This document shows, one piece after another, positions 1-64,000 of a stretch of DNA of 64,000 nt. The stretch's first letter is position 1. The number at the start of each line of letters is the position of its first letter. This DNA comes from Christensenellales bacterium. GTDB lineage: Bacteria > Bacillota > Clostridia > Christensenellales > CALWSW01. The position numbers were made by a program, and so were the translations under genes. The stretch covers positions 4,599-68,598 of the forward strand of contig JBMNTV010000002.1 of NCBI GenBank assembly GCA_050945915.1, in the 5' to 3' direction. The notes under the pieces are model-generated. The model saw only the letters and a list, made by a program, of their open reading frames with translations. It searched no databases and was not told the DNA's origin.

Positions 1-1
1 C

Positions 2-589
2 AACTCCGTCTGCGTGAACCCGAACTACATCGAATTCGTCGCCAACGAGCTGAAGGGCACCGACGTTAAGCCCTGCGTCGTCATCGACTACCCCTTCGGA
101 ACCGGCACCATCGAATCCAAGGTTGCCGCCGCCAAGGACGCCATCGCCAAGGGCGCGGAAATCCTGGACTACGTCATCGACTACGGCCACCTGAAGAGCG
201 GCGACCGCGATCACCTGCTCCGCGAGATCAAGGCCTGCGTCGAAGCCGCCGGCGGCCTTGAGACCCGCTTCATCATCGAGGTCTGCTACCTCACCCCCGA
301 AGAGATCGTCACCGCTTGCGAATGCGTCATCGAGGGCGGCGGAGACTTCGTGAAGTCCTCCACCGGCCGTTTCGGCGGACCCGACATGAGGATCGTCGAC
401 CTGATGGTCAAGACCTGCGAAGGCAAGTGCAAAGTCAAGATCGCCGGCACCGGCGCTTTCTGGACCTCCGCCATCGCGCTGCTGTGCCTGAGCAGGGGCG
501 TGGACATCATCGGCACCCGCGCCGCGAAGAAGATCATCGACGATCTGCCCATCTTCGAAGAAATGCTCAAGGGCATCGAACTGAAGTAA
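2..589 (+). CDS. DeoC/LacD-family class I aldolase (deoxyribose-phosphate-aldolase-like), 5' end outside the window
   Basis: The reading frame is open from the window edge (NSVCVNPNY...). It has an SVCVNP opening, an FVKSSTG Schiff-base-lysine-type motif and a KVKIAGTG segment typical of DeoC-type TIM-barrel aldolases. It ends at TAA 587-589. Confidence 0.75.
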   Translation, partial: NSVCVNPNYIEFVANELKGTDVKPCVVIDYPFGTGTIESKVAAAKDAIAKGAEILDYVIDYGHLKSGDRDHLLREIKACVEAAGGLETRFIIEVCYLTPEEIVTACECVIEGGGDFVKSSTGRFGGPDMRIVDLMVKTCEGKCKVKIAGTGAFWTSAIALLCLSRGVDIIGTRAAKKIIDDLPIFEEMLKGIELK

Positions 590-862
590 GCCGCTCCTGA
601 CCAACCTTAGGATTCGGAGCCGCCCCCATTGGCGGCTCCACCCCCTATTTTCATTCCATTCACCGAACAAATACCATTCACACCCAAGCAAAATCATGAA
701 AAAACCCGAAACGGGTTTTCATACCAGTTACCAAGTCGCCCCGCTTTTACCCCGCGGTTATCTTTGGATTCTCTGATCCTAGACAAGTCAAGGCTTTTAT
801 AAAAGAGACTCTGAGAAAACTGAACAACGTCATTGACTATGTAATGTCGAAAGGAGAACTAC

Positions 863-2428
863 ATGGGTAAATATGTCATTGGTATCGACGCCGGAACAAT
901 GGGCGTCCGCACGGTCATTTTCGACCTGAAGGGGAACGAGGTTTCCAGCGCTTATTTCGAAACCCCCACCTTCTACCCCAGGCCCGGCTGGGTTGAGCAG
1001 CGCGCGGAAGACGTCATCGAGCTGGCGTACAAGTCCGTCGCCGCCGCCCTGAAGAAGAAAAACGTGGACGCTTCGGAGATCATCTCCATCAGCTTCACCA
1101 ACCAGCGTACCACCTGGGCCCCCATCGACAAGGACGGCAACTTCCTGCACAACATGTTCATCTGGCAGGACCAGCGCGGCGCTGAGATCTTCCCCTGGGC
1201 CAGGGAGCAGCTCGCCAAGCACGGCATGACCGAAATGGACCTGTACAACCGCTGCGGCCACCCCCTGGGCTCGGTGCAGTGCGGTTCCAAGGCCTTCTGG
1301 TTCAGGCTGAACATGCCCGAACTGTATGAGAAGACCTATAAGATGATCACCCCCCACGCCATGCTGGCCAAGGCCTTCGGCGCGGACGACTGGTACGACG
1401 AGGAGAGCGACGCCAACTGGTGGCTGGTCACCAAGTGCGACACCTTCGAGTTCGACCCCGAGCTGTGCGACATCTTCGGGATGGACATCGACAAATACCC
1501 CCGCAACATGAAGCCCGGCACCCCCATCGGCGCCGTCACCCAGGAAGTGGCGGACAAGACCGGCCTGAAGGTGGGTACGCCCCTGTTCGTCGGCTCCGGC
1601 GACCAGCAGTGCGGCGCAGCGGGCGTCGGCAACTCCGGCACCCCCGGCCTCGGCTCCGTCTGCCTGGGCACCGCGGGACTGTGCATCGGCTATTCCGCAA
1701 CCCCCGTCCGCGACCCCAACGGCAAGTGCCACGTTCTCGGCCACCCCGCCGGCGGTTACACGATGGAAGGCCACGCTTCGGCTGCCGCTTCTTCCTTCCG
1801 CTGGCTGAGGAACGCCATCTCCCAGTTTGAAATGACCGCTGCCGACGTTTCCGGCATCGACGTTTACGACATCATGTCCTCCACCGCGGCAAAGGCCCCC
1901 ATCGGCTCCAAGGGAACCGTCTTCCTGCCCTGGCTGGCCGGCGCTGCCTGCCCCCACTACAACGACATGGCCCGCGGCGCCTTCATCGGCATGACCCTGG
2001 GCACCACCAAGGCAGAACTGCTCCGCGCTGCGATGGAAGGCATCTGCTTCGAGATGCGCGAGATGCTCGACGCTCTGAAGGCTGCCGGCTTCTCGGATTT
2101 CAAGACCCTGCGCGTCACCGGCGGCGCTGCCCGCTCCAAGCTCTGGAACCAGATCCAGGCCAACATTTACAAGTGCGTCGTCGAAACGGCGGACGCGCCC
2201 GAAGCAACGGCTCTCGGCGCTGCCATGATCGGCGCTGTGGGCGCGGGCGTCTTCAAGGATCTGCGCGAGGCTTCCGAACACATGGTCCATGTGAAGGACG
2301 TGTACGAGCCGGACGAAGCTTCCATGAAGCTTTACAACGAGGTCTACGAAATGTTCCGCGACTGCTACGACGGACTCGCGAAGAGCGGCTTCGAGACCAT
2401 CTACAACTTCCAGAACAAGCACGCTTAA
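863..2428 (+). CDS. FGGY-family carbohydrate kinase (xylulokinase/glycerol-kinase-like)
   Basis: 521 aa. N-terminal VIGIDAGTMGVRTVIFD ATPase motif, GDQQCGAAG and GGAARS motifs of FGGY kinases. AAGGAG RBS sits upstream of ATG 863. Confidence 0.9.
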   Translation: MGKYVIGIDAGTMGVRTVIFDLKGNEVSSAYFETPTFYPRPGWVEQRAEDVIELAYKSVAAALKKKNVDASEIISISFTNQRTTWAPIDKDGNFLHNMFIWQDQRGAEIFPWAREQLAKHGMTEMDLYNRCGHPLGSVQCGSKAFWFRLNMPELYEKTYKMITPHAMLAKAFGADDWYDEESDANWWLVTKCDTFEFDPELCDIFGMDIDKYPRNMKPGTPIGAVTQEVADKTGLKVGTPLFVGSGDQQCGAAGVGNSGTPGLGSVCLGTAGLCIGYSATPVRDPNGKCHVLGHPAGGYTMEGHASAAASSFRWLRNAISQFEMTAADVSGIDVYDIMSSTAAKAPIGSKGTVFLPWLAGAACPHYNDMARGAFIGMTLGTTKAELLRAAMEGICFEMREMLDALKAAGFSDFKTLRVTGGAARSKLWNQIQANIYKCVVETADAPEATALGAAMIGAVGAGVFKDLREASEHMVHVKDVYEPDEASMKLYNEVYEMFRDCYDGLAKSGFETIYNFQNKHA

Positions 2429-2551
2429 ATCTATCGCCCGCCGCGCGCCCGAAAGCTCCTTTCGGGCGCGCATGGCGGATTCGACCATCAGGGCTTGTTT
2501 CGTGTCCGCTCTCGCAAGCGGTTGTGAAACAGGCTCTATAAGGAGGCAATT

Positions 2552-3703
2552 ATGGAATTTTCTTTTTTGACTGCACACAAAATCGTCTTTAAAAAGGGCG
2601 CTATTGACGAACTCGTCAGCCATGTAAAACCCCTGGGCAGTAATTTCATGCTGGTGGTGGACCCCTTCTTCATCAATTCCCCCACCATGGACAGCATCAA
2701 AAAGCAGCTTGAGGATGCGAACTTGCGCTACGTCGCCTATGGCGAAGTGCGGGGCGAGCCCACCGTGGAACAGGCGGACGAAATCACCGCTTTGGCCCTC
2801 AAGGAAGGCTGCGACGCCGTCATTTCCATCGGCGGCGGAAGCTGCATAGACGCGGGCAAGGCCGTGGCCGCCCTGATCACCAACGGCACCCCGGCACTGG
2901 ATTATATGGAAGTCGTGGGCAAGGGCAAGAAGGTCACCGTCGAGCCCGTTCCCTTCGTCGCCATTCCCACCACCGCCGGCACCGGCAGCGAAGTGACGAA
3001 AAACTCCGTCCTCGGCTCCCATGTCCTCACCTTCAAGCGCTCCATGCGCTCCGACTCGATGATCGCCAACATCACCATCGTGGACCCCCTGCTCACCGTG
3101 GGTTGCCCCAAGCGCGTCACCGCCAACTCGGGAATCGACGCCGCCACCCACCTCATCGAGGCGTTCACCACCTGGCGCGCAACGCCCATCAGCGACGGCC
3201 TGGCCATGAGCGGCATCGAACTCGTGGGCAAGTATTTGCGCAGAGCCTATGACGACGGGAACGACATCGAAGCCAGGGAAGGCATGAGCGCCGCCGCCCT
3301 GCTTGGCGGCATGGCCTTTGCCAACTCCGGCCTTGGAGCTGCGCATGGCATCGGCATGGCTGTGGGTATTGCCTATAACGTGCCCCACGGCGAAGCCTGC
3401 GGCATCATGCTGCCCCACATCATGAAGCTGAACGCGCCCCACGTGCTTCCCCGGATGGCGCGCATCGGCGAGCTGCTCACCGGCAAAAAATTCGCCACCG
3501 AGCAGGAAGCCGCCGACGCCGCTGTGGATTTCGTCTTCGACCTTTGCGCCCACATGGGCATAAAGCCGGATTTCAAGCATTTGAACATTCCGAAGGAAGA
3601 AATCCCCGCCCTGGCAAAGGCGAGCTTTGGCACCAGCATGTCCAGCAACCCCATTCAGCTCACCCAGGAACAGTGGGAGGAGTTCTTTACCACCATCATG
3701 TAA
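2552..3703 (+). CDS. Iron-containing (group III) alcohol dehydrogenase
   Basis: 383 aa. Carries the GGGSCIDAGKA nucleotide-binding motif and the His-rich metal region (AAHGIGMA...PHGEACG). AAGGAGG RBS precedes ATG 2552. Confidence 0.9.
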   Translation: MEFSFLTAHKIVFKKGAIDELVSHVKPLGSNFMLVVDPFFINSPTMDSIKKQLEDANLRYVAYGEVRGEPTVEQADEITALALKEGCDAVISIGGGSCIDAGKAVAALITNGTPALDYMEVVGKGKKVTVEPVPFVAIPTTAGTGSEVTKNSVLGSHVLTFKRSMRSDSMIANITIVDPLLTVGCPKRVTANSGIDAATHLIEAFTTWRATPISDGLAMSGIELVGKYLRRAYDDGNDIEAREGMSAAALLGGMAFANSGLGAAHGIGMAVGIAYNVPHGEACGIMLPHIMKLNAPHVLPRMARIGELLTGKKFATEQEAADAAVDFVFDLCAHMGIKPDFKHLNIPKEEIPALAKASFGTSMSSNPIQLTQEQWEEFFTTIM

Positions 3704-3890
3704 ACCAAAAAGGGAAGGGGGACCTTTTTCGCATATGCTCTGCGGCGAGGACCGCGCTCCTTCCTCGCCGCGGAGCAACCCGTGGCTTGTGTCCTGTGCT
3801 TATTGCAGCTTTTCGTAGCACCGACCTGCTCTGCCCCGCCGGATTCCAACGAACCCCCTGCCGCTTGGATTTTGGGCAGGGCGAGCAATC

Positions 3891-3916
3891 AGACCCGCTT
3901 TTCGCGGGTCTTTTTC
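3891..3916 (+). terminator. Rho-independent terminator candidate downstream of the alcohol dehydrogenase
   Basis: Hairpin agacccgc / ttttc / gcgggtct followed by a T-run (tttttcgtt). Confidence 0.5.
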
Positions 3917-4048
3917 GTTCCATCCGCCGGAATCCGCGCGGGATGCTTTCCTTACAGTCCCTTCGCAAAAGCAGCTTTTTCCCGATTTGAGTCGCCCTCA
4001 CGCCCCACCTCCCCTTTCCATATATTAATCGGGAAGGTGGGATCGACG

Positions 4049-4534
4049 TTGCGCACTATTCCGTATAACCGCCCCGCGGCGGTGGCGTATGCCGAGCGCT
4101 GGGCCCTTTCCCGCAACCCGGCGTATTACGATTTCGAAAACCTGGGCGGGGACTGCACGAATTTCGCCTCCCAATGCATTTTCGCGGGCTGCGGCGTGAT
4201 GAACTACACCCCCGTCACCGGCTGGTTTTACATTTCCGCCAACAACCGCACCGCCTCCTGGACGGGGGTGGAATTCCTGTACCGCTTCCTGGTGAACAAC
4301 CAAAGCGTCGGCCCCTTTGCCCGGGTCGTTTCCCGAAACGAGGTGCTGCCGGGGGACATCGTCCAACTAGGGCGGGCAGACGGCACCTTTTATCATTCAC
4401 CTGTCGTCCTTGGCGTGAGTCAGGGCGAAATCTATGTCGCCGCCCACACCTACGACGCCCTGTGGCGTCCCCTTTCCACCTATTCCTATGCCCGCTTGCG
4501 CTGTCTGCACATCGAGGGCGCCCGGGTCTGGTGA
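4049..4534 (+). CDS. Putative amidase-domain protein (Amidase_6-like, GGDCTNF cysteine motif)
   Basis: The conserved part of ORF 3782-4534 starts near RTIPYNRPAAVAYAERWA...GGDCTNFASQC. TTG 4049 lies 8 nt after GGAAGGTGG (4032-4040). The upstream part of the track ORF is low-complexity and looks non-coding. Confidence 0.65.
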   Translation: MRTIPYNRPAAVAYAERWALSRNPAYYDFENLGGDCTNFASQCIFAGCGVMNYTPVTGWFYISANNRTASWTGVEFLYRFLVNNQSVGPFARVVSRNEVLPGDIVQLGRADGTFYHSPVVLGVSQGEIYVAAHTYDALWRPLSTYSYARLRCLHIEGARVW

Positions 4535-4632
4535 ACTTTTTGCCGGATTCCCCCTGCCCTTTGCCTCCGCCCTGTTGCGTTGCCGGATATGCGTCCATCC
4601 GGCTGGAAACACTAGGGCCGGAGGTGTTTTTT

Positions 4633-5406
4633 ATGATATCCCGCAAATCCATCATTACCTTCGGGATGGTCGCCATCCCCATCGCCATGTATACCGCCAC
4701 CCAGGACAACGACATCCATTTCAACCAGTTGCATAAAGAAGACAACAGCCGCATCCGATACAAGAAAACCTGCGCCCACTGCGGCAAGGAGGTCAAGGCG
4801 CAGGACATCGTCAAAGGCTTTGAGTACGACGAGGGCAAATACGTGGTCATCACCGACGAGGAGATTGAAAAGATCAAGACGGAAAAGGAAAAATCCATCC
4901 AGATCCTGCACTTTGCCCAACTGAACCAGATCTCCCCCGTGTATTACGACAAAACCTATCAGGTTACGCCCCAGCCCGGGGGCGAAAAGCCCTTCGAACT
5001 GCTGCGCCGCGCCCTGCTTGCCGAGCAGAAGATCGCCATCGGCAAGGCGGTGCTGGGCACGAAGGACACGCTGATGGCCATCATCCCCAGAGAAGACGGG
5101 ATGCTGATTTCCACGATGTTTTACGCCGACGACATCCGGGAATTGCAAAAACCCTATCCCAGACCCGAAGTCTCGGAACAGGAGCTGGACATGGCCAAGC
5201 TGCTCATCAATTCGATGGACACCCCCTTTGACCCGGAGCAGTACAAGGACGAGTACCAGGAAAAGCTGCGCGCCCTGATCCAGACGAAAATTTCCGGAAA
5301 AGAAGTCATCGCCGCCCAGCCCGAAGAACCCGGCAAGGTCATCGACCTCATGGAGGCCCTCAAGGCCAGCGTTGAAAAGGCCCAGAAGGAAAAGGCCCTG
5401 GCATAA
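4633..5406 (+). CDS. ku: Ku protein (bacterial NHEJ DNA-end-binding protein)
   Basis: 257 aa beginning MISRKSIITFGMVAIPIAMYTAT...IHFNQLH, the typical bacterial Ku core. GGAGG RBS precedes ATG 4633. The upstream extension of the track ORF (4174-) was rejected. Confidence 0.93.
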   Translation: MISRKSIITFGMVAIPIAMYTATQDNDIHFNQLHKEDNSRIRYKKTCAHCGKEVKAQDIVKGFEYDEGKYVVITDEEIEKIKTEKEKSIQILHFAQLNQISPVYYDKTYQVTPQPGGEKPFELLRRALLAEQKIAIGKAVLGTKDTLMAIIPREDGMLISTMFYADDIRELQKPYPRPEVSEQELDMAKLLINSMDTPFDPEQYKDEYQEKLRALIQTKISGKEVIAAQPEEPGKVIDLMEALKASVEKAQKEKALA

Positions 5407-7847
5407 TGGAAAACTCCCTGTTGGAATACAGCCAAAAACGAAACTTCGCCATCACCCCGGAGCCCAAAGGCGGCGCAGAAGCTTCGGAGGACGAGCTCAG
5501 GTTCGTCGTTCAGCACCACATAGCCCGGGCGGATCATTACGATTTTCGCCTGGAATGGCGGGGCGCCCTTTTGAGCTGGGCGGTGCCCAAGGGCCCGTCC
5601 TTCAACCCCAAGGACAAGCGCCTGGCGGTTCATGTGGAGGACCACCCCCTGGAATACCGCCACTTTGAAGGCACCATCCCCAAGGGGGAATACGGCGGCG
5701 GAACGGTGATGCTGTGGGACGAAGGCATTTGGGAGCCTTTGGGCAACGTGGACGAGGGGCTCAGCAGCGGTTCTTTAAAATTCGTTCTGCACGGAAAAAG
5801 GCTGCGGGGCAGGTGGGCGCTGATTCGCATGAAGCCCAAACCGGGGGAAGGCGCGAACAACTGGCTGCTGCTCAAAGAAAGGGATGAATTTGCCCGGGAA
5901 GAGGACGGGATTTCGGTTCACACCACCAGCATCCGCACCGGCCGCACCATGGAGGAGATCGAACAAGGCACAAAGGAAACCCTGCCGAAAAACCCCTTTT
6001 CCCACACCGAAGTGCAGCTTGCCAAACTGGTTCGCAGCGTTCCCGAAGGGGAGGACTGGCTGTTTGAACTGAAGTACGACGGATACCGCATCGTCGCCTA
6101 TGTGGAGGCAAACAGCGCGCGGCTGTTCACGCGAAACGGCAACGATTACACCGGCCGGTTCCGGCGGGTCGCGGACGCCCTCATCGACTGGGCAGCGGGG
6201 CGCGCCCTGGTGCTGGACGGGGAAATGGCGGTCACCGACGAACAGGGCAGGACGGATTTCCAGGCTCTGCAGGGCGCCATCAAAAACCCCGCGGGCAAAA
6301 ACCTTACCTATATCGTCTTCGACCTTCTGGCGCTCAACGGCGAGGATTTGCGCCATCGCCCCCTGATTGAGCGCAAAGAACTGCTGGAAGAACTGATGCA
6401 AAATGCCCCAAAGGCGCTGCATTACAGCCGGCATGTGAAGGGCAACGGAAAAGAGAGCTTCGCCGCCGCCTGCCGGATGGGGTTGGAGGGCATCGTGGGC
6501 AAACGGGCGGATTCCACCTACACCGGCACGCGAGACGGCAGCTGGATCAAGCTCAAATGCGGCGCAAGGCAGGAGTTCGTCGTCGGCGGATACACCCGCA
6601 CCGCCAAAAAAACGCGCGGGTTCAGCGCGCTGCTGCTCGGCGTCTACGAAAACGGGGAGCTGGTCTACGCGGGCCGCGCGGGCACGGGCTTTTCCCGGTC
6701 GACGATGGAGGAGCTTTCGCAAAAATTCGAACCCCTGATCCGGCAAAACTGCCCCTTCCAAACGACGCCCAAAAAGCGGTCGGACGAAATATTGACCTGG
6801 CTTTCCCCCGAACTGGCGGCAGAAATCCAGTTCGCCGAGTGGACCGATGAAGGGCTTTTGCGCCAGGCGAGTTTCAAGGGCCTGCGGACGGACAAGGACC
6901 CCAAAAAGATCCAAAGGGAACAGGCAAAGGACCAGGAGCTTTTGCCTTCGCAAAACCAGCAGGAGGAACGCCCCGTGGAAGCAAATCAAAACAGCATCAC
7001 CGTGGCGGGGGTGCGCATCTCCAGCCCGGACAAGGTGATCTTCGAAAACCCCGCCATCACCAAGGCGGAGGTGGCGCAGTATTACGAAAACGTGGCGGAG
7101 CGCATGCTGCCCTATGTCCGCCGCCGCGTTTTGAGCATCCTGCGCTGCCCCAAGGGGGTCATGCAATCCTGCTTTTATAAAAAGCACCCCGGCCCGGGCA
7201 GCAAGGGCATTTTCACCATACCCGTCACCAACAGCGAAGGCGAAACCGAGGAGTATTTTTACATCGAGGATATTGCCGGCCTTGTATCCGAAGCTCAGAT
7301 GGGCACGCTGGAATTCCACACCTGGGGCAGCCGGGTCGATGCCCTGGAACAGCCGGATATGATGGTCTTTGACTTGGATCCGGACGAGGGGCTGGACCTT
7401 TCCGCCGTGCGCCAGGGGGTTTGGGACCTCAAAGGCGTCCTTTCGGAGCTTTCCCTCACCGCCTTCCTCAAGACCAGCGGCGGCAAGGGTTATCACGTCG
7501 TGGTGCCCTTTTTGCCCTCCGTCCCCTGGGATGTTTTTTACGACTTTTCCAAGCGGGTGGCTGCGGTGCTGGAAAGCAAATGGCCGGACAGATACACCAC
7601 CAACGTCCGCAAAAACAAGCGGGCAAACAAGATTTTCATCGACTGGATGCGAAACGGCAGGGGCGCCACCAGCGTTGCCCCCTATTCCCTGCGGGCGCGG
7701 CCCGGGGCGAAGGTATCCATGCCCATCGCCTGGGAGGAACTCAACACCATCGCCCCGGGAGATATCACCATGGAAAAAGCGCTTCAGCGCATCGTGGGCG
7801 AAGACCCGTGGAAGGGCTTCTTTGAAATCCAACAGATGCTAAAATAG
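5406..7847 (+). CDS. ligD: Multidomain ATP-dependent DNA ligase D (phosphoesterase - ligase - polymerase/primase)
   Basis: 813 aa. N-terminal FVVQHHIARADHYDFRLE (PE domain). Central ELKYDGYR (adenylation KxDG). C-terminal TSGGKGYHVVVP (LigD Pol/primase motif). The ATG overlaps the Ku TAA by 1 nt (TAATG). Confidence 0.93.
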   Translation: MENSLLEYSQKRNFAITPEPKGGAEASEDELRFVVQHHIARADHYDFRLEWRGALLSWAVPKGPSFNPKDKRLAVHVEDHPLEYRHFEGTIPKGEYGGGTVMLWDEGIWEPLGNVDEGLSSGSLKFVLHGKRLRGRWALIRMKPKPGEGANNWLLLKERDEFAREEDGISVHTTSIRTGRTMEEIEQGTKETLPKNPFSHTEVQLAKLVRSVPEGEDWLFELKYDGYRIVAYVEANSARLFTRNGNDYTGRFRRVADALIDWAAGRALVLDGEMAVTDEQGRTDFQALQGAIKNPAGKNLTYIVFDLLALNGEDLRHRPLIERKELLEELMQNAPKALHYSRHVKGNGKESFAAACRMGLEGIVGKRADSTYTGTRDGSWIKLKCGARQEFVVGGYTRTAKKTRGFSALLLGVYENGELVYAGRAGTGFSRSTMEELSQKFEPLIRQNCPFQTTPKKRSDEILTWLSPELAAEIQFAEWTDEGLLRQASFKGLRTDKDPKKIQREQAKDQELLPSQNQQEERPVEANQNSITVAGVRISSPDKVIFENPAITKAEVAQYYENVAERMLPYVRRRVLSILRCPKGVMQSCFYKKHPGPGSKGIFTIPVTNSEGETEEYFYIEDIAGLVSEAQMGTLEFHTWGSRVDALEQPDMMVFDLDPDEGLDLSAVRQGVWDLKGVLSELSLTAFLKTSGGKGYHVVVPFLPSVPWDVFYDFSKRVAAVLESKWPDRYTTNVRKNKRANKIFIDWMRNGRGATSVAPYSLRARPGAKVSMPIAWEELNTIAPGDITMEKALQRIVGEDPWKGFFEIQQMLK

Positions 7848-7921
7848 TACCATGCCTAATAAAAAGCAAACCCGAAAAAACGCCGCGGGATCCGCCACTG
7901 ATGTGATTTTTGGGCACAAAA

Positions 7922-7960
7922 AACCGCCTTGCTCTGCGCTTGGCGGTTATTTGAGTTTTT
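7922..7960 (+). terminator. Weak terminator-like hairpin after ligD
   Basis: aaccgcc ... ggcggtt stem with a 13-nt loop, followed by atttgagtttttt. The loop is long, so confidence is low. Confidence 0.3.
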
Positions 7961-8090
7961 TGCCATCTGTGTTTCGGCCTTTGCTTCCTTCCTGTTCGTC
8001 CCCTGTCCCCATGCAAGCACCCGCCGCAGACAGGTGCCGGCCGCAACCGCCCGCTTTCGAACCGTTTCCCAACCCCGATTATGCCGATGC

Positions 8091-8121
8091 AAGAAAAAAC
8101 GGCCACTCTGGAGTGACCGTT
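8091..8121 (-). terminator. Rho-independent terminator following the displaced tRNA-Thr 3' fragment
   Basis: On the minus strand: acggucac / uccaga / guggccgu hairpin followed by a U-run (plus-strand A-run 8093-8098). It sits immediately 3' of the partial tRNA copy. Confidence 0.55.
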
Positions 8122-8167
8122 TGGAGCTGATGAGCAGATTCGAACTGCCTACCTCCTCATTACCAAT
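8122..8167 (-). repeat. 46-bp direct repeat (att junction): orphan copy of tRNA-Thr positions 31-76
   Basis: tggagctgatgagcagattcgaactgcctacctcctcattaccaat is identical base-for-base to 24790-24835. Flanking bases differ on both sides. Confidence 0.9.
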
Positions 8168-8272
8168 AATGATGCTTTTCAACTCCACGATTTCCCCTTT
8201 ATCTGGATAAGCCAAGTATAACTTGTGCTCGGCTTGCGAGTCCAGATATTGGGGCGTAACTTATGCGGTTTT

Positions 8273-9211
8273 CTACCGGTCGGTCAGAAACGCGGTGAGC
8301 TTGCCGGTCTGCCCCTTGTGGTGGGACAGGCGTAAATGGGTGTAGATGTCCAGCGTGATCTGGATGCTGGAATGGCCCGCCCACACCTGGGCTGTTTTGA
8401 CATCAACCCCTGCTTCGTACAGCAGGGTGATATAGGTGTGCCGCAATTGCTTGGACGTAATCTTTGTGCCCAAGCCTTTTATTGCGTTCTTCCAATACGT
8501 TCGGAAGGATGTGAGTGACATAAGCCCTCCGCGGTGGTTCGGAAAAACATAGTCCGAAGTGCGGATGCAATACAGTTTGTTGAGCAAGCTGTGCAAATTC
8601 GGTTCCGCGATCGGTACGGTGCGTATCCCCGCTTCGCTTTTGGGAGGTTTGATCATACCTTGGTTGGTTACATAAGAGACGGATTTTGTTACGTGGATCT
8701 TGCGGGACTCAAAACAAATATCGTCCCAAGTGAGGGCAAGCCCCTCACCGCGTCGCAAACCGGTGTAGAGGTAGAGTAACATCAACGGGTCAGCCAGGGC
8801 ATCAATTTGACGAATTGCTTCATCGCCAAGAATGATAGGCTTATTCTTTGAGATTCTGGGCAACCGGATTTTTAATGCCGGGTTGCGGTCTAAAAACTCA
8901 TTGATGTACCCAAACTCCAATATCTGTGAAAGTCGTCCAACATAGTACTGAATGGACGAGGGCGCACACCCTTCTGCAATCAGTTGAGAAACAAACCAAT
9001 CGATGTGGTACGGCTTAATAAGCCGCACGTCACGCTCTCCGAAGCGCGGGATGATGTGACGGTTTATTTCGTACATGTAATTTTGAAGGGTTTTTTGCGT
9101 TATGTAACATCCTTGAACTGTTTTCCACAATTCAGTCAGCATTGAGAGCGTAACGATTTCGCCGTTGGTCAATGCTGTTTCGACCTTTTTAAGTATCGCT
9201 GTATCCATCAT
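8273..9211 (-). CDS. Tyrosine-type site-specific recombinase/integrase
   Basis: Carries the catalytic signature YTGLRRGE ... LRHTYITLL ... AGHSSIQITLDIYTH (R, H-x-x-R, H, Y). ATG 9211 is preferred over the TTG at 9223. Confidence 0.9.
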   Translation of the reverse strand: MMDTAILKKVETALTNGEIVTLSMLTELWKTVQGCYITQKTLQNYMYEINRHIIPRFGERDVRLIKPYHIDWFVSQLIAEGCAPSSIQYYVGRLSQILEFGYINEFLDRNPALKIRLPRISKNKPIILGDEAIRQIDALADPLMLLYLYTGLRRGEGLALTWDDICFESRKIHVTKSVSYVTNQGMIKPPKSEAGIRTVPIAEPNLHSLLNKLYCIRTSDYVFPNHRGGLMSLTSFRTYWKNAIKGLGTKITSKQLRHTYITLLYEAGVDVKTAQVWAGHSSIQITLDIYTHLRLSHHKGQTGKLTAFLTDR

Positions 9212-9425
9212 ATATATCCCCAATCTGTTAAATTGTTGTCAGAGTAATATGACGGATTGTTCCGATTTACACAGTTAGTTGTGCATATTGTCCGTTGAGT
9301 GGGTGACGCACTGCTTTGCTGTTTTGACTCGATATGTCGGACTCACGACGACGTTAAGCGCTTTCGCCGAGTTTGGTAACGCTGTTTGCTTTCAGCAATA
9401 TTCTGTTTTCAAGGTGCTTATCAAG

Positions 9426-9448
9426 GTACATGTATAAGATACATGTAC
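9426..9448. repeat. Perfect inverted repeat gtacatgtat-aag-atacatgtac upstream of the integrase
   Basis: 10-bp arms with a 3-bp spacer, seen directly in the sequence about 215 bp upstream of the int start. Function unknown; it could be an operator. Confidence 0.6.
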
Positions 9449-9617
9449 AGTAACAAGCTGTCAAATTTTTAGTCAAAAACGTGTTTTTGTATGATTTTCG
9501 CAATATTTTTCAAATTTTTACTTGTCTAATATCAAAATCTGTTACCAAGAGGTATACCCTGGCGGATAAAATGTGGCTGGATAGCGTGAAACAAAGAAAC
9601 TGATAAATCAGCCTGGC

Positions 9618-9786
9618 AACTTCGTCCCAAGTTGGGACGAAGTTGCAGAAGATGTCTCGGGCAAAAAGCTGAAAAATCAACTTGGGACACTTCGTCCCAA
9701 GTTGGGACGAAGTCGCGGAGCGGTTGATCGAACGAATAAGCTAATAAATTGGTCTGGGTCACTTCGGCCCAACTTGGGCCGAAGTG
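9618..9786. promoter_or_regulatory. Array of three palindromic parS-like sites
   Basis: The sites are 9618-9644 aacttcgtcccaaGttgggacgaagtt, 9689-9713 acttcgtcccaaGttgggacgaagt, and the variant 9760-9786 cacttcggcccaaCttgggccgaagtg. An extra half-site aacttgggac lies at 9679-9688. The same core recurs inside parB. Confidence 0.6.
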
Positions 9787-10017
9787 TTAGGCCGATTGTC
9801 TTGACGGAAATTCGTGCAACTACATTTTAAATTTTCTAGAAATATGAATCCACAGAAGTACGTTGACAGGAAATACGCGGCAATCGATATATTGGAGAAT
9901 TTACTTATTCGTATTATAAGATGTTATCACCGCTATGCTGTTGGCAAGCTTGGAGAAAGGAAACAACGATGACTGATTAACATTGAGAAATTTGGCAACA
10001 TTGAAGCGTTCTGACAG

Positions 10018-10420
10018 TTGGTCCAAAAGTACACAGGCTATCAGAATAGCGACGATCGTCCGCTTTCCGAACTTGCCGCGCATATCCTTATCACCGCCCT
10101 GTTACAGACAATGCCAGCTTCTACCCTGCGAGGCTTGGAGCGGTTCATTTCCGACTCCAACAAGCTATCAGCTTGTTCATGGCATACTCAAACAATATTT
10201 CAAAGAGATTGCTGAGAACGTCATTAAAGTTGAGGACATCATCAATGTTATCGATAACCGCCGTAAGCTGCACAAGGTAACAAAGTCCAAATCCGTGTTC
10301 CCTACAGACGATAGCCTGCTGAAAATGCTGTATCTGGCTATGGTGGACATCACGAGAAAATGGACCGGGCTTGGAGCGTCATCCACGCACAAATGCCGTT
10401 TCTTCGCCGAGCGCATGCCT
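10018..10420 (+). pseudogene. IS256-family (mutator-type) transposase remnant, multiply frameshifted
   Basis: Frame fragments read ...AAHILITALL...LRGLERFI...LSACSWH and ...NRRKLHKVTKSKSVFPTDDSLLKMLYLAMVDITRKWTG / AWSVIHAQ / FFAERMPG. They resemble the C-terminal half of IS256-type transposases but are split over three frames. Confidence 0.5.
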
Positions 10421-10737
10421 GGTTAACACCACAGGCGACGGACGTCAATGGTAAACGAGCGGCTGCGCCGCCCTTGACATCCGCCCCCCCGCTGGGCGTT
10501 GTGTTGCTAACAAGGCGGCAACGAACCAGTCCGCTGCCGCCTTTCAAAATTTTGCTCCGTTTTGCACCCTCGTTTGCAGTTTACACAGAATACGGGATAC
10601 ACCCTAACGACACAGGGCAAGGTCCAACCTTGCCCCTAATTACTAAATGAGATTATTTTGATTTTGAAGAATACACAAAATTTCCAACGCGACGCACAGT
10701 ATATGGGATTGACCCATTTCTGGTCTAGCGAATGATA

Positions 10738-11445
10738 TTAAAACGTGTATTTCGAATAAAGTTCTTCGAAAATAGGTAGATCATCAACAATCTGGAAAGT
10801 GTTGCTTGCACTGACCAAATCAGCTCCTGCAGCAAAAGCACCCATCAAAATTGCCGTCGTCCAGTATTTGCCGTTGCCGGAAGCCTTGAGCCCCATGCCA
10901 AGCTCGTCCGCCTTCTTGCGCAACATCTGAATTCTATGCATCGGTGCGCCTACCTTATTATAGTCATAAGCCTTAATGTGCGTCGCGCCGCCCTCTTTAA
11001 TCGCATCACACATGCGGAACATGTCATCCAAAGAATCGTTACACATAGTGAGAACTTTGATCTCGCCGTCGAAGCTTCCTTTTACAGCACGGACATACTC
11101 TGTAATGAGATCCCATCTGCGCATGGTCCATGCGGACATGTCGGGGTATACATCGATGGAACGGCAGCCTCCTTTGTACGCGATTTCCGCCTGCTTAGCG
11201 GCGGCGGCAGCGGGCATAAGGCCATCTTTAAAGTTGATCGGTGTAGACATAATAACGCCCGAACCATCCAGAAGGTCATGCACAAAACCGTGCCAATGAT
11301 GGCTGGGGGAGAAGATTACACGAAATCCGTACTCAATGCCCTTCGTAACTTGGTCGGTAATTATTTTTTCATCATTGTCCCAAATGACATGTTCCAAGCG
11401 GCTTGCCAGCCATTTTTTGGTTACCAATTCCCCGTTGAGATACAT
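10738..11445 (-). CDS. DeoC-like aldolase-family protein (divergent paralog of the 2-589 gene)
   Basis: 235 aa. Shares GG..(I/V)K, K.SG.G.(Y/F)WT(T/S)AI and the C-terminal I(V/I)DDLPIFEE motif with the aldolase at 2-589. GGAGG RBS precedes ATG 11445. Confidence 0.7.
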   Translation of the reverse strand: MYLNGELVTKKWLASRLEHVIWDNDEKIITDQVTKGIEYGFRVIFSPSHHWHGFVHDLLDGSGVIMSTPINFKDGLMPAAAAAKQAEIAYKGGCRSIDVYPDMSAWTMRRWDLITEYVRAVKGSFDGEIKVLTMCNDSLDDMFRMCDAIKEGGATHIKAYDYNKVGAPMHRIQMLRKKADELGMGLKASGNGKYWTTAILMGAFAAGADLVSASNTFQIVDDLPIFEELYSKYTF

Positions 11446-11697
11446 AATGTTTCCTCCTTCTATATTTAGAAAAGCTGATATGATAGAGTTAAAGATGCTA
11501 TTATGCTCACCATCTCTATGTGCAAGACTATATCACAACAAACCTGTATAGTCAATACTGCAATACGTGTTATACAACTAAGTTTTGACATAGTGCCGTG
11601 CAAAGATAAGAGTGTTGAGATGGTGAAATAAGAAATATGCAAATAAACCCATCGATGTGGCGAGACGGACCATCGCAGACGAGTATGGAGAAGAAAT

Positions 11698-11808
11698 GGT
11701 CTGCCCAAGTCTTTGTACCTGATTGGTAAGCTTTCGCAGTATCCGTTCTCCCGAGGACTGCCCGGCTCAATATAACCCGGCTTAATAATAAATAGTAAGT
11801 TTGCTCAC
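11698..11808 (-). pseudogene. Short remnant of an rve (DDE integrase-core) transposase gene, copy A
   Basis: The minus-strand frame reads YIEPGSPRENGYCES, the P..NG..E segment that carries the catalytic Glu of rve transposases. It is joined directly to ...KDLGRP. Nucleotide-level repeat of 15388-15790. Confidence 0.5.
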
Positions 11809-12005
11809 CTTTTCTGCCTGGCTTTTTCCGTTGCCTCATTGACTTTTTGTTTACGGGCTTAAGGATTCGGCTGGGTGCTCTGGATTTTCCGGGGCGCCCG
11901 GCTTGTATTTTGTATGACGTCCCGCACAACCTTTCACAAGCTCCATGCGCGTTGACCGATGTTGTCATACATGATAAGATTAATAAACATAAGATTTGAA
12001 GGAGC

Positions 12006-12743
12006 ATGCAAATGGCGACAAGAAACCGTTCGATCAGCACAGCAATGGAAGTTTCCCTGCGGGAACGCATTCAAAACGGCGAGTGGGCAGTGGATTGCGC
12101 CGTGCCTTCGGAAAACGAGCTCGCTCGGCAATATTCCGTCAGCCGCATGACTGCCCGCTCGGTGCTCACCCAGCTGGTCGGGGCCGGGTTGTTATACCGC
12201 ATTCCGGGCAAGGGCACATTTGTGGCTCAGGAGCCCACCCTCGTGCTGCGGGATAGGGCGTTTTGCTCCATCCGGGAGCAGCTTACCAAACAGGGGCACA
12301 ACGTTAGTACCCAGTTGCTCAGTATGGGAGAAATCGCTGCTACCGAATCTGTGGCAAAGAAGCTAGATCTGCATGAGAGTGCGCCCGTGTTGCAAGTGCA
12401 TAAACTACGTTTTCTGGAAAGCAAGCCTATCAGCCTACACACAAGCTTCTTTCCTCTTTCTCGTTGCCCCGGGCTCCAGCAATATGATTTTGTGGAGCGA
12501 GACAGCTGTGTTGTTATCGAGGAGCATTACGGTATCAAGCGCGCCCGGGTCAAGGAAACGCTGGAATCCACACTTGCCACGTTCCAGGAAGCGTCCAAGC
12601 TAGGCATTCTGCCTGGCCACCCGTTGCTTCTGCTGGATAGCGTGGTCTATTCAACCGAAAAGTATCCCTATGAATATGCCAAAGTAGTGTATCGGGGAGA
12701 TATGATCAAGATTTCCTTTGATTATGAGGACGACATTCGCTAG
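12006..12743 (+). CDS. GntR/HutC-family transcriptional regulator (winged HTH + UTRA effector domain)
   Basis: Contains PSENELARQYSVSRMTARSVLTQLVGAGLLYRIPGKGTFV, the GntR HTH signature. The C-terminal approx 150 aa are UTRA-like. The alternative ATG at 12012 is better spaced from AAGGAG (11999-12004). Confidence 0.88.
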   Translation: MQMATRNRSISTAMEVSLRERIQNGEWAVDCAVPSENELARQYSVSRMTARSVLTQLVGAGLLYRIPGKGTFVAQEPTLVLRDRAFCSIREQLTKQGHNVSTQLLSMGEIAATESVAKKLDLHESAPVLQVHKLRFLESKPISLHTSFFPLSRCPGLQQYDFVERDSCVVIEEHYGIKRARVKETLESTLATFQEASKLGILPGHPLLLLDSVVYSTEKYPYEYAKVVYRGDMIKISFDYEDDIR

Positions 12744-13070
12744 GTGTATAACAAAATAGTCCGGTAGATTTAATTATACGTACCGTAGATCGTGAAACGG
12801 CATCAGATGGACATATCCCGCCATCGGGGATAAGGCCATCTTTTGCGTTCTCAGGATGCATGATAACGCCCCTATAAAAGCGGCACAAAAACGCGATGGA
12901 TAAGTTATAGTGAGAACATAAATGACGTGTGCAAATCCCCGGCCGAAAGCCATGAGATGCGGTCGCACTCCAGGCAAACGGGAATTCTGGAGATTGGCAG
13001 AACCGGTACCTCTACCTGATGTAGGGTTACACATAATTTGGAATAGCCTCGCAATTTACTCTACACGCAA

Positions 13071-13105
13071 AGAAGAACGCTTCGGATAACCCGAAGCGTT
13101 CTTCT
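13071..13105. terminator. Strong 15-bp-stem hairpin between convergent gntR-type and flavoenzyme genes
   Basis: agaagaacgcttcgg / ataac / ccgaagcgttcttct, a perfect stem. It lies between stop 12743 (+) and stop 13120 (-). Confidence 0.6.
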
Positions 13106-13119
13106 CATTTTGATTCGTA

Positions 13120-15039
13120 TTATGCGTAATACCCCATGCGGAAGCCCGCCGCGACGTTGGTGCGGATGTTGCCCTGCTCCAGCGCGTCGCCGCAACACAC
13201 GGCGTTAATTCCCTTTTCTTCCAGCGCCTGTTGCAACGCGCCGCCCGCCGGGCGCTGGCCGGTGGCAAGAACGATCAAATCGGCCTTGGCGCGCTGGGCC
13301 ACGCCTTGGGAATCGACGTAGTTAACGCCGTCCGGTTCGATGGAAGAAACCCGTGCGCTCACTTGCAGATTGGAGCCGGATTCTTTCAAAATAGCCAGAT
13401 CGCGTTCACGGTGAGTGGCTTCCTGCCCGGCAGAAAGCACTGGGGCCATTTCGATGATGGTGATGCGGTTGCCATGTTCCAGCAAGTATAGCGCCGCTTC
13501 ACAGCCCACGTTGCCGCCGCCGATCACCACCACATCCTTTGCTTTTGGCGTGGGAACGGTTCCGTCCAGCACATCCCATACCCCGACGGTGTGTTCCACG
13601 CCAGGCAGGGGCGGCGTTGCGGGAACCGCGCCCACAGCCACGATCACCTTGTCCGGCGCCAGTGCGGCGACGGAATCTACCGTGGCTTCTGTGTTCAACA
13701 ACACCTTCACCCCCAGCAGTTCAAACTGCCGTTCGAAGTATTCCGCCGTGGTGTTCAGGATTTCCTTGTCCGGCGGCACGCTGGCAATGTTCATCTGCCC
13801 GCCCAGGAAGCCCTTCTTCTCGATCAGGGTGACTTTGTGGCCGCGTTCCGCAGCGGTTTGGGCGGCCTGCATGCCCGCCACGCCACCGCCGACCACCACG
13901 ATGTTCTTGGGCGCGCGCACGGTGGGCAGGTTGCCTTCGTCATAAACGGCGTCAAACCCGACGTAGGGGTTCAGCGCGCAGCGGATGCCACTTTTTTTGC
14001 CCAGCATAGCGTAGCAGCCTTCCAGGCAGTTGATGCAGCGGCGGATTTCGTTTTCTTTGCCGGTGCGCAGTTTTTCCGGGAAGTACGGGTCACAGATCAA
14101 CTGCCGCCCGACGACGATCAGGTCGGCTTCGTTATTTTCCAGTATTTCTTCGCACATCTCTCCCGTGCGGATTTTACCTACGATGGCAACGGGCTTTTTG
14201 ACCACAGGCTTGATCTTTGCCACAAGGGGCCGCCGTGCGCCGTCCGGGCGATCCTGGGTTTCGGTAGCGCCGAACCAGCGGTCTTTGATGCCGGTGGTCA
14301 CGTTGATCATGTCTACCAGCGGATCGGCCAGTTTTGCATATTCTGCGCCCATGTCAATGTCGATTCCGCCGGGGGCCCAATCCTGCACCGCAAGGCGCAC
14401 GCTCAAAAGAAACCCTTCCCCACAGGCGGCACGGACTGCGGAGAGCACTTCGCCCAGGAAGCGGAAGCGGTTTTCCACATCGCCGCCATATTCGTCTGTG
14501 CGGTGATTGGTCAGCGGAGAAAGGAACTGGTTGACCAGATATCCGTGTCCCGCATGAATTTCCACGCCATCCAGCCCGGCCTGTTGGGCCCGGCGGGCAG
14601 CAGCGACGTACTTCTTCACAAGCTGGTCAATTTCTTCTTTTGTGAGGGCGGCATATCCCTTGCCTGCATCTGGCGCGACGGCCACCGACCCTGGCGAGGA
14701 AACGGACCGGGACCCGGCGTGGTGCAGTTGAGCCAGAATCTTGGTACCATAAGGCTTGACGCTGTCGGCAATAGCGTGCAAGCCGGGGATGTCGGTGTCT
14801 TTGGAAAGATCGAGCTGCACGACGGAGCCCATGCCGTGGGGCTGGTCTACCGAGCCGAACTCCAGAATGATCATACCCACGCCCCCTTCGGCGCGCTTAG
14901 CGTAATATGACCGCAGGGTTTCCGTCACGGTACCGTCCGCGTTGCAAAAAAGCGTGTCCATGGCGGGCATCACCAGTCGGTTTTTCAGCACGGTGCGGCC
15001 CACCCGAATGGGGGAAAACAGGTTTTTGTATTGTGTCAT
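13120..15039 (-). CDS. Old-Yellow-Enzyme-family FMN oxidoreductase fused to an FAD/NAD(P)-binding domain (2,4-dienoyl-CoA-reductase/enoate-reductase-like)
   Basis: 639 aa from MTQYKNLFSPIRVG. N-terminal OYE TIM barrel (VMPAMDT, HAGHGYLVNQFLSP). Cys cluster RRCINCLEGC...IRC. C-terminal VVVGGGVAGM and VVIGGGNVGCE dinucleotide folds. GGAGGA RBS precedes ATG 15039. Confidence 0.88.
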   Translation of the reverse strand: MTQYKNLFSPIRVGRTVLKNRLVMPAMDTLFCNADGTVTETLRSYYAKRAEGGVGMIILEFGSVDQPHGMGSVVQLDLSKDTDIPGLHAIADSVKPYGTKILAQLHHAGSRSVSSPGSVAVAPDAGKGYAALTKEEIDQLVKKYVAAARRAQQAGLDGVEIHAGHGYLVNQFLSPLTNHRTDEYGGDVENRFRFLGEVLSAVRAACGEGFLLSVRLAVQDWAPGGIDIDMGAEYAKLADPLVDMINVTTGIKDRWFGATETQDRPDGARRPLVAKIKPVVKKPVAIVGKIRTGEMCEEILENNEADLIVVGRQLICDPYFPEKLRTGKENEIRRCINCLEGCYAMLGKKSGIRCALNPYVGFDAVYDEGNLPTVRAPKNIVVVGGGVAGMQAAQTAAERGHKVTLIEKKGFLGGQMNIASVPPDKEILNTTAEYFERQFELLGVKVLLNTEATVDSVAALAPDKVIVAVGAVPATPPLPGVEHTVGVWDVLDGTVPTPKAKDVVVIGGGNVGCEAALYLLEHGNRITIIEMAPVLSAGQEATHRERDLAILKESGSNLQVSARVSSIEPDGVNYVDSQGVAQRAKADLIVLATGQRPAGGALQQALEEKGINAVCCGDALEQGNIRTNVAAGFRMGYYA

Positions 15040-15387
15040 GTTGCGTCCTCCGAAAATCTTGAGATGGTCGCCGTCGAGACGGAGAAGACCTTTTACACTA
15101 CCTGTTATATAACCGAAGCTGCAAAAAGTCAACATGTATAGCATGTTGTTGACAAGAACCGGGGATTTTATTCACGCAAAGCAAAATATGCCCCCGATTC
15201 TGCACCATATCTTGAGAAAATCGTCTAAAAAATCAAAAATGACTATTGACATGTTATACAAGCGGTGATATGTTTTCAATAACCATTTCGCTGCTGGTGA
15301 ATCCGGTTTGGGACTGATTGATGCTCCAATGCATACGATCATTCCGGAACATCTTGTGCAATCAGCTGCAAAAACGCCAAAGGAGGT

Positions 15388-15790
15388 GGTCTGCCCCTAG
15401 TCTTTGAACAAGTCGGAGTTAGTAAAGTTTGTGTTGGCAAAACGTTCCTTCTTTGTTTGGTTGCATCTTAACATAGGCCGAGGAGGCGCTCAAGGGCGCG
15501 CCAGCGCGTGTATGCGTTTATGATGAATCGCACCCTCAAACGATAAGTTGTGGTTCACTTCATGAAACCGTAAAAAGTATTTTCTACGATGCCGGAGATT
15601 TCTCGCCCAATCCTGCTACGTGGCCTGATTCGTAATGGTTCTTCCAACGTTGGCAAAAACCTACGCCTTATGGAGATTCCCAAACAGCTCGCCGTTGGAA
15701 AATCCATTCGGCATCCGGCTGCTAAGATTTCGCAGTATCCGTTCCCCCGGGGGCTACTCGGCCCAATATAAATAGTAAGTTCGCTCGCTA
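15388..15790 (-). pseudogene. Longer decayed remnant of the same rve-type transposase, copy B
   Basis: The minus strand reads ELTIYIGPSSPRGNGYCE. After frameshifts and stops it continues ...NGELFGNLHKA*VFANVGRTITNQ... and ...KD*GQTTSFGVFAA, resembling the C-terminal third of integrase-core transposases. Both ends match copy A at the nucleotide level. Confidence 0.5.
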
Positions 15791-16387
15791 ATTCTCCTGC
15801 ATGGCGTGCTTCCGCAATACTATCCTCCTAATTACATGGAAACTAGAACTTGCGAAGTCCTGCTCCTCCCCAGACTGTTTCCTTGTCACTTCCGCTAGCT
15901 CCCTTGCTTTGTTGATTATATCTCAACTGACTCTAGGGGTGGTACAAGGATTGGGGGGGAGGGCAATCTCTTTTGCTAATTGCATACGATGATCGCGTTC
16001 TTTTTGAAATCTTGTCATAATTCTCCCGGTATTCTCCCGTTTTCCGTCTTCGATTTCTGAACGCTTTTCCGCTCCGGCCATCTTAGCAGATCGGCCAAAG
16101 CCCAAACATGTGCCCGTAACGGTATAACATGTACAAAATTAACCTGACTACACATACAGGTCGTGATGAGATTTTGCTTAGTGGAAATTGAAACGGGGCA
16201 TTATTTTTAAGTCAACACTGCGCAAAAAACCCAACTAGTCTTACGCATAGGAAAGCGGGCTGTTCGCACCACATGGTGCTCCTATTCTCTGTGCATTGGA
16301 TACCTTGGGACAGTGTCCGAACAGTTCCTTGTGAAGATAAAGTATCGGAGCGTTCATCCGAAATATAAATAGTGAGAGGTATCTTCA

Positions 16388-17947
16388 ATGGCAAACCAAT
16401 ATGTTGTTGGAATCGATGCAGGTACTACCGGTTGCCGGACAGTCATCTTTGATCTGCAGGGCAACGAGATCGGCTCGGGGTATCGGGAGAACCCGTTGAT
16501 CTATCCGCAAGCCGGATGGGTTGAACTTGGAGTCCAGGATATCATCGACAACTGCTACGCATCGACGCGCGAAGCACTGACGAAGACCGGAATCGACCCC
16601 AAAGAGATTGCGTCGATCAGCTTCACCTATATGCGCCCTGTGGTCTGTCTGCGCGGAGAGGACGGAAGCTGGGTCCGTGATATTCAGATGTGGCAGGATA
16701 TGCGTGCCGCACAGGTGTTCCCCTGGATGACCCAGAGGCTCGCTGAGTTTGGCATGACGCCGGACGACCTGTATGATATCACCGGGTTCCCATATTCGAC
16801 TGTGTGGATGTTGGGCAAAATCTGCTGGATACAGCAGAATGAACCTGATGTTTGGGCGCGCGTCAAGCACATCCACAACCTTCACGGTGTCCTCGTGCAT
16901 GCGTATGGCTGCGAGGAGTGGCTCGAGAACAGCGAGGATCTCGGCTGGTGGCAGCTTAACAACTGCGATGACTTCACTTGGAACGAAAAGCTCTGCAAGG
17001 TCTTTCAGGTCGACCCCTCAATGCTTCCCAAGCATGTGCCCACCGGCACAGTCATAGGCGCCGTTTCGCGTGAGGTCGCCCAGAAGACCGGCTTGGCCGA
17101 GGGCACCCCGCTGGTCGCGGGCCTCGGTGACCAGCAGTGCGCCGCAGTCGGCATGGGCAATATCCGTGAAGGAATGGCCTCGCTCGTACTCGGGACCGCC
17201 GGCGTATTGGTCTGCCAGTCCGAGAAGCCGGTTCGTGACCCGAACCGCAAAGCACACGTTATTGGATCCGCTCTCCATAAATGGGAGATGGAGGGCCATT
17301 CAAGCGCCGCGGCGAGCTCCTTCAAGTGGATCCGCCAGACGTTTGGTCACATGGAGCAGGCCACTTCTGGCCTGACAGGCATCGACGTCAACGACCTGCT
17401 GACCGCGCAGGCGGCGAAGGCGAAGCCGGGAGCTCAGGGTCTGGTTTACATCCCGTGGCTCGCGGGTGCGGCCATGCCCTACTATGACACGAATGCGCGC
17501 GGTGCGTTTATCGGTATGACCTTTGGCCACCGCAAGTGCGAGATCTTGCGTGCCGGCATGGAAGGCGTCTGTTGTGAGATGCGCACTATGCTTGAGGCAA
17601 TCCAAAACGCTGGAGTCGCGCCATCCGAATACATCCGCATCGGTGGTGGCGCAGCTCGCTCGTCGCTGTGGAACCAGATCAGTGCGGACGTCTACGGTGT
17701 GCCGGTTGAGACGGTCAAGACACCCGAGAGCACTGCGCTCGGCGCGGCGATGATGGGCGCCATCGGCGTCGGCATCTTCAAAGACCTTAAGGAGGCGAGC
17801 GAAGCGATGGTCCATGTGACTGGCCGCTGGGAACCCATCCCCCAAAACGTTGAGGTCTACAACGAAATCTACCAGATATTCTTGAATTCTTACACCGCAC
17901 TGAAAGAGCAAGTATTCCCTGCTATCGCGAGGTTCCAGGGAGTCTAA
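16388..17947 (+). CDS. FGGY-family carbohydrate kinase (paralog of 863-2428)
   Basis: 519 aa. Contains VVGIDAGTTGCRTVIFD, GDQQCAAVG and GGGAARS. It aligns along its full length with the kinase at 863-2428. Confidence 0.9.
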   Translation: MANQYVVGIDAGTTGCRTVIFDLQGNEIGSGYRENPLIYPQAGWVELGVQDIIDNCYASTREALTKTGIDPKEIASISFTYMRPVVCLRGEDGSWVRDIQMWQDMRAAQVFPWMTQRLAEFGMTPDDLYDITGFPYSTVWMLGKICWIQQNEPDVWARVKHIHNLHGVLVHAYGCEEWLENSEDLGWWQLNNCDDFTWNEKLCKVFQVDPSMLPKHVPTGTVIGAVSREVAQKTGLAEGTPLVAGLGDQQCAAVGMGNIREGMASLVLGTAGVLVCQSEKPVRDPNRKAHVIGSALHKWEMEGHSSAAASSFKWIRQTFGHMEQATSGLTGIDVNDLLTAQAAKAKPGAQGLVYIPWLAGAAMPYYDTNARGAFIGMTFGHRKCEILRAGMEGVCCEMRTMLEAIQNAGVAPSEYIRIGGGAARSSLWNQISADVYGVPVETVKTPESTALGAAMMGAIGVGIFKDLKEASEAMVHVTGRWEPIPQNVEVYNEIYQIFLNSYTALKEQVFPAIARFQGV

Positions 17948-18235
17948 TGGAATACAAATCAATAAATTAGATACAAGAGCATATAGGGAGGGTCGGTTGC
18001 CAAACCTTTAAGCAACTGACCTTTCCGAAGCTTGTGATTACATACATGAAAGAAAGGACACCTAATAGCTCTAGACTTATTGATAATATGAACTGCAGAT
18101 AAAGGTGTTCTGAATCGTCAATGAGCTACCTTTGTTTTAAGAAGTGTTCAAAAAACTATATATAGCACTGCAAGAGAACATCGAACTGGCTGAATCCAAA
18201 GCCGATTCAGGTTGGTTTATAAGGAGGACATCGTA

Positions 18236-18997
18236 ATGGAAAAGAAACGTTTGGAAGGCGAAGTAGCGGCGGTGACCGGCGCAGCGTCGGGCTTGGACCG
18301 TGGAATCGCAATAGAGTTAGCTAAAAATGGCGCAATCGTTGCCTGCTGCGATATTGATGATCAGGGAAATATGAAAACGGTAGATATGATCAAAGCAGCT
18401 GGCGGGCAAGCATTCCCTGTGAAAATGAATGTAGGTGATTCCGCGTCCGTCGATGCTGCTTTTAAAGAAATATTTGATAAGACCGGTAGGCTCGACATTC
18501 TGGTCAATGGCGCAGCTATCTCAAGAAAGCTGCAACTACCCGAATGTACCGATGAGGAATGGGACCTGGTTATAAGGATTAATCTAACTGGTGCGTTTTA
18601 CACCATTCGTGCAGCATATCCCTATTTCAAGAAAACCGGTGGTGGAAAGATCGTGAATATTTCCTCGACCTCAGGTAAAAGCGGAGGGAGTTGGTCGGGT
18701 GCTCATTATGTCGCGTCCAAGGCTGGGGTGATAGGATTGACAAGGTATTGCGCCGGCTATTTCTGCAAGGATAATATCCGGGCCAATGCCATTTGCCCCG
18801 GTGTCGCAGAGACCCCGCTTACTGCTGATACTACGCCTGCAGTCCTAGATAAAATGCTTCAAAACATTCCAATGTGCAGAATGGCAACGCCGGAAGATGT
18901 AGCGGGCGCTGTTTTATTCCTGGTCTCTGATGAAAGCAAATACATTACGGGCATAACAGTAGATGTCACCGGCGGCAGATATATATATAATAACTGA
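18236..18997 (+). CDS. Short-chain dehydrogenase/reductase (SDR)
   Basis: Has the TGAASGLDRGIA Rossmann motif, NGAA and the catalytic YVASKAG (Y-x3-K). AAGGAGG RBS precedes ATG 18236, so the track start at 18212 was rejected. Confidence 0.9.
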   Translation: MEKKRLEGEVAAVTGAASGLDRGIAIELAKNGAIVACCDIDDQGNMKTVDMIKAAGGQAFPVKMNVGDSASVDAAFKEIFDKTGRLDILVNGAAISRKLQLPECTDEEWDLVIRINLTGAFYTIRAAYPYFKKTGGGKIVNISSTSGKSGGSWSGAHYVASKAGVIGLTRYCAGYFCKDNIRANAICPGVAETPLTADTTPAVLDKMLQNIPMCRMATPEDVAGAVLFLVSDESKYITGITVDVTGGRYIYNN

Positions 18998-19111
18998 CAA
19001 TTGTTCAGAGTTCCCATGGAATGAGATACTGCTCCAGCCAATACGAATGAAAACAAAAAACAGGGCTGGGTGGGTCTGATGTGTCCCCACAAAGCTGGAC
19101 AAATGTTTGGA

Positions 19112-19335
19112 TTAAGCAACGGAAAGGGCTTGTTGCCTGTGAATGGCAGGCGGAGGCCCTTTAGCTTTGCTACGGAGGTTGTTGTAATAATCGAGATCGT
19201 CAATTGACTTCCGCTTGAAATGCTCCATTGAGTGCATGGATGACGCTCCAGTCCTGCCGCCGCCCGGTCCATTTTCACGTGATGCAGTTTTGAATTTCGG
19301 TCTGGGGGAATGCCGCCTCGATTGGTCGAAAACCC
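19112..19335 (-). pseudogene. IS3-family (IS150-like) transposase C-terminal remnant
   Basis: The minus-strand frame ends ...SMEHFKRKSIDDLDYYNNLRSKAKGPPPAIHRQQALSVA*. This resembles the conserved ...SMEHFK...YI.YYNN.R.K.KLKG.SP..YR... tail of IS3-family OrfB. It directly abuts the truncated ATPase gene. Confidence 0.5.
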
Positions 19336-19337
19336 GC

Positions 19338-19676
19338 TCAGATTGTCTGTTCAGGCGATGAAAATATCCTCAACCCCTTTGATTCCGGGGGCTCGTGTGA
19401 AAAGCAATTCTCACCGTCGCTGATCCCGGCCACAAACAAGCTCCGACCGCGTGGACAATCGGCAAACACTTCCCAGGGGACGGCTCCTTTTGCGATGTTG
19501 CCAATGCTTTTTTCGGCGGGTATGTCCACGCCGAAGTGCTTTGAAAGCGACGGGTATCGCCAATCGCAGGGCAGACAGGCGACGGCCTTGCCTTCCTGAG
19601 TCAACGTTGCCGCAAGGTTGGAGATCACCGTCGATTTGCCCGCCTTGGAACAGCCGGTGACAGCGATTATTGCCAT
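19338..19676 (-). pseudogene. Truncated MinD/ParA/CpaE-like P-loop ATPase fragment
   Basis: 112 aa, MAIIAVTGCSKAGKSTVISNLAATL, with a deviant Walker A. Homologs of this ATPase class are much longer. The ORF ends where the IS3-like remnant begins. Confidence 0.5.
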
Positions 19677-20485
19677 TCGATTTCACCGCCTTCCGGTAGT
19701 TCTTCGGGTTCGTCCTGCACCGTGTCGGCGAGGAACTTCTCCATTGCGGCGGTTTCCGCGTCCAGAATGGCTTGTTCCAACACGGGCAATTCCGCCGTGT
19801 TGAACTCCGTGAGCATTTCCAGGGCCGCAGCGTCGCGGCCGATCAACGCAACGTGGATGGTGGCCGTTGACTGGAGACGCACAAGCGTCGTCGCCTGGCG
19901 ATGTGTGGCGACCACCGTCACCGCAGCGGCGATTGTTGCGTCGGACGATTCCGCGTCCGTGGTGTCCTGCGCTTTTGCGTTTACCACGGACACGACCTCC
20001 ATGCAGCTTAGTTCCGGGGGCTGCATAATCAGCATGTCCCCGTCGCCGGGCTGGGCGGCGTAGATGCGGATCACGTCCCCGGTGGCCAGCTTGCCGGCAA
20101 CTCCTGCGGCAAGGCTGGGCACAGTGACAGAGATATTCATGCGATCCGCCCGGGTGATGATCGGGTCGGGGCCGAGCGCATCTGCCGTCGTAAACTTCGC
20201 CGCGGTCAGGTTATCGCTGGGGAGCAGCGGAACCGCAGCGTACAGGCCGATGCAGCTCTCCGGGGCCGTCAGCGTTCCGGTGGGCAGGGCGTATGCGCCG
20301 ATTTCTGCCGTAGTCAGCAGTTCCGGCGTGATCACCGTCCCTACGGGGACGATCTCGCGCACCCGCAGCACGGTTGCGGTTTCGCGGGTTTTGCTGTGCG
20401 CTTCGGGGACCAGCCAAAACGCGATTGCCGCCGCAAGCACCAGGCACGCGACGGCAATGAATATGCGGTTTTTCAGAATTCTCAA
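19667..20485 (-). CDS. cpaB: Flp/Tad pilus assembly protein CpaB/RcpC-like (N-terminal TM + SAF-like domain)
   Basis: 272 aa. Has an N-terminal TM helix (IFIAVACLVLAAAIAFWLV) and the VPVGTVITPELL ... GDVIRIYA pattern typical of CpaB. TTG start lies 6 nt after AGGAGGTGG and overlaps the upstream stop (TTGA). Confidence 0.75.
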   Translation of the reverse strand: MRILKNRIFIAVACLVLAAAIAFWLVPEAHSKTRETATVLRVREIVPVGTVITPELLTTAEIGAYALPTGTLTAPESCIGLYAAVPLLPSDNLTAAKFTTADALGPDPIITRADRMNISVTVPSLAAGVAGKLATGDVIRIYAAQPGDGDMLIMQPPELSCMEVVSVVNAKAQDTTDAESSDATIAAAVTVVATHRQATTLVRLQSTATIHVALIGRDAAALEMLTEFNTAELPVLEQAILDAETAAMEKFLADTVQDEPEELPEGGEIEWQ

Positions 20486-22026
20486 TCCGTTCCACCTCCT
20501 GTGTTGTCAAAAAGCGCGGCGCAGAAATTGTCGCGCTCGTGGGATTGTGCAAAAGGGTCGGCCAGAAAGGGCAGAGCGACTACCGTCTGGCCTTTTGCAA
20601 TGCGCCGCAGGGCCTGCTGGCTTTCCGGGGACAACCGGGCCAGCGCGATGGACATGCGCAGGCCATTTCCCTGGAACATCCGCAAAACGCTCTCGCAAGC
20701 GATCCAGCGCGTGCGTCCAGCGTCCGCGACAAATACCCGCACCGCCGCCCTGGTCAACTCGTCCAGCTTGGCCTGCTGCTGGGTGGGTAGCACTGCGCCA
20801 TCGTTCTGGCGCACGATTGCGCCTATGTCGGCGATGACGTAATCATAGCCGCCGCGCATGACTTCCGCGATGGTTTCGCCGCCGTAAAAAACATCCACCC
20901 CGGCGTAGCTGTACGGCGTGTCCAGCGCGGGGCGGGGTGGAAGATAGCGGAGATCCGCTTCCCCCAGCAGTGCCGTGCGCAGGCCGTTATCCGCCAGCCA
21001 TGCGGCGATTGCCGCCGCTGTCCAGGTACATCCGCCCCCAGACATCGTCTGGAATACGGCCACCGTCTGGCAGCTGCTTGGCTTTGGCGGTTTGTATTTC
21101 TGAGGGGCAGGTTCGGCCTTGCCGCGCCCGTTCGACCGCCCGAATCCCTTCCGGGGTAAGCCCGATTCTTCCGGCTGGGGCTTGTCCGCAACGGATGCCT
21201 TCGGCGGCGCTTCGGGCGGCACCTCCGGGACGACTTTCAGCGGCATTCCCACAGGCGGCTCCGGTTCCGCAGCGGGTGCAGGGGCCTTTTTCGGCTTCCG
21301 GGGCGCGCTGGATTTTTTCGCGGGCTTTTTGCCCTGGGTCGGCGGTTCTTCCGGGGCTTCCGGTTCGGGCTGGTTTCCCAACTCAGGCAGGGCTTCCGGC
21401 CCGGGCGACGCTGGTTCGTTCGGGGTTGACGGAAGCACCAGATTTTCTGGTTCCGGTTGTGGTTCCGGCTCCTGCGCCGCCGCCGATTCCATCGGGCTTT
21501 CCGGCTCTGGCAAGGGGGATGGTTCTTCGGCTACAAAGGCAGAGGGCTGCACATCTTCCGGCGCTTCGGTTGACGGCTCGGCAGGGCCGATGCCCGGCGA
21601 GTCGATCACAGATACTTCGACACCACTGGTGTCGAAGTCGCAAGCCGGTTGTTCGGACGGCTCCACCGCCGCAAGCGCATCCAGCAATTCGTCCACCAAA
21701 GCGCGACTGTCGGTGACCAGCGCGGCCACCAGGGAATCCCGGATCAGCTTTTTCACACCGTCATCGGCTGCATCTGATTTCGAGCCGATCACGATCACCG
21801 GCATGGGTTTACGTTTTTGCACTTCGCGGAAAAATCTGCGCCGCCCGAAGTTGTCGGCCACGCTCATGTGCAGGATCAGGCAATCGGCGGCGCTTGCCGC
21901 CAGCATGTCCAACAGCGCGCCGGGGTCGGGAACATCCTCCCCGCAAAGGCGCACGCCGTGCCCAGTGAGCGCCGTCCGGATCGCAGCCGGAACCAGCGCC
22001 GTGAGGACGGCGGGATACTCGGTCAT
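20482..22026 (-). CDS. TadZ/CpaE-like protein: receiver-like N-domain, approx 200-aa Pro/Glu-rich linker, degenerate P-loop ATPase-like C-domain
   Basis: 514 aa with a GGAGGA RBS. The C-domain VAVFQTMSGGGCTWTAAAIAAWLADNG sits where MinD/ParA proteins have KGGxGKT. The middle region is EPEPQPEPE/PKKAPAP-rich. Confidence 0.6.
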   Translation of the reverse strand: MTEYPAVLTALVPAAIRTALTGHGVRLCGEDVPDPGALLDMLAASAADCLILHMSVADNFGRRRFFREVQKRKPMPVIVIGSKSDAADDGVKKLIRDSLVAALVTDSRALVDELLDALAAVEPSEQPACDFDTSGVEVSVIDSPGIGPAEPSTEAPEDVQPSAFVAEEPSPLPEPESPMESAAAQEPEPQPEPENLVLPSTPNEPASPGPEALPELGNQPEPEAPEEPPTQGKKPAKKSSAPRKPKKAPAPAAEPEPPVGMPLKVVPEVPPEAPPKASVADKPQPEESGLPRKGFGRSNGRGKAEPAPQKYKPPKPSSCQTVAVFQTMSGGGCTWTAAAIAAWLADNGLRTALLGEADLRYLPPRPALDTPYSYAGVDVFYGGETIAEVMRGGYDYVIADIGAIVRQNDGAVLPTQQQAKLDELTRAAVRVFVADAGRTRWIACESVLRMFQGNGLRMSIALARLSPESQQALRRIAKGQTVVALPFLADPFAQSHERDNFCAALFDNTGGGTD

Positions 22027-22271
22027 TTTATTCCTCCTCTCGCAAACGGCTTTTTGCCGCAGTTTGGAAATTTACCGGCTGAAAAAAAGACTGGCCGCAG
22101 AAGGAGCGTTGTGCTTCTTTCCGGGCCAGGGTATTACGTACTAAGCTTAGCTTATATTTCTTTCAGCTGGTTATCTTTTAAGAGAAACGATAGGGTAGCA
22201 GAGAGATGTATACTTGTCAAATTACTTGCCAAAACCGCGTTTTGCATGATTTTTGGGCTTTTTGCTAATTT

Positions 22272-22583
22272 TCACTCGTCCTCATCTTCGATCATTTCGT
22301 TCATTTCATAGCCTGTTTCTTGCAGCCTTTGCGGTACAGGCCAGACAATGCGGCTCAAGTCGCGTCCAACTTCAAGCAAAAAGGACGGCTCTTTGCCTTC
22401 GGATACGTCCTTTCGAACAGCTTCGAACGAAATCGCGCCTTCGCGCAGGGTGTACAGGAGGATGCTTTTGAAAATATCGGGCGGCATTTCGCTCCAGTTG
22501 TCCGGCATATACTTGGCGATCGGACTCAATTCGATGGTGAGTCGGTTGTTCGGGATGTCGATCACGGTTTTGATTTCGGCCAT
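22272..22583 (-). CDS. Hypothetical small protein with acidic C-terminus (EMNEMIEDEDE)
   Basis: 103 aa. AAGGAG RBS precedes the ATG, which starts 12 nt after the parB stop. No family recognised. Confidence 0.65.
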   Translation of the reverse strand: MAEIKTVIDIPNNRLTIELSPIAKYMPDNWSEMPPDIFKSILLYTLREGAISFEAVRKDVSEGKEPSFLLEVGRDLSRIVWPVPQRLQETGYEMNEMIEDEDE

Positions 22584-22595
22584 AGTCGGCTCCTT

Positions 22596-23756
22596 TCATT
22601 CTCTTTCAAGGTCATTCTTCGAGTGGCGGCTATTTTGACGGGACTCTATCTGCTTGTTTTTGCCAAGCATTCGCTGGGCAAACGCGCACAAAAGTCCATC
22701 CAGTTCGAGTATGATTTGCTCATCTGAGTAATCCTTGCTGGCGGGCTTGATGATGGCGAGCCGTTCCCGCACGCGCTTGTTGTCTATCTCAAGCATCTTT
22801 TTTCGCTTCTTGGGTTCCTCAGATTTTTGGACAAAAAAGAAATCGTCCAGGTATGCTTCTGTTATTCCCCCTGCCACACTTTGTCTTTTCAACGCCTCCG
22901 CTTCTTTTAATTTAGGCTTTACGCCCTGTTCGCGCATGAAATCCAGCAGCATCGCCTGTTCATCTCTTTCGAGGTAGGACAAGGCCACAGCGGTGTTTGT
23001 TGGTATTTTATTGCCGTCAACCATTTCAAGGAATTCTGAGATCAGATAAGAAAGCCGGATGTACCTATGAATTTGAGTTTTACTTGTCCCGGTAGCTGCA
23101 GCCAATTCGTCATCTGATCGCCCAGTTTGGAAACTCGTCCCAAGTTGGGACGAGTTTTCTTGCAACAACCCCTCAGAATAATCCGTCCCAAGTTGGGACG
23201 AGTTATTTTTGGAGGGCCTACCACTTTTACGCTTCATTGCATCCAATCGCATTCTATATGCCACAGCTAATTCGCTCGGCATCATTTTTTGCCGATGCAG
23301 AAGATTCGCCTCTGTCATCATAATGTCTGCGGTGGCATCGTCTACATACCGGATGGATGCGGAGATCATGGCAGGTTCTGGACTGTCGCCTTGGATTAGC
23401 CGCATTGCCGCCGCGCGGTTGTGGCCGGATATGATCTCATACTTGCCTTCCTCTGTTGGATGCGGTCGCACAAGAATTGGTTCTAGTACGCCGCATTCGC
23501 GTATACTGTCCGCAAGTTCAACCAGTTCTGCATTGGGACGCAGTTTAAAAGCATGTCGCGCATATGGTATCAGGTCTTTGATGTACAGGTCGGTGCGTTC
23601 TTCGAGTCCGCGCCCGTTGGTCGGGCGCGATATCTCTCTAATATAATTGCTCTCGGAACGCCGAGCAGAGGTATTTTTTGGATCAATAAGCGGACTTGTT
23701 TGGAGATCTCTTAACTCCTGCAGACGCTGATCAATTCTTTTGCTGTGTGCTGACAT
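22596..23756 (-). CDS. parB: ParB/Spo0J-family partition protein (ParB N-terminal domain + HTH)
   Basis: Contains ELADSIRECGVLEPILVRP...YEIISGHNRAAA (ParB box) and an HTH at LAAATGTSKTQIHRYIRL. GAGGTGG RBS lies 8 nt before ATG 23756. Confidence 0.88.
   Translation of the reverse strand: MSAHSKRIDQRLQELRDLQTSPLIDPKNTSARRSESNYIREISRPTNGRGLEERTDLYIKDLIPYARHAFKLRPNAELVELADSIRECGVLEPILVRPHPTEEGKYEIISGHNRAAAMRLIQGDSPEPAMISASIRYVDDATADIMMTEANLLHRQKMMPSELAVAYRMRLDAMKRKSGRPSKNNSSQLGTDYSEGLLQENSSQLGTSFQTGRSDDELAAATGTSKTQIHRYIRLSYLISEFLEMVDGNKIPTNTAVALSYLERDEQAMLLDFMREQGVKPKLKEAEALKRQSVAGGITEAYLDDFFFVQKSEEPKKRKKMLEIDNKRVRERLAIIKPASKDYSDEQIILELDGLLCAFAQRMLGKNKQIESRQNSRHSKNDLERE
23131..23200. promoter_or_regulatory. 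Two parS-like palindromes embedded in the parB coding sequence
   Basis: The sites are 23131-23157 aaactcgtcccaaGttgggacgagttt and 23184-23200 cgtcccaaGttgggacg. The core matches the 9618-9786 array. They encode the repeated peptide (N)SSQLGT. Confidence 0.6.
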
Positions 23757-23815
23757 ATTGGTTTCCACCTCTTACTTATATATTTGCCCACATTGACAAT
23801 GCCAACAAAGATGCA

Positions 23816-24642
23816 TCATAAGGCGGTCATGCTTGCAATCTTCTCCTTAGGTGTATGGAACTTTTTGATCAGTTCTGCGGAAAAAGCGCGATAGGCATCC
23901 GAAACCGTCTTTGCCTTTTTTAATTCAAGAACGCTCTGTCCCCACAGGGCACTTTCTTCTGCTCGAACTGATCGTGGTATTTGCGTCTGAAACACGCCAA
24001 TGCTGTCACCGTGTTCTTTACGAATCTCTTTGACAACATGTTTAGTATGATTGTTTCGCATGTCCGTCATATTCATTAGAACGCCAGAGATTTGCAAAGA
24101 ACTATTCACGGACTCCTGTATCTCGTTGATGTTACCAATGAGAGTGCGCATGCCCAGGATCGAATAATACTGCGCCTGGGTTGGAATGATGGCATGAGTC
24201 GCAGTTGTCAATGCGTTGGCGGTCAGCATGCCTAGGGTGGGCGGACAGTCAATTAAAATATAATCGTAACTACCATGCAAATGCTTGAGCACGCGATGCA
24301 GCACATACTCCCGGGCGTATTTTGCGTTGATCTGGTTGTCACACGTGGATAAGTTGATGTTGGCTGGGATATAATTCAGGTTTTCGCTGTGGTTAACGAT
24401 ACCCGCCTGAATGTCAAAAGCAGCGCCTGAGAGCGCTGCTTCCAAATAGTTGATATGGTTAATTTTAAGTCATCCGGCTTCGGGCAACCCAACCCGTGGG
24501 TCATGCTTGCCTGGGGGTCCATGTCCACCAGCAGCACGGTGTTGCCTTGCTCCGCGAGCGCGGCCCCGAGGTTGATTGTGACAGTTGTCTTGCCTACGCC
24601 ACCTTTTTGATTGACAATAGCGATTGTTTTTGTATTTTTCAT
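23816..24642 (-). pseudogene. parA: ParA/Soj-family partition ATPase, interrupted by a frameshift near 24444-24446
   Basis: The N-terminal part [20 protein letters not shown]...DMDPQ is in one frame (24642 downwards). The rest, [10 protein letters not shown]...LIDCPPTLG..., is in another (to 23816). Changing the A3 run at 24444-24446 by 1 nt would give the continuous reading ...KLTISTILEAALSG.... AAGGAG RBS is present. Confidence 0.8.
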
Positions 24643-24789
24643 TTGAAGATCTCCTTGTTTGTAAACGAGACACAACTTATGCCCAATGACTATGGCCCCT
24701 AAACCGGGGATAAGAAAGGCCCTATCGTAACTGCAGTTACAATAGGGCTGTATCCGTGTATGACGTGAAAATCGATCATACAACAACTG

Positions 24790-24835
24790 TGGAGCTGATG
24801 AGCAGATTCGAACTGCCTACCTCCTCATTACCAAT
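24790..24835 (-). repeat. 46-bp direct repeat (att junction) forming the 3' part of the intact tRNA-Thr
   Basis: Identical to 8122-8167. Confidence 0.9.
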
Positions 24836-24865
24836 GAGGTGCTCTACCGACTGAGCTACATCAGC
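24790..24865 (-). tRNA. tRNA-Thr (anticodon GGU), CCA encoded
   Basis: The reverse complement is gctgatgtagctcagtcggtagagcacctcattGGTaatgaggaggtaggcagttcgaatctgctcatcagctcca. It folds as a 76-nt cloverleaf with a 7-bp acceptor stem, a TTCGAAT T-loop and the anticodon loop ttGGTaa. Confidence 0.93.
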
Positions 24866-25042
24866 GATTCGATGCGTGATTCCCACCCTTTGACGGGCGC
24901 GCGCCTGCCAAAGCGCAATTAGCATTATACCCAATTTATCTTCATTGTGCAAGCCCTATTTCACGTTTTTCACCAAAGGCATGCATGGAAAAACCTGCAG
25001 CCCGGGGAAAGTATCCCCCGGGCCGGCAGGCAAACGAAAACA

Positions 25043-26629
25043 TCAAAGGGCATAGAACTTTCTGGAACCGACGGTTTTAAGCCACTGCCAGATAAGGGCG
25101 CAGGCGATCAACACCGCCGCCAGCACGAGGGCGGCAAACAGGGTGAAGTCCACGCCGACGAGCAAGTAGATCGCGATGGGAATGGCCAAAGAAGCAAAAC
25201 CGGTCACCATGCACACGATCACGCTCCCGCTCCGCTTGATGGGCACCATGGGGTTTTTCCAGTTCAGCATGGGCATCAACAGGTTGGTCACCAGCCCCAC
25301 CAGACCGGAAAGCAGCGCGTAAGCCATGGGCACCAGGATGGTCAGCGCGGCGTTCAGCGCGTCCACCCCCAGGGCGATGGAGGCGGCGGCGCCCGCAATC
25401 ACGCACACCGGCCACATGATGAGCAGCTGGAGCTTTAGCTTGGCCTTGAAAATGTCCGTCGCCAGAACCGGCAGGCTGCGCAGTATCCAAAGCCTGTTTC
25501 CCTCGATGGAGATGCCCGAGGCCGTGGGGGGAGCCAGCACCCCGCAATAGCACAGCATGGCGACGAAAGTCGGCAGAATCACCGTCCTGTTCACGCTGGG
25601 GTCCACCGCAGCGGCAAACATGTCCTTGCCGCCAAAGATCAGCAGTCCGGTAAAAATCAGCGCCAGCAGCGCGCCTGCGGCGGTGTTCATCACATAGCCG
25701 TAAAAGGAGAAATAACCCCGAAGCTCTCTGGAAAACAGGGCGGCAGAAACGCTCTTTCCCCCGATTTTTCCCAGCCGCTCGGCCTTAAAATTGCTGTGGG
25801 TACGGCGCTCGCCCATGGCGAGGTTCGCCCTTCGGAACACCCTTGCCGAAAGCGTGGCAAACAGCGCAAAGGGCACGCCGCAGATCAGCAGCAGCCAAAT
25901 GAGGTCGCCATAGGCGCCCAGGGCGGCGCTGGTATACAGACCGGTGGGCAAAAAAGCGGAAAGGGCGGCGGAATAGCCCGTCAGCGCCTGGACCAGATCG
26001 CTGTCCGGCATGGAACTGAAGGTCATGGACCCGAGCATGATCAGCACGATCAGCGCCAGGGACAGCACCAGCATGATCAAGTTGCTGGCTCTGGAATAGG
26101 CGGCGATCCTGCTGATGAAAATCGAGAATACCCCCGCGACGGCGCAGACCAAAAGCGGCGCGATGAGCACTCCCGCCAGCACGGCGAGATAAAACCCGAA
26201 GGAAGCGCCGTATTTGATGCCGTACACGATTGCATAGGGCAGGGAAATCCCGCCGATGCCCGTCATGCTGAAAGTGTACGCCAGCACCAGCTTGGAAAGG
26301 AAGAGCTGGGTATTGGTCACCGGCAAGGAAGCGAGCATCCCAAAATCCTTGGCGGCAAACAGCACTCCGGGGATCTTCATCACCCCGGTGAAGAAGGACA
26401 TTAGAAGCCCCAGCGCCAGGCCGCCGGAAAGCAGCAACTCCGGCGTGTTTGCAAAATCCAGCATCATGGAGATCATGTAGCCGTAGATCCCCATGAACGC
26501 CATGAACAGCAATCCCCCAAACAGGGCAGTCACGCCCAGCAGGCCGGCTTTGAGCCTGCGCTTTTTCTTGGTGGCGCCGCCCAAAGCGGAAGACAACCCC
26601 ACCTTGACAAGAAGATAGACGTTTCTCAT
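25043..26629 (-). CDS. Polytopic ABC-exporter membrane protein (putative ABC-2/ABC_export-type permease)
   Basis: About 528 aa and highly hydrophobic with many predicted TM helices. It starts (ATG 26629, GGAGG RBS) 11 nt after the ATPase stop. Confidence 0.75.
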   Translation of the reverse strand: MRNVYLLVKVGLSSALGGATKKKRRLKAGLLGVTALFGGLLFMAFMGIYGYMISMMLDFANTPELLLSGGLALGLLMSFFTGVMKIPGVLFAAKDFGMLASLPVTNTQLFLSKLVLAYTFSMTGIGGISLPYAIVYGIKYGASFGFYLAVLAGVLIAPLLVCAVAGVFSIFISRIAAYSRASNLIMLVLSLALIVLIMLGSMTFSSMPDSDLVQALTGYSAALSAFLPTGLYTSAALGAYGDLIWLLLICGVPFALFATLSARVFRRANLAMGERRTHSNFKAERLGKIGGKSVSAALFSRELRGYFSFYGYVMNTAAGALLALIFTGLLIFGGKDMFAAAVDPSVNRTVILPTFVAMLCYCGVLAPPTASGISIEGNRLWILRSLPVLATDIFKAKLKLQLLIMWPVCVIAGAAASIALGVDALNAALTILVPMAYALLSGLVGLVTNLLMPMLNWKNPMVPIKRSGSVIVCMVTGFASLAIPIAIYLLVGVDFTLFAALVLAAVLIACALIWQWLKTVGSRKFYAL

Positions 26630-26639
26630 GGCTCCTCCC

Positions 26640-27362
26640 TCAGTTCTTGGCCGAATCATCGGTCAGTTCCAGGAAGGCGGATTCCAGGCTGGCGTTGCCC
26701 TTGACCTCGTCGATGCTGCCGGCGGTCAGGAGCTTTCCGTCCCGGATGATGGCGACCTTGTTGCACAGCTTTTCCGCCACCTCCAGCACGTGAGTGGAAA
26801 AGAAAATGGAGCTGCCTTGTTTGCACAGGTCCTTCATGATCTCCTTCAGGGTGAAGGAGGCCTTCGGGTCCAGCCCGACGAAGGGCTCATCCAGCACCAG
26901 GAGCTTGGGCGAATGCACCAGCGCGGCGATCAGGGCGAGCTTTTGCTTCATGCCGTGGGAATAGGCGGAAATCACATCCCCCAGATCCTTAGTCAGCTCA
27001 AAGGCCGCGGCGTATTGCTCGATCAGCCTGTCCCTTTCTGCCCGCTCCACCCGGTAAATGTCCGCGATGAAGGAAAGGTACTTCACGCCCGTCAGATTGT
27101 CGTAAAGATCCGGGTTGTCGGGGATGTAGGCGATCATCTTCTTGCAGGCGATGGGGTCCTCGCGGATGGACTTGCCGCCGATGAAGATATCCCCTTCGTC
27201 AAAATCCATGATGCCGGTGACGCATTTGATGGTCGTAGTCTTGCCCGCGCCGTTTCTGCCGATGAATCCGCAAATATCCCCTTGGGCAACAGAAAGGGAC
27301 AAATCGTCCACCGCCTTTTTGCCCCCTTTATAGATCTTCGTCAGATGGGAGATTTCAAGCAT
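26640..27362 (-). CDS. ABC transporter ATP-binding protein
   Basis: Has Walker A GRNGAGKTT, signature YSHGMKQKL and Walker B LLVLDEP. AGGAGG RBS precedes ATG 27362. Confidence 0.93.
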   Translation of the reverse strand: MLEISHLTKIYKGGKKAVDDLSLSVAQGDICGFIGRNGAGKTTTIKCVTGIMDFDEGDIFIGGKSIREDPIACKKMIAYIPDNPDLYDNLTGVKYLSFIADIYRVERAERDRLIEQYAAAFELTKDLGDVISAYSHGMKQKLALIAALVHSPKLLVLDEPFVGLDPKASFTLKEIMKDLCKQGSSIFFSTHVLEVAEKLCNKVAIIRDGKLLTAGSIDEVKGNASLESAFLELTDDSAKN

Positions 27363-27610
27363 GGTAAAGAGCCTCCTGTCCTGGCGGCCGCATGTGCGCG
27401 TCGCCCGTCTTTTGGACTTCATGATACACGAAGGATTATTGGGTGTAAATATGACAGGTTAGAAATATGCGCTCTGGACGCTCAAAACCTCATTTTCCCA
27501 GGTCTTTGCTGCGAAAGGGTATCCTAAAGCGGGGGATGCATCTTCGCGCATAAAAGCCTTGTCGCCGTCTTGAAAGATCGGGGCGGCGCCCGCCCCGAGC
27601 ACATCCTCCC

Positions 27611-27660
27611 CCAACCCAAAACGGAAGACCCCGCCCCGAAAATCGGGGCGGGGTTCCGTC
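27611..27660 (-). terminator. Rho-independent terminator after the surface-protein gene
   Basis: GC-rich hairpin acggaa(ga)ccccgccccg / aaaat / cggggcggggttccgt with U-rich flanks on both strands. Confidence 0.7.
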
Positions 27661-27681
27661 TTTTAACCGGCGTTCAAACCT

Positions 27682-29016
27682 TTAGCGGCCTTCCTTGCGG
27701 GTGCGCTTGAGGGCAGCAGCCAAGGCGGCGGCGCAGACCGCGGCCAGGGCGATGCACAGCGCGGCAGGGGTGGTGCCGTCACCGGTGGGGGGGACTTCCT
27801 CCACATCAGTGTCGTCTTCTTCATCGACGGGGATTTCGTCTTCGTCCTCTTCGAGGGGCAGGTCGTCGGTGGGTTCCTCCACGTCTGCCTCGTCATCCTC
27901 CACGTTGTACTCGACGGTGAAGGTGGCCTGATAGGTGGTGGCCTGCTCGAAGTTCTTGTCCTGCAGCTTGTAGTTGTAATTCAGGCTGAAGCCGAAGTCG
28001 GCGAGCATGGTCTCAAATGCAGCCTGCTCGGCGGGGGTGAAGACGGCTGCGCCATTGTCGGCGTAGACATAACCGCTGCCCACAGTGTTCCTGGCGATCA
28101 GGCGGCCCGCCTTGGCAAGGCCGAGGGAAACGCCGTAGCCTTCCGCGTTGGTGACTTCGGTATCCAAGGTGACGATCTCGGTGGCGGTGCCGTCGGCGGC
28201 CACTAGGCTGATGCGGTAACCCACGGTGGAGAGGGACTCAGCCACGCTTGCGGGCCAGATGCTGGTGTTGCTGGCGGCGGGCCAGGTGGCTTCGACCTTA
28301 TCGATCTGATAGGTGCGGCCGTTCTGGACCACGGTCAGGGTGTTGTCCTTGAACTTGAACTCGGTGGGGGAAACCTTCGCGACGATGGCGCCGTTTTCGG
28401 CTGCGCGGTTGATGCCGGTGAAGCCGATCACATAGTTGGCTTCCCTTGCGGTGCCCGCTTCGTCGATGGCGAGGTTGAAGGCTTCGTTGCCGACGTTCAC
28501 GTTGGCCTTGGTGGGGTTGTCGTTGTGGACATTCACCTTGAAGGTCAGGCTGTTGCTGTCCTTGTCATAGACCAGGGCTTCGCTGGCGTTGGCCTTCACG
28601 ATGCCGTTTTCGGTGGAAACCAGGTTGGCATAGGTGGAGTCATGGGGATGGGTGAGGACCACGTCCGTCATCGTGTTCATCGAAAGGTCGACGGTGTCGG
28701 AGGACACGATGATGGTGTACTCATTGCCCACCGCGCTGGTGTGCGCCAGAGTCCTGGCGGGGTTTGCGATGCTGATGGTCAGCGCGAAGTACATCAGTTC
28801 GTTGACGTTGTAATCTTTTTCGGAAGCGTCCACCAGGTTGCTGTAGATGCGCACGCCCTGGGTGGTAACCGTCGCGTCGGTGCACTTGAAGCCGGTGACG
28901 GCAAACGCATCCGTCAGGGTGGTGTTGCCGGTGCCCGGCGAAACCACGAAGGCCAAAGAGGCCATCGAGGCCAGGCAAAGGACGGCTGCAAGCGCGAAGG
29001 AAATCAGCTTTTTCAT
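27682..29016 (-). CDS. Secreted cell-wall-anchored surface protein (sortase-type C-terminal sorting signal)
   Basis: N-terminal signal peptide MKKLISFALAAVLCLASMASLA. Acidic stalk (EDDEADVEEPTDDLPLEEDEDE...). C-terminal VPPTG, then a hydrophobic segment and a KRTRKEGR tail. AAGGAG RBS precedes ATG 29016. Confidence 0.75.
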   Translation of the reverse strand: MKKLISFALAAVLCLASMASLAFVVSPGTGNTTLTDAFAVTGFKCTDATVTTQGVRIYSNLVDASEKDYNVNELMYFALTISIANPARTLAHTSAVGNEYTIIVSSDTVDLSMNTMTDVVLTHPHDSTYANLVSTENGIVKANASEALVYDKDSNSLTFKVNVHNDNPTKANVNVGNEAFNLAIDEAGTAREANYVIGFTGINRAAENGAIVAKVSPTEFKFKDNTLTVVQNGRTYQIDKVEATWPAASNTSIWPASVAESLSTVGYRISLVAADGTATEIVTLDTEVTNAEGYGVSLGLAKAGRLIARNTVGSGYVYADNGAAVFTPAEQAAFETMLADFGFSLNYNYKLQDKNFEQATTYQATFTVEYNVEDDEADVEEPTDDLPLEEDEDEIPVDEEDDTDVEEVPPTGDGTTPAALCIALAAVCAAALAAALKRTRKEGR

Positions 29017-29272
29017 TTGATTGCGCTCTCCTTTGTGTCGAATGTTTTGGGTTGGTTTTGCCGGCTGATGCAATCATAGCCCGGAAAAAGCTGACGGGTC
29101 AAGAAAATTATTGCGTTTTTGTTGCGATATTTCTCGAATTTATGTTTTATACATGGGGTGGTCGTAATAAATTCGTAATTTATTCAAAATCAGTTCATAA
29201 TATATAACCATTTTTTGCCACACGCTTCCCTTCCACAAAAAAAGGCGGCAAAGCCACGTTGCGATGAGGCGA

Positions 29273-30115
29273 TTATGAGGATTGCGCCTGCGCCGCGCGC
29301 ACGACGTTTGCGGTGAGCAGCGCCGCCGTCACCGCACCGACGCCGCCGGGAACCGGCGTGATCGCCTGGACCGCCTCTTTTGCGGCGGCAAAGTCCGCAT
29401 CCCCCGTCATCTTGCCGGAAACAAAATTCATGCCCACGTCGATGATCACCTGATTCGGGGCAAAGCAGTCCGCGCCCACGAGGTTCGCCCGTCCGGCCGC
29501 GGCGATGATGAGTTCCGATTCCCGAAGGATGCTTGGCAGGTCCTTCGTCCTGGAATGGCAAAGGGTCACCGTCGCGTCCCGCTGGCAAAGCAGCAGCGCC
29601 GCCGGCCTTCCCACCACCAGACTCCTGCCCACCACCGCCGCCCGCTTGCCGGCGATGGGGATGCCGTAATGCTCCAAGATGGCGATGCAGGCTTCCGCAG
29701 TGCAGGGGGCGAAGCCGCCGGAGCCTGTCAGAAGGCTTGCCAACGAGCCGTCGGTGATGCCGTCCACATCCTTTTTGGGGGAAAGGGCGTTTCGCGCCGC
29801 TTCGTCCAAATCGCCGGGCAGGGGGCGGAAGATCAGCACGCCGTGAACGGAGGCGTCCTCGTTCAGGGCGCGAATGGCATCCACCAACTCTTTTTTTGAC
29901 ACATCCGCCGCCAGTTCCAAAGCGCGAAAATTCACGCCCATGCTCTGGCACCGCTTGAAAAGGGCGCGCTGATAGGCCATATCCTCCTTCGCTTCGCCCA
30001 CCCGAACCACACAGAGGGTGGGCCTGTGCCCCTCCTTCGCCAGTTCTTCGGCGATGGGTGCATAGCGCTGTGTCAATGCGGCAGCGACGGGCGAGCCGAG
30101 AAGCAATTCTGCCAT
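29273..30115 (-). CDS. folD: Bifunctional methylenetetrahydrofolate dehydrogenase / methenyl-THF cyclohydrolase
   Basis: 280 aa. Contains ...PTLCVVRVGE..., VVGRSLVVGRPAA and PVPGGVGAVT, typical FolD motifs. Confidence 0.93.
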   Translation of the reverse strand: MAELLLGSPVAAALTQRYAPIAEELAKEGHRPTLCVVRVGEAKEDMAYQRALFKRCQSMGVNFRALELAADVSKKELVDAIRALNEDASVHGVLIFRPLPGDLDEAARNALSPKKDVDGITDGSLASLLTGSGGFAPCTAEACIAILEHYGIPIAGKRAAVVGRSLVVGRPAALLLCQRDATVTLCHSRTKDLPSILRESELIIAAAGRANLVGADCFAPNQVIIDVGMNFVSGKMTGDADFAAAKEAVQAITPVPGGVGAVTAALLTANVVRAAQAQSS

Positions 30116-30147
30116 GTTTCACCTAATTCGCGTAAAAATACGCCCTT

Positions 30148-30768
30148 TCAGTCTTTTTTCAGCCTGTTTTGCACGAAACGGAAGGTTTCGTCCGCAAGAT
30201 TCGCGGCAAAAAGCCGTTCTTCCGCCTGCCGGACCAGCTCCTTTGCCTTTTCGCGGTCCTTCATCAGCCCGGCATTGACGTACACATTCAGCGCGGCGGC
30301 GCGGATTGCCCCCGCGCAGATCGCCGCCCCCGCCCCTGCGTCGCTGATCATGATGGGCGAGCAAATCGGAGAGAGGCGGTTCAACAGCTTCGCCCCCTCA
30401 AAAAGGGCTTCCATCATCTGTATCGGCGCTTCGCAGGCGGTGACCAGCGCCGCTTCGATGGCCGATTCCCGGCGCGGGTCTGATTTGTCCATCCCCCAGG
30501 CGGCGGAAAGGGGCGAAAAGCCCGCTTCGTCCTCGTCCACCAGTTCAAGAAGGCGCAGGCGAAGCTCCTCCAGCCTGGCTGAAATCTCAGCGATTTCCTC
30601 TTTGTGTTCCGCGCAGGACTTTTTGCTTTCCGACAAGGCGGAAACCATCCTTCCCAAAGCGCAGGCGAGGCTGCCGCAAAGAGCCGCGGCACCGCCGCCC
30701 CCCGGGGAGGGCGCAGAAGACGCCAGTTTTTCGGAAAAAGCCTCGCAGGTCCAATCGATCTGTCTCAT
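30148..30768 (-). CDS. fchA: Cyclodeaminase/cyclohydrolase-family protein (FTCD C-terminal-like, methenyl-THF cyclohydrolase type)
   Basis: MRQIDWTCEAFSEKLASSAPSPGGGGAAALCGSLACALGRMV matches the family N-terminus. The ATG 30768 start is chosen over the TTG at 30801. Confidence 0.8.
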   Translation of the reverse strand: MRQIDWTCEAFSEKLASSAPSPGGGGAAALCGSLACALGRMVSALSESKKSCAEHKEEIAEISARLEELRLRLLELVDEDEAGFSPLSAAWGMDKSDPRRESAIEAALVTACEAPIQMMEALFEGAKLLNRLSPICSPIMISDAGAGAAICAGAIRAAALNVYVNAGLMKDREKAKELVRQAEERLFAANLADETFRFVQNRLKKD

Positions 30769-30801
30769 TTCCTCCGCCTTTCCATCCGTCGACAAAAGCA
30801 A

Positions 30802-32472
30802 TCAGAACAAGCCGGAAATCACGCCGCGCTCGTCCACGTCGATGCGCTCTGCGGCAGGGGATTTGGGCAGCCCGGGCATGGTCATGATCTGCCCCGTCAG
30901 CACGACGACGAAGCCCGCTCCGGCGCTCACCTTCGCACCCCGCACCGTGATCGAAAACCCCTCCGGCGCGCCGAGAAGCGCGGGGTCGTCCGAAAAGCTG
31001 TACTGGGTCTTTGCCATGCAGACGGGCAGATTCGAATACCCCAGCTTTTCCAAGCGTTCTAACTGGGCTTTTGCCGCGGCGGTAAACGCCACCCCCGCGC
31101 CGCCGTATACCCGCTGCACCACGGTCTCAATCTTTTCAAAAAGGCTTCTGTTTAGATCGTAGCAGAAGGAGAAGTCCCCGCCCCCCGCTTCGCAAAGGGC
31201 GATCACCGCCTTTGCCAGCTCAATCCCGCCTTCGCCGCCCTTTGCCCACACTTCCGAAAGGGCGACGGGAAGATTGCGTTTTTTGCATTCATCTTCGATG
31301 AGGGCAAGCTCCTCTTCCGAATCCGTGGGAAAGCGGTTGATGGCCACCACGCAGGGCAGTCCAAACACTTCTTTGATGTTCTTTGCATGCTGGAACAGGT
31401 TGGGAAGCCCCGCCTGCAAGGTTTTGACATCCGGCGTGGACAGCGCGTCCTTCTTGGCGCCGCCGTGGTGTTTCAGGGCGCGCACCGTCGCCACCAGCAC
31501 CACCGCATCCGGAGTCAGCCCTGATTTTCGGCACTTGATGTCAAAAAACTTTTCCGCCCCCAGGTCCGCGCCGAATCCCGCCTCTGTTACCGCGTATTCC
31601 CCCAGGGCGACGGCGGCTTTGGTGGCGATGACGGAGTTGCATCCGTGGGCGATATTCGCAAAAGGCCCGCCGTGCACCAGGGCCGGCGTATGCTCTAAGG
31701 TCTGCACCAGATTGGGCTTCAAAGCGTCCTTCAAAAGAGCCGCCATCGCCCCCTGGGCCTTCAAATTCCCGGCGGTGACCGGCTCGTCCTGATACGTGTA
31801 CCCCACCACCATGCGGGCCAGGCGCTCCTTCAAGTCGGTGATGGATTCCGAAAGGCACAAGACCGCCATGACCTCCGAGGCGACGGTGATGTCGTACCCG
31901 TCCTCCCGGGGGACGCCGTTCGCCTTGCCGCCCAGCCCGTTGACCACGAAGCGGAGCTGGCGGTCGTTCATGTCCACGCAGCGGCGCCAGGTGATCCTGC
32001 GGGGGTCGATGTTCAGACTGTTTCCCTGATGGATATGATTGTCCAACATGGCGGCGAGGAGGTTGTTCGCCGCGCCGATGGCGTGAAAATCCCCGGTAAA
32101 GTGCAGGTTGATGTCCTCCATGGGAACGACCTGGGCGTATCCGCCGCCGGCGGCCCCTCCTTTGACGCCGAAAACCGGGCCCAGGGAAGGTTCCCGCAGG
32201 GCCACGATGGCGTTTTTACCCAGCTTTTGCAACGCGTCCGCCAGGCCGACGGTGGTCGTCGTTTTCCCCTCCCCCGCGGGGGTGGGGTTGATGGCCGTCA
32301 CCAGCACCAGCTTCGCCTTTTGTTTGCCTTTTTGGTCCAGAACGGATAAATCCAGCTTTGCCTTGTATCGTCCGTAGGGCTCGATGGACGACGGATCGAT
32401 TCCCGCTTTTTGGGCGATTTGCTCGATGGGCAGCATCTGGGTTTCCTGGGCGATTTGGATGTCTGGCTTCAT
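30802..32472 (-). CDS. fhs: Formate--tetrahydrofolate ligase
   Basis: Contains [10 protein letters not shown]...[19 protein letters not shown]... (FTHFS P-loop) and is about 556 aa. GGAGGG RBS precedes ATG 32472. Confidence 0.95.
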
Positions 32473-32706
32473 TGATTCCCTCCGCAAGAGCCGGACGGTT
32501 TTCTTGTTCCGGCTTCCATATTTGGATAATATACCACAAATAGCCTCATAATAAAAGAATCACAACCGCTGCGGCAGGGGCTTGCGCCAAGTTTTGGCCA
32601 AGGCCGCGGCCGCTGTTTCGGTTTGCAAAGAAGGCCGAACCGCACATCTCGACAAAGCTTCCTTTGATGATATAATGGTTTTAATGCTAAAACCTGGGGG
32701 TGCAAG

Positions 32707-34425
32707 ATGGATTACCGCAGGCGCTACGACGCATGGATCAACGACAAAGCCCTGGACGACGCGACAAGGCAGGAGCTGTTGGGCATTCAGGACGAAAAGG
32801 AGCTGACCGACCGCTTCTTTAAGGACCTTGAGTTCGGCACCGCCGGGTTGCGGGGGATCATGGGGGCGGGCAGCAACCGCATGAACGTCTATACCGTAGG
32901 CCGGGCTGCCCAGGGCCTGGCGAATTACTTAAAGACCCTGCCCAACGCAGAAGAAGCCGGGGTGGCGATTGCCTTTGATTCCCGCCACCGCTCCGATGAG
33001 TTTGCCCTGCGCTCCGCCCTCATCCTGGCGGCGAACGGGATTAAAACCTATCTTTTCCCGGGGATCAGGGCGGTACCCCAGCTTTCCTTCGCGGTGGGGC
33101 ATCTCGGCTGCGCGGCGGGCATCGTCATCACCGCCAGCCACAACCCGAAGGAATACAGCGGCTTCAAGGTGTATGGCGCAAACGGCGCCCAGATCAACCC
33201 CCAAACCGCAAAAAAGATCACCGAGCAGATCAACTCCGTCGCGGATTTTTCCGCCATCCGCCTGATGGAGGAGGATGCCGCCAGAGAAGCGGGCCTGCTG
33301 GTCACCATCGGCAAAGAGGTGGACGAGGCGTACTTCGACTATACCATGGGCCTTGCTTTGGACCCTTCTGTCCTTTCCGCCGCCAAGGACCTTTCCATCG
33401 TGTATACCCCGCTTTTTGGCGCGGGGGCGGAGCCTGTTTCCCGGGTGCTGACCGCCGCGGGGGTCAGGCATCTGTTCGTCGTACCGGAGCAGAGCGCGCC
33501 CAACGGCGATTTCCCCGGCCTCCCCGCCCCCAATCCGGAGGTTGCCGAGGCTTTTTCCGAAGCGGAAAAACACGCCCGTAACCTCGGGGCGGATTTGATC
33601 CTCGCCACCGACCCGGACGCCGACCGGCTGGGCGTCGCCGTGCGCAAGGGGGACGAATTCGTCATCCTGACGGGCAACCAGATCGGCTGTCTGGTGCTGC
33701 ATTACCGGCTGATGAAGCTGAAAGAGCAGGGAAAACTGCCCAAGGACGGCTTCGTTGTCAAATCCATCGTTTCCACCAATTTTGCCAACGCCATAGCCCA
33801 AAGCTTCGGCGTCCGGCTAGAGGAGGTGCTCACCGGATTCCGTTTCATCGGCGAAATGATCGACGAATCGGAGCGGACGAAAACAGGCTCCTTTCTGTTC
33901 GGCTTTGAAGAAAGCTACGGCTTCCTGGCCGGCACCAAAGTGCGGGACAAGGACGCCATCTGCGCGGCGCTGATGACCGCCGAAACCGCGGCGTACTACT
34001 CCCTGCGCGGCATGACGCTGCTGGACGGCTTGCATGAACTGTTTGAGCAATACGGCTGCTACTGCGAAACCATCAAGTCCTACACCCTGCATGGCGCCGA
34101 GGGCATGGCAAAAATCGCCGCCGCCATGGAGGATTTGCGCAACAACCCGCCCCAAAAGGTGTTCGACCGCCGGGTGGCCGCCCTTCGCGACTATTCCGAA
34201 GGTTTCCGGGAAGAAGGCGGCAAAAAAACGCCCCTGAACCTGCCCAAATCCAACGTGCTTTATTACGAGCTGGGCGGCGGGGACTGGCTGTGCGTGCGCC
34301 CCTCTGGCACCGAGCCCAAGCTGAAGGTTTATGCCGGCGCCAGCGAGGGATGCGCCGAGGGCGCAAAAAAGCGGGTGGAGGCATACGCCTCCGCCGCTGG
34401 GGAGCTTTTGGGCATGGACCGCTGA
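32707..34425 (+). CDS. Phosphoglucomutase/phosphomannomutase-family phospho-sugar mutase
   Basis: 572 aa. Has the catalytic-serine loop TASHNPKEYSGFKVY and the metal-binding DPDADRLG. Confidence 0.9.
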   Translation: MDYRRRYDAWINDKALDDATRQELLGIQDEKELTDRFFKDLEFGTAGLRGIMGAGSNRMNVYTVGRAAQGLANYLKTLPNAEEAGVAIAFDSRHRSDEFALRSALILAANGIKTYLFPGIRAVPQLSFAVGHLGCAAGIVITASHNPKEYSGFKVYGANGAQINPQTAKKITEQINSVADFSAIRLMEEDAAREAGLLVTIGKEVDEAYFDYTMGLALDPSVLSAAKDLSIVYTPLFGAGAEPVSRVLTAAGVRHLFVVPEQSAPNGDFPGLPAPNPEVAEAFSEAEKHARNLGADLILATDPDADRLGVAVRKGDEFVILTGNQIGCLVLHYRLMKLKEQGKLPKDGFVVKSIVSTNFANAIAQSFGVRLEEVLTGFRFIGEMIDESERTKTGSFLFGFEESYGFLAGTKVRDKDAICAALMTAETAAYYSLRGMTLLDGLHELFEQYGCYCETIKSYTLHGAEGMAKIAAAMEDLRNNPPQKVFDRRVAALRDYSEGFREEGGKKTPLNLPKSNVLYYELGGGDWLCVRPSGTEPKLKVYAGASEGCAEGAKKRVEAYASAAGELLGMDR

Positions 34426-34446
34426 AGAACCATTGCACATTCTGCT

Positions 34447-34486
34447 CCGCCTGCCGGCAAGTCTCCGGCGGGCGGGTTCTTTTTGG
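34447..34486 (+). terminator. Rho-independent terminator after the phospho-sugar mutase
   Basis: ccgcctgccgg / caagtct / ccggcgggcgg stem with one G-U pair, followed by gttcttttt. Confidence 0.75.
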
Positions 34487-34625
34487 AATTTTGTCGTTTT
34501 TGGGAAACGCATTTGGAAACACCGTCCGAAAAGCCCTTTTCTTTCCCCGTTTTCTGCGTGGCGGCGGGCTTTTGTTTGTGGTAAAATCATGCGTAAAGTT
34601 TTTTTGAAAGCTCTGTGGAGGGAAT

Positions 34626-35480
34626 ATGTACATCGCGGATGGCTGGAAGGATTACGAACTGATCGATTGCGGCTCGGGGGACAAGTTCGAGCGCTGGGGG
34701 AAATACACCCTGCTGCGGCCGGACCCTTTGGCCATCTGGCCGTTAGAGCCCTGCTCGCCCCACGCGGTGTACCACCGCTCCAGTTCCGGCGGCGGCCATT
34801 GGGAATACCTGCGCCCCCTGCCGGAAAAATGGGAGATCCATTATAAAAACCTCACCTTCATCGTGCGGCCCACCGGCTTCAAGCACACCGGGCTGTTTCC
34901 GGAGCAGGCCGTCAACTGGGACTGGATGACCAGCCTCATCGAGAAGGCGGCGAAGCGCCCGATCTCGGTTTTGAACCTGTTTGCCTATACCGGCGGCGCC
35001 ACCGTCGCCTGCCTCAAGGCCGGGGCGCAGGTGCTGCACCTGGACGCCGCCAAAGGCATGGTGGCCTGGGCGAAGGACAATGCCGCCGCCTCCGGCGTGG
35101 CTTCCGCTCCGGTGCGCTACATCGTGGACGACGCGATGAAATTCGTCCTGCGGGAAGCCCGGCGGGGACGGAGATACGACGCGGTGATCATGGACCCCCC
35201 GAGTTACGGCCGGGGCCCCACCGGTGAAATGTGGAAGATCGAGGAAGGTCTGTTTCCGCTGGTGACGGCCTGCGCGAACATCCTGTCCGATGACCCGCTG
35301 TTTTTCCTGATCAGCAGCTACACCACGGGGTTGGCCCCCATCGTGCTGAAAAATGTGCTGAACCTCGCCCTGGTTTCCCGCTACGGCGGGAAAGCGGAAG
35401 CCGGCGAAGTCGCCCTGCCCTGCACGAGAAGGCGGATCTTTCTGCCCTGCGGCGCGTCGGGGCGCTGGACGGCGAAATAA
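34626..35480 (+). CDS. Class I SAM-dependent methyltransferase (RlmI/Methyltrans_SAM-like)
   Basis: 284 aa. VLNLFAYTGGATVA (SAM motif I-like) and AVIMDPPSYGRG (motif IV DPP) are typical of RlmI/YwbD-type methyltransferases. Confidence 0.7.
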   Translation: MYIADGWKDYELIDCGSGDKFERWGKYTLLRPDPLAIWPLEPCSPHAVYHRSSSGGGHWEYLRPLPEKWEIHYKNLTFIVRPTGFKHTGLFPEQAVNWDWMTSLIEKAAKRPISVLNLFAYTGGATVACLKAGAQVLHLDAAKGMVAWAKDNAAASGVASAPVRYIVDDAMKFVLREARRGRRYDAVIMDPPSYGRGPTGEMWKIEEGLFPLVTACANILSDDPLFFLISSYTTGLAPIVLKNVLNLALVSRYGGKAEAGEVALPCTRRRIFLPCGASGRWTAK

Positions 35481-35487
35481 CCGCTGT

Positions 35488-36123
35488 TCAGGACTGGCGG
35501 GAGCGCGCCGGCGCGTCCTGCTGCGCCTTGCCCAGCCCCAGGATTTCCTTGGCGGTGACCTGCACGATGCGAAAATCCACCAAAAAGCACATATTCCGCA
35601 CATACCAAAGGTCCCGGGCCAGCCGTTCCTCCGGTCTGCCCTCCCGGTCTTCCACCTGGGCAAACCCCGTCAGGCCGGGGCGGACATTCAGCCGTTCCAG
35701 GGCGATTTTCGGCATGCTGTTCATCTCCGAAAGCACCAAAGGCCTGGGCCCCACGAAGGACATTTCCCCTTTGAGCACGTTGATGAGCTGGGGAAGCTCG
35801 TCCAAGGACAGCTTGCGCAAAATCCTGCCCACCCTGGTGATCCTCGGGTCGTCCTCCCGGTTGGCGAAGATCTCCCCCGGCTCCTTCAAAAGGTGGGCCA
35901 AGGGTTCTGCCCCCACGTGCATGGTGCGCAGTTTGTAAACTTTGATCAGCCTGTGGTCTTTGCCCACCCGCCACTGGGAAAACAGCGCGCCCCCCGGCGA
36001 ATCCAGCCGGATGATCAGCGCCATCAGGGGGAAAAAGGGCAGCGTTACGACGAGTAAAACGAGGGCGAGCAGCACGTCCAGCCCCCGCTTGATATGGGGA
36101 TACACACTTTTTTTTGACTGCAT
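35488..36123 (-). CDS. Bacterial sugar transferase (small phosphoglycosyl transferase, WbaP/PglC-like)
   Basis: 211 aa. [20 protein letters not shown]..., [26 protein letters not shown] and RPGLTG are hallmark motifs. AAGGAG RBS precedes ATG 36123. The rest of track ORF 35488-37062 was rejected. Confidence 0.9.
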
Positions 36124-36180
36124 CGAAGGACTCCTTGCGGTCAACTCATTCCAATTAGTTTTTTCCGAAAGGACATAAAT

Positions 36181-38067
36181 ATGCACACGTTTGACGCCGG
36201 CACATTTGACGCCGTGGTGGTCGGCGCGGGCCACGCGGGTTGCGAAGCCGCCCTTGCCCTGGCAAGGATGGGGCACCGCACCCTCTGCCTGACCATGAAT
36301 CTGGATTCCGTGGCGCTGATGGCCTGCAACCCCGCCATCGGCGGCTCCAGCAAGGGCCACCTCGTGCGGGAAATCGACGCGCTGGGCGGCGAGATGGGCC
36401 TTGCCGCGGACGAGACTTTGATACAACTGAAACTCCTGAATACCGGCAAGGGCCCCGCCATCCACAGCCTGCGCGCCCAGATGGACAAGCGGCGCTACCA
36501 CGAGCGCATGAAGCGCACCCTGGAGCGGACGGAAAATCTGTTCCTCCGCCAGGGCGAATGCGTAAAAATTCTGGTGGAGGACGGAAAGGCGACAGGCGTG
36601 GTCACCGCCACCGGGGCGGTTTACCGCGCTCGTGTGGTGATCCTCGCCACCGGGGTTTACCTCAAAAGCAGGATCATCATCGGGGAAGCCTCGTTTAACC
36701 AAGGCCCCAGCGGGCTGCAGAGCGCAAATCTGCTTTCCCAAAGTTTGGAAGAATTGGGCTTTCCTCTTCGCCGATTCAAAACCGGGACCCCCGCCCGGGT
36801 GAACCTCCGTTCCTTGGACCTTGAAAAGACCGTACCCCAGTACGGTGACCCCAAGGCCCCGCCCTTTTCCTTCCTGACGAAAGAAAGGAAAGATGCCGAT
36901 CACCCCTGCTATCTGACGTATACCAACGAAACAACCCACGAGCTGATCCGGTCGAATCTGCACCGGGCGCCGATGTACAGCGGCACCATCAAGGGCACAG
37001 GGGCGCGGTATTGCCCCTCGATTGAGGACAAGGTCGTCCGCTTTGCCAACAAGGACCGGCACCAGATCTTCCTGGAGCCGGAGGGGCTGACGACGGACGA
37101 AGTGTACCTCCAGGGCTTGTCCACCTCCATGCCGGAGGATTTGCAGGTGCGGATCATCCGCACCGTCGCCGGGTTGGAACGGGCAGAGGTGATGCGGCCG
37201 GCCTATGCCATCGAGTACGACTGCATCGACCCCACCCAGCTCAACCTCTCCCTGGGCGCGAAAACCATCAAGGGCCTGTATTTCGCCGGCCAGATCAACG
37301 GCACCAGCGGATACGAAGAAGCCGCCGCCCAGGGCATCGTGGCGGGGATCAACGCCTCTTTGTGGCTGCGGGGAAAAGACCCGCTCATCCTGCGCAGGGA
37401 CGACAGCTACATCGGCGTGCTCATCGACGATCTGGTCACCAAGGGCACCAACGAGCCCTACCGCATGATGACCAGCCGCGCCGAATACCGCCTGCTTTTG
37501 CGGCAGGACAATGCGGATCTGCGCCTGACGGAACTGGGTTACGCTGCAGGGCTGGCCACCAGGGAGCGCTACGAAACCATGCGGACCAAAAAGCAGGAGC
37601 TTGAGGAAGAGCTCGCCCGAATGAAGGCGACAAAGGTCCTAAAGTCCGAGTTTTTGCGCATGCTGGAGGAGCGCAATGAGCATTCTCCTAAAAAGATCCC
37701 CACGCTGTTTGACCTTTTGAAGCGGGAGGGGTTCAGCCTTGCGGACGTTTCCCGCTGCGACCCGGACCCCCGCCCCATTTCCCCCGCCGTGGCGGAGCAG
37801 CTGGCGATTGAGGCGAAGTACGAAGGGTACATTGCCAAACAGCGGGACGAGGTGGAGCGCTTCAAAAAGCTGGAGGATCGCCGGATCCCGAAAGATCTGG
37901 ATTATGCGAATCTTTCCGGCCTGCGACTGGAAGCCCGGCAGAAGCTGGACAAGCAGCGGCCGGAAAACATCGGCCAAGCGTCCCGCATTTCCGGCGTTTC
38001 GCCGGCGGACGTGGCGGTGCTGCTCATCGCCGTGGAAAAATACCAACGAGAAAAAGGAGCGCGCTGA
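36181..38067 (+). CDS. mnmG: tRNA uridine-5-carboxymethylaminomethyl modification enzyme MnmG (GidA)
   Basis: 628 aa. Has [18 protein letters not shown] (FAD fold) and is GidA-like over its full length ([11 protein letters not shown]-type segment [11 protein letters not shown]). Confidence 0.96.
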
Positions 38068-38768
38068 TGGACAACGGCATTCTGCTTTCCGCTTTTTCCG
38101 CAGTCTCCTTTACCCCCAGCCCGGAACAGGTGGAACAATTCCAAACCTATCATGCCCTGCTTGCCGAATGGAACCAGCGGATCAACCTGACCGCCGTCAT
38201 CGACGACGAAGGTGTGGCGCAAAAGCACTTTGCGGATTCCCTGCTCGTCCTGCCTTTTTTGAAGGGGGAAGAACGGGTTTTGGACCTGGGCACCGGTGCC
38301 GGATTCCCCGGCGTGCCGCTTTTGATCGCCCGGCCGGGACTCAAACTCACCTTGATGGATTCGGTGAAGAAAAAGCTGGATTTTTTGGCGCATCTGCTGC
38401 CAGAACTCGGCCTGACAGCCGAACTCCTCCATGCCCGGGCAGAGGATGCGGCAAAAAAGACCGAATACCGGGACGGGTTCGACCTCGTCCTTTCCCGGGC
38501 GGTGGCGCCGATGAACGTGCTGGCGGAGCTCGCCCTGCCCTTTGTGCAGCCCGGGGGGAAGGCGGTGTGCTTCAAGGGCCCCGCGCTTTCTGATGAGCTG
38601 GCGGTTGCCCGGCGCGCTTTGCGTGAGCTTTGCGCAAAAGTGGCAGAAGTGCGGGAGTTCTCCCTTCCCTGGGGGGAACGCAAGCTGGCCGTACTCCAAA
38701 AAACCGCGCCCACGCCCAAAAAATACCCCCGCCAGGCGGGAAAAGCGTCCAGGAACCCCCTATGCTGA
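38067..38768 (+). CDS. rsmG: 16S rRNA (guanine527-N7)-methyltransferase RsmG (GidB)
   Basis: 233 aa with VLDLGTGAGFPGVPL. The start overlaps the mnmG stop (TGATG), the canonical mnmG-rsmG pairing. Confidence 0.9.
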   Translation: MDNGILLSAFSAVSFTPSPEQVEQFQTYHALLAEWNQRINLTAVIDDEGVAQKHFADSLLVLPFLKGEERVLDLGTGAGFPGVPLLIARPGLKLTLMDSVKKKLDFLAHLLPELGLTAELLHARAEDAAKKTEYRDGFDLVLSRAVAPMNVLAELALPFVQPGGKAVCFKGPALSDELAVARRALRELCAKVAEVREFSLPWGERKLAVLQKTAPTPKKYPRQAGKASRNPLC

Positions 38769-39244
38769 CGGTGCGCATCGTCTGCGTCGGCAAAATGAAG
38801 GAAAAATTTTATGCCGACGCTGTGAAGGAATACAAAAAGCGGCTATCCAACCGGGTGAAGCTGGACATCGTGGAGGTGAAGGATTTCCCCGCGCCGGACC
38901 GGCTTTCCCCGGCGGAGGAAGCAGCCGTCAAGGACGCTGAGGGCGAGCTGATCTTAAAGGCCATTCAGCCCAACGACCACGTCATCGCCCTGGCCATCGA
39001 GGGCAGGCGAAAAGACTCCCTCGCCTTCGCCGCACAGCTTCAAAACCTGATGAACGCCGGCAAAAGCAGCATCGCCTTCGTCATCGGGGGCTCTTTGGGC
39101 CTGTCCGACGCGGTACTGAAGCGGGCGGACGACACCCTGAGCTTTTCCGACTTCACTTTTTGCCATCAGCTCATGCGGGTCATCCTTTTGGAACAGATCT
39201 ATCGGGCGGTGAAAATCAACGCAGGGGAAAGCTATCACAAATGA
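38762..39244 (+). CDS. rlmH: 23S rRNA (pseudouridine1915-N3)-methyltransferase RlmH
   Basis: 160 aa beginning MLTVRIVCVGKMKEKFYADAVKEYKKRL, with the SPOUT C-terminus ...IAFVIGGSLGLS...LSFSDFTFCHQLMRVILLEQIYRA. Confidence 0.9.
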   Translation: MLTVRIVCVGKMKEKFYADAVKEYKKRLSNRVKLDIVEVKDFPAPDRLSPAEEAAVKDAEGELILKAIQPNDHVIALAIEGRRKDSLAFAAQLQNLMNAGKSSIAFVIGGSLGLSDAVLKRADDTLSFSDFTFCHQLMRVILLEQIYRAVKINAGESYHK

Positions 39245-39792
39245 TTCTTCGGCCGGACGCAGGGAAACGGGATTTTGCCGCCGCTTCTGCGGCTGGCCGG
39301 AATTGTTAATGGATTCACACGCCTCTTTCGCACCTCATATCCTATTCTAACAGAAGAAACAACCCGCCAAGGGGATGCCACCCGGGCTTCGTTTTGGGCG
39401 GCCCTTTTCATCAAAAATCCGCAAAAATGAAGGTCACAAACAGGCGGAACCAACGGGCAAAGCCGCACCGGTTGGCCGCCGCATTCGCTGTTGCGGGGGT
39501 TTCTTCATGAATTTGTAAGTATTGACCGGGTTTCTTTCCCTGCTGTGTTGTGTTATATTGATAAAGTGCAGATTAGCGAAACATCATCATAGCGGCGGTG
39601 GCAAAGCCCTTTGCCCTTGTTGGCGGGGGTTCGTCTTGTCCCGGTTGAACGCGCATCCGCCCCTTGCGAAGCGCTACACGGCGGGCTTTCGGGGCAGCAG
39701 CACGGAACATGCGCGCAAAGCCCACAAACGGCGGCAAAAACGGGTACTTGTTTTGAGATCCGGTTTTGCTGAAAATCCTCGGATTCTGTATC

Positions 39793-39821
39793 TTGCATAT
39801 ATGGCCAATGGGTATTATAAT
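39793..39821 (+). promoter_or_regulatory. Sigma-A-type promoter candidate for serC-serA
   Basis: TTGCAT (39793-39798), a 17-nt spacer, then TATAAT (39816-39821), about 50 nt upstream of the serC ATG. Confidence 0.45.
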
Positions 39822-39870
39822 AAGAGCCTATTGGTTTGTTAATATTTTGACTATCCAACGGAGGATGATC

Positions 39871-40953
39871 ATGAGAGTCTACAATTTTGCTGCGGGCCCC
39901 GCAACTTTGCCCCTGCCCGTTTTGCTCCGCGCCCAGGCCGAACTGGTGGAACACGGCGGAAACGGCATGTCCGTGATGGAGATGACCCATCGCTCTCCGA
40001 TGTTCAAGTCTATCATCGATGGCGCGGAAGCCTCTCTGCGCCGCCTGATGGATATTCCCGAAGATTACGCCGTTTTGTTCCTGCAAGGCGGAGCCACCAC
40101 CCAGTTCTCCGCGGTTCCCATGAATCTGATGCACACCGGCAAGGCGGATTACATCGTTTCCGGCAACTTCGCCGCCAAGGCCGCCAAGGAAGGCGAAAAA
40201 TACGGCGCCGTACGGGTGGTGAAAAGCTCGAAGGACAAGGGTTATGCCTATGTTCCCAAGACCGCCCGGTCGGATTTCGACCCTTCGGCGGATTATGTGC
40301 ACATCACCACCAACAACACGATCTACGGCACGAGTTACCGCACCAACCTGCCGGATTGCGGGGATGTCCCCCTGGTGGCGGACATGTCCAGCAACATCCT
40401 TTCCGAGCCCTACGACGTGCGTCGCTTCGGATTGATTTATGCCGGCGCCCAGAAGAACATCGGACCTGCCGGGGTGACCATCGTCATCGTGCGCAAGGAC
40501 CTCGCCGAAAAGGGGCCGATTGCGGACTTCGTTCCCAGCCTGCTGCGCTATGACATCCAGGTCAAGGACGGCTCCATGCACAACACGCCGCCCACCTTCG
40601 CCATCTATCTGGCGGGCCTGGTGTTCGAAGAACTGGAAAAAACCGGCGGCATCGCGGCCGCCAAGGAGCGCAACGAAGCAAAGGCGAAACTGCTGTACGA
40701 CGTGTTGGACGCTTCCTCCTTCTATCGCCCGGTGGCGGATAAGGAAGACCGCTCCATCATGAACATCACCTTCACCACCCCCGACCCGGATACGGATGCG
40801 CGCTTTGTCAAAGAAGCGGCTGCGCGGGGGCTTGTGAACCTGAAGGGACACAGGGCAGCCGGCGGAATCCGCGCCAGCATCTACAATGCCATGACCATCG
40901 AAGGTGTCCGTGCCCTTTGCGATTTTATGCGCGACTTTGAAAAGAATGCTTGA
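39871..40953 (+). CDS. serC: Phosphoserine aminotransferase
   Basis: 360 aa. MRVYNFAAGPATLPLPVL..., LFLQGGATTQF and YAGAQKNIGPAG (PLP lysine). GGAGGA RBS precedes ATG 39871. Confidence 0.93.
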   Translation: MRVYNFAAGPATLPLPVLLRAQAELVEHGGNGMSVMEMTHRSPMFKSIIDGAEASLRRLMDIPEDYAVLFLQGGATTQFSAVPMNLMHTGKADYIVSGNFAAKAAKEGEKYGAVRVVKSSKDKGYAYVPKTARSDFDPSADYVHITTNNTIYGTSYRTNLPDCGDVPLVADMSSNILSEPYDVRRFGLIYAGAQKNIGPAGVTIVIVRKDLAEKGPIADFVPSLLRYDIQVKDGSMHNTPPTFAIYLAGLVFEELEKTGGIAAAKERNEAKAKLLYDVLDASSFYRPVADKEDRSIMNITFTTPDPDTDARFVKEAAARGLVNLKGHRAAGGIRASIYNAMTIEGVRALCDFMRDFEKNA

Positions 40954-40971
40954 CAGGAGAGTTTGACTGAT

Positions 40972-42132
40972 ATGAATATCCGTATGCTGAACAAAATCGA
41001 CCCCATCGTCCATGAAATCCTCAAGGATTATCACGTCTCGCAGGATTGCGAGGATCCGGTGGGCATCCTCATCCGCAGCGCAAAAATCCACGATATGGAG
41101 TTCCCAGAAAGCCTGCTCGCCATCGCCAGGGCGGGCGCCGGAGTGAACAACATCCCCATCGAGCGCTGCGCACAAGAGGGCATCGTGGTGTTCAACACCC
41201 CCGGCGCCAACGCCAACGCCGTCAAGGAGCTGGTCCTGGCTTCCATCATGATGACCAGCCGCAATCTCTGCGAAGCCATCGAATGGTGCAAATCCCTTTG
41301 CGGCAACCCGGACGCCGCCGCCCTCATCGAAGCGGGCAAGAACCAGTTCGTCGGCCCGGAGCTCAAGGGCAAGACCATGGGCGTCATCGGCCTTGGGGAC
41401 ATCGGCGTCATGGTGGCCAACGAAGCCTATGCCATCGGCATGAACGTCATCGGCTTTGACCCCTTCATCTCGGTGGATCACGCCTGGAAGCTGTCCCGGG
41501 CCATCGAACACGCTTCCTCTTTGGATTACCTGATCCGCGAGTCCGACTTCATCACCCTGCACGTGCCGCTGACGGACGAAACCCGCGGCTTCTTTGGCGA
41601 AAAGCAGCTTGCCGCCTGCAAGCCCACCGCCATGCTGCTCAACTTCTCCCGGGCGGACGTGGTGGACACCACAGCAGTCCTGAAGGCGCTGGAGGAGGAT
41701 CGTCTGGCGAAATACATCGTGGACTTCCCCACGCCGGAGGTCATCTGCAAGAAGAACGTCGTCGCCATTCCCCACCTGGGCGCCTCCACCCCCGAAGCGG
41801 AGGAAAACTGCGCCCGCATGGCCGCCAAGCAGTTAAAGGACTACATCGAAAACGGCAACATCGTCAATTCCGTAAACCTGCCCAATTGCGATATGCCCCG
41901 CAGCGGCGCCATGCGCATCTGCCTGCTGCACAAAAACATCCCCAACATGGTGGGCCGCATCTCCGCCGCAGTGGCGAAGCGAAACGCCAACATCACCAAC
42001 ATGATGAACCGCAGCCGCAATAATTATGCTTATACCATGCTGGATCTGGACGAGGACATCAACAACCACCTGTATGACGACCTCTGCTCCATCGAGGGCA
42101 TGATCCGCACCAGAATCCTCAAGAACAAGTAA
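40972..42132 (+). CDS. serA: D-3-phosphoglycerate dehydrogenase-type 2-hydroxyacid dehydrogenase with C-terminal ACT-like domain
   Basis: Has GVIGLGDIGVMVA (NAD fold), HLGASTPEAE and a C-terminal regulatory domain. It follows serC. ATG 40972 is preferred over TTG 40963. Confidence 0.82.
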   Translation: MNIRMLNKIDPIVHEILKDYHVSQDCEDPVGILIRSAKIHDMEFPESLLAIARAGAGVNNIPIERCAQEGIVVFNTPGANANAVKELVLASIMMTSRNLCEAIEWCKSLCGNPDAAALIEAGKNQFVGPELKGKTMGVIGLGDIGVMVANEAYAIGMNVIGFDPFISVDHAWKLSRAIEHASSLDYLIRESDFITLHVPLTDETRGFFGEKQLAACKPTAMLLNFSRADVVDTTAVLKALEEDRLAKYIVDFPTPEVICKKNVVAIPHLGASTPEAEENCARMAAKQLKDYIENGNIVNSVNLPNCDMPRSGAMRICLLHKNIPNMVGRISAAVAKRNANITNMMNRSRNNYAYTMLDLDEDINNHLYDDLCSIEGMIRTRILKNK

Positions 42133-42289
42133 TTGTTGCAATATTTCCGCGCCCGTCGATGCGGCCCCGCCGCCCGATGGGCGCAAGTACTTTTTGGGGA
42201 CAAAAATAAGAACCTGCTGTGACAAACTCCAGCAGGTTTCATGTTGTCCCCTGTGATTCTTGATCGATCTTGTGGAACTGGCTGGGTGT

Positions 42290-43249
42290 TCAGCAGCGTT
42301 CAAACATTTTCAAGAGCCGCAAATAATGGTTCGCCTCCCGCAGCACGTGATCCCCCAGCAGCGGGATGATGATGGACCGGATGTTGCAGGCAAGGATTCC
42401 CTGGGTGCCCTGGGCCTTGAAGTTCCGCAGGTCCTTCGTCGCCTTCAGGCTTTCCTGGGTCACCTTCGCAAAGCAAGCCGCATCATCCATCGCCGCCTTG
42501 GCGGCCGCCGTCAGCTTATCAAACTCGCAGCCGAATTCATTCGCCTGGCAGATCAGTTCATTCTCCGTCGGGTCCAAAAGCCCCCGGATGAATTTGGCGT
42601 GTTCCGCCATCTGCCTGTTCCAGAAGCGCTCCTGCTCCAGGGCATCCTTTTCATAGCTGCACTCTTCCCTCTTTTGCAGCTTCTTCAGCGTCTTTTCATA
42701 AAGTTCCGCCTCGCGGATGATGTGTTTGATCAGCAACGGATAGTTGAACGTGAACATCTTGCAATCCAATTGATCGCACAACACCTTGGTCTTAAACTGG
42801 ATGAGATCGTCCGTTGCCTTGATCGCCCTGTTGTTGAGGGCGGCGACGCGCTGTTCAAACATCGGGGTGGCCCGGAAGTTGCCGCCGCAGGTGAGCCTTG
42901 CTTCCGCCTGGGTCAGTTCGGTGGGAATCTGAACCCCCGTTAAGAAGATGGTGGCCTGCTCAGCATTCAAAGTAAAGGGCGTGATGACTTCGCCGGACTG
43001 CAGAATGTCGCAACTGACTACGCCATTGGAAAGGGAAACGGCTTCCGCCAAAATTGCGTCAAACTCCTTGCGAAATCCATCCGCCTTTTTCGCACAATCG
43101 GCATCCCGGGGCGTAAAGCCCGCCTGAAGGAAAAATGCGTGTTCCTTCATGATCCTTGCAAAAAACAAATGTAAACCCAAGGATTGTTTTATGAAATCAA
43201 CTCTTGAGAGCATCCTGGTGACCTCCTGTTCGGGTACTTGCTTCTCCAT
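42290..43249 (-). CDS. DUF2935-like helical-repeat protein (function unknown)
   Basis: 319 aa. It has two internally similar halves with ...FFARIMKEHAFFLQ... and ...FWNRQMAEHAKFIRG..., which I recall as typical of DUF2935. Not confirmed by search. Confidence 0.55.
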   Translation of the reverse strand: MEKQVPEQEVTRMLSRVDFIKQSLGLHLFFARIMKEHAFFLQAGFTPRDADCAKKADGFRKEFDAILAEAVSLSNGVVSCDILQSGEVITPFTLNAEQATIFLTGVQIPTELTQAEARLTCGGNFRATPMFEQRVAALNNRAIKATDDLIQFKTKVLCDQLDCKMFTFNYPLLIKHIIREAELYEKTLKKLQKREECSYEKDALEQERFWNRQMAEHAKFIRGLLDPTENELICQANEFGCEFDKLTAAAKAAMDDAACFAKVTQESLKATKDLRNFKAQGTQGILACNIRSIIIPLLGDHVLREANHYLRLLKMFERC

Positions 43250-43419
43250 TATATGTTCACATGATTGAAACTGTTATCCGGTTGACAAGGCATGTTTTCA
43301 AGAATCCGCCAGGGAGAAACGCCCTGGCGCTGTTTTCTTTGCCCGATTTGTGTTACCATGGTCATTGACGTAAACTAGGAGGAGACTTGAATGCGCATTT
43401 GAAGGAGGAACCGTGAACC

Positions 43420-44820
43420 ATGATCCCAGCGCCGGTAGAGCAGCTTGCAGCCGCCTTCCAAAAAAGCGGCCATTCCCTGTTTGCTGTGGGAGGAATGGTG
43501 CGAAACCCCCTGCTGGGCTTTCCCATCAGCGATATGGACGTGACGACGGACGCGCTGCCCGAAGAATCGCTGAAAATCGGGGAAGAGTTGGGGCTGATCG
43601 CCATTCCCAAGGCGGTGCAGTTCGGCACCGTGGAGCTGATCGCGCCGGACAAGAGCTGGTCCGTGGAATGCACCACCTTCCGGGCGGATGTTTACGGCCC
43701 CGGCGGGTTCCACAGGCCGACGGGGGTGCGCTTTTCCAAGGATCTGGAGTCGGACGCCTTTCGCAGGGATTTTACCGTCAACGCCATCTATCAAAACGCG
43801 CTGACGGGGGACATCGTGGACCCCACCGGCGGCATGGAAGACCTGAAAAACCGGCTGCTTCGCGCGACTTCCAAGGACCCCTGCGTCATCATGGGGGACG
43901 ACGGGCTGCGGGTGTTGCGACTGGTGCGCTTCGCCTGCGAACTGGGCTTTGATATCGAGCCAAAAACCCGGGATGCGGCGAAGGAGTTCGCCGAAGGGTT
44001 GGCCGACATTCCCGCCGAGCGCAAATACGCCGAGCTGAAAAAAATCCTGCTTTCCGACGTGCGCTACCACGCGCCCCAGCCCCGGGGCGAACACGCGGTG
44101 CTGCGGGCGCTGAATCTGATGCGCGACCTCGGTTCCCTGCAATACGTCATCCCCGAGCTTTTAGAGGGGGAAAACGTCGCCCAAAATCCCCAGTACCACG
44201 CCTATGACGTGATGAACCACGCCTTTATGGTCGCCGCCAGCACGCCGCCGGAACTCGTCTTGCGCCTTGCGGGGCTGTTGCACGACATCGCCAAGCCCGT
44301 CGTCTTTCACAAAACCGGACGCATGCATGGCCACGAGTCCGAAGGCGCAAAAATTGCCCGGGAAATACTCGCCCGGCTGAAGGTGGAAAAGGCCGTCACC
44401 GAGCGGGTGTGTTCCCTGATTCGCTGGCATATGTACGATTTGGACGGCCGCGCCAGGGAAAAGACCCTGAAGAAGCAGTTCGTCCAGTGGGGGAAGGCGT
44501 TCGTACTGGACCTTGCCACCCTCCGGGAGGCGGACGTCATCGGTTCGGGCATCTCCAGGGAGCCGGAGAGCACCGCCCAGCGCTGGCGGCGGGTGCTTTC
44601 GGAGATGATCGAAACCAACACCCCCTTTTCGGAAAACGAGCTGGACATCACCGGTCAGGACATCGCCGCTTTGGGCTTTTTGGGCAAGCAGATCGGCGAA
44701 GTCAAGCGCGCCCTGTGGATGCACTGCGCCGTTCACCCCAACGAAAACCAAAACAAACGATTGATTCGCCTTGCCCGGGGCATGGGAAAACGATTCCATG
44801 ACCCCGCTCTCAAGGATTGA
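43420..44820 (+). CDS. cca: CCA-adding tRNA nucleotidyltransferase (PolyA-pol head + HD domain)
   Basis: Contains LFAVGGMVRNPLLGFPISDMDVTT, RRDFTVNA and an HD region LLHDIAKP. Confidence 0.85.
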   Translation: MIPAPVEQLAAAFQKSGHSLFAVGGMVRNPLLGFPISDMDVTTDALPEESLKIGEELGLIAIPKAVQFGTVELIAPDKSWSVECTTFRADVYGPGGFHRPTGVRFSKDLESDAFRRDFTVNAIYQNALTGDIVDPTGGMEDLKNRLLRATSKDPCVIMGDDGLRVLRLVRFACELGFDIEPKTRDAAKEFAEGLADIPAERKYAELKKILLSDVRYHAPQPRGEHAVLRALNLMRDLGSLQYVIPELLEGENVAQNPQYHAYDVMNHAFMVAASTPPELVLRLAGLLHDIAKPVVFHKTGRMHGHESEGAKIAREILARLKVEKAVTERVCSLIRWHMYDLDGRAREKTLKKQFVQWGKAFVLDLATLREADVIGSGISREPESTAQRWRRVLSEMIETNTPFSENELDITGQDIAALGFLGKQIGEVKRALWMHCAVHPNENQNKRLIRLARGMGKRFHDPALKD

Positions 44821-44831
44821 TGGATGGTATC

Positions 44832-45632
44832 ATGCAGATTAAATTTGTTCCTATTTTTTCCGGCAGTTCGGGCAACTGCGCCCTTTTTGCCACCGAAGGC
44901 GCCAAACTGCTCATCGACGCAGGCAAGCCCGGCTCTGCCATCATCGATCAGCTCAAAAGGCTGAAGCTGGACCCGTCCAGCCTGGACGGGATCCTCGTTA
45001 CCCACGAACACACCGACCATTCCAAGGGCGTTGGCGTGCTTTCCAGAAGATTCGATCTTCCGGTTTATGCCACCGCCGCCACCTTTTCCGCCATGGAACG
45101 GTCCATCGGTTCCATCGCTTCCAAAAACCTGCGCGTCATCCACGCGGGGCGCGAGTTTTCCGTGGGGAACGTTTGCGTGTTCCCCATATCGATTCCCCAT
45201 GACGCGGCGGACCCTGTGGGCTTTATGATCCGCTGCTGCGGCCGCACCGTCGCTCAGTTCACAGACCTCGGACATATGCCAAAGGAAATCCTGAATACCG
45301 CCGCCGAAGCCGACCTGGTGGTGCTGGAGAGCAATCACGACGTTTGCATGCTGAAAAACGGGCCGTATCCCGCAAGGCTGAAAAACCGCATCCTGGGCAG
45401 GCGGGGCCATCTTTCCAACGATACTGCGGCGGAATCCGCCGTCGCCCTCGCCCGCCGGGGGGTAACTACCATCGTCCTCGGCCACCTCAGCGCCCAGAAC
45501 AACACCGAAACCGTCGCCTATGAAACGGTGTGCAACGCCCTTTGCAAAGAAGGCCTGCGCCTTGGGGAGGATCTTCGCCTGGAGGTCGCCTCCCGGGAAG
45601 GCCCCACGATCGCGTTTGATTTGAGCGTTTAG
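44832..45632 (+). CDS. MBL-fold metallo-hydrolase
   Basis: Has the THEHTDHSKG (HxHxDH) motif. The start is ambiguous (44817/44820/44832). Confidence 0.8.
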   Translation: MQIKFVPIFSGSSGNCALFATEGAKLLIDAGKPGSAIIDQLKRLKLDPSSLDGILVTHEHTDHSKGVGVLSRRFDLPVYATAATFSAMERSIGSIASKNLRVIHAGREFSVGNVCVFPISIPHDAADPVGFMIRCCGRTVAQFTDLGHMPKEILNTAAEADLVVLESNHDVCMLKNGPYPARLKNRILGRRGHLSNDTAAESAVALARRGVTTIVLGHLSAQNNTETVAYETVCNALCKEGLRLGEDLRLEVASREGPTIAFDLSV

Positions 45633-45760
45633 GTTTCTGCGCCCTTGCTGTGCGTTGATCCATTTCCTTCGCCCGGAACCTTGGACCGGTGCAAAGAAAT
45701 CCGAACTGGCTTTGCCTGTTCAGATCCGGCCCCAAACGGGCATTCATCAGGAGCATTCAA

Positions 45761-46603
45761 ATGAGGATCATTTCCGAAAACCAGATTTCCGAGCTGGTGC
45801 GGTCGCTTTTTTTGCGCTGCGCCTATTGCGTGACGCCGGATGTGGAGCGCGCCGTTCGCTCCGCCCTGGATGCCGAGGAGTCCCCCGCAGGCAAAGCCGC
45901 CCTCGCTCAGATCCTCGAAAATCACAGGATCGCGAAAGAACAGCGCCTGCCCATCTGCCAGGACACCGGTATGGCCGTCATTTTTGCGAAGGTGGGCTGC
46001 GAAGCGGTGATCGACGGCGATTTTAACGCCGCGGCGAACCGTGGCGTGCGCAAGGCCTACGCCGAAGGGTTCCTGCGAAAATCTGTGGTCACAGACCCGC
46101 TGTATGAGCGGCGCAACACCATGGACAACACCCCCGCCATCCTTCACGTGGAGCTGGTGCCCGGCGACGGGATCGAGCTTTTTGTCACCGCCAAGGGCTT
46201 CGGCAGCGAAAACATGAGCGCCATTCGCATGCTCTCTCCCGGGGAGGGGGAGCGGGGGGTTGTGGATTTCGTCGTCGAAACGGTAAAAAAAGCAGGCCCG
46301 AACCCCTGCCCCCCCGTTATCGTGGGCGTGGGCATCGGCGGCACCATGGAATACGCCGCCCTGCTTGCCAAAAAAGCCGCCCTGCGGGAACTGGGCAGCC
46401 ACAACGAAGACCCGCGCTACGCCGCGCTGGAAGAGGAGTTGCTTCAAAGGATCAACCGCCTGGGCATCGGCCCCGCCGGAATCGGCGGCCGCAATACGGC
46501 CCTGGGCGTAAACGTGCTTTTTGCGCCCACCCACATTGCCGGTCTGCCCGTGGCAGTGAACATCTGCTGCCATGCCGCGCGGCATGCAAGGGGATCCATT
46601 TAA
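45761..46603 (+). CDS. Fe-S class I fumarate hydratase / L(+)-tartrate dehydratase, alpha (N-terminal) subunit
   Basis: 280 aa. Carries PICQDTGMAVIF and the GVGIGGT motifs of the class I hydrolyase alpha subunit. Confidence 0.88.
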   Translation: MRIISENQISELVRSLFLRCAYCVTPDVERAVRSALDAEESPAGKAALAQILENHRIAKEQRLPICQDTGMAVIFAKVGCEAVIDGDFNAAANRGVRKAYAEGFLRKSVVTDPLYERRNTMDNTPAILHVELVPGDGIELFVTAKGFGSENMSAIRMLSPGEGERGVVDFVVETVKKAGPNPCPPVIVGVGIGGTMEYAALLAKKAALRELGSHNEDPRYAALEEELLQRINRLGIGPAGIGGRNTALGVNVLFAPTHIAGLPVAVNICCHAARHARGSI

Positions 46604-46893
46604 TTTTGATTTGAATTGGATTGAATTTCTGGACCGGTCCAGTATTCGTCAGCCTGCACTTTTTTGCACCACCCTTGCCGTCATCGCTGATAATGCCGCC
46701 ATTTGGGCGGCTCGGAAGGCAGTTTCATCAATCCAACGAATGGCCTCGCGGTGTTCATCATCCGCCATGCCAGCGGTGCGCAAGAGGTTGGGGTTATTGA
46801 AAATGTCTTTGAACCGGTCCATCCGGTTTACGTTATGATTTTCCTGTCACCTGCTATAAAACGCACAACATTCTTCAATCCGAAAGGCATTCC

Positions 46894-47448
46894 ATGAACA
46901 TCACACTTCCTTTAGATGAAGCAACCGCCCGTTCCCTGCGGGCGGGGGACAATGTGTTGCTGTTCGGCCCGATGTTTGTCGCCCGGGACGCTGCCCATAA
47001 GCGGCTGATCGCCCTGCTTACCGAAGGCCTTCCCCTGCCCTTTTCCATCCAAGGCGAAACCATCTATTACGCCGGGCCTTCCCCCGCGCCGGCAGGGCGG
47101 ATCATCGGTTCCGCCGGGCCCACCACCTCCGGCCGCATGGATCGGTACACGCCCCAACTCCTGGACCTTGGCCTTCGCTGCACCATTGGCAAAGGCAGGC
47201 GCAGCCAAGAAGTGCTGTCTTCCATGAAAAAAAACGCCGCCGTTTACCTCGGCGTAACCGGCGGCGCCGCTGCGTTGATCGCAAACTGCGTCACGCGAAG
47301 CGAAGTCGTCTGTTATGAGGATTTAGGCCCGGAAGCTGTGCGCAGAATCTGGGTGGAGGGCATGCCCGCCGTGGTGCTGGCGGATACCCTGGGGAACGAC
47401 CTGTACGAGCTGGGAAAAAAACAGTATCGGCAACCCCTGGAACCATGA
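46894..47448 (+). CDS. Fe-S class I fumarate hydratase / tartrate dehydratase, beta (C-terminal) subunit
   Basis: 184 aa. Carries GPMFVARDAAHKRL and GPTTSGRMD...IGKG motifs. Confidence 0.88.
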   Translation: MNITLPLDEATARSLRAGDNVLLFGPMFVARDAAHKRLIALLTEGLPLPFSIQGETIYYAGPSPAPAGRIIGSAGPTTSGRMDRYTPQLLDLGLRCTIGKGRRSQEVLSSMKKNAAVYLGVTGGAAALIANCVTRSEVVCYEDLGPEAVRRIWVEGMPAVVLADTLGNDLYELGKKQYRQPLEP

Positions 47449-47450
47449 GC

Positions 47451-47486
47451 AAAAAACCGAGGGCAAAGGATGCCTTCGGTTTTTTA
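47451..47486. terminator. Bidirectional rho-independent terminator
   Basis: aaccgagggc / aaaggat / gccttcggtt stem flanked by an A-run and a T-run, between convergent genes. Confidence 0.75.
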
Positions 47487-48237
47487 GCAGTATGTGTGCA
47501 GGATTGCATTCAGCCTTCCCTTTTTGGTCCTGCCCGTAACGCCGCCATACACAAATCGCCCGAATCCCCGGACCGACACGATCTCCCCCTTGTTCAGCTG
47601 CCTGCTTGCGTTTTTGCACACCGCCGCATCCACAAACACCCGTTCATTATGGAAGAGTTCCGCGCTTTGATTCCGGGAAAGACGATAGGTTTTGGCGACG
47701 ATGGCATCCACTCGTTCGGAGGAAATTTGAATTTTATGTTCCAATAGGTTGTAAAGAGGCCCTTCGGGCGAGCGATCCAAAACCGCGCATTGGACGCTTT
47801 GCCTGCCCACCCGACTCAGGTTTTCCGCGATCCACTCCGCCATCGAAGCAAGTCAGAAAACAAAAGCCGTATCCTTTTGCACTGCGATGTCCCCAAGTAT
47901 GGACCGGTCCACGCCGAGGCCGAGGATCGCGCCCAGCACATCCCTGTGGGACAGCACCGCTCCAAAGCGGGCGGCAACGGCAGAAACCCCCACGCAGGAA
48001 ATGGGGAAGGGTTCCGAAAAGCCGAATTCCTCCTCGGATCCGAACCGCGCCACCCGCCTTTCGCAATCCACAGTTCCGCCAAACAGCGAAAGGGGCAGGG
48101 CCAGTTCCTTCTTCATCGAAACCAGCACCGCCTGCTCCTCCACATTCAAAAAGCCGGTGAAGGTAAACTTTTGCGTCCGCTCCGCCCTTTGGCAAAGTTC
48201 AAAAACGCTTTTTTATCTGGGAACGATCCTTTTCCAT
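47484..48237 (-). pseudogene. ylmH: YlmH-like S4-domain RNA-binding protein gene carrying an in-frame TGA and a homopolymer frameshift
   Basis: ORFs 47853-48149 and 47484-47843 are in the same frame, separated by TGA (47853-47855): ...GDIAVQKDTAFVF*LASMAEWIAENLSRVGRQSV. That reading is collinear with B. subtilis YlmH as I recall it. The N-terminus MEKDRSQIKK (ATG 48237) is out of frame at the T6 run 48209-48214. Confidence 0.7.
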
Positions 48238-48430
48238 GGCGGCATCATAGCATGTTTGGCCTTCCTTTACCAGCTCGCGGGAGTGTTCAAACGGCATTTT
48301 TGTGCCCCTGCACCCTCCTTTCTTCAAATTTCAATGTTCTGTAAACCTTTGTTGCCCCGTTTGTGTTTGCTCTTTCGATCTGTTATATTTTCCATATGGT
48401 TTGGAAACCTAAACCATAGGAGGATCTTTA

Positions 48431-49888
48431 ATGCCACAATCCATTCAACAACGCGCCGCAGCACTCTTACTGGCGCTTTCTGTCCTGTTTCTTGCCTGCT
48501 GTTCCCCCAAAGCAGAAACGCCCCCCTCCCCTTCACCCACCCCGTTGGAAGGCGTCGTTGGCACCCCCGCCCCTGTTGCCACCATCGCGCCTGCGCCCCC
48601 TCCTTCTTTCACGCCACAACCCACCCCGGAACCAGATTTTCCGGCAGGCCCTGCCGAGGAGGTCCTTCCCCCGGCTGGAGTGACCCGGTATCTAAAAAAC
48701 GGTTCGCCCTTTCTTTGCCCCCACGATACGCAGGAAATTTGCAAAACCTGCTTGTCAAAAGGCGCGCTTCCGCTGCCCGACGCAAACCGTCTGCTGGCGA
48801 TCCTGCGCTTTTTGACTGCAAAGAGCAGGCTGACCGGCTCAGAACACTGCGCCCACAGCGCCGCGTTCATCCAGGCCGCCCTTGTTGAATGCGGTTATGA
48901 GCCTGCTTTGCAAACCGTCAGCACGGACAATACGGGTTATGTGTTTTCCGGCGAGAGCGCCCTTGCCTTTGGCGAAACCGTCCTTCCCATGGAATATGTT
49001 TACGGCAGCGCCCAGGGGATTCGATCCGGCCCCGCTGTCTTTTGCGGCGAAGGCTACCCCCTTCCGGAAAGCGCTGAAGGGGCTGTGCTGATTTCGAACG
49101 GCGCGGGAACCCTGAACATCATACAGGCGCTTGGGTTAGGAACGCCCGCCGCCGTCATCCTCGTCAACCCGTATCCATCCCTGGCCGAAAATGTTCCCGC
49201 CCTCTGGCCGGAAGCCATCGTTTTGGCCACAGATGACAGTAATTTGTTTCATTTAGTTAAATCGGGGGATATTTTGTCGGTTACCAGCACCGAAAACGGC
49301 CCCTTTGAAAGCGAGAACATCATCGCGGAGTTGAATCCCGGCGCAAAGGAAACCATCATACTATGCGCCCATTACGACAGCGTCTCCACCTCCCCCGGCG
49401 CGAGTGACAATGCCTCCGGCGTAGCTGTGCTCCTGGAGCTCGCCCGGGTGTTTTCCAAACTTCCCATCCACCGCCGGATCGTGTTCCTGTTTACCACGGG
49501 GGAGGAGCAGGGCATGCTGGGAGCGTGGGTTTATTCCAGGGAGCTTGCCAAAGGGGAACGCGATTCCATCCGCGCGGTATACGCTTTGGACATGTTCGCG
49601 GATCTTAATCAAAGCACCCCCTTAATTTACACCTGCGACGGGGAGCCGGACACCGCCGTCGCCCTGCTCCTCGCCGCCTGCGAAGCCTATCCCCTGCCAA
49701 AGCCCCTGCTGAGTAAGGAGTTTCGCTCCGACCATGCGCCGTTTTACGGGATCGGGCTCCCTGCGGCGCTGTTCGCCCAAAGCGAATCGGACGAACTTTA
49801 CCACACGCCCTACGACACGATGGACAAGCTTTCCGCTGAATACATGGACCTTGTGTTTGCCTGGACCGCCGGTATCCTTCTTCGCTAA
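48431..49888 (+). CDS. M28-family zinc aminopeptidase lipoprotein
   Basis: Signal plus lipobox LFLAC, a Pro-rich linker, and the catalytic region LCAHYDSV...GASDNASGVAVLLELA...FTTGEEQG. Confidence 0.8.
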   Translation: MPQSIQQRAAALLLALSVLFLACCSPKAETPPSPSPTPLEGVVGTPAPVATIAPAPPPSFTPQPTPEPDFPAGPAEEVLPPAGVTRYLKNGSPFLCPHDTQEICKTCLSKGALPLPDANRLLAILRFLTAKSRLTGSEHCAHSAAFIQAALVECGYEPALQTVSTDNTGYVFSGESALAFGETVLPMEYVYGSAQGIRSGPAVFCGEGYPLPESAEGAVLISNGAGTLNIIQALGLGTPAAVILVNPYPSLAENVPALWPEAIVLATDDSNLFHLVKSGDILSVTSTENGPFESENIIAELNPGAKETIILCAHYDSVSTSPGASDNASGVAVLLELARVFSKLPIHRRIVFLFTTGEEQGMLGAWVYSRELAKGERDSIRAVYALDMFADLNQSTPLIYTCDGEPDTAVALLLAACEAYPLPKPLLSKEFRSDHAPFYGIGLPAALFAQSESDELYHTPYDTMDKLSAEYMDLVFAWTAGILLR

Positions 49889-49910
49889 TACCCCAAAAAG
49901 GCATATAAAG

Positions 49911-51194
49911 ATGAAGATGAACATTTTATACGAGGACAATCACCTGCTTTGCGCCGTCAAACCCCAGAACATGCCCGTCGCCGAAGATGAGTCCCGGGAT
50001 TTGGACCTTTTGAACGCCCTGAAGGGCTACATCAAGGAAAAATATCAAAAGCCGGGGGCGGTTTTTCTTGGACTGGTCCACAGGCTGGACAGGCCCGCGG
50101 GGGGCGTGCTGGTCTTTGCGCGCACCTCCAAAGCGGCGGCCCGCCTGTTTGATGCCATGCGGTCGGGGAAGTTCGAAAAAACCTATCTCGCCGTTCTCTG
50201 CGGTTCTGGACCGGACCAGGGGGAGCTGGTGGATTATCTCGTCAAGGACGAAAAAACCCGCTGCAGCCGCGTGATTTCCAAGGGCGAGCCCGGCGCAAAA
50301 GAAGCGCGCCTTTCCTTTGAAACGATTGCCCGGGCAGAGGGCCTGACGCTGGTCAAAATTCGGCTGCATACCGGGCGGCACCATCAGATCCGGGTGCAAT
50401 TCGCCAGCCGTGGTCTCCCCCTTTACGGAGACGCGCGCTACAATCCCCAGTCAAAGCCAGGGCAGCAGCTTGCCCTGTGGGCGGCATCCCTCTCCTTCCC
50501 TCACCCCACCAGGAAGGAAACCATTACCATTGCGCAGAACCCGCCCTCCCTTTACCCCTGGACAGAGTTTGCCAAGCATACCATCGGCTTTTCCATTCCC
50601 ATCCTGTATGAGGACGGCAAATTGCTCGCCGTGGACAAACCCGTCGGGATGGAGGTGGAGGGTGAACTTTCCGCCCTGGTGCGCCGCCGCTTCCCCACTG
50701 CCCGGCCCTGCCACAGGCTGGACGCCAACACCACCGGCATCACCCTGTTCGCCCTGACGGAGCAGGCGTATGAAGACATTACCAACGGAATCAAACAGCG
50801 AAAGATCGAGAAAATCTACCGCTGCGTGGTCAAGGGAAGGCCGCATCCTTCGCAAAAACTCTGCCGCGCCTGGCTGAAAAAGGATGCCGAAGCCGCGCGG
50901 GTGTTCATTTGTGACCGCCCCATCGAAGGCGCGAAGGAAATTCTGACTGAATACTGGGTGGAAGAAAGCCGCGGGGATACCTCGGTGCTTTCCGTGAAGC
51001 TGATCACCGGACGCACCCACCAGATCCGCGCGCACCTCGCCCACCTTGGCCATCCCATCCTGGGGGACGACAAATATGGCGATCGCGCCTTCAACAAAGG
51101 CAAGGGGCAAAAGACCCAGCTGCTGCGGGCGGTGCGGGTGGTGGTGGACATTCCGGGTTATCAAACCACCATCGAAGCCCCATGCACCTTTTGA
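49911..51194 (+). CDS. Fusion of two RluA-family pseudouridine synthase catalytic domains
   Basis: Domain 1 has LYEDNHLL...GLVHRLDRPAGG...HTGRHHQIRVQF. Domain 2 has ILYEDGKLL...PCHRLDANTTG...ITGRTHQIRAHL. Both catalytic Asp motifs are intact in one continuous ORF. Confidence 0.85.
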   Translation: MKMNILYEDNHLLCAVKPQNMPVAEDESRDLDLLNALKGYIKEKYQKPGAVFLGLVHRLDRPAGGVLVFARTSKAAARLFDAMRSGKFEKTYLAVLCGSGPDQGELVDYLVKDEKTRCSRVISKGEPGAKEARLSFETIARAEGLTLVKIRLHTGRHHQIRVQFASRGLPLYGDARYNPQSKPGQQLALWAASLSFPHPTRKETITIAQNPPSLYPWTEFAKHTIGFSIPILYEDGKLLAVDKPVGMEVEGELSALVRRRFPTARPCHRLDANTTGITLFALTEQAYEDITNGIKQRKIEKIYRCVVKGRPHPSQKLCRAWLKKDAEAARVFICDRPIEGAKEILTEYWVEESRGDTSVLSVKLITGRTHQIRAHLAHLGHPILGDDKYGDRAFNKGKGQKTQLLRAVRVVVDIPGYQTTIEAPCTF

Positions 51195-51329
51195 AACAGT
51201 CGCCAAACCCATGTTTTTGAGCAGCGACTGCGACAGCGGGGTATTTTCCCATTTTTTCATGGCACACTAATGTTATAATCATGATGCTGTTGCGGGTTGA
51301 TTGCCAAACAAAAGGAGGATGCCCCAGAA

Positions 51330-51677
51330 ATGGAAGATATTTTTGACAAAATCGTGGAAGGCGTCAAAAAAGGTGCCAGTACCGTCAAAAAAGGCGCCAG
51401 CGTGGTGGCGGACAAGGGCGAACAGTTGGTAGAGCTGACCAAGCTGCGCGCCGCCCGGGCCCGGCTTCAGGACGAGCTGGAGAGGAACTACGCGGAACTT
51501 GGCCGCGAGCTTTACGAGATGGTGGAGCGCGACCACATCATTTCCGAGACCCTCCGGTCCCGCTGCGCCGTCATCGGCCATATCAAGGCCCAGATAGCGG
51601 ACAGTATTGCCGAGGAAACCGAGCGGTTCGAAGGCAAGAAAAAAGAAGAAGAGAAAAAGAAGAATCCAGAAGAATAG
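51330..51677 (+). CDS. Hypothetical coiled-coil protein with Lys/Glu-rich tail
   Basis: 115 aa from MEDIFDKIVEGVKKGAS. AAGGAGG lies upstream of ATG 51330 and a strong terminator follows. No family recognised. Confidence 0.6.
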   Translation: MEDIFDKIVEGVKKGASTVKKGASVVADKGEQLVELTKLRAARARLQDELERNYAELGRELYEMVERDHIISETLRSRCAVIGHIKAQIADSIAEETERFEGKKKEEEKKKNPEE

Positions 51678-51691
51678 CTCCAGTTGCAAAG

Positions 51692-51730
51692 GGCGCGGGT
51701 TTTCGGTTGTGGAAAACCTGCGCCTTTTTA
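51692..51730 (+). terminator. Rho-independent terminator
   Basis: ggcgcgggttttc / ggttgtg / gaaaacctgcgcc followed by ttttt. Confidence 0.8.
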
Positions 51731-51905
51731 TTTCTTAAAAACCAACCATTGTTGACAATGTGTGGAAAAGGTGGAAAACTCCCGCGCCTTTTCACAAGGT
51801 ATCCACTTGTTTTCAATGCCCAAAAGCCAGTGTTTTGGCTGGTTGCCACTGGTTTTCCACCTGTCCACAACCCCTACTACTACTACTACGTACTTATTTA
51901 TTTGG
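51708..51905. promoter_or_regulatory. oriC segment downstream of dnaA: DnaA-box-like 9-mers plus GC cluster, (CTA)5 and an AT-rich stretch
   Basis: tgtggaaaa occurs at 51708 and 51761, ttttccacc at 51853 and ctgtccaca at 51861. These are followed by ccc, cta x5 (51874-51888), then cgtacttatttattt. Confidence 0.6.
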
Positions 51906-51956
51906 AGCAGCCGCCAAAACCCGCACAAAGGCGAACCCGAACGCAAAAACGCCGGC

Positions 51957-51989
51957 AAAAAAGAAAAACGCCCCGAAAAGTGGGGCGTT
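51957..51989 (-). terminator. Rho-independent terminator of dnaA
   Basis: Minus strand: aacgcccc / acuuuuc / ggggcguu followed by a U-run, starting 4 nt after the dnaA TGA. Confidence 0.8.
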
Positions 51990-51992
51990 TCG

Positions 51993-53300
51993 TCATTCCT
52001 CGATCTTTCGTTTGATGTCGTCCATCTCTGCGGCAAAGGCTGGGTCCTTGGCAATGTCCTCGGTGACCTTGTCCACAGCGTAAATCACAGTGGAATAATG
52101 CCTGCCGCCAAAGCATTCGCCGATCTTTTCCAAGGAAGCGTCCGTCATCGTGCGGCAGAGGTACATGGCGATCTGCCGGGGGGCGACGATCTCAGCATTT
52201 CTGCGCTTGGAAGCCAGATCCTCGGGGGCGAGCTTAAAGTACTTGGTGACCATCGACTGGATGTACGGAATGTCGATGACGGGCTTTTCCGGCGCGGTCA
52301 GGCTGTCTTTGAGCGCTTCCGCCGCCAGCTCCACGGTGACGGGAACCCCCCTGAGTTCCGAATGGGCCATCACCCTGGTCAAGGAGCCTTCCAGCTCCCT
52401 GATGTTGGTCTGGGTATGCTCGGCGATGAAGCGCAGCACATCCCCCGGCACCTGCATATTTTCGCAGATCGCCTTTTTTTCCAGGATGGCGATGCGCGTC
52501 TCGTAATCGGGCTTTTGAATATCCGCCACTAGGCCCCAGCCGAAGCGGCTGCACAGGCGTTCCTCCAGGGCGGGGATTTCCCGCGGGGGCTTGTCCGACG
52601 AGATGATGATCTGCTTTTGCAGCTCGTACAGGGCGTTGAAGGTATGGAAGAACTCCTCCTGGGTTCCCTCCTTGTTGGACAAAAACTGGATATCGTCCAC
52701 CATCAGCACGTCCACGCTCCTGTATTTCCTCCGAAACTCCTCGTTCTTGTCGTTTCTGATGGCGAAGATCAGCTCGTTGGTGAACTTTTCGCTGGTTACG
52801 TACATGACGTTGGAAGAAGGCGAGCTTTCGGTGATGGCATTGCCCACCGCGTGCAGCAGGTGGGTTTTGCCCAGGCCCACGTCCCCGTAAATAAAAAGAG
52901 GATTATAGCGTTTCCCGGGGTTTTGGGCGACGGCCACGGCCGCGGCGTGGGCAAACTTGTTGGAGGAGCCGATGATGAAGGTATCAAAGGTGTACTTCGG
53001 GTTGATGGAGGCAGATGCTTCGTCTTCCTGCCGGTCCGCCGGAGCCTCCATCTCGCCAGGCATGACCACTTTGATCCTGTAATTGCGGCCCCCTGCGCGG
53101 TATAGAGCGTCCTCGATCGTCTGCGCGTAGCGGTCGGTCAGCATTCGTTTGACGAATTCCTCGTCCGTTTCAAGTATGAGCAGCCTATCCTTAAGGTCGA
53201 CAACCTTGAGGTCTTCGATATAGCTGCAATAGGTCGCGGTAGAAAGCTCTTCCTTCAAAATGGGCAGGGTGCTTTCCCACACGCTTTCGGCAAGGCTCAT
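51993..53300 (-). CDS. dnaA: Chromosomal replication initiator protein DnaA
   Basis: 435 aa from MSLAESVWES. Has the AAA+ Walker A GDVGLGKTHL, box VII and the C-terminal DNA-binding helix IGECFGGRHYSTVIYA. GGAGGA RBS precedes ATG 53300. Confidence 0.96.
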   Translation of the reverse strand: MSLAESVWESTLPILKEELSTATYCSYIEDLKVVDLKDRLLILETDEEFVKRMLTDRYAQTIEDALYRAGGRNYRIKVVMPGEMEAPADRQEDEASASINPKYTFDTFIIGSSNKFAHAAAVAVAQNPGKRYNPLFIYGDVGLGKTHLLHAVGNAITESSPSSNVMYVTSEKFTNELIFAIRNDKNEEFRRKYRSVDVLMVDDIQFLSNKEGTQEEFFHTFNALYELQKQIIISSDKPPREIPALEERLCSRFGWGLVADIQKPDYETRIAILEKKAICENMQVPGDVLRFIAEHTQTNIRELEGSLTRVMAHSELRGVPVTVELAAEALKDSLTAPEKPVIDIPYIQSMVTKYFKLAPEDLASKRRNAEIVAPRQIAMYLCRTMTDASLEKIGECFGGRHYSTVIYAVDKVTEDIAKDPAFAAEMDDIKRKIEE

Positions 53301-53436
53301 ATTATCCTCCATTCGATGTTGAAAACCGGCGCGCATATCCACATATGAAATTGGTTAAAGACGTTAACTATGTGAATACGCTTCGTACATTATAGCAAAT
53401 GCGACGTAAATAGTGAAGCGTATATTGGGTTTTAGG

Positions 53437-53523
53437 TTTTCCACATCCATCACATCACATTTATGTGGATAACGTGGATAACTCGGCGGTTTTCTGTGGA
53501 TAATGTGCAAAAACTTATCCATA
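53437..53523. promoter_or_regulatory. DnaA-box cluster upstream of dnaA (oriC / dnaA promoter region)
   Basis: Two perfect TGTGGATAA boxes (53464-53472, 53495-53503). Three one-mismatch boxes: ttttccaca 53437, cgtggataa 53473, ttatccata 53515. Confidence 0.8.
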
Positions 53524-53670
53524 ACGCCGTGAAGACTGTGAAAAAAGCGTATCACCACCCAAACGGCAAAAAGTGTTATCCTTATTTTGGCGATTCCTGT
53601 ATTCGTTTTCAAATTGTTTTTTTGTGTTTGATCCAATGATGCGATACAATACCAAACAACAGGGGGTTGG

Positions 53671-54201
53671 ATGGAATTGCTATTTCTTCCGGAAAGTGCA
53701 AGGCTGGGTACGGATTTTGCGGATGTTTCCTTTTACGCCGGGGAACATGCAAAAGCAAATGCCGCGGCCCTGGACGCCGAATGGTTCGAAAATGTGCGGA
53801 TTGCATCCGGATTCGTCAACGCGGATTTGACGAAAAAGGCCATCCTGTCCCTGCTTTCGGGCATCGATATTCAACAAGCGGACTTTCGTCTTGAGGAGAT
53901 GACGGAGGAGGAGCTGTTTTCCCCTGTCGTGTGTGCGTATTTGGCCATCCTTCCCCGGGCGACTGCCAAAAAAATAGAACGATGCCCCGCGTTCCAAGGC
54001 GAAAGAAGAAAGCTGTTGCTTCGCCTGATCGCGGCTTATTTCGGCGATTTTTCCCTTACGGAAGAACTTTCCCTGTGCAAAAGGGTGATGGACGAGATGC
54101 GCTCCTCTTTTTTGAACTGCGGGGAGGACGAGAGTCTGTCCATCCTCTGTTCCGTTTCACTGGCCGTACTCAAAAAGCGAATTGACGGAGGATTTGCATG
54201 A
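53671..54201 (+). CDS. Hypothetical protein
   Basis: 176 aa with no recognisable motif. Its stop overlaps the next gene's ATG (ATGA at 54198-54201), which suggests an operon. Confidence 0.5.
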   Translation: MELLFLPESARLGTDFADVSFYAGEHAKANAAALDAEWFENVRIASGFVNADLTKKAILSLLSGIDIQQADFRLEEMTEEELFSPVVCAYLAILPRATAKKIERCPAFQGERRKLLLRLIAAYFGDFSLTEELSLCKRVMDEMRSSFLNCGEDESLSILCSVSLAVLKKRIDGGFA

Positions 54202-55418
54202 AAAGACTGGTTTCCTTTGCCCTGTCTCTGACCATTGCCCTGGGTCTTTTTGCCGCGGCGCCCGTCCAGGCAGCCACGGGTATGGTGGCATCGAGCAGTT
54301 TCTCCAAAAACGAAAAACGCGCAATTTCGATTTCTGCCACCGAGACCATCAGCCCCGGTGAGGTGATGAAACTCTCGGTTTCTGTATCCGGTTACCGGGA
54401 TCCGGTGATCACCTATGTCGTCAAAAAACCCGGGAAGAGCAAGTATTCCTACTTGAAAAAGCAGACCGATCGGACCTCCCTTTCCTACCGGATCCGCACC
54501 GAAGGGGAATACGCTTTCAGGGCTATCGTGACCGAACGGGACGGGAGCAACAGAAAAGTGAGCGCAACGGCGGTCTGCATGGTGGAAGAAGCGGTGGTGA
54601 TCCCGGCGAACGCCTCCGCCCTGTTTTGGAGCCCGAGGGACGAGGCCCCCGCCCTGCCTCAAGCCCTGTATTCCGCGAGGGACGGCATGAACGCCATCAA
54701 CCGTACGGTGCTGGCGTTGGGGGATACGGTGAGCTTTCCGGCTTATAAACTGAAACACTTTTTCAACCAGATCGGCAGCGCCGGCGAGCTGCACAACGCC
54801 TTTTTGAAGGGCGGTTCCATCTCTTACAGCGCCAGATACGATCCGAAAATCGGGGACGGCATCATCACCATCCACTTGGATTACGACAGCGCGGGCCAGC
54901 TGGTGCGCAAATACTATTACGGCACAGAGACCGACGGTTCCAAAGCCACCGCCGCCCTGGAAAAATGGATCAAGGACCGCCTGGAGGAGCTGATGGTACC
55001 CGATATGACGGACGAGGAAAAGGTCAGGGCGATCCACGATGATCTTGTGGCAAATTTTGAATACGACACCTATACCAACTCGTCCAAAAAAGCGACGGAT
55101 TACGCGGAAGAATCCTTTACCGCCTACGGCATGGTCAAAAACGGCTACGGCGTGTGCGAGGCCTATGCGGAGCTGTTCTGCCTGATGAGCACCTATGCCG
55201 GCGTGCCTTGCTACCCCGTCACCGGTTATTACGGCGGCGGCAAACACATGTGGAACAAGGTGAAGATCGACGGAAAGTGGTACAATCTCGACTGCACCAC
55301 CGACGACCCCATCCCCGATTCGCCGGGAAGGGTGCTGCATACCTATTACCTCAAGAGCGACAGGGAGTTCGCCTCCTTTGGCTATACCTGGGAAACCGGA
55401 TTGTGGCCGGCGGCGTGA
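54198..55418 (+). CDS. Secreted transglutaminase-like cysteine-protease-fold protein
   Basis: Signal peptide MKRLVSFALSLTIALGLFAAAPVQA. The C-terminal transglutaminase core is GVCEAYAELFCLM...HMWNKVKIDGKWYNLDCT (Cys-His-Asp arrangement). Confidence 0.8.
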   Translation: MKRLVSFALSLTIALGLFAAAPVQAATGMVASSSFSKNEKRAISISATETISPGEVMKLSVSVSGYRDPVITYVVKKPGKSKYSYLKKQTDRTSLSYRIRTEGEYAFRAIVTERDGSNRKVSATAVCMVEEAVVIPANASALFWSPRDEAPALPQALYSARDGMNAINRTVLALGDTVSFPAYKLKHFFNQIGSAGELHNAFLKGGSISYSARYDPKIGDGIITIHLDYDSAGQLVRKYYYGTETDGSKATAALEKWIKDRLEELMVPDMTDEEKVRAIHDDLVANFEYDTYTNSSKKATDYAEESFTAYGMVKNGYGVCEAYAELFCLMSTYAGVPCYPVTGYYGGGKHMWNKVKIDGKWYNLDCTTDDPIPDSPGRVLHTYYLKSDREFASFGYTWETGLWPAA

Positions 55419-55484
55419 GCGCGGTGGGAGCGATGTTGAAAAAAGCGCCTTCTGGCGCTTTTTTTCTGCTCTTAATTTGCCGAT

Positions 55485-56399
55485 TCAATCATTGGACGCC
55501 GTGGAAAGGCAATTTTCACAATCCTCCTCGATGATGAAGGACAGGCCGATGCAACCCGGACCCGTGAACACTCCTACTACGGCGCCGACGGAAAGGATCA
55601 GGGTTTGAATGTCCGGATAATGCGCCTTCAGCTCCTGCTGCAGTTCCGCTGCGCGGCTTTCCGCCATCGCGTGGAAAATCACGGCGATGGAATGGTTGGC
55701 GGCTTTGCTGCGGAAGGTGTCCACCAAATAGCGGTTGACCTGTTTCCCGCTTTTGATCAGGTCGGTGTCCCTGGCGACGCCGTTTTCAAAGGTGAGGACA
55801 GGCTTGACGCCAAGAAGCTGGCCCAAAATGGGCTTGATGCCGCAGGCCCGTCCGGATTTGAAGGCATACACAAAGGAGTTCAGCACAAAAAAGGACGCAA
55901 CCTTTTCCCGCAACTGGGTTAAAGATGCGATGATTTCCGAAGCGTTTTTCCCCTTCCTGGCGAGTTCTGCGGCGTGGAGCGCCAAAAGAGTCGCCCCGCC
56001 GGAGCAGTTCTGGGTGTCAAAGGTCCGGATGATCGGCATCGTTCCCCCGCCGTTTTTTGCGACTTCGTTGGCGTAAAGCTCCGCCGCTATGCAAGCGGAA
56101 TCAAACATGCCCGCCATCTTGGAAGTCACCGTCAGGCAGATGATTTCGTCGTAATGGGAATTGCTTTTGTACGCCTTTAAGAATTCGTGGGGAGAGGGCT
56201 GGGCGGTCCGGGGATGTTCCTGGGCGGTGGCCAGCTTTTGATAGAATTGCTCGGTGGTGAGATCCTGATTGTGGGTGTATTCCCGGACGGTTCCGTTTTC
56301 ACAAAAAAGTACATGAAAAGGCACCAGATCAATGCCCGCTTGTTTGGCGCTTTCAAGGGGAAGGTCGCAACTGGAATCGGCAATGATTTTGACAGACAT
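55485..56399 (-). CDS. degV: DegV-family fatty-acid-binding protein
   Basis: Starts MSVKIIADSSCDLP and has DegV architecture over about 304 aa. ATG 56399 is preferred. Confidence 0.85.
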   Translation of the reverse strand: MSVKIIADSSCDLPLESAKQAGIDLVPFHVLFCENGTVREYTHNQDLTTEQFYQKLATAQEHPRTAQPSPHEFLKAYKSNSHYDEIICLTVTSKMAGMFDSACIAAELYANEVAKNGGGTMPIIRTFDTQNCSGGATLLALHAAELARKGKNASEIIASLTQLREKVASFFVLNSFVYAFKSGRACGIKPILGQLLGVKPVLTFENGVARDTDLIKSGKQVNRYLVDTFRSKAANHSIAVIFHAMAESRAAELQQELKAHYPDIQTLILSVGAVVGVFTGPGCIGLSFIIEEDCENCLSTASND

Positions 56400-56876
56400 G
56401 GTCCGTTCCGCCTTTTGCTGTTTCGTTCGGAAAAATCGGGGAAATGCAAAAAGTCCAAAAATTCGCAACCGAAATGATTTTACATGATGTTTCAGATTTA
56501 TTCAATAAAATGTATGAAATATTCATTCTAAAATTACGGTTAAATCTGCAAAAATGGGATCGGTTCTTGTTGAAATCCGCCGAATTTGATGATAAAATCA
56601 TTGCACCGGTGGAAAATACTGTCAATTTTGTCTATTTTCCTCAAAAACGTGAAAATCTCAACATATTGTATATCCAATAATTGGATTACACAATATGCAG
56701 TTTTTTTGCAGATGGAATCCCATGGCGGAACTCCGCCGTTGATGCGTTTTCAAGGGCGGATGAAAAGGTGATTGGTTTTTCCAATTTACTGAAAAACCGC
56801 TTTTTCCAAATTGTAAATTTTTTGTGAACGACCTCTGGGATCGATACGATCCGTAAAGCAAAAGGAGGTTCAAGGC

Positions 56877-58502
56877 ATGCGGCGCTTCGACAATGGCTTG
56901 TCCTTTCGGGATCAAAAAAGCCTTTGGACGGAGTACTGCGGCTTTTTGGACTTTTCCATCGAACAATTCATGGCGGTGCAGGAGCGCCTTTTACTGGAGC
57001 AGCTTACCCTTCTGGACGGAACAGAACTGGGTAGGCGTTTTTTTGGCGAAAAAGCGCCGAAAAACATCGACGAATTCCGAGAAACCGCGCCGTTGACCGC
57101 CTATGCGGATTATTTCGGCATTCTGACCAGCAAGCGGGAGGATCTGCTTCCCCAAAGGCCTGCGGTGTGGGTCCGCTCGGCCTGGGAGGGCAGCAGGCGC
57201 CAGGTACGGTACGCGCCCTACACCTCCGCGATGCTGGAATCGTATCGAAAGAACCTCATCGCGGCGTTGATCCTTTCCGCCAGCACCCATCGGGGCAAGA
57301 CCGCCCTGAGGCCCCAGGACAGCATCCTGTGCGGCCTGCCGCCCCTGCCCTATGAAACCGGGCTTTTGCCCCATGTCTTAGGCAGTGCGCTGAACGTGCT
57401 TCCCCCTGTGAAGGCGCTGGATTTCTTGGACGTGGACGAGGCGGCGGAACTCGGCATCCACCTGGGATTGAAGAACGGGATCGACCTGTTTTTCGGCACG
57501 GCCAGCTTCGCCTGCCGATTGGCAAAGAATTTCTCCCTCATCAACCCGGGCGAGGGGGAAACCGCCGAATCCAAAGAGCAAGCCGGGCAGGAGCCCCTCT
57601 CTCCCCGGAAGATGGCGCGGATGGTGAAAGCCATGACCCGCGCCAAAGCGGAAAAGCGCAGGGTCAAGCCGGCGGATGCTTTTTCCCTTAAGGGGCTGGT
57701 CGTCACCGGGACGGAGAGCGAATTTTTCAAAGAAAAGATTCGCGACCAGTGGGGTATTGTCCCCCACGAGGTCATCAGCGGCGCAGAGTCCGCCCTGGTG
57801 GGAACGGAAACCTGGGCGAGAAACGGGCTGGTCTTCTTCCCGGACAGCAATTTTTACGAGTTCATCCCCGAAGGGGACATGGTCCGGTCTCTGGAGGATC
57901 CCTCCTTTGTCCCGCGGACGGTGCTGATGAACGAACTCAAGGCCTGCGAGAAGTACGAGCTGGTGCTCACTACCCTGCACGGCGGCGCCTTTGTGCGTTA
58001 CCGGCCGGGGGACATCTACCAGTGCCTGCAGGAACAGGACGCGAAAAACGGCATCCGCCTGCCCCTTTTGCGGTACCTCGACCGGGTGCCGGAGGTGATC
58101 GACATCGCCGGCTTCACCCGAATCACGGCGGATACCATCGACGAGGCTCTGCGCCTTTCCCGACTGGGCATTTCCCGCTATTTCGTCCGGAAGGAGTACG
58201 ACGAAAAGAAGCGACCCTTTTTGCACCTTTACGTCGAGGTGGAGGAGGACGCCATGTACGCCACCGCCGCCACCGAAGGCCTGATCCGGGAACAGATGTC
58301 CATCTATTTTAAGTACCTGGAGAGCGAGTACGGCGATCTGAAGGAAATTTTGGGCAGGGATCCCTTGAAGGTGGACATTTTGCCCGTGGGCAGCATCGAA
58401 GGGTACGAAAGGGCGACCGGCAGGAAGGTCAAAAAAGTCAATCCTTCCCGCTTCGACGTCATCGAACTGCTGCAAAAGATCCGCCCCACCACGTTTTTCT
58501 AG
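56877..58502 (+). CDS. GH3-family (acyl-adenylate-forming, auxin-responsive-GH3-like) protein
   Basis: 541 aa. YELVLTTLHGGAFVRYRPGDIY and the N-terminal ...IDEFRETAPLTAYADY layout resemble bacterial GH3 proteins. The usual SSGTT-type nucleotide loop is replaced by SAWEGS. Confidence 0.6.
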   Translation: MRRFDNGLSFRDQKSLWTEYCGFLDFSIEQFMAVQERLLLEQLTLLDGTELGRRFFGEKAPKNIDEFRETAPLTAYADYFGILTSKREDLLPQRPAVWVRSAWEGSRRQVRYAPYTSAMLESYRKNLIAALILSASTHRGKTALRPQDSILCGLPPLPYETGLLPHVLGSALNVLPPVKALDFLDVDEAAELGIHLGLKNGIDLFFGTASFACRLAKNFSLINPGEGETAESKEQAGQEPLSPRKMARMVKAMTRAKAEKRRVKPADAFSLKGLVVTGTESEFFKEKIRDQWGIVPHEVISGAESALVGTETWARNGLVFFPDSNFYEFIPEGDMVRSLEDPSFVPRTVLMNELKACEKYELVLTTLHGGAFVRYRPGDIYQCLQEQDAKNGIRLPLLRYLDRVPEVIDIAGFTRITADTIDEALRLSRLGISRYFVRKEYDEKKRPFLHLYVEVEEDAMYATAATEGLIREQMSIYFKYLESEYGDLKEILGRDPLKVDILPVGSIEGYERATGRKVKKVNPSRFDVIELLQKIRPTTFF

Positions 58503-58567
58503 ATGATTTTTCCCGGTTGACCCGTTAATATTTCGACAATTTTCAACTCAAAGGGAAGGAGGACGCC

Positions 58568-61081
58568 ATGATTCTGCGCATCGCGTACTGGAGCGCATCG
58601 GTGATCGCCCTGGCGGCCTACGCCCTTTTGATGGTGATTTTCGCCATTTCCAAGAAGGACCGGAACATCAAATCCATCATGCTGGTGATGTCCTGCATGA
58701 TCGGCTGGACGGGCTTTTCCCTGCTGATGAAGCTGAATGCCGCCCCGGGCTTTGCCTTCTGGAGCCTGCTTTTGACCACCTCCATGATCGTACTTCCCCC
58801 CATCGTCTATCAGTTCATGGCGAATTTGCTGGGTCATGGGCAAAGGCGGCTCAAGCGGTTTTTGTGGTTTATTTCCACGGCTTTGCTGGTCGTTCTGAAT
58901 ATTTTTGGGCTTTTTGTGCGGGACCGGGTGCTCAACGATCTGGGAAACGGCATGGTTTCGGTGAGCTATACCTTCCGCTGGCCCTTTGTTTTTCCCTTTG
59001 CCTTTGCGCTGTTTGCGATAGTTGCGAATTTTGTGCTGCTCAAGAAATCCTATGATTCCGGGAAGGTGAACCGTAGAGCCTTCAAATCGATGGCCGCCGG
59101 CCTGGGATTGATGGTGTTGGGTTACGCCGTTAAGCTGTCGCCCATCATCAACCGCTTCCCCATTGACATGGTGGCCGGCCTGGTCAGCACCGCTTTGTTT
59201 TTGCGGGTGCTGTATTCCAAGCGGGTGTTCACCTTCAAATTTGTGATGACCAGGGGGCTGATCTTCGCGGTCATCTCCCTTGCCCTGACCGTTGGATTGG
59301 GGTTTGCCGGATTTTATCTGGACGATGTCGTGGTCTCCGTACTGCCGGAGAACGGCTCCTTTGAAACTGTCCGGGCCATCGCCTTTGCGGTGCTGTTCGG
59401 CATCGCGCTGCAGATTGTCAACCTTTTGAGCCGTGCCGTGGTGGACAGGTTCTACGTCAACGCCGATTACACCCGGCGGCAGGCTTTGCGCAATTTTTCC
59501 GTCAACATCGCCAACAATCTGGATTTGGACAAGCTCCTTTCTGAACTGGCTTCCGCCGTCAAGGAAGGGGTGGAGGCCACCAGGGTTTATGTGCTGCTGC
59601 GGGATCCGGAAAAGGAATGCTATTACACTGCCCATTCCGCCAATGTGCTGGATCAGCCGGAGATCAGCATTTCGACGCACAACCCCATCGTCTCCTGGCT
59701 GTTGGAAAACCGGCGCTGCCTGACGGACAGGCAGATCGCCTCTTTGCCCTATTTCCGCTCGATGTGGACTTCGGAAAAAGCCCTTCTGAAGGAGCACGAG
59801 ATTGCCATTTTCGCCCCCCTCATCTGCAGGGATTCCATGATCGGCATGTTGCTTTTATCCGCGCCGGAACGCGCCTCGGAATACACCATGGAGGATATGG
59901 ACATCCTCCAGTCCCTGAGCACCTCCACCGCCATCGCCATCGACAATGCCAGGATGTACGAGCGGGTGAAGCTCCAGGCGCGGACGGATGAGCTCACCGG
60001 CCTTTTCAACCGGCGCTCCTTTTACGAGGATCTGCAAAAGGAGGTCGCCCGGGCCAAAGCAGAGGGTACCACGTTGGGCCTGATCCTCATCGATGTGGAC
60101 ATGTTCAAGCTGTATAACGACATGCACGGCAGCTACGAGGGGGATCTGGCTTTGCGGCGCATCGGCAGGATGGTGCAGAATGTCGTCGGGCTGGAAGGCA
60201 CCTGTTACCGTTACAGCGGGCAGTCCTTTACCGTCTTTTTGCCCGGGACGGACGGGCACAGGGCCAGGACCGTGGCGGAATGCATCCGGCGCTGTATCGA
60301 GGAAGACTTCATGTACCACGAGGACCAGACCAAGCGCTTCCTGACGGTCAGCGGCGGCGTCAGCATCTTCCCCCACACCGCCCACAGCGCGGACGAGCTG
60401 GTGCGCAGGGCGGATTTTGCCAAGGTGGCGGCAAAGGACGCCGGAAAGAACCGGATTCACGTCTATACCACCGGCAAGACGGACAGTTACGAACAGCGGG
60501 AGGAAATGCCCTACGCCACCACGGTTTACGCCCTGGCCGCCGCCATCGACGCCAAGGACCACTTCACCTTCAGTCACTCCCAAAAGGTGGCGGATTACGT
60601 CGTCACCCTGGCTTTGGAAATGGGGATGGACCCAAGCCAAATCCCCATGCTGCGGGAAGCCGCCCTGCTGCATGACATCGGCAAGATCGGAATTCCCGAA
60701 TCCATCCTCATCAAGCCCGGCAAGCTGGATGTGGATGAATACGGCACCATCAAGCAGCATGTGGTGATGTCCATCGAAATCATCAAGCACCTGCCCACGT
60801 TGAATTACGTCATCCCCACGGTGCTGTGCCACCACGAGCGGTGGGACGGCAGGGGTTACCCCCGGGGAATCGCCGGTGAGGAGATCCCCTTCGGCGCTAG
60901 GTGCCTGGCGGTGGCGGATGCCTTTGACGCCATGGTTTCCGAGCGCCCGTACAAGCCCTGCTGCACCATCGAGTTCGCGTTGCAGGAGATCGAGCGCCAG
61001 GCTGGCCATCAGTTCGATCCGGACATTGCCCTGACCTTTGTGCGGCTGGTCCGGGAAGGGAAAATCGTGGTGCAGAAATAA
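58568..61081 (+). CDS. Membrane sensor: multi-TM N-domain - GAF - degenerate GGDEF - HD-GYP (c-di-GMP phosphodiesterase type)
   Basis: 837 aa with about 7 N-terminal TM helices. The GGDEF-domain scaffold carries RYSGQSF in place of GG(D/E)EF. The HD-GYP domain has HDIGKIGIP ... HHERWDGRGYPRG. Confidence 0.85.
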   Translation: MILRIAYWSASVIALAAYALLMVIFAISKKDRNIKSIMLVMSCMIGWTGFSLLMKLNAAPGFAFWSLLLTTSMIVLPPIVYQFMANLLGHGQRRLKRFLWFISTALLVVLNIFGLFVRDRVLNDLGNGMVSVSYTFRWPFVFPFAFALFAIVANFVLLKKSYDSGKVNRRAFKSMAAGLGLMVLGYAVKLSPIINRFPIDMVAGLVSTALFLRVLYSKRVFTFKFVMTRGLIFAVISLALTVGLGFAGFYLDDVVVSVLPENGSFETVRAIAFAVLFGIALQIVNLLSRAVVDRFYVNADYTRRQALRNFSVNIANNLDLDKLLSELASAVKEGVEATRVYVLLRDPEKECYYTAHSANVLDQPEISISTHNPIVSWLLENRRCLTDRQIASLPYFRSMWTSEKALLKEHEIAIFAPLICRDSMIGMLLLSAPERASEYTMEDMDILQSLSTSTAIAIDNARMYERVKLQARTDELTGLFNRRSFYEDLQKEVARAKAEGTTLGLILIDVDMFKLYNDMHGSYEGDLALRRIGRMVQNVVGLEGTCYRYSGQSFTVFLPGTDGHRARTVAECIRRCIEEDFMYHEDQTKRFLTVSGGVSIFPHTAHSADELVRRADFAKVAAKDAGKNRIHVYTTGKTDSYEQREEMPYATTVYALAAAIDAKDHFTFSHSQKVADYVVTLALEMGMDPSQIPMLREAALLHDIGKIGIPESILIKPGKLDVDEYGTIKQHVVMSIEIIKHLPTLNYVIPTVLCHHERWDGRGYPRGIAGEEIPFGARCLAVADAFDAMVSERPYKPCCTIEFALQEIERQAGHQFDPDIALTFVRLVREGKIVVQK

Positions 61082-61096
61082 TAGAAGGTTATTAAG

Positions 61097-61136
61097 CAAA
61101 AAAACGGCTTTGGAGTATTCCAAGGCCGTGTTTTTA
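61097..61136. terminator. Bidirectional rho-independent terminator between the sensor gene and spo0A
   Basis: acggctttgg / agtatt / ccaaggccgt flanked by an A-run and a T-run. Confidence 0.8.
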
Positions 61137-61193
61137 TGAAAGAGAATGATTTATGTTACGGTACCCGTGGCTGCATCCTGGCTGTCGTTGGAC

Positions 61194-61991
61194 TCAAACG
61201 GCTTTGCTCTGCTCCGTTCTGGTCAGGTCGTCGATCAGCAGCTTATCCGCCACAAGGGCTATGAATTCGCCGTTCGTGGGTTTTTCCTGCTTGCCGTAGA
61301 TCGTATACCCGAAGATGCCGTTGATGTTTTCGATCTTGCCCCTGGCCCAGGCGACCTCGATGGCGTGGCGGATGGCACGCTCCACCTTGCTGGCGGTGGT
61401 ATCAAAGGCCCGGGCCACGCCTGGATAAAGCTCCTTGGTGATGGAGTTGATGATGGATCTGTCCGAATAGACCTGCTTAACCGCTTCCCGCAGGAAGTGG
61501 TACCCCTTGATGTGGGCGGGAATGCCGACGGCAAGGAATACGTTTGCGATGCGCTCGTCCAGGGATTTGACCGGCGGCAGCCGCTCGGGGACGCGCAACG
61601 CGGGCTTTTCCACAGCCTGCACCTGGGACGGAGTCTCGATGACGCGGTTGATCAGCGACTCCAGATTAAAGGGTTTGACGAAATAATAATAGATGCCAAA
61701 AGTGCAGGCTTTTTGGACGACATCATCCTGAGACAGCGCGGTCATCACGATGATCTTCGGCGGCTTGGGAAGGGAGCAGGCCCGCTCCAGAACGGCGAAG
61801 CCGTCTGTCTGGGAGAGTACCAAATCGAGCAAGAGCACGTCATAATCTCCGCTGTTGAGGCATTCCACTGCTTCGGCACCGCCGGCGACACATCGACAGC
61901 TTTCCACTTCTTCCCTGCGGGTGAGTGCTGCATAGATTTCATTGCGAAGAGATGCGTTCCCATCTGCAACCAGAACTTTCAGTGTTTTCAT
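61194..61991 (-). CDS. spo0A: Sporulation master response regulator Spo0A
   Basis: 265 aa. Receiver domain (LLLDLVLSQTDG, VMTA, VKPF). Spo0A-specific C-domain with GIPAHIKGYHFLREA, TKELYP, SKVERAIRHAIEVAW and PTNGEFIA. GGAGGA RBS precedes ATG 61991. Confidence 0.95.
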   Translation of the reverse strand: MKTLKVLVADGNASLRNEIYAALTRREEVESCRCVAGGAEAVECLNSGDYDVLLLDLVLSQTDGFAVLERACSLPKPPKIIVMTALSQDDVVQKACTFGIYYYFVKPFNLESLINRVIETPSQVQAVEKPALRVPERLPPVKSLDERIANVFLAVGIPAHIKGYHFLREAVKQVYSDRSIINSITKELYPGVARAFDTTASKVERAIRHAIEVAWARGKIENINGIFGYTIYGKQEKPTNGEFIALVADKLLIDDLTRTEQSKAV

Positions 61992-62421
61992 GTGCTTCCT
62001 CCGATCGGTTTGTGCGTTCTGAACATGTTCTTTGCCGATTTCTACAACATATAGTGACAGTATCACTATATGTGTCTAAGTATAGCATTAGAATGTAAAA
62101 ATTGACAGAGCAGAACTATGTCGATGTTCTACTTATATAAACGAATGCCGTCGATATTTCCTTGGGGAAAGCGATTGCGCGTCTTTTGGCGCGAAACCCG
62201 GGACTTGACAGGTGGAAAAATACGTCTGAAATCGACAAAGTTATTCAGTATAACCCAAAGTGTGCTTAATTTCTGCTAATACCCGACCAGAAGTACTTTA
62301 TTCACGTTATTTTGTTTTTTTACACCCCAAATCGTATTTTGGGGATTTTTTGTGCTGCTTTGGGGGTTTTTTCATCGTCAAAAGATGCGTCTTTTGCGGA
62401 CAAAGCAAAGATCCGCAAAAG

Positions 62422-62515
62422 TAATCCACATTTTCCACAGTTATCAACAGAGTTATCCACAAAAAAACCGTCGAATGCATGGTGTTGTGAGTAAAAATGT
62501 GGATAATGTGGAAAA
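62422..62515. promoter_or_regulatory. Third DnaA-box cluster (between spo0A and veg)
   Basis: taatccaca 62422, ttttccaca 62431, ttatcaaca 62441, TTATCCACA 62453 (perfect), TGTGGATAA 62498 (perfect) and tgtggaaaa 62507. Confidence 0.7.
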
Positions 62516-62624
62516 CTCGGATGTTGATTGACAGGTATATACCACCGAAAGGCTGTTTGTATAGTTTTTGGGGATTTGGGCATACTTGGCTGTAATTGAA
62601 AAAACAGAAAAGGGAGAGCGCAAT

Positions 62625-62912
62625 ATGGGTGCGTTGGAGCTGAATGCCATCAAGGCCGCGATGGAGAATCGCATCGGAGAAACCGTCGAACTGCATTGCT
62701 TTTCAAGAAGGAAGGTTTCCAAACATGTCGGCGTCTTGGAGGGCGCGTATAACGCGGTGTTCACGGTGCTGGTGGTGACGGAGGACGGCCCGAGGAGGCT
62801 GAGCTACACCTATACGGATGTTTTGACCAAATCCATCCTCATCAAACCCGCCGGCGAGTTCGAAGAAGAAGTCCCCAAAGCAGGGTCTGCCAAAAGCCTT
62901 TCCATATCCTAG
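62625..62912 (+). CDS. veg: Veg-like small protein (DUF1021)
   Basis: 95 aa. LNAIKAAMENRIGETVELH...RKVSKHVGVLEGAYNAVFTV...RLSYTYTDVLT is collinear with B. subtilis Veg as I recall it. GGGAGAG RBS precedes ATG 62625. Confidence 0.78.
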   Translation: MGALELNAIKAAMENRIGETVELHCFSRRKVSKHVGVLEGAYNAVFTVLVVTEDGPRRLSYTYTDVLTKSILIKPAGEFEEEVPKAGSAKSLSIS

Positions 62913-62965
62913 CGCCTGTTTCATGGGCGAATTCCATCCCCTAAGCCGAGAAAGAAGGAGACAAT

Positions 62966-63466
62966 ATGAAAAAGGTTGCCATACCCCTCGCCCTTGCCGT
63001 TTTGCTGATTTTGTCCGCCGTTCGGCCAATGCGGTTGCATGTGATTGCCAACAGCGACACAGAATATGATCAGGCGGTCAAGCTTGCCGTTCGGGACGCG
63101 GTACTGGGCGTGTTGAACGACGACGGCGGCCCGGAAAATTTCGAGGACGCCGAAGCCGCGATTGTCCAAAACGGCGAAGCCTTGCAGCAAGCCGTGGACA
63201 ACACCCTGAAAGAATGGAGCGCGGGTTATTCCGGAACCCTGTATCTTGGAAACAGCGCCTTTCCCGAAAAGGTGTACGCCGGCAAGGTCTACCCCGCGGG
63301 GAAATACGAAGCCCTGCGGGTGGTGCTGGGCGAAGGCGGGGGCAAAAACTGGTGGTGCGTCATCTATCCGCCCCTTTGCCTGGGCGAATTTGCCGAAAAC
63401 GGGGAGGGGCCTGTGGTGTTCCGGTCGTTCCTGGCCGAGCTGTTTCACCGGTGGTTTGGGATTTGA
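62966..63466 (+). CDS. spoIIR: Stage II sporulation protein R
   Basis: 166 aa. Signal/TM segment, then RLHVIANSDTEYDQAVKLAVRDAV and NWWCVIYPPLC, the SpoIIR signatures. Confidence 0.85.
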   Translation: MKKVAIPLALAVLLILSAVRPMRLHVIANSDTEYDQAVKLAVRDAVLGVLNDDGGPENFEDAEAAIVQNGEALQQAVDNTLKEWSAGYSGTLYLGNSAFPEKVYAGKVYPAGKYEALRVVLGEGGGKNWWCVIYPPLCLGEFAENGEGPVVFRSFLAELFHRWFGI

Positions 63467-63657
63467 CCGGCGCGCCGGCGGGAACGAGCGGGTTCCCCGC
63501 CCGAAAAACGCCCGTTTGGGCGGGGCGTACCCATTCGAGGGGTTCTTCCACAGGTGGAATGAGCGTTTGCCCGGGGTAACGGCAAAGCTGACCCGCCGGC
63601 CCGATTCCCTCGGGCGGATTTGGACGGGCGAGCTATGATCAAAAGGAGGTCATTCAA

Positions 63658-64000
63658 ATGATAAAGAAACGAAGCCGCGCTTTGCTGCTGTTTTTCCTGG
63701 TATTGGCCTTTGTTGCCATCGGCATCGCAGGGGCCACCGCGGACGCGGCGGACCTTGTGGGTGGCTCCACGGGGTCGCTGGTGAAAGAGGTGCAGCGCAG
63801 GCTGAAGGACTGGGGCTATTACAAAGGCGAAGTGGACGGAAAGTACGGCCAGATGACCATCGACGCCGTCAAGAAGTTCCAAAAAAGGCATGGGCTTTCC
63901 CAGACCGGCACAGTGAACGAAAAAACCGCCGAAAAGCTGGGCGTTTCCCTCAGCGGCTGGAAACCCTCGTCCTCTGCTTCTTCCGGCAAGACGGGAACCT
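63658..64000 (+). CDS. Secreted peptidoglycan-binding-domain protein (SleB-like N-terminus?), 3' end outside the window
   Basis: AAAGGAGG RBS, ATG 63658, signal peptide MIKKRSRALLLFFLVLAFVAIGIAGA, and a PG_binding_1-type repeat GSLVKEVQRRLKDWGYYKGEVDGKYGQMTIDAVKKFQKRHGL. The ORF runs off the window. Confidence 0.7.
   Translation, partial: MIKKRSRALLLFFLVLAFVAIGIAGATADAADLVGGSTGSLVKEVQRRLKDWGYYKGEVDGKYGQMTIDAVKKFQKRHGLSQTGTVNEKTAEKLGVSLSGWKPSSSASSGKTGT

Follow-up and report, generated by a model that had tools for sequence, protein, structure and literature searches.

Does a dnaA gene that stands apart from its usual neighbours still mark the origin of replication? The question is raised by a 64 kb stretch of DNA (the window; coordinates throughout are positions in it) from an uncultured, gut-type clade of Clostridia (Christensenellales), in which dnaA is found without the rnpA-rpmH and dnaN flanks that reviews call conserved in Firmicute origins (PMC7561715, PMC5295017). 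A sequence-only reading of the window had offered two explanations, namely that a breakpoint of an inversion or translocation lies at oriC, or that the dnaA locus is not the active origin. Based on sequence analysis and comparison with relatives, the locus is very likely a functional chromosomal origin of the bipartite Bacillus/Clostridium type, set in a rearranged context.

The product of dnaA matches Bac_DnaA, Bac_DnaA_C and DnaA_N in a family-profile scan with Pfam and is a full-length TIGR00362 equivalog in NCBIfam (539.7 bits, cut-off 343.9). Translation probably begins at the ATG at 53300, which is preceded by a GGAGG and would yield the 435 aa seen in relatives. The hairpin of an intrinsic terminator begins 1 nt past the stop codon, not 4 nt as originally described; the 49-nt stretch that was folded has an energy of -16.9 kcal/mol (z = -3.0), and the stem is maintained in relatives despite sequence changes. 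Profiles, folding and neighbour searches all agree with the earlier view of a solitary dnaA with its own terminator. The gene would now be transcribed alone, co-transcription of dnaN with dnaA presumably having been lost.

None of the genes that canonically flank a Firmicute-type oriC is present in the 64 kb window. Searches by tblastn with DnaN, RecF, GyrB and GyrA of relatives gave 0 matches, RpmH, RnpA, YidC, Jag and MnmE were not found by the same method, and Pfam scans of the other large ORFs revealed none of the expected origin neighbours. Thus, the reported lack of dnaN, recF and gyrB, and of rpmH, rnpA, yidC and jag, beside dnaA extends to the whole window. The gene convergent with dnaA encodes a small coiled-coil-like protein that is 79-87% identical in the close relatives L001, L002 and L005. 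Neither this gene nor the 176-aa gene beside oriC1 has a match in Pfam or NCBIfam. The loop of the small gene's terminator holds a DnaA box, TTTTCCACA (minus strand, 51708-51716). An Rfam scan of the window detected a tRNA-Thr only, and scans of L019 and L002 an FMN riboswitch only.

The genes to the left of dnaA form a long plus-strand run that is broken by three minus-strand genes. The earlier description of 36-51.7 kb as entirely plus-strand is correct for most of the block, except for the DUF2935 and ylmH-like genes, and the run begins further to the left, at pgm (32707). About 19 kb of genes adjoining oriC2, including mnmG-rsmG, would be head-on to a fork moving leftward; a proportion of ~80% head-on genes in this position is unusual for a long-standing origin. 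The mnmG-rsmG-rlmH group lies 13-16 kb from dnaA and reads towards it, and family profiles agree with the earlier placement of mnmG-rsmG at a distance, on the opposite strand and pointing at dnaA. The real start of rlmH is probably near 38768, given the 160 aa of its relatives.

Features of the dnaA region, with positions in the 64 kb window.
Feature	Position	Strand	Remarks
Plus-strand gene run, ~14 genes	32707-51677	+	Pfam; begins at pgm; pgm, rRNA-MTase-like, mnmG, rsmG, rlmH, class-V aminotransferase, 2-hydroxyacid dehydrogenase, CCA-adding enzyme, MBL hydrolase, fumarase alpha and beta, M28 peptidase, RluA-family synthase, small coiled-coil protein
SAM-dependent RlmI/RlmK-like methyltransferase	34626-35480	+	Pfam PF10672; NCBIfam partial matches
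Bac_transf gene	35524-36123	-	just upstream of mnmG
mnmG (gidA)	36181-38067	+	Pfam GIDA 5.9e-160; transcribed towards dnaA; no mnmE upstream
rsmG (gidB)	38067-38768	+	Pfam GidB 3.1e-46
rlmH (SPOUT methyltransferase)	38630-39244	+	Pfam SPOUT_MTase 2.9e-55
DUF2935 gene	42290-43249	-	within plus-strand run
ylmH-like gene	47484-48203	-	within plus-strand run
Small coiled-coil-like protein gene	51330-51677	+	convergent with dnaA; sits where dnaN would be
Intrinsic terminator of small gene	51688-51728	+	-27.6 kcal/mol, z = -4.95
oriC2 DnaA-box region	51705-51870		downstream of dnaA; boxes 51708, 51761, 51853, 51861 and weaker
Basal unwinding system (BUS)	51853-51905	+	boxes TTTTCCACC and CTGTCCACA, spacer ACCC, five CTA DnaA-trios, then ACTTATTTATTT
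dnaA intrinsic terminator	51965-51991	-	hairpin and T-run
dnaA	51993-53342	-	monocistronic; Pfam and TIGR00362; homologs 435-440 aa
oriC1	53343-53670		upstream of dnaA; DnaA-box cluster and dnaA promoter-like site
dnaA promoter-like site	53417-53389	-	within oriC1
Third DnaA-box cluster	62422-62515		six boxes in 94 bp; divergent spo0A/veg intergenic region

DnaA boxes are over-represented in the window (23 observed, 7.4 expected), and 0 of 100 shuffles reached the observed number. They cluster at 51.7-52.1, 53.3-53.5 and 62.4-62.5 kb, and both intergenic regions bordering dnaA contain a cluster. In oriC1 the segment 53335-53523 holds six boxes with at most one mismatch, of which two are perfect, and both the boxes and the promoter are kept in L001, L002, L003 and L005. 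In oriC2 two boxes with at most one mismatch are accompanied by the BUS pair and weaker boxes; this half is kept in L001, L002 and L005 and is homologous to oriC2 of L025 and L006. Spo0A boxes (TGTCGAA) were found in neither half.

A BUS has been defined (PMC8287927) by one or more DnaA boxes with at most 2 mismatches, a spacer of up to 16 nt (~13 typical), at least three DnaA-trios with a central A on the bound strand, and adjacent AT-rich DNA. All of these are found in the oriC2 element, in which five perfect CTA trios, corresponding to 3'-GAT-5' on the other strand, lie 4 nt from the proximal and 12 nt from the distal box, and are followed by an AT-rich tract that is short (~12 nt). It is the only element of its kind in the window, and none was present in 300 Markov-simulated windows. 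Its core and the oriC1 boxes stand out as conserved islands in alignments with a mean column identity of 75-77%. In the predicted mechanism, DnaA bound at the two boxes beside the trios would extend a filament onto the 3'-GAT-5' repeats and open the AT tract that adjoins them, at about 51.89-51.91 kb, after which forks would depart in both directions. The BUS lies on the strand antisense to dnaA and thus points towards the dnaA 3' end. This antisense orientation, rather than one on the sense strand and pointing away, is also found in L001, L002 and L005; L004, L006, L014 and L025 instead carry the BUS on the sense strand of dnaA.

Strand skew was analysed locally, over ~64 kb here and ~60 kb in relatives. 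Cumulative G-C reaches its minimum at 51,060, and GC skew is -0.039 over 32.6-51.9 kb versus +0.039 over 51.9-64 kb (p = 7e-7). For plus-strand genes, GC3 skew is -0.17 on the left, a lagging-strand signature, versus +0.04 on the right (p = 0.006), and the minus-strand genes mirror this pattern. The same polarity is seen in the relatives L005 and L011, and in both the window and L005 the sign changes less than 1 kb from the BUS. Left of 32 kb the skew in the window is noisy, due in part to low-GC islands, and some minus-strand genes there appear lagging-like.

The dnaN gene of the clade, which was recognised from matches of 58-68% identity and cluster members, has been moved. (The protein P0256 was rejected as the clade's DnaN because it belongs to Christensenellales with the canonical layout; it is useful as an ancestral reference.) On a 1.0 Mb contig of a relative, dnaN-119aa-recF is found at 253.9-256.4 kb and dnaA at 400.2-401.5 kb, on opposite strands and ~145 kb apart. 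The same dnaN locus is present in the MAG to which L005 belongs (L023) and in the sample from which L003 came (L017/L018). It is conceivable that replication begins elsewhere, for example nearer dnaN-recF or rpmH-rnpA-yidC-jag, and that what remains at dnaA is a relic or a secondary site of DnaA binding. This would agree with the mostly head-on genes at its left, with the fact that dnaN, recF and ileS of the relative, lying 146 kb to the left, would also be head-on to an origin at dnaA, and with a GC3 contrast at the relative's dnaN locus that is of the expected sign but not significant; the skew evidence, moreover, is local rather than genome-wide. Against this stand the position of the skew sign change, a dnaA that has remained full-length and at equivalog level, and the BUS and both box clusters, which are the best-conserved non-coding stretches, whereas in relatives the dnaN and mnmG loci have neither DnaA boxes nor trios. 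We consider a relic quite improbable. The suggestion that the dnaA locus is not the active origin is unsupported, given a complete bipartite oriC that is conserved in relatives, contains the only BUS of the window and coincides with the flip in GC and GC3 skew, and a relocated dnaN without DnaA boxes.

Unwinding might also take place at the third DnaA-box cluster, 9 kb from dnaA, with the boxes flanking dnaA serving only its autoregulation. This cluster is the densest in the window, has two perfect boxes, lies in an intergenic region of 39% GC between spo0A and veg (identities confirmed by Pfam) and is almost invariant in L002 and L005. However, no box in it is accompanied by a run of DnaA-trios, the cumulative skew minimum lies at 51.06 kb and not at 62.4 kb, and genes between 53.6 and 62 kb already show the skew of the right replichore. 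Furthermore, comparable DnaA-box clusters (DBCs) exist outside oriC in B. subtilis (PMC5295017). Like these, the cluster at 62.4 kb is a dense group of consensus boxes away from the unwinding site, although here it is placed between spo0A and veg. Initiation at this site appears very improbable; in the absence of trios, the cluster is probably not an origin and is instead a candidate DnaA-regulated promoter or titration site.

The layout around the bipartite origin is shared by at least four further MAGs from Christensenellales, whose DnaA is 86-92% identical and which are colinear with the window. In L001, L002, L003 and L005 colinearity spans both junctions, i.e. from the small gene through oriC2 to dnaA and from dnaA through oriC1 to the next gene, at 76-82% DNA identity; these four independent assemblies come from different studies. 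Three of the four belong to a species-representative genome set, and among the four is a 1.0 Mb contig. On contig JAXGLZ010000001.1, mnmG is 14.3 kb from dnaA, as in the window. Since both junctions recur in independent assemblies, misassembly, which the sequence-only reading had named as a possible refutation, is excluded; a chimeric join at 51-54 kb through assembly or binning is extremely improbable, even for metagenome-type sequence whose exact DnaA protein is without a database record.

More distant genomes are organised differently. Distant Christensenellales, including Luoshenia, and one Oscillospiraceae genome (DnaA 45-59% identical) have the order jag-yidC-rnpA-rpmH, dnaA-dnaN-recF, and canonical layouts are found in L004, L006/7, L008-10 and L014. 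In the nearest outgroup (L025/L026), dnaA is followed by a methyltransferase gene and then by oriC2 with its BUS, all on one strand; the L025 methyltransferase is the ortholog (77% amino-acid identity) of the RlmI/RlmK-like gene in the window. Thus, the possibility that this arrangement, with skew switching here, is simply the normal layout of the lineage applies at the level of the clade but not at that of the order, where distant relatives are canonical.

The inverted BUS, compared with an outgroup in which everything is on one strand, points to an inversion that ended between dnaA and the unwinding module. The proposed breakpoint of an inversion or translocation at oriC is supported by this flip and the outgroup order, and likewise by the canonical distant relatives and the displacement of dnaN-recF to the opposite strand. 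The history would include at least one inversion, one end of which falls in the ~90 bp that separate the dnaA terminator from the AT end of oriC2, and additional breakpoints on the sides of rpmH and of dnaN. A single inversion, starting from either the canonical or an L025-like state, was rejected since it never yields all three features together: a BUS at and pointing to the dnaA 3' end, a methyltransferase gene at a distance of 17 kb, and an oppositely oriented dnaN at ~145 kb. As no single event suffices, at least two or three would be needed, and our claim is restricted to the positions of breakpoints; the history is only partly reconstructed. Inverted repeats around oriC2, sought as possible mediators of a local flip, have arms of only 12-19 nt and are mostly the DnaA boxes and terminator stems themselves. 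These events would predate the radiation of the clade, as the layout is common to genomes of 76-82% DNA identity and the skew has re-equilibrated. We therefore regard the origin layout as an old, clade-specific rearrangement that appears to have removed the usual neighbour genes. Since it is the neighbours that were rearranged in this lineage, what results is an unusual layout and not a new mechanism; the absence of the canonical flanking genes is a matter of context.

The bipartite oriC of B. subtilis and C. difficile (oriC1/incAB - dnaA - oriC2/incC) resembles that of the window in having boxes on both sides of dnaA and, 3' of dnaA, a module of paired boxes, a short GC spacer, CTA/3'-GAT-5' trios and an AT tract. 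In contrast to these two species, the window lacks the rnpA-rpmH and dnaN-recF-gyrB-gyrA flanks, its unwinding module is inverted relative to dnaA, and a monocistronic dnaA with its own terminator takes the place of the dnaA-dnaN operon of B. subtilis. In E. coli the origin has moved off dnaA, which is 44 kb away, and lies directly beside gidA (mnmG)/mioC. Here, by contrast, the origin has stayed with dnaA, which is flanked by the boxes and the BUS, while dnaN and rpmH are elsewhere; mnmG is 14-16 kb from the origin and points towards it, and a DnaA-box cluster near mnmG was found neither in the window nor in L011 or L012. To our knowledge, dnaN is not adjacent to the origin of Helicobacter pylori. 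In layout, the window can be likened to this member of a different phylum, in which a bipartite origin is divided by dnaA (oriC1-dnaA-oriC2; PMC7561715). Homology of oriC2 with that of canonical relatives makes it clear that the architecture of the clade is derived from the Firmicute type. The BUS of the window is very similar to the trio run of C. difficile, CACCTACTACTATTACTACTA (PMC7561715).

The clade might represent a natural experiment in three-way rewiring, in which a flipped BUS works, dnaN (distant and without DnaA boxes) has escaped DnaA autoregulation, and DnaA boxes are found at spo0A/veg, although we think this rather unlikely. If true, the spo0A/veg boxes could give DnaA direct control of the sporulation master regulator; we know of no Sda-type checkpoint shown in the lineage. 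As this clade shows, the oriC1-dnaA-oriC2 core can survive as a unit of ~2 kb even when all flanking genes are exchanged and the orientation of the unwinding module is reversed. In such genomes, methods of origin prediction that rely on dnaA-dnaN adjacency may misplace the origin, and both the start points of Christensenellales MAGs and coverage-based (peak-to-trough) estimates of growth rate need the correct origin. The head-on gene block adjacent to the origin offers a natural case for studies of replication-transcription conflict, and the layout as a whole raises the question of how constrained dnaA-dnaN co-transcription and BUS orientation really are.

A full-length DnaA is encoded by the ORF at 51993-53342 (minus strand), which matches Pfam DnaA_N, Bac_DnaA and Bac_DnaA_C and scores 539.7 bits against the NCBIfam equivalog TIGR00362 (cut-off 343.9). 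Translation probably starts from the ATG at 53300, preceded by GGAGG; the predicted product would then have 435 aa, as the closest homologs do. A hairpin followed by a T-run begins 1 nt past the dnaA stop codon, and the small gene convergent with dnaA has a strong terminator of its own. In tblastn searches of the 64 kb with queries from relatives, DnaN, RecF, GyrB, GyrA, RpmH, RnpA, YidC, Jag and MnmE gave no matches. Thus, the solitary dnaA of the sequence-only reading, with its own terminator and without its usual neighbours, holds. The block of plus-strand genes that this reading placed beside dnaA is indeed mostly plus-strand, but three minus-strand genes lie inside it and its true beginning is pgm, at 32707.

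Selected features of the window and examples of a dispersed repeat in related loci
Feature	Position	Strand	Remark
tyrosine integrase	8273-9223		in low-GC islands
ParB-like gene	22596-23768		in low-GC islands; adjoins tRNA-Thr (24790-24865)
Bac_transf gene	35524-36123	-	breaks plus-strand run
mnmG	36181-38067	+	profile match
rsmG	38067-38768	+	profile match
rlmH	ends 39244	+	profile match
class-V aminotransferase, 2-hydroxyacid dehydrogenase, CCA-adding enzyme, MBL hydrolase, fumarase alpha and beta			between rlmH and dnaA
M28 peptidase, RluA-family synthase, small protein of no assigned family			same run, nearer dnaA
DUF2935 gene	42290-43249	-	breaks plus-strand run
ylmH-like gene	47484-48203	-	breaks plus-strand run
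spo0A	61194-62030	-	flanks DnaA-box cluster
veg	62625-62912	+	flanks DnaA-box cluster; promoters divergent from spo0A
spoIIR	62966-63466		beyond veg
~110-nt repeat	L019 6225-6366; L011 13467-13633, 16162-16407, 18978-19160		examples in related loci

The ylmH-like gene has an in-frame stop (translation ...VF*LASM...), while its counterparts in relatives (PF17774, 244-273 aa) are intact in three related loci (L005, L011, L012); the window copy is therefore a pseudogene or carries a sequencing error. The DUF2935 gene, on the co-directional strand, separates the 2-hydroxyacid dehydrogenase from the CCA-adding enzyme; relatives L011, L012 and L013 lack it at the corresponding position, and it is therefore a species-specific insertion. 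The RluA-family pseudouridine synthase (49734-51194, likely start 49917) has two PseudoU_synth_2 matches in one 425-aa protein and is thus a tandem-domain form.

The window contains 23 matches to the DnaA box TTATCCACA (at most one mismatch) against 7.4 expected, a number reached by no shuffle. They cluster at three sites: downstream of dnaA at 51.7-52.1 kb (oriC2), upstream of dnaA (oriC1; 53335-53523, with six boxes that include two perfect ones), and at 62422-62515. At the end of the downstream region lies a basal unwinding system (BUS, 51853-51905) of the form TTTTCCACC-TGTCCACA-ACCC-(CTA)5-CGTACTTATTTATTT. For a BUS, the published definition (PMC8287927) requires a box pair with at most two mismatches and a spacer within 16 nt, at least three trios whose central A is on the bound strand, and AT-rich DNA; the element agrees with it. 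The element closely resembles the trio run of C. difficile (PMC7561715). It is the only element of this type on either strand of the window, and none arose in 300 first-order Markov simulations.

The third cluster, 9 kb from dnaA, is very dense (six boxes in 94 bp, two perfect) and is nearly invariant in L002 and L005, despite an overall identity of only ~76% between the genomes. This cluster may serve to titrate DnaA, or as a promoter under DnaA control, either of veg or of the sporulation master regulator spo0A.

The cumulative per-base G-C curve is lowest at 51,060. GC skew is -0.039 over 32.6-51.9 kb versus +0.039 over 51.9-64 kb (p = 7e-7), and plus-strand genes have a third-codon-position (GC3) skew of -0.17 to the left versus +0.04 to the right (p = 0.006); coding bias is controlled, because both sides carry mostly plus-strand genes. 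In the few minus-strand genes the pattern is mirrored, and L005 and L011 repeat the flip in GC3-skew polarity. The proposal that this dnaA locus is not the active origin is therefore not supported: boxes flank dnaA, the sole BUS of the window is here, and the skew switches locally.

About 14 of the 17 genes at 32.7-51.7 kb are head-on to replication. These are housekeeping enzymes and RNA-modification genes, with no rRNA or ribosomal-protein operons, and the cost of replication-transcription conflict may be tolerable. In the relative with a 1.0 Mb contig, dnaN, recF and ileS likewise lie on the head-on strand, and this orientation is the main remaining oddity.

Local skew is disturbed by low-GC islands at 8-12, 15-19 and 22-25 kb (45-50% G+C vs ~59% elsewhere; window average ~58%), each of them probably a mobile element that has integrated. 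At 4174-7847, Ku and the downstream LigD, a multidomain protein with ligase, phosphoesterase and primase-polymerase domains, make up a complete bacterial NHEJ pair.

A DnaA scan of species-representative genomes returned three Christensenellales MAGs (86-91% identity) and one Oscillospiraceae genome (45%); further loci came from homolog look-ups. Four loci of close relatives (L001, L002, L003, L005) share 76-82% DNA identity with the window and are colinear with it over both dnaA junctions. On the 1.0 Mb contig JAXGLZ010000001.1 (L011; assembly GCA_040768925.1), mnmG (383,981-385,867, plus strand) and dnaA (about 400,166-401,515, minus strand) agree with the window in orientation and in their 14.3 kb spacing, and in the more distant L012 (MnmG 78% identical) the order from FTHFS to ylmH is unchanged. 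Intergenic alignments (75-77% mean column identity) contain conserved islands at the BUS core, the oriC1 boxes and the dnaA promoter. Together with the repeated skew flip, these observations exclude a misassembly and show that the clade has a stable layout.

A ~110-nt dispersed intergenic repeat, REP/MITE-like and in both orientations, is abundant in the JAXGLZ/CAYRKY species, where the mnmG-dnaA block and the dnaN locus both contain copies. It was seen at many intergenic sites in L002, L005, L011 and L019-L023, had no Rfam match, and has no copy in the window.

The missing dnaN was traced by a search with DnaN from the closest canonical relative, and matches of 58-68% identity represent the DnaN of the clade. 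On JAXGLZ010000001.1, dnaN (253,867-254,976, plus strand) lies 145 kb from dnaA, on the mnmG side; dnaN and dnaA are on opposite strands. The order is HTH gene, dnaN, a 119-aa gene, recF and, on the other strand, an FMN_bind gene; gyrB does not follow recF. This locus recurs in L023, from the MAG of L005, and in L017/L018, from the same sample as L003. A search of the clade dnaN locus for DnaA boxes and trios found none.

The canonical order is exemplified by L014: parA-parB-rsmG-mnmG-mnmE-jag-yidC-yidD-rnpA, then dnaA-dnaN-recF...gyrB-gyrA. Luoshenia tenuis and relatives, L006/7 and the Oscillospiraceae locus L004 are also canonical. In every canonical relative with a detected BUS (L004, L006, L014) it is on the dnaA sense strand, aimed at dnaN, whereas the homologous oriC2 block of the clade is antisense, aimed at the dnaA 3' end. 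The nearest outgroup (L025/L026, DnaA 62% identical; samples JGI 3300029305 and 3300031555) has dnaA, a methyltransferase and oriC2/BUS in this order, all on the dnaA strand; the methyltransferase shares 77% identity with the window gene at 34626-35480. This arrangement is intermediate. With the sense orientation elsewhere and the displaced dnaN, a rearrangement that broke the chromosome at oriC, as first proposed, is supported.

In L025/L026 (1-3264) the dnaA-dnaN adjacency is already gone, the methyltransferase is RlmI-like, and the 'genes' called across oriC1 and oriC2 (96 and 158 aa) are translated DnaA boxes and trios. In L006/L007, the closest canonical relative, an additional DnaA-box cluster (5701-5743) lies between parB and jag, and gyrA is upstream of parA-parB rather than after recF; origin-region shuffling thus started before the clade arose.

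A flip of the methyltransferase...oriC2 segment against dnaA would produce the present adjacency exactly, with the AT end of oriC2 beside the dnaA terminator and the methyltransferase on the opposite strand. The 16 kb that now separate the methyltransferase from oriC2 require further events, as do the missing rpmH flank and the displacement of dnaN. Hence, we claim only the putative breakpoint positions: dnaA/oriC2, outside oriC1, and oriC2/dnaN. The rearrangements predate the radiation of the clade, since every member has this layout and the skew has reached a new equilibrium.

Mechanistically, the window origin appears to be of the bipartite type of B. subtilis and C. difficile. Unlike that type, it lacks the rnpA-rpmH and dnaN-recF-gyrB flanks, given as conserved (PMC7561715, PMC5295017), and its unwinding module is not on the sense strand. 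It also differs from E. coli, where oriC has departed from dnaA and adjoins gidA. The oriC1-dnaA-oriC2 origin of H. pylori, which has foreign flanks, is similar in outline. A literature search on Christensenellales origins found no paper. The locus represents a known type of origin in a clade-specific variant rather than a new kind of system, and can inform origin prediction and views on the constraints on origin architecture.

Follow-up and report, generated by a model that had tools for sequence, protein, structure and literature searches.

A candidate basal unwinding system, inverted relative to dnaA and set apart from dnaN, in a Christensenellales bacterium

The basal unwinding system (BUS) of Bacillus subtilis, located in incC (Richardson 2016/2019; Pelliciari 2021), lies after dnaA and before dnaN. 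Read along the strand that carries the DnaA boxes, it runs 1852->1900 as TTATCCACA, AATCCACA, GGCC and CTACTATTACTTCTACTA...; its spacer, counted from first box to first DnaA-trio, is 12 (PMC8287927). The predicted BUS of Staphylococcus aureus (2067->2103) reads TTATCCACC, AATCCACA, GCAC, CTACTACTATTACTA, again with a spacer of 12, and has five trios (PMC8287927). Table S1 of that study writes the BUS 3'->5' on the trio strand; all sequences were converted here to the box strand. The published criteria allow a first-box-to-trio spacer of 0-16 bp, with a mode of 12-13 and a gap of ~4 bp counted in (PMC8287927, section 13). It was shown for B. subtilis that the box-to-trio orientation is essential and that incC has a two-subregion structure (PMC6669920). 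In C. difficile, DnaA-dependent P1 sensitivity was demonstrated at oriC2, which lies between dnaA and dnaN, and the rnpA-rpmH-dnaA-dnaN context was called conserved throughout the Firmicutes (PMC7561715). An earlier note on the DNA described here had taken the boxes of B. subtilis to be dnaA-proximal, and the position of its BUS bears this out. No paper on oriC in the Christensenellales was found in the literature.

The stretch analysed here (the window) is 64 kb long. On its + strand, as read from the sequence, 51853-51903 carries in order TTTTCCACC, TGTCCACA, ACCC, (CTA)5 and CGTACTTATTTATTT. The upstream proximal DnaA box is TTTTCCACC (51853-51861, + strand), with two mismatches to 5'-TTATCCACA-3', the E. 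coli consensus; it faces the trios and lies within the limit of two mismatches for a first box. The second proximal box, CTGTCCACA or (C)TGTCCACA (51861/2-51869, + strand), also has two mismatches, where up to four are tolerated for a tandem box between the first box and the trios. The earlier note had described two adjacent 9-mers with two mismatches each. The mismatch counts hold, but the 9-mers share one base, so the tandem pair (51853-51869) has a 9+8 layout. The gap, given there as a GC cluster 'ccc', is in fact 4 nt, ACCC (51870-51873, + strand). The five perfect CTA triplets reported at 51874-51888 are indeed there, and they provide five perfect 3'-GAT-5' trios on the - strand, opposite the boxes, where at least three consecutive central-A trios (3'-NAN-5', consensus 3'-GAT-5') are required. 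The first-box-to-first-trio spacer, including the gap, is 12 in a BUS-style scan. On the box-distal side of the trios lies the AT-rich run CGTACTTATTTATTT (51889-51903), part of a short AT-rich element CGTACTTATTTATTTGG (51889-51905, no strand); the run is only ~15 nt long and gives way to GC-rich DNA.

In the notation used for the published systems, the window module reads TTTTCCACC, TGTCCACA, ACCC, CTACTACTACTACTA; its spacer is 12 and it has five trios. The layout is that of the B. subtilis incC BUS, as the earlier note had proposed. The two agree in order, strand relationship and spacing, and also in the pattern of box#6/#7, in which a 9-nt box and an abutting 8-nt box are followed by a 4-nt gap. 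The window has fewer trios (five against nine) and a shorter AT-rich run (~15 nt against 27). The S. aureus BUS shares with the window an upstream box ending in C (…CCACC), the 9+8+4 layout and exactly five trios. Judged by its sequence, the module is thus a near-textbook candidate BUS, with the geometry kept to the nucleotide.

The adjacent dnaA gene (51993-53300, - strand) is complete and encodes 435 aa, as in the relatives, with the Pfam domains DnaA_N, Bac_DnaA and Bac_DnaA_C. Its likely start is the ATG at 53300, preceded by a GGAGG ribosome-binding site; the mechanical open reading frame reaches a GTG at 53342 (51993-53342, - strand). A distance of 84 nt separates the AT-rich end of the module from the dnaA stop, and the module occupies an intergenic region of ~315 bp bounded by two convergent intrinsic terminators. 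One of these (51688-51728, + strand; 17-bp stem, 7-nt loop, T tail) serves a convergent small gene (51321-51677, + strand), and its loop contains a DnaA box, TTTTCCACA (51708-51716, - strand). The other, that of dnaA (51965-51991, - strand), is an inverted repeat with a 10-bp stem, six GC pairs and a T tail. Between them, a distal tandem pair, TTTTCCACA (51761-51769) and TTTTCCACC (51770-51778), occupies 51761-51778 on the - strand. This reverse pair and the proximal forward pair form an inverted repeat, 11 nt of it perfect, at a distance of 72-75 nt. A further box-like 9-mer with two mismatches, GTATCCACT, follows at 51799-51807 (+ strand). This incC-like architecture of distal reverse and proximal forward boxes matches that described for B. 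subtilis, with its two subregions. Across dnaA, a box cluster resembling incA/B or oriC1 (53335-53523, no strand) has two perfect and five one-mismatch boxes and encloses a sigma-70-like dnaA promoter (53417-53389, - strand). DnaA-box clusters therefore lie on both sides of dnaA, 51708-51869 and 53335-53523, as in a canonical Firmicutes oriC.

A separate motif, CCAAAAGCCAGTGTTTTGG, with arms CCAAAA/TTTTGG, is found at 51820-51856 between the distal and proximal boxes, where inverted repeats (AAAGCCAGTG/CACTGGTTTT) overlap. Of five close relatives compared, four retain the motif, and the more distant L010 has a similar GCCAAAAG...GGTTTTGG. Some other origin-binding factor may bind there.

Of all 25-mers in the dnaA flanks, 51878-51902, which covers trios and AT-rich run, is the least stable, and window-wide it belongs to the top 0.24%. 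When lengths of 40 nt are compared instead, DNA upstream of dnaA equals the module in instability. The AT-rich element 51889-51905 is presumed to be the first stretch that melts fully.

The wider surroundings are less familiar. On one side, the neighbours are a 176-aa ORF and a transglutaminase-like gene; on the other side lie a small coiled-coil ORF and an RluA-type synthase gene. A tblastn search of the 64 kb with the relatives' DnaN, RecF, Jag, YidC and RnpA gave no match for dnaN, recF, jag, yidC or rnpA, and a motif search for rpmH found no L34 in the same 64 kb. The canonical arrangement of rpmH-rnpA upstream and dnaN-recF downstream is thus absent from the window, and the remark that no dnaN follows dnaA stands. 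The two ORFs next to the origin unit, 51321-51677 and 53671-54201, flank it in all close relatives. The product of 51321-51677 is lysine/glutamate-rich, probably coiled-coil and ~108-118 aa long, and that of 53671-54201 has 173-176 aa; neither ORF has a Pfam or NCBIfam match.

Eight close relatives, all annotated as Christensenellales MAGs, were obtained by DnaA-based searches (L001, L002, L005, L007, L013, L018, L019 and L020), and their DnaA proteins are 87-92% identical to that of the window. Synteny extends to both sides, with DegV, the transglutaminase-like gene and the 173-176-aa ORF on one and the small ORF, RluA-type synthase and M28 peptidase on the other. The module is kept in all eight. 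In all nine loci it lies on the strand opposite dnaA with its AT-rich end nearest the dnaA stop, so the observation that this end faces the 3' end of dnaA extends from the window to the eight relatives. None of the nine has the canonical order, with dnaA-proximal boxes and the AT-rich end towards dnaN. In L007, the small ORF is separated from the incC-like region by an insertion of ~1.6 kb of AT-rich extra DNA (1340-2967), which leaves the module untouched.

Conservation was quantified as mean pairwise identity in an alignment of five loci (A1). The tandem boxes have the highest value in the intergenic region (0.89), followed by the trios (0.87), the distal boxes (0.80), the AT-rich element (0.75) and the box-like GTATCCACT (0.71, with an invariant TCCAC core), against 0.53 overall and ~0.4 in the flanks. 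The gap is conserved in length and not in sequence (0.43); the relatives have TCCC, TGGA or AAGC. No indel occurs from the boxes through the AT-rich end, and the substitutions preserve a CTN register. The TTTTCCACC box at 51853-51861 is invariant in five relatives. The trio tract measures 15 nt in all nine loci, with the clade consensus CTA CTN CTA CTA CKG. Five perfect CTA copies occur at the window locus alone, and trio 2 of L001 is CGA, which violates the central-A rule. The earlier note had named a variable microsatellite, absent from close relatives, as one of the findings that would overturn its reading. Since the module recurs in relatives with 87-92% DnaA identity without any change of length and with point substitutions only, the tract appears from these comparisons to be a constrained element, not a length-variable microsatellite.

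The module is far beyond chance. Within the window, (CTA)4 occurs only here, where 0.03 occurrences are expected. A scan by the published permissive rules (box with <=2 mismatches, spacer of 0-16, >=3 NAN trios; PMC8287927, section 13) returned 40 candidates window-wide, of which the module alone has 3'-GAT-5' trios, namely five; in 100 Markov-simulated windows, GAT trios numbered at most two. Near-consensus DnaA boxes (<=1 mismatch) show an enrichment of about three-fold (23 against 7.4 expected) and cluster at 51708-51769, 53335-53523 and 62422-62515; none lies at 33-44 kb. Alternative BUS sites upstream of dnaA and at the last of these clusters were considered and rejected, as the scan found no GAT trios at either. 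Overlapping ORFs (51707-52015, 51728-52054 and others) were rejected as a coding explanation of the tract because the region sits between two terminators and the indels among relatives are not multiples of three. No structured RNA was detected within the intergenic regions or close to them; the only match to Rfam above its gathering threshold was a tRNA elsewhere in the window.

The third cluster is a feature in its own right. At 62422-62515, six boxes, two of them perfect, are packed into 94 bp without trios, between the divergent spo0A (61194-62066, - strand) and a veg homologue (62625-62912, + strand), with spoIIR next (62966-63466). It is conserved in L013 (453-546). As a DnaA-controlled promoter or a titration site, it may couple sporulation genes to the initiation of replication.

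The inverted position of the module was compared with more distant relatives. In six of these, the boxes are dnaA-proximal and in canonical orientation. L008 and L012 (57% and 58% DnaA identity) have the classical order jag-yidC-rnpA-(rpmH), dnaA, incC, dnaN-recF, and dnaA-incC-dnaN is found in L014 (Luoshenia tenuis, 54%), L015 (56%) and L004 (45%). The five have homologous tandem boxes, a gap of 4 nt and a tract rich in CTA, and in all five, unlike the window, dnaN comes after the dnaA-proximal boxes. L008 reads ...CCCCA, ACCC, CTACTACTACTACTG and even has ACCC followed by CTACTACTACTACTG in common with the window. A second box of 9 nt is found in L008, L012, L015 and L004, whereas L014 and the window clade have one of 8 nt. 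Outside the clade, the closest incC sequence is that of L010/L011 (DnaA 62%), AATTCCACA, GCGC, CTACTACTACTACTC, CGTACTTAATATTTC, which also has a CCAAAAG...TTTTGG motif; its orientation is canonical, but an rRNA-methyltransferase-like gene separates dnaA from incC. The window ortholog of this methyltransferase (PF10672; L010 1939-2790) lies at 34626-35480 (+ strand), 16 kb from the module, and is 77% identical. Between window and L010 the methyltransferase thus exceeds DnaA in identity (77% against 62%), the reverse of the close clade, where DnaA is better conserved than its neighbours. The dnaA context is non-canonical in another way in L016/L017 (58% DnaA identity), where dnaA and a transglutaminase-like gene converge; this gene is 37% identical to its counterpart upstream of the window dnaA. 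The upstream region of L016/L017 is strongly AT-rich and poor in consensus boxes.

Measured against these outgroups, the window clade has a derived arrangement, in which all of the incC-like region (~250 bp) has been inverted relative to dnaA and the unit has been detached from rpmH-rnpA and dnaN-recF. A single inversion, whether from an L010-like or a canonical ancestor, cannot reproduce the observed gene order, from which at least two events are inferred.

Whether the chromosomal origin lies here can be judged in part from base composition. The cumulative G-C minimum of the window is at 51060, near the module, although 64 kb alone cannot fix a genome-wide minimum; within these 64 kb, the skew does not place the origin elsewhere, which the earlier note had named as grounds for giving up its reading. 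GC3 skew was pooled over + strand genes only, which are present on both sides of the module. To the left, the value is -0.160 for 32.7-42.2 kb and -0.179 for 43.4-51.7 kb, and to the right it is -0.074 for 53.7-64 kb, a shift that, as a rough estimate from counts, corresponds to z ~3 on pooled sites and p ~0.01 by gene. The direction is that expected for a switch from lagging to leading strand at the locus and is consistent with an origin here.

Gene orientation tells another story. Between 32707 and 51677, about 15 of 17 genes are on the + strand, i.e., directed towards the module over ~19 kb, and are therefore head-on to a fork leaving it. They include PGM, methyltransferase, mnmG (36181-38067, + strand), rsmG (38067-38768, + strand), rlmH, cca, fumarase subunits, M28 and RluA genes. 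Head-on gene arrays are unusual for Firmicutes, and in canonical Firmicutes mnmG and rsmG point away from oriC. Taken alone, gene orientation would place the origin further left, and it suggests that either the origin or this block of genes has been relocated. The module also lies between convergent transcription units, whose positive supercoiling would be expected to hinder melting.

The explanation that we favour, with a probability of roughly 0.8, is that the module is the unwinding half (the incC/oriC2 equivalent) of a bipartite chromosomal origin and acts as its basal unwinding system. By analogy with B. subtilis, domain IV of DnaA would bind the tandem boxes at 51853-51869, which would serve as a filament platform equivalent to box#6/#7. 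ATP-DnaA recruited from the distal boxes (51708-51807), and probably also from the cluster at 53335-53523, would oligomerise from this platform, and both sets of boxes could raise the local DnaA concentration via looping. The oligomer would then run along the - strand over the five 3'-GAT-5' trios (51874-51888), and stretching of this strand would open the duplex into the AT-rich element (51889-51905), where the helicase would be loaded. Because the incC-like region is inverted relative to dnaA, the bubble would open in the direction of the dnaA terminator and not of dnaN.

A broader account, offered tentatively and with the odds somewhat against it, is that the entire dnaA-oriC unit was rebuilt and relocated. 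The incC part would have been inverted relative to dnaA and incA/B and uncoupled from rpmH-rnpA and dnaN-recF, and the unit would now fire inside a co-oriented gene array, with ~19 kb including mnmG-rsmG left head-on and the skew since re-equilibrated.

Other explanations compete with an active unwinding site. The module could be a relic, or an auxiliary DnaA site for autoregulation or titration, left behind by rearrangement while the origin lies elsewhere, e.g., linked to dnaN or further left. The absence of dnaN, recF, rpmH and rnpA from the window fits this explanation, as do the left-hand genes, which over ~19 kb all face the module in the way expected if they had the origin on their left, the second DnaA-box cluster ~10 kb away, and the several different rearrangements around dnaA in related lineages. 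A relic, however, would not retain boxes, spacing and trio register as the best-conserved intergenic part in nine loci between which the flanking proteins have an identity of only 65-78%. The shifts in skew and GC3 skew coincide with the locus, the window offers no other site with both boxes and trios, and the 33-44 kb region is devoid of near-consensus boxes. This explanation is regarded as unlikely. Quite improbable, too, is an origin at the dnaA locus that melts upstream of the gene (53340-53630), with the downstream boxes acting only as a DnaA reservoir. It is true that 53340-53379 is the least stable stretch of the locus at the 40-bp scale, that 53593-53632 is comparable with the module, and that, at this locus, perfect consensus boxes occur in the upstream cluster alone. 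Yet no box-spacer-GAT-trio arrangement is present there, the best upstream candidate having zero GAT trios, and these AT-rich stretches coincide with the dnaA promoter/5' region and the promoter of the neighbouring gene. Moreover, B. subtilis and C. difficile are also AT-rich upstream, yet unwinding maps to the trio side (PMC6669920, PMC7561715).

The possibility that (CTA)5 arose by chance or is a slippage-prone microsatellite beside autoregulatory DnaA boxes deserves very little weight. The tract is a perfect trinucleotide repeat, picked up as such by Tandem Repeats Finder, and no other locus has five perfect copies. Against this stand its constant 15 nt in 8/8 relatives, which differ by base substitutions and not by copy number, its recurrence behind tandem boxes and a gap of 4 nt in relatives whose DnaA identity is as low as 45%, and the chance expectation of ~0.03 per window.

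Elsewhere in the window, three islands (8000-13000, 15000-19000 and 22000-25000) have a GC content of 0.45-0.52, compared with ~0.58-0.60 in the remainder, and may be acquired DNA. The third adjoins the sole tRNA of the window (tRNA-Thr, 24790-24865, - strand) and a DnaA-box-like pair at 24344-24396.

The locus adds a well-supported candidate BUS from an uncultured, fairly GC-rich clostridial lineage, in which the geometry of 9+8+4 and trios has been retained despite the rearrangement of everything around it. If the unit was indeed rebuilt and relocated, it would amount to a natural experiment in which the orientation of a BUS relative to dnaA, incA/B and flanking transcription proves unconstrained, and the context called conserved across Firmicutes origins would be breakable. 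Tools for oriC prediction often assume a dnaA-dnaN context, and the present case is useful for them. It also offers a test of bipartite-origin looping and of the tolerance of convergent transcription.

Set against the known systems, the window combines the familiar with the exceptional. As in B. subtilis, distal boxes lie upstream of the proximal pair, and a second box cluster is found across dnaA. The unit of the window is inverted relative to dnaA, with no dnaN after it and no rpmH-rnpA upstream, unlike that of B. subtilis; the S. aureus BUS likewise has the canonical dnaA-dnaN position and orientation. Like the probable origin of the window, C. difficile oriC2 belongs to a clostridial bipartite origin and has a CTACTACTA-type trio tract (5'-CACCTACTACTATTACTACTATGA-3') directly before the DNA unwinding element (DUE). 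C. difficile oriC2 retains the rnpA-rpmH-dnaA-dnaN context, to which the window clade is an exception, and an inversion that is stable over nine loci, together with the lost linkage to dnaN and rpmH, contradicts a Firmicutes-wide conservation of origin context (PMC7561715). The internal box-to-trio orientation of the window is the canonical one, which suggests that only this orientation matters, and not that relative to dnaA or to the second box cluster. The BUS is a known type of module; what is less ordinary is that it stays inverted relative to dnaA throughout the clade and that the rnpA-rpmH-dnaA-dnaN neighbourhood has been lost.
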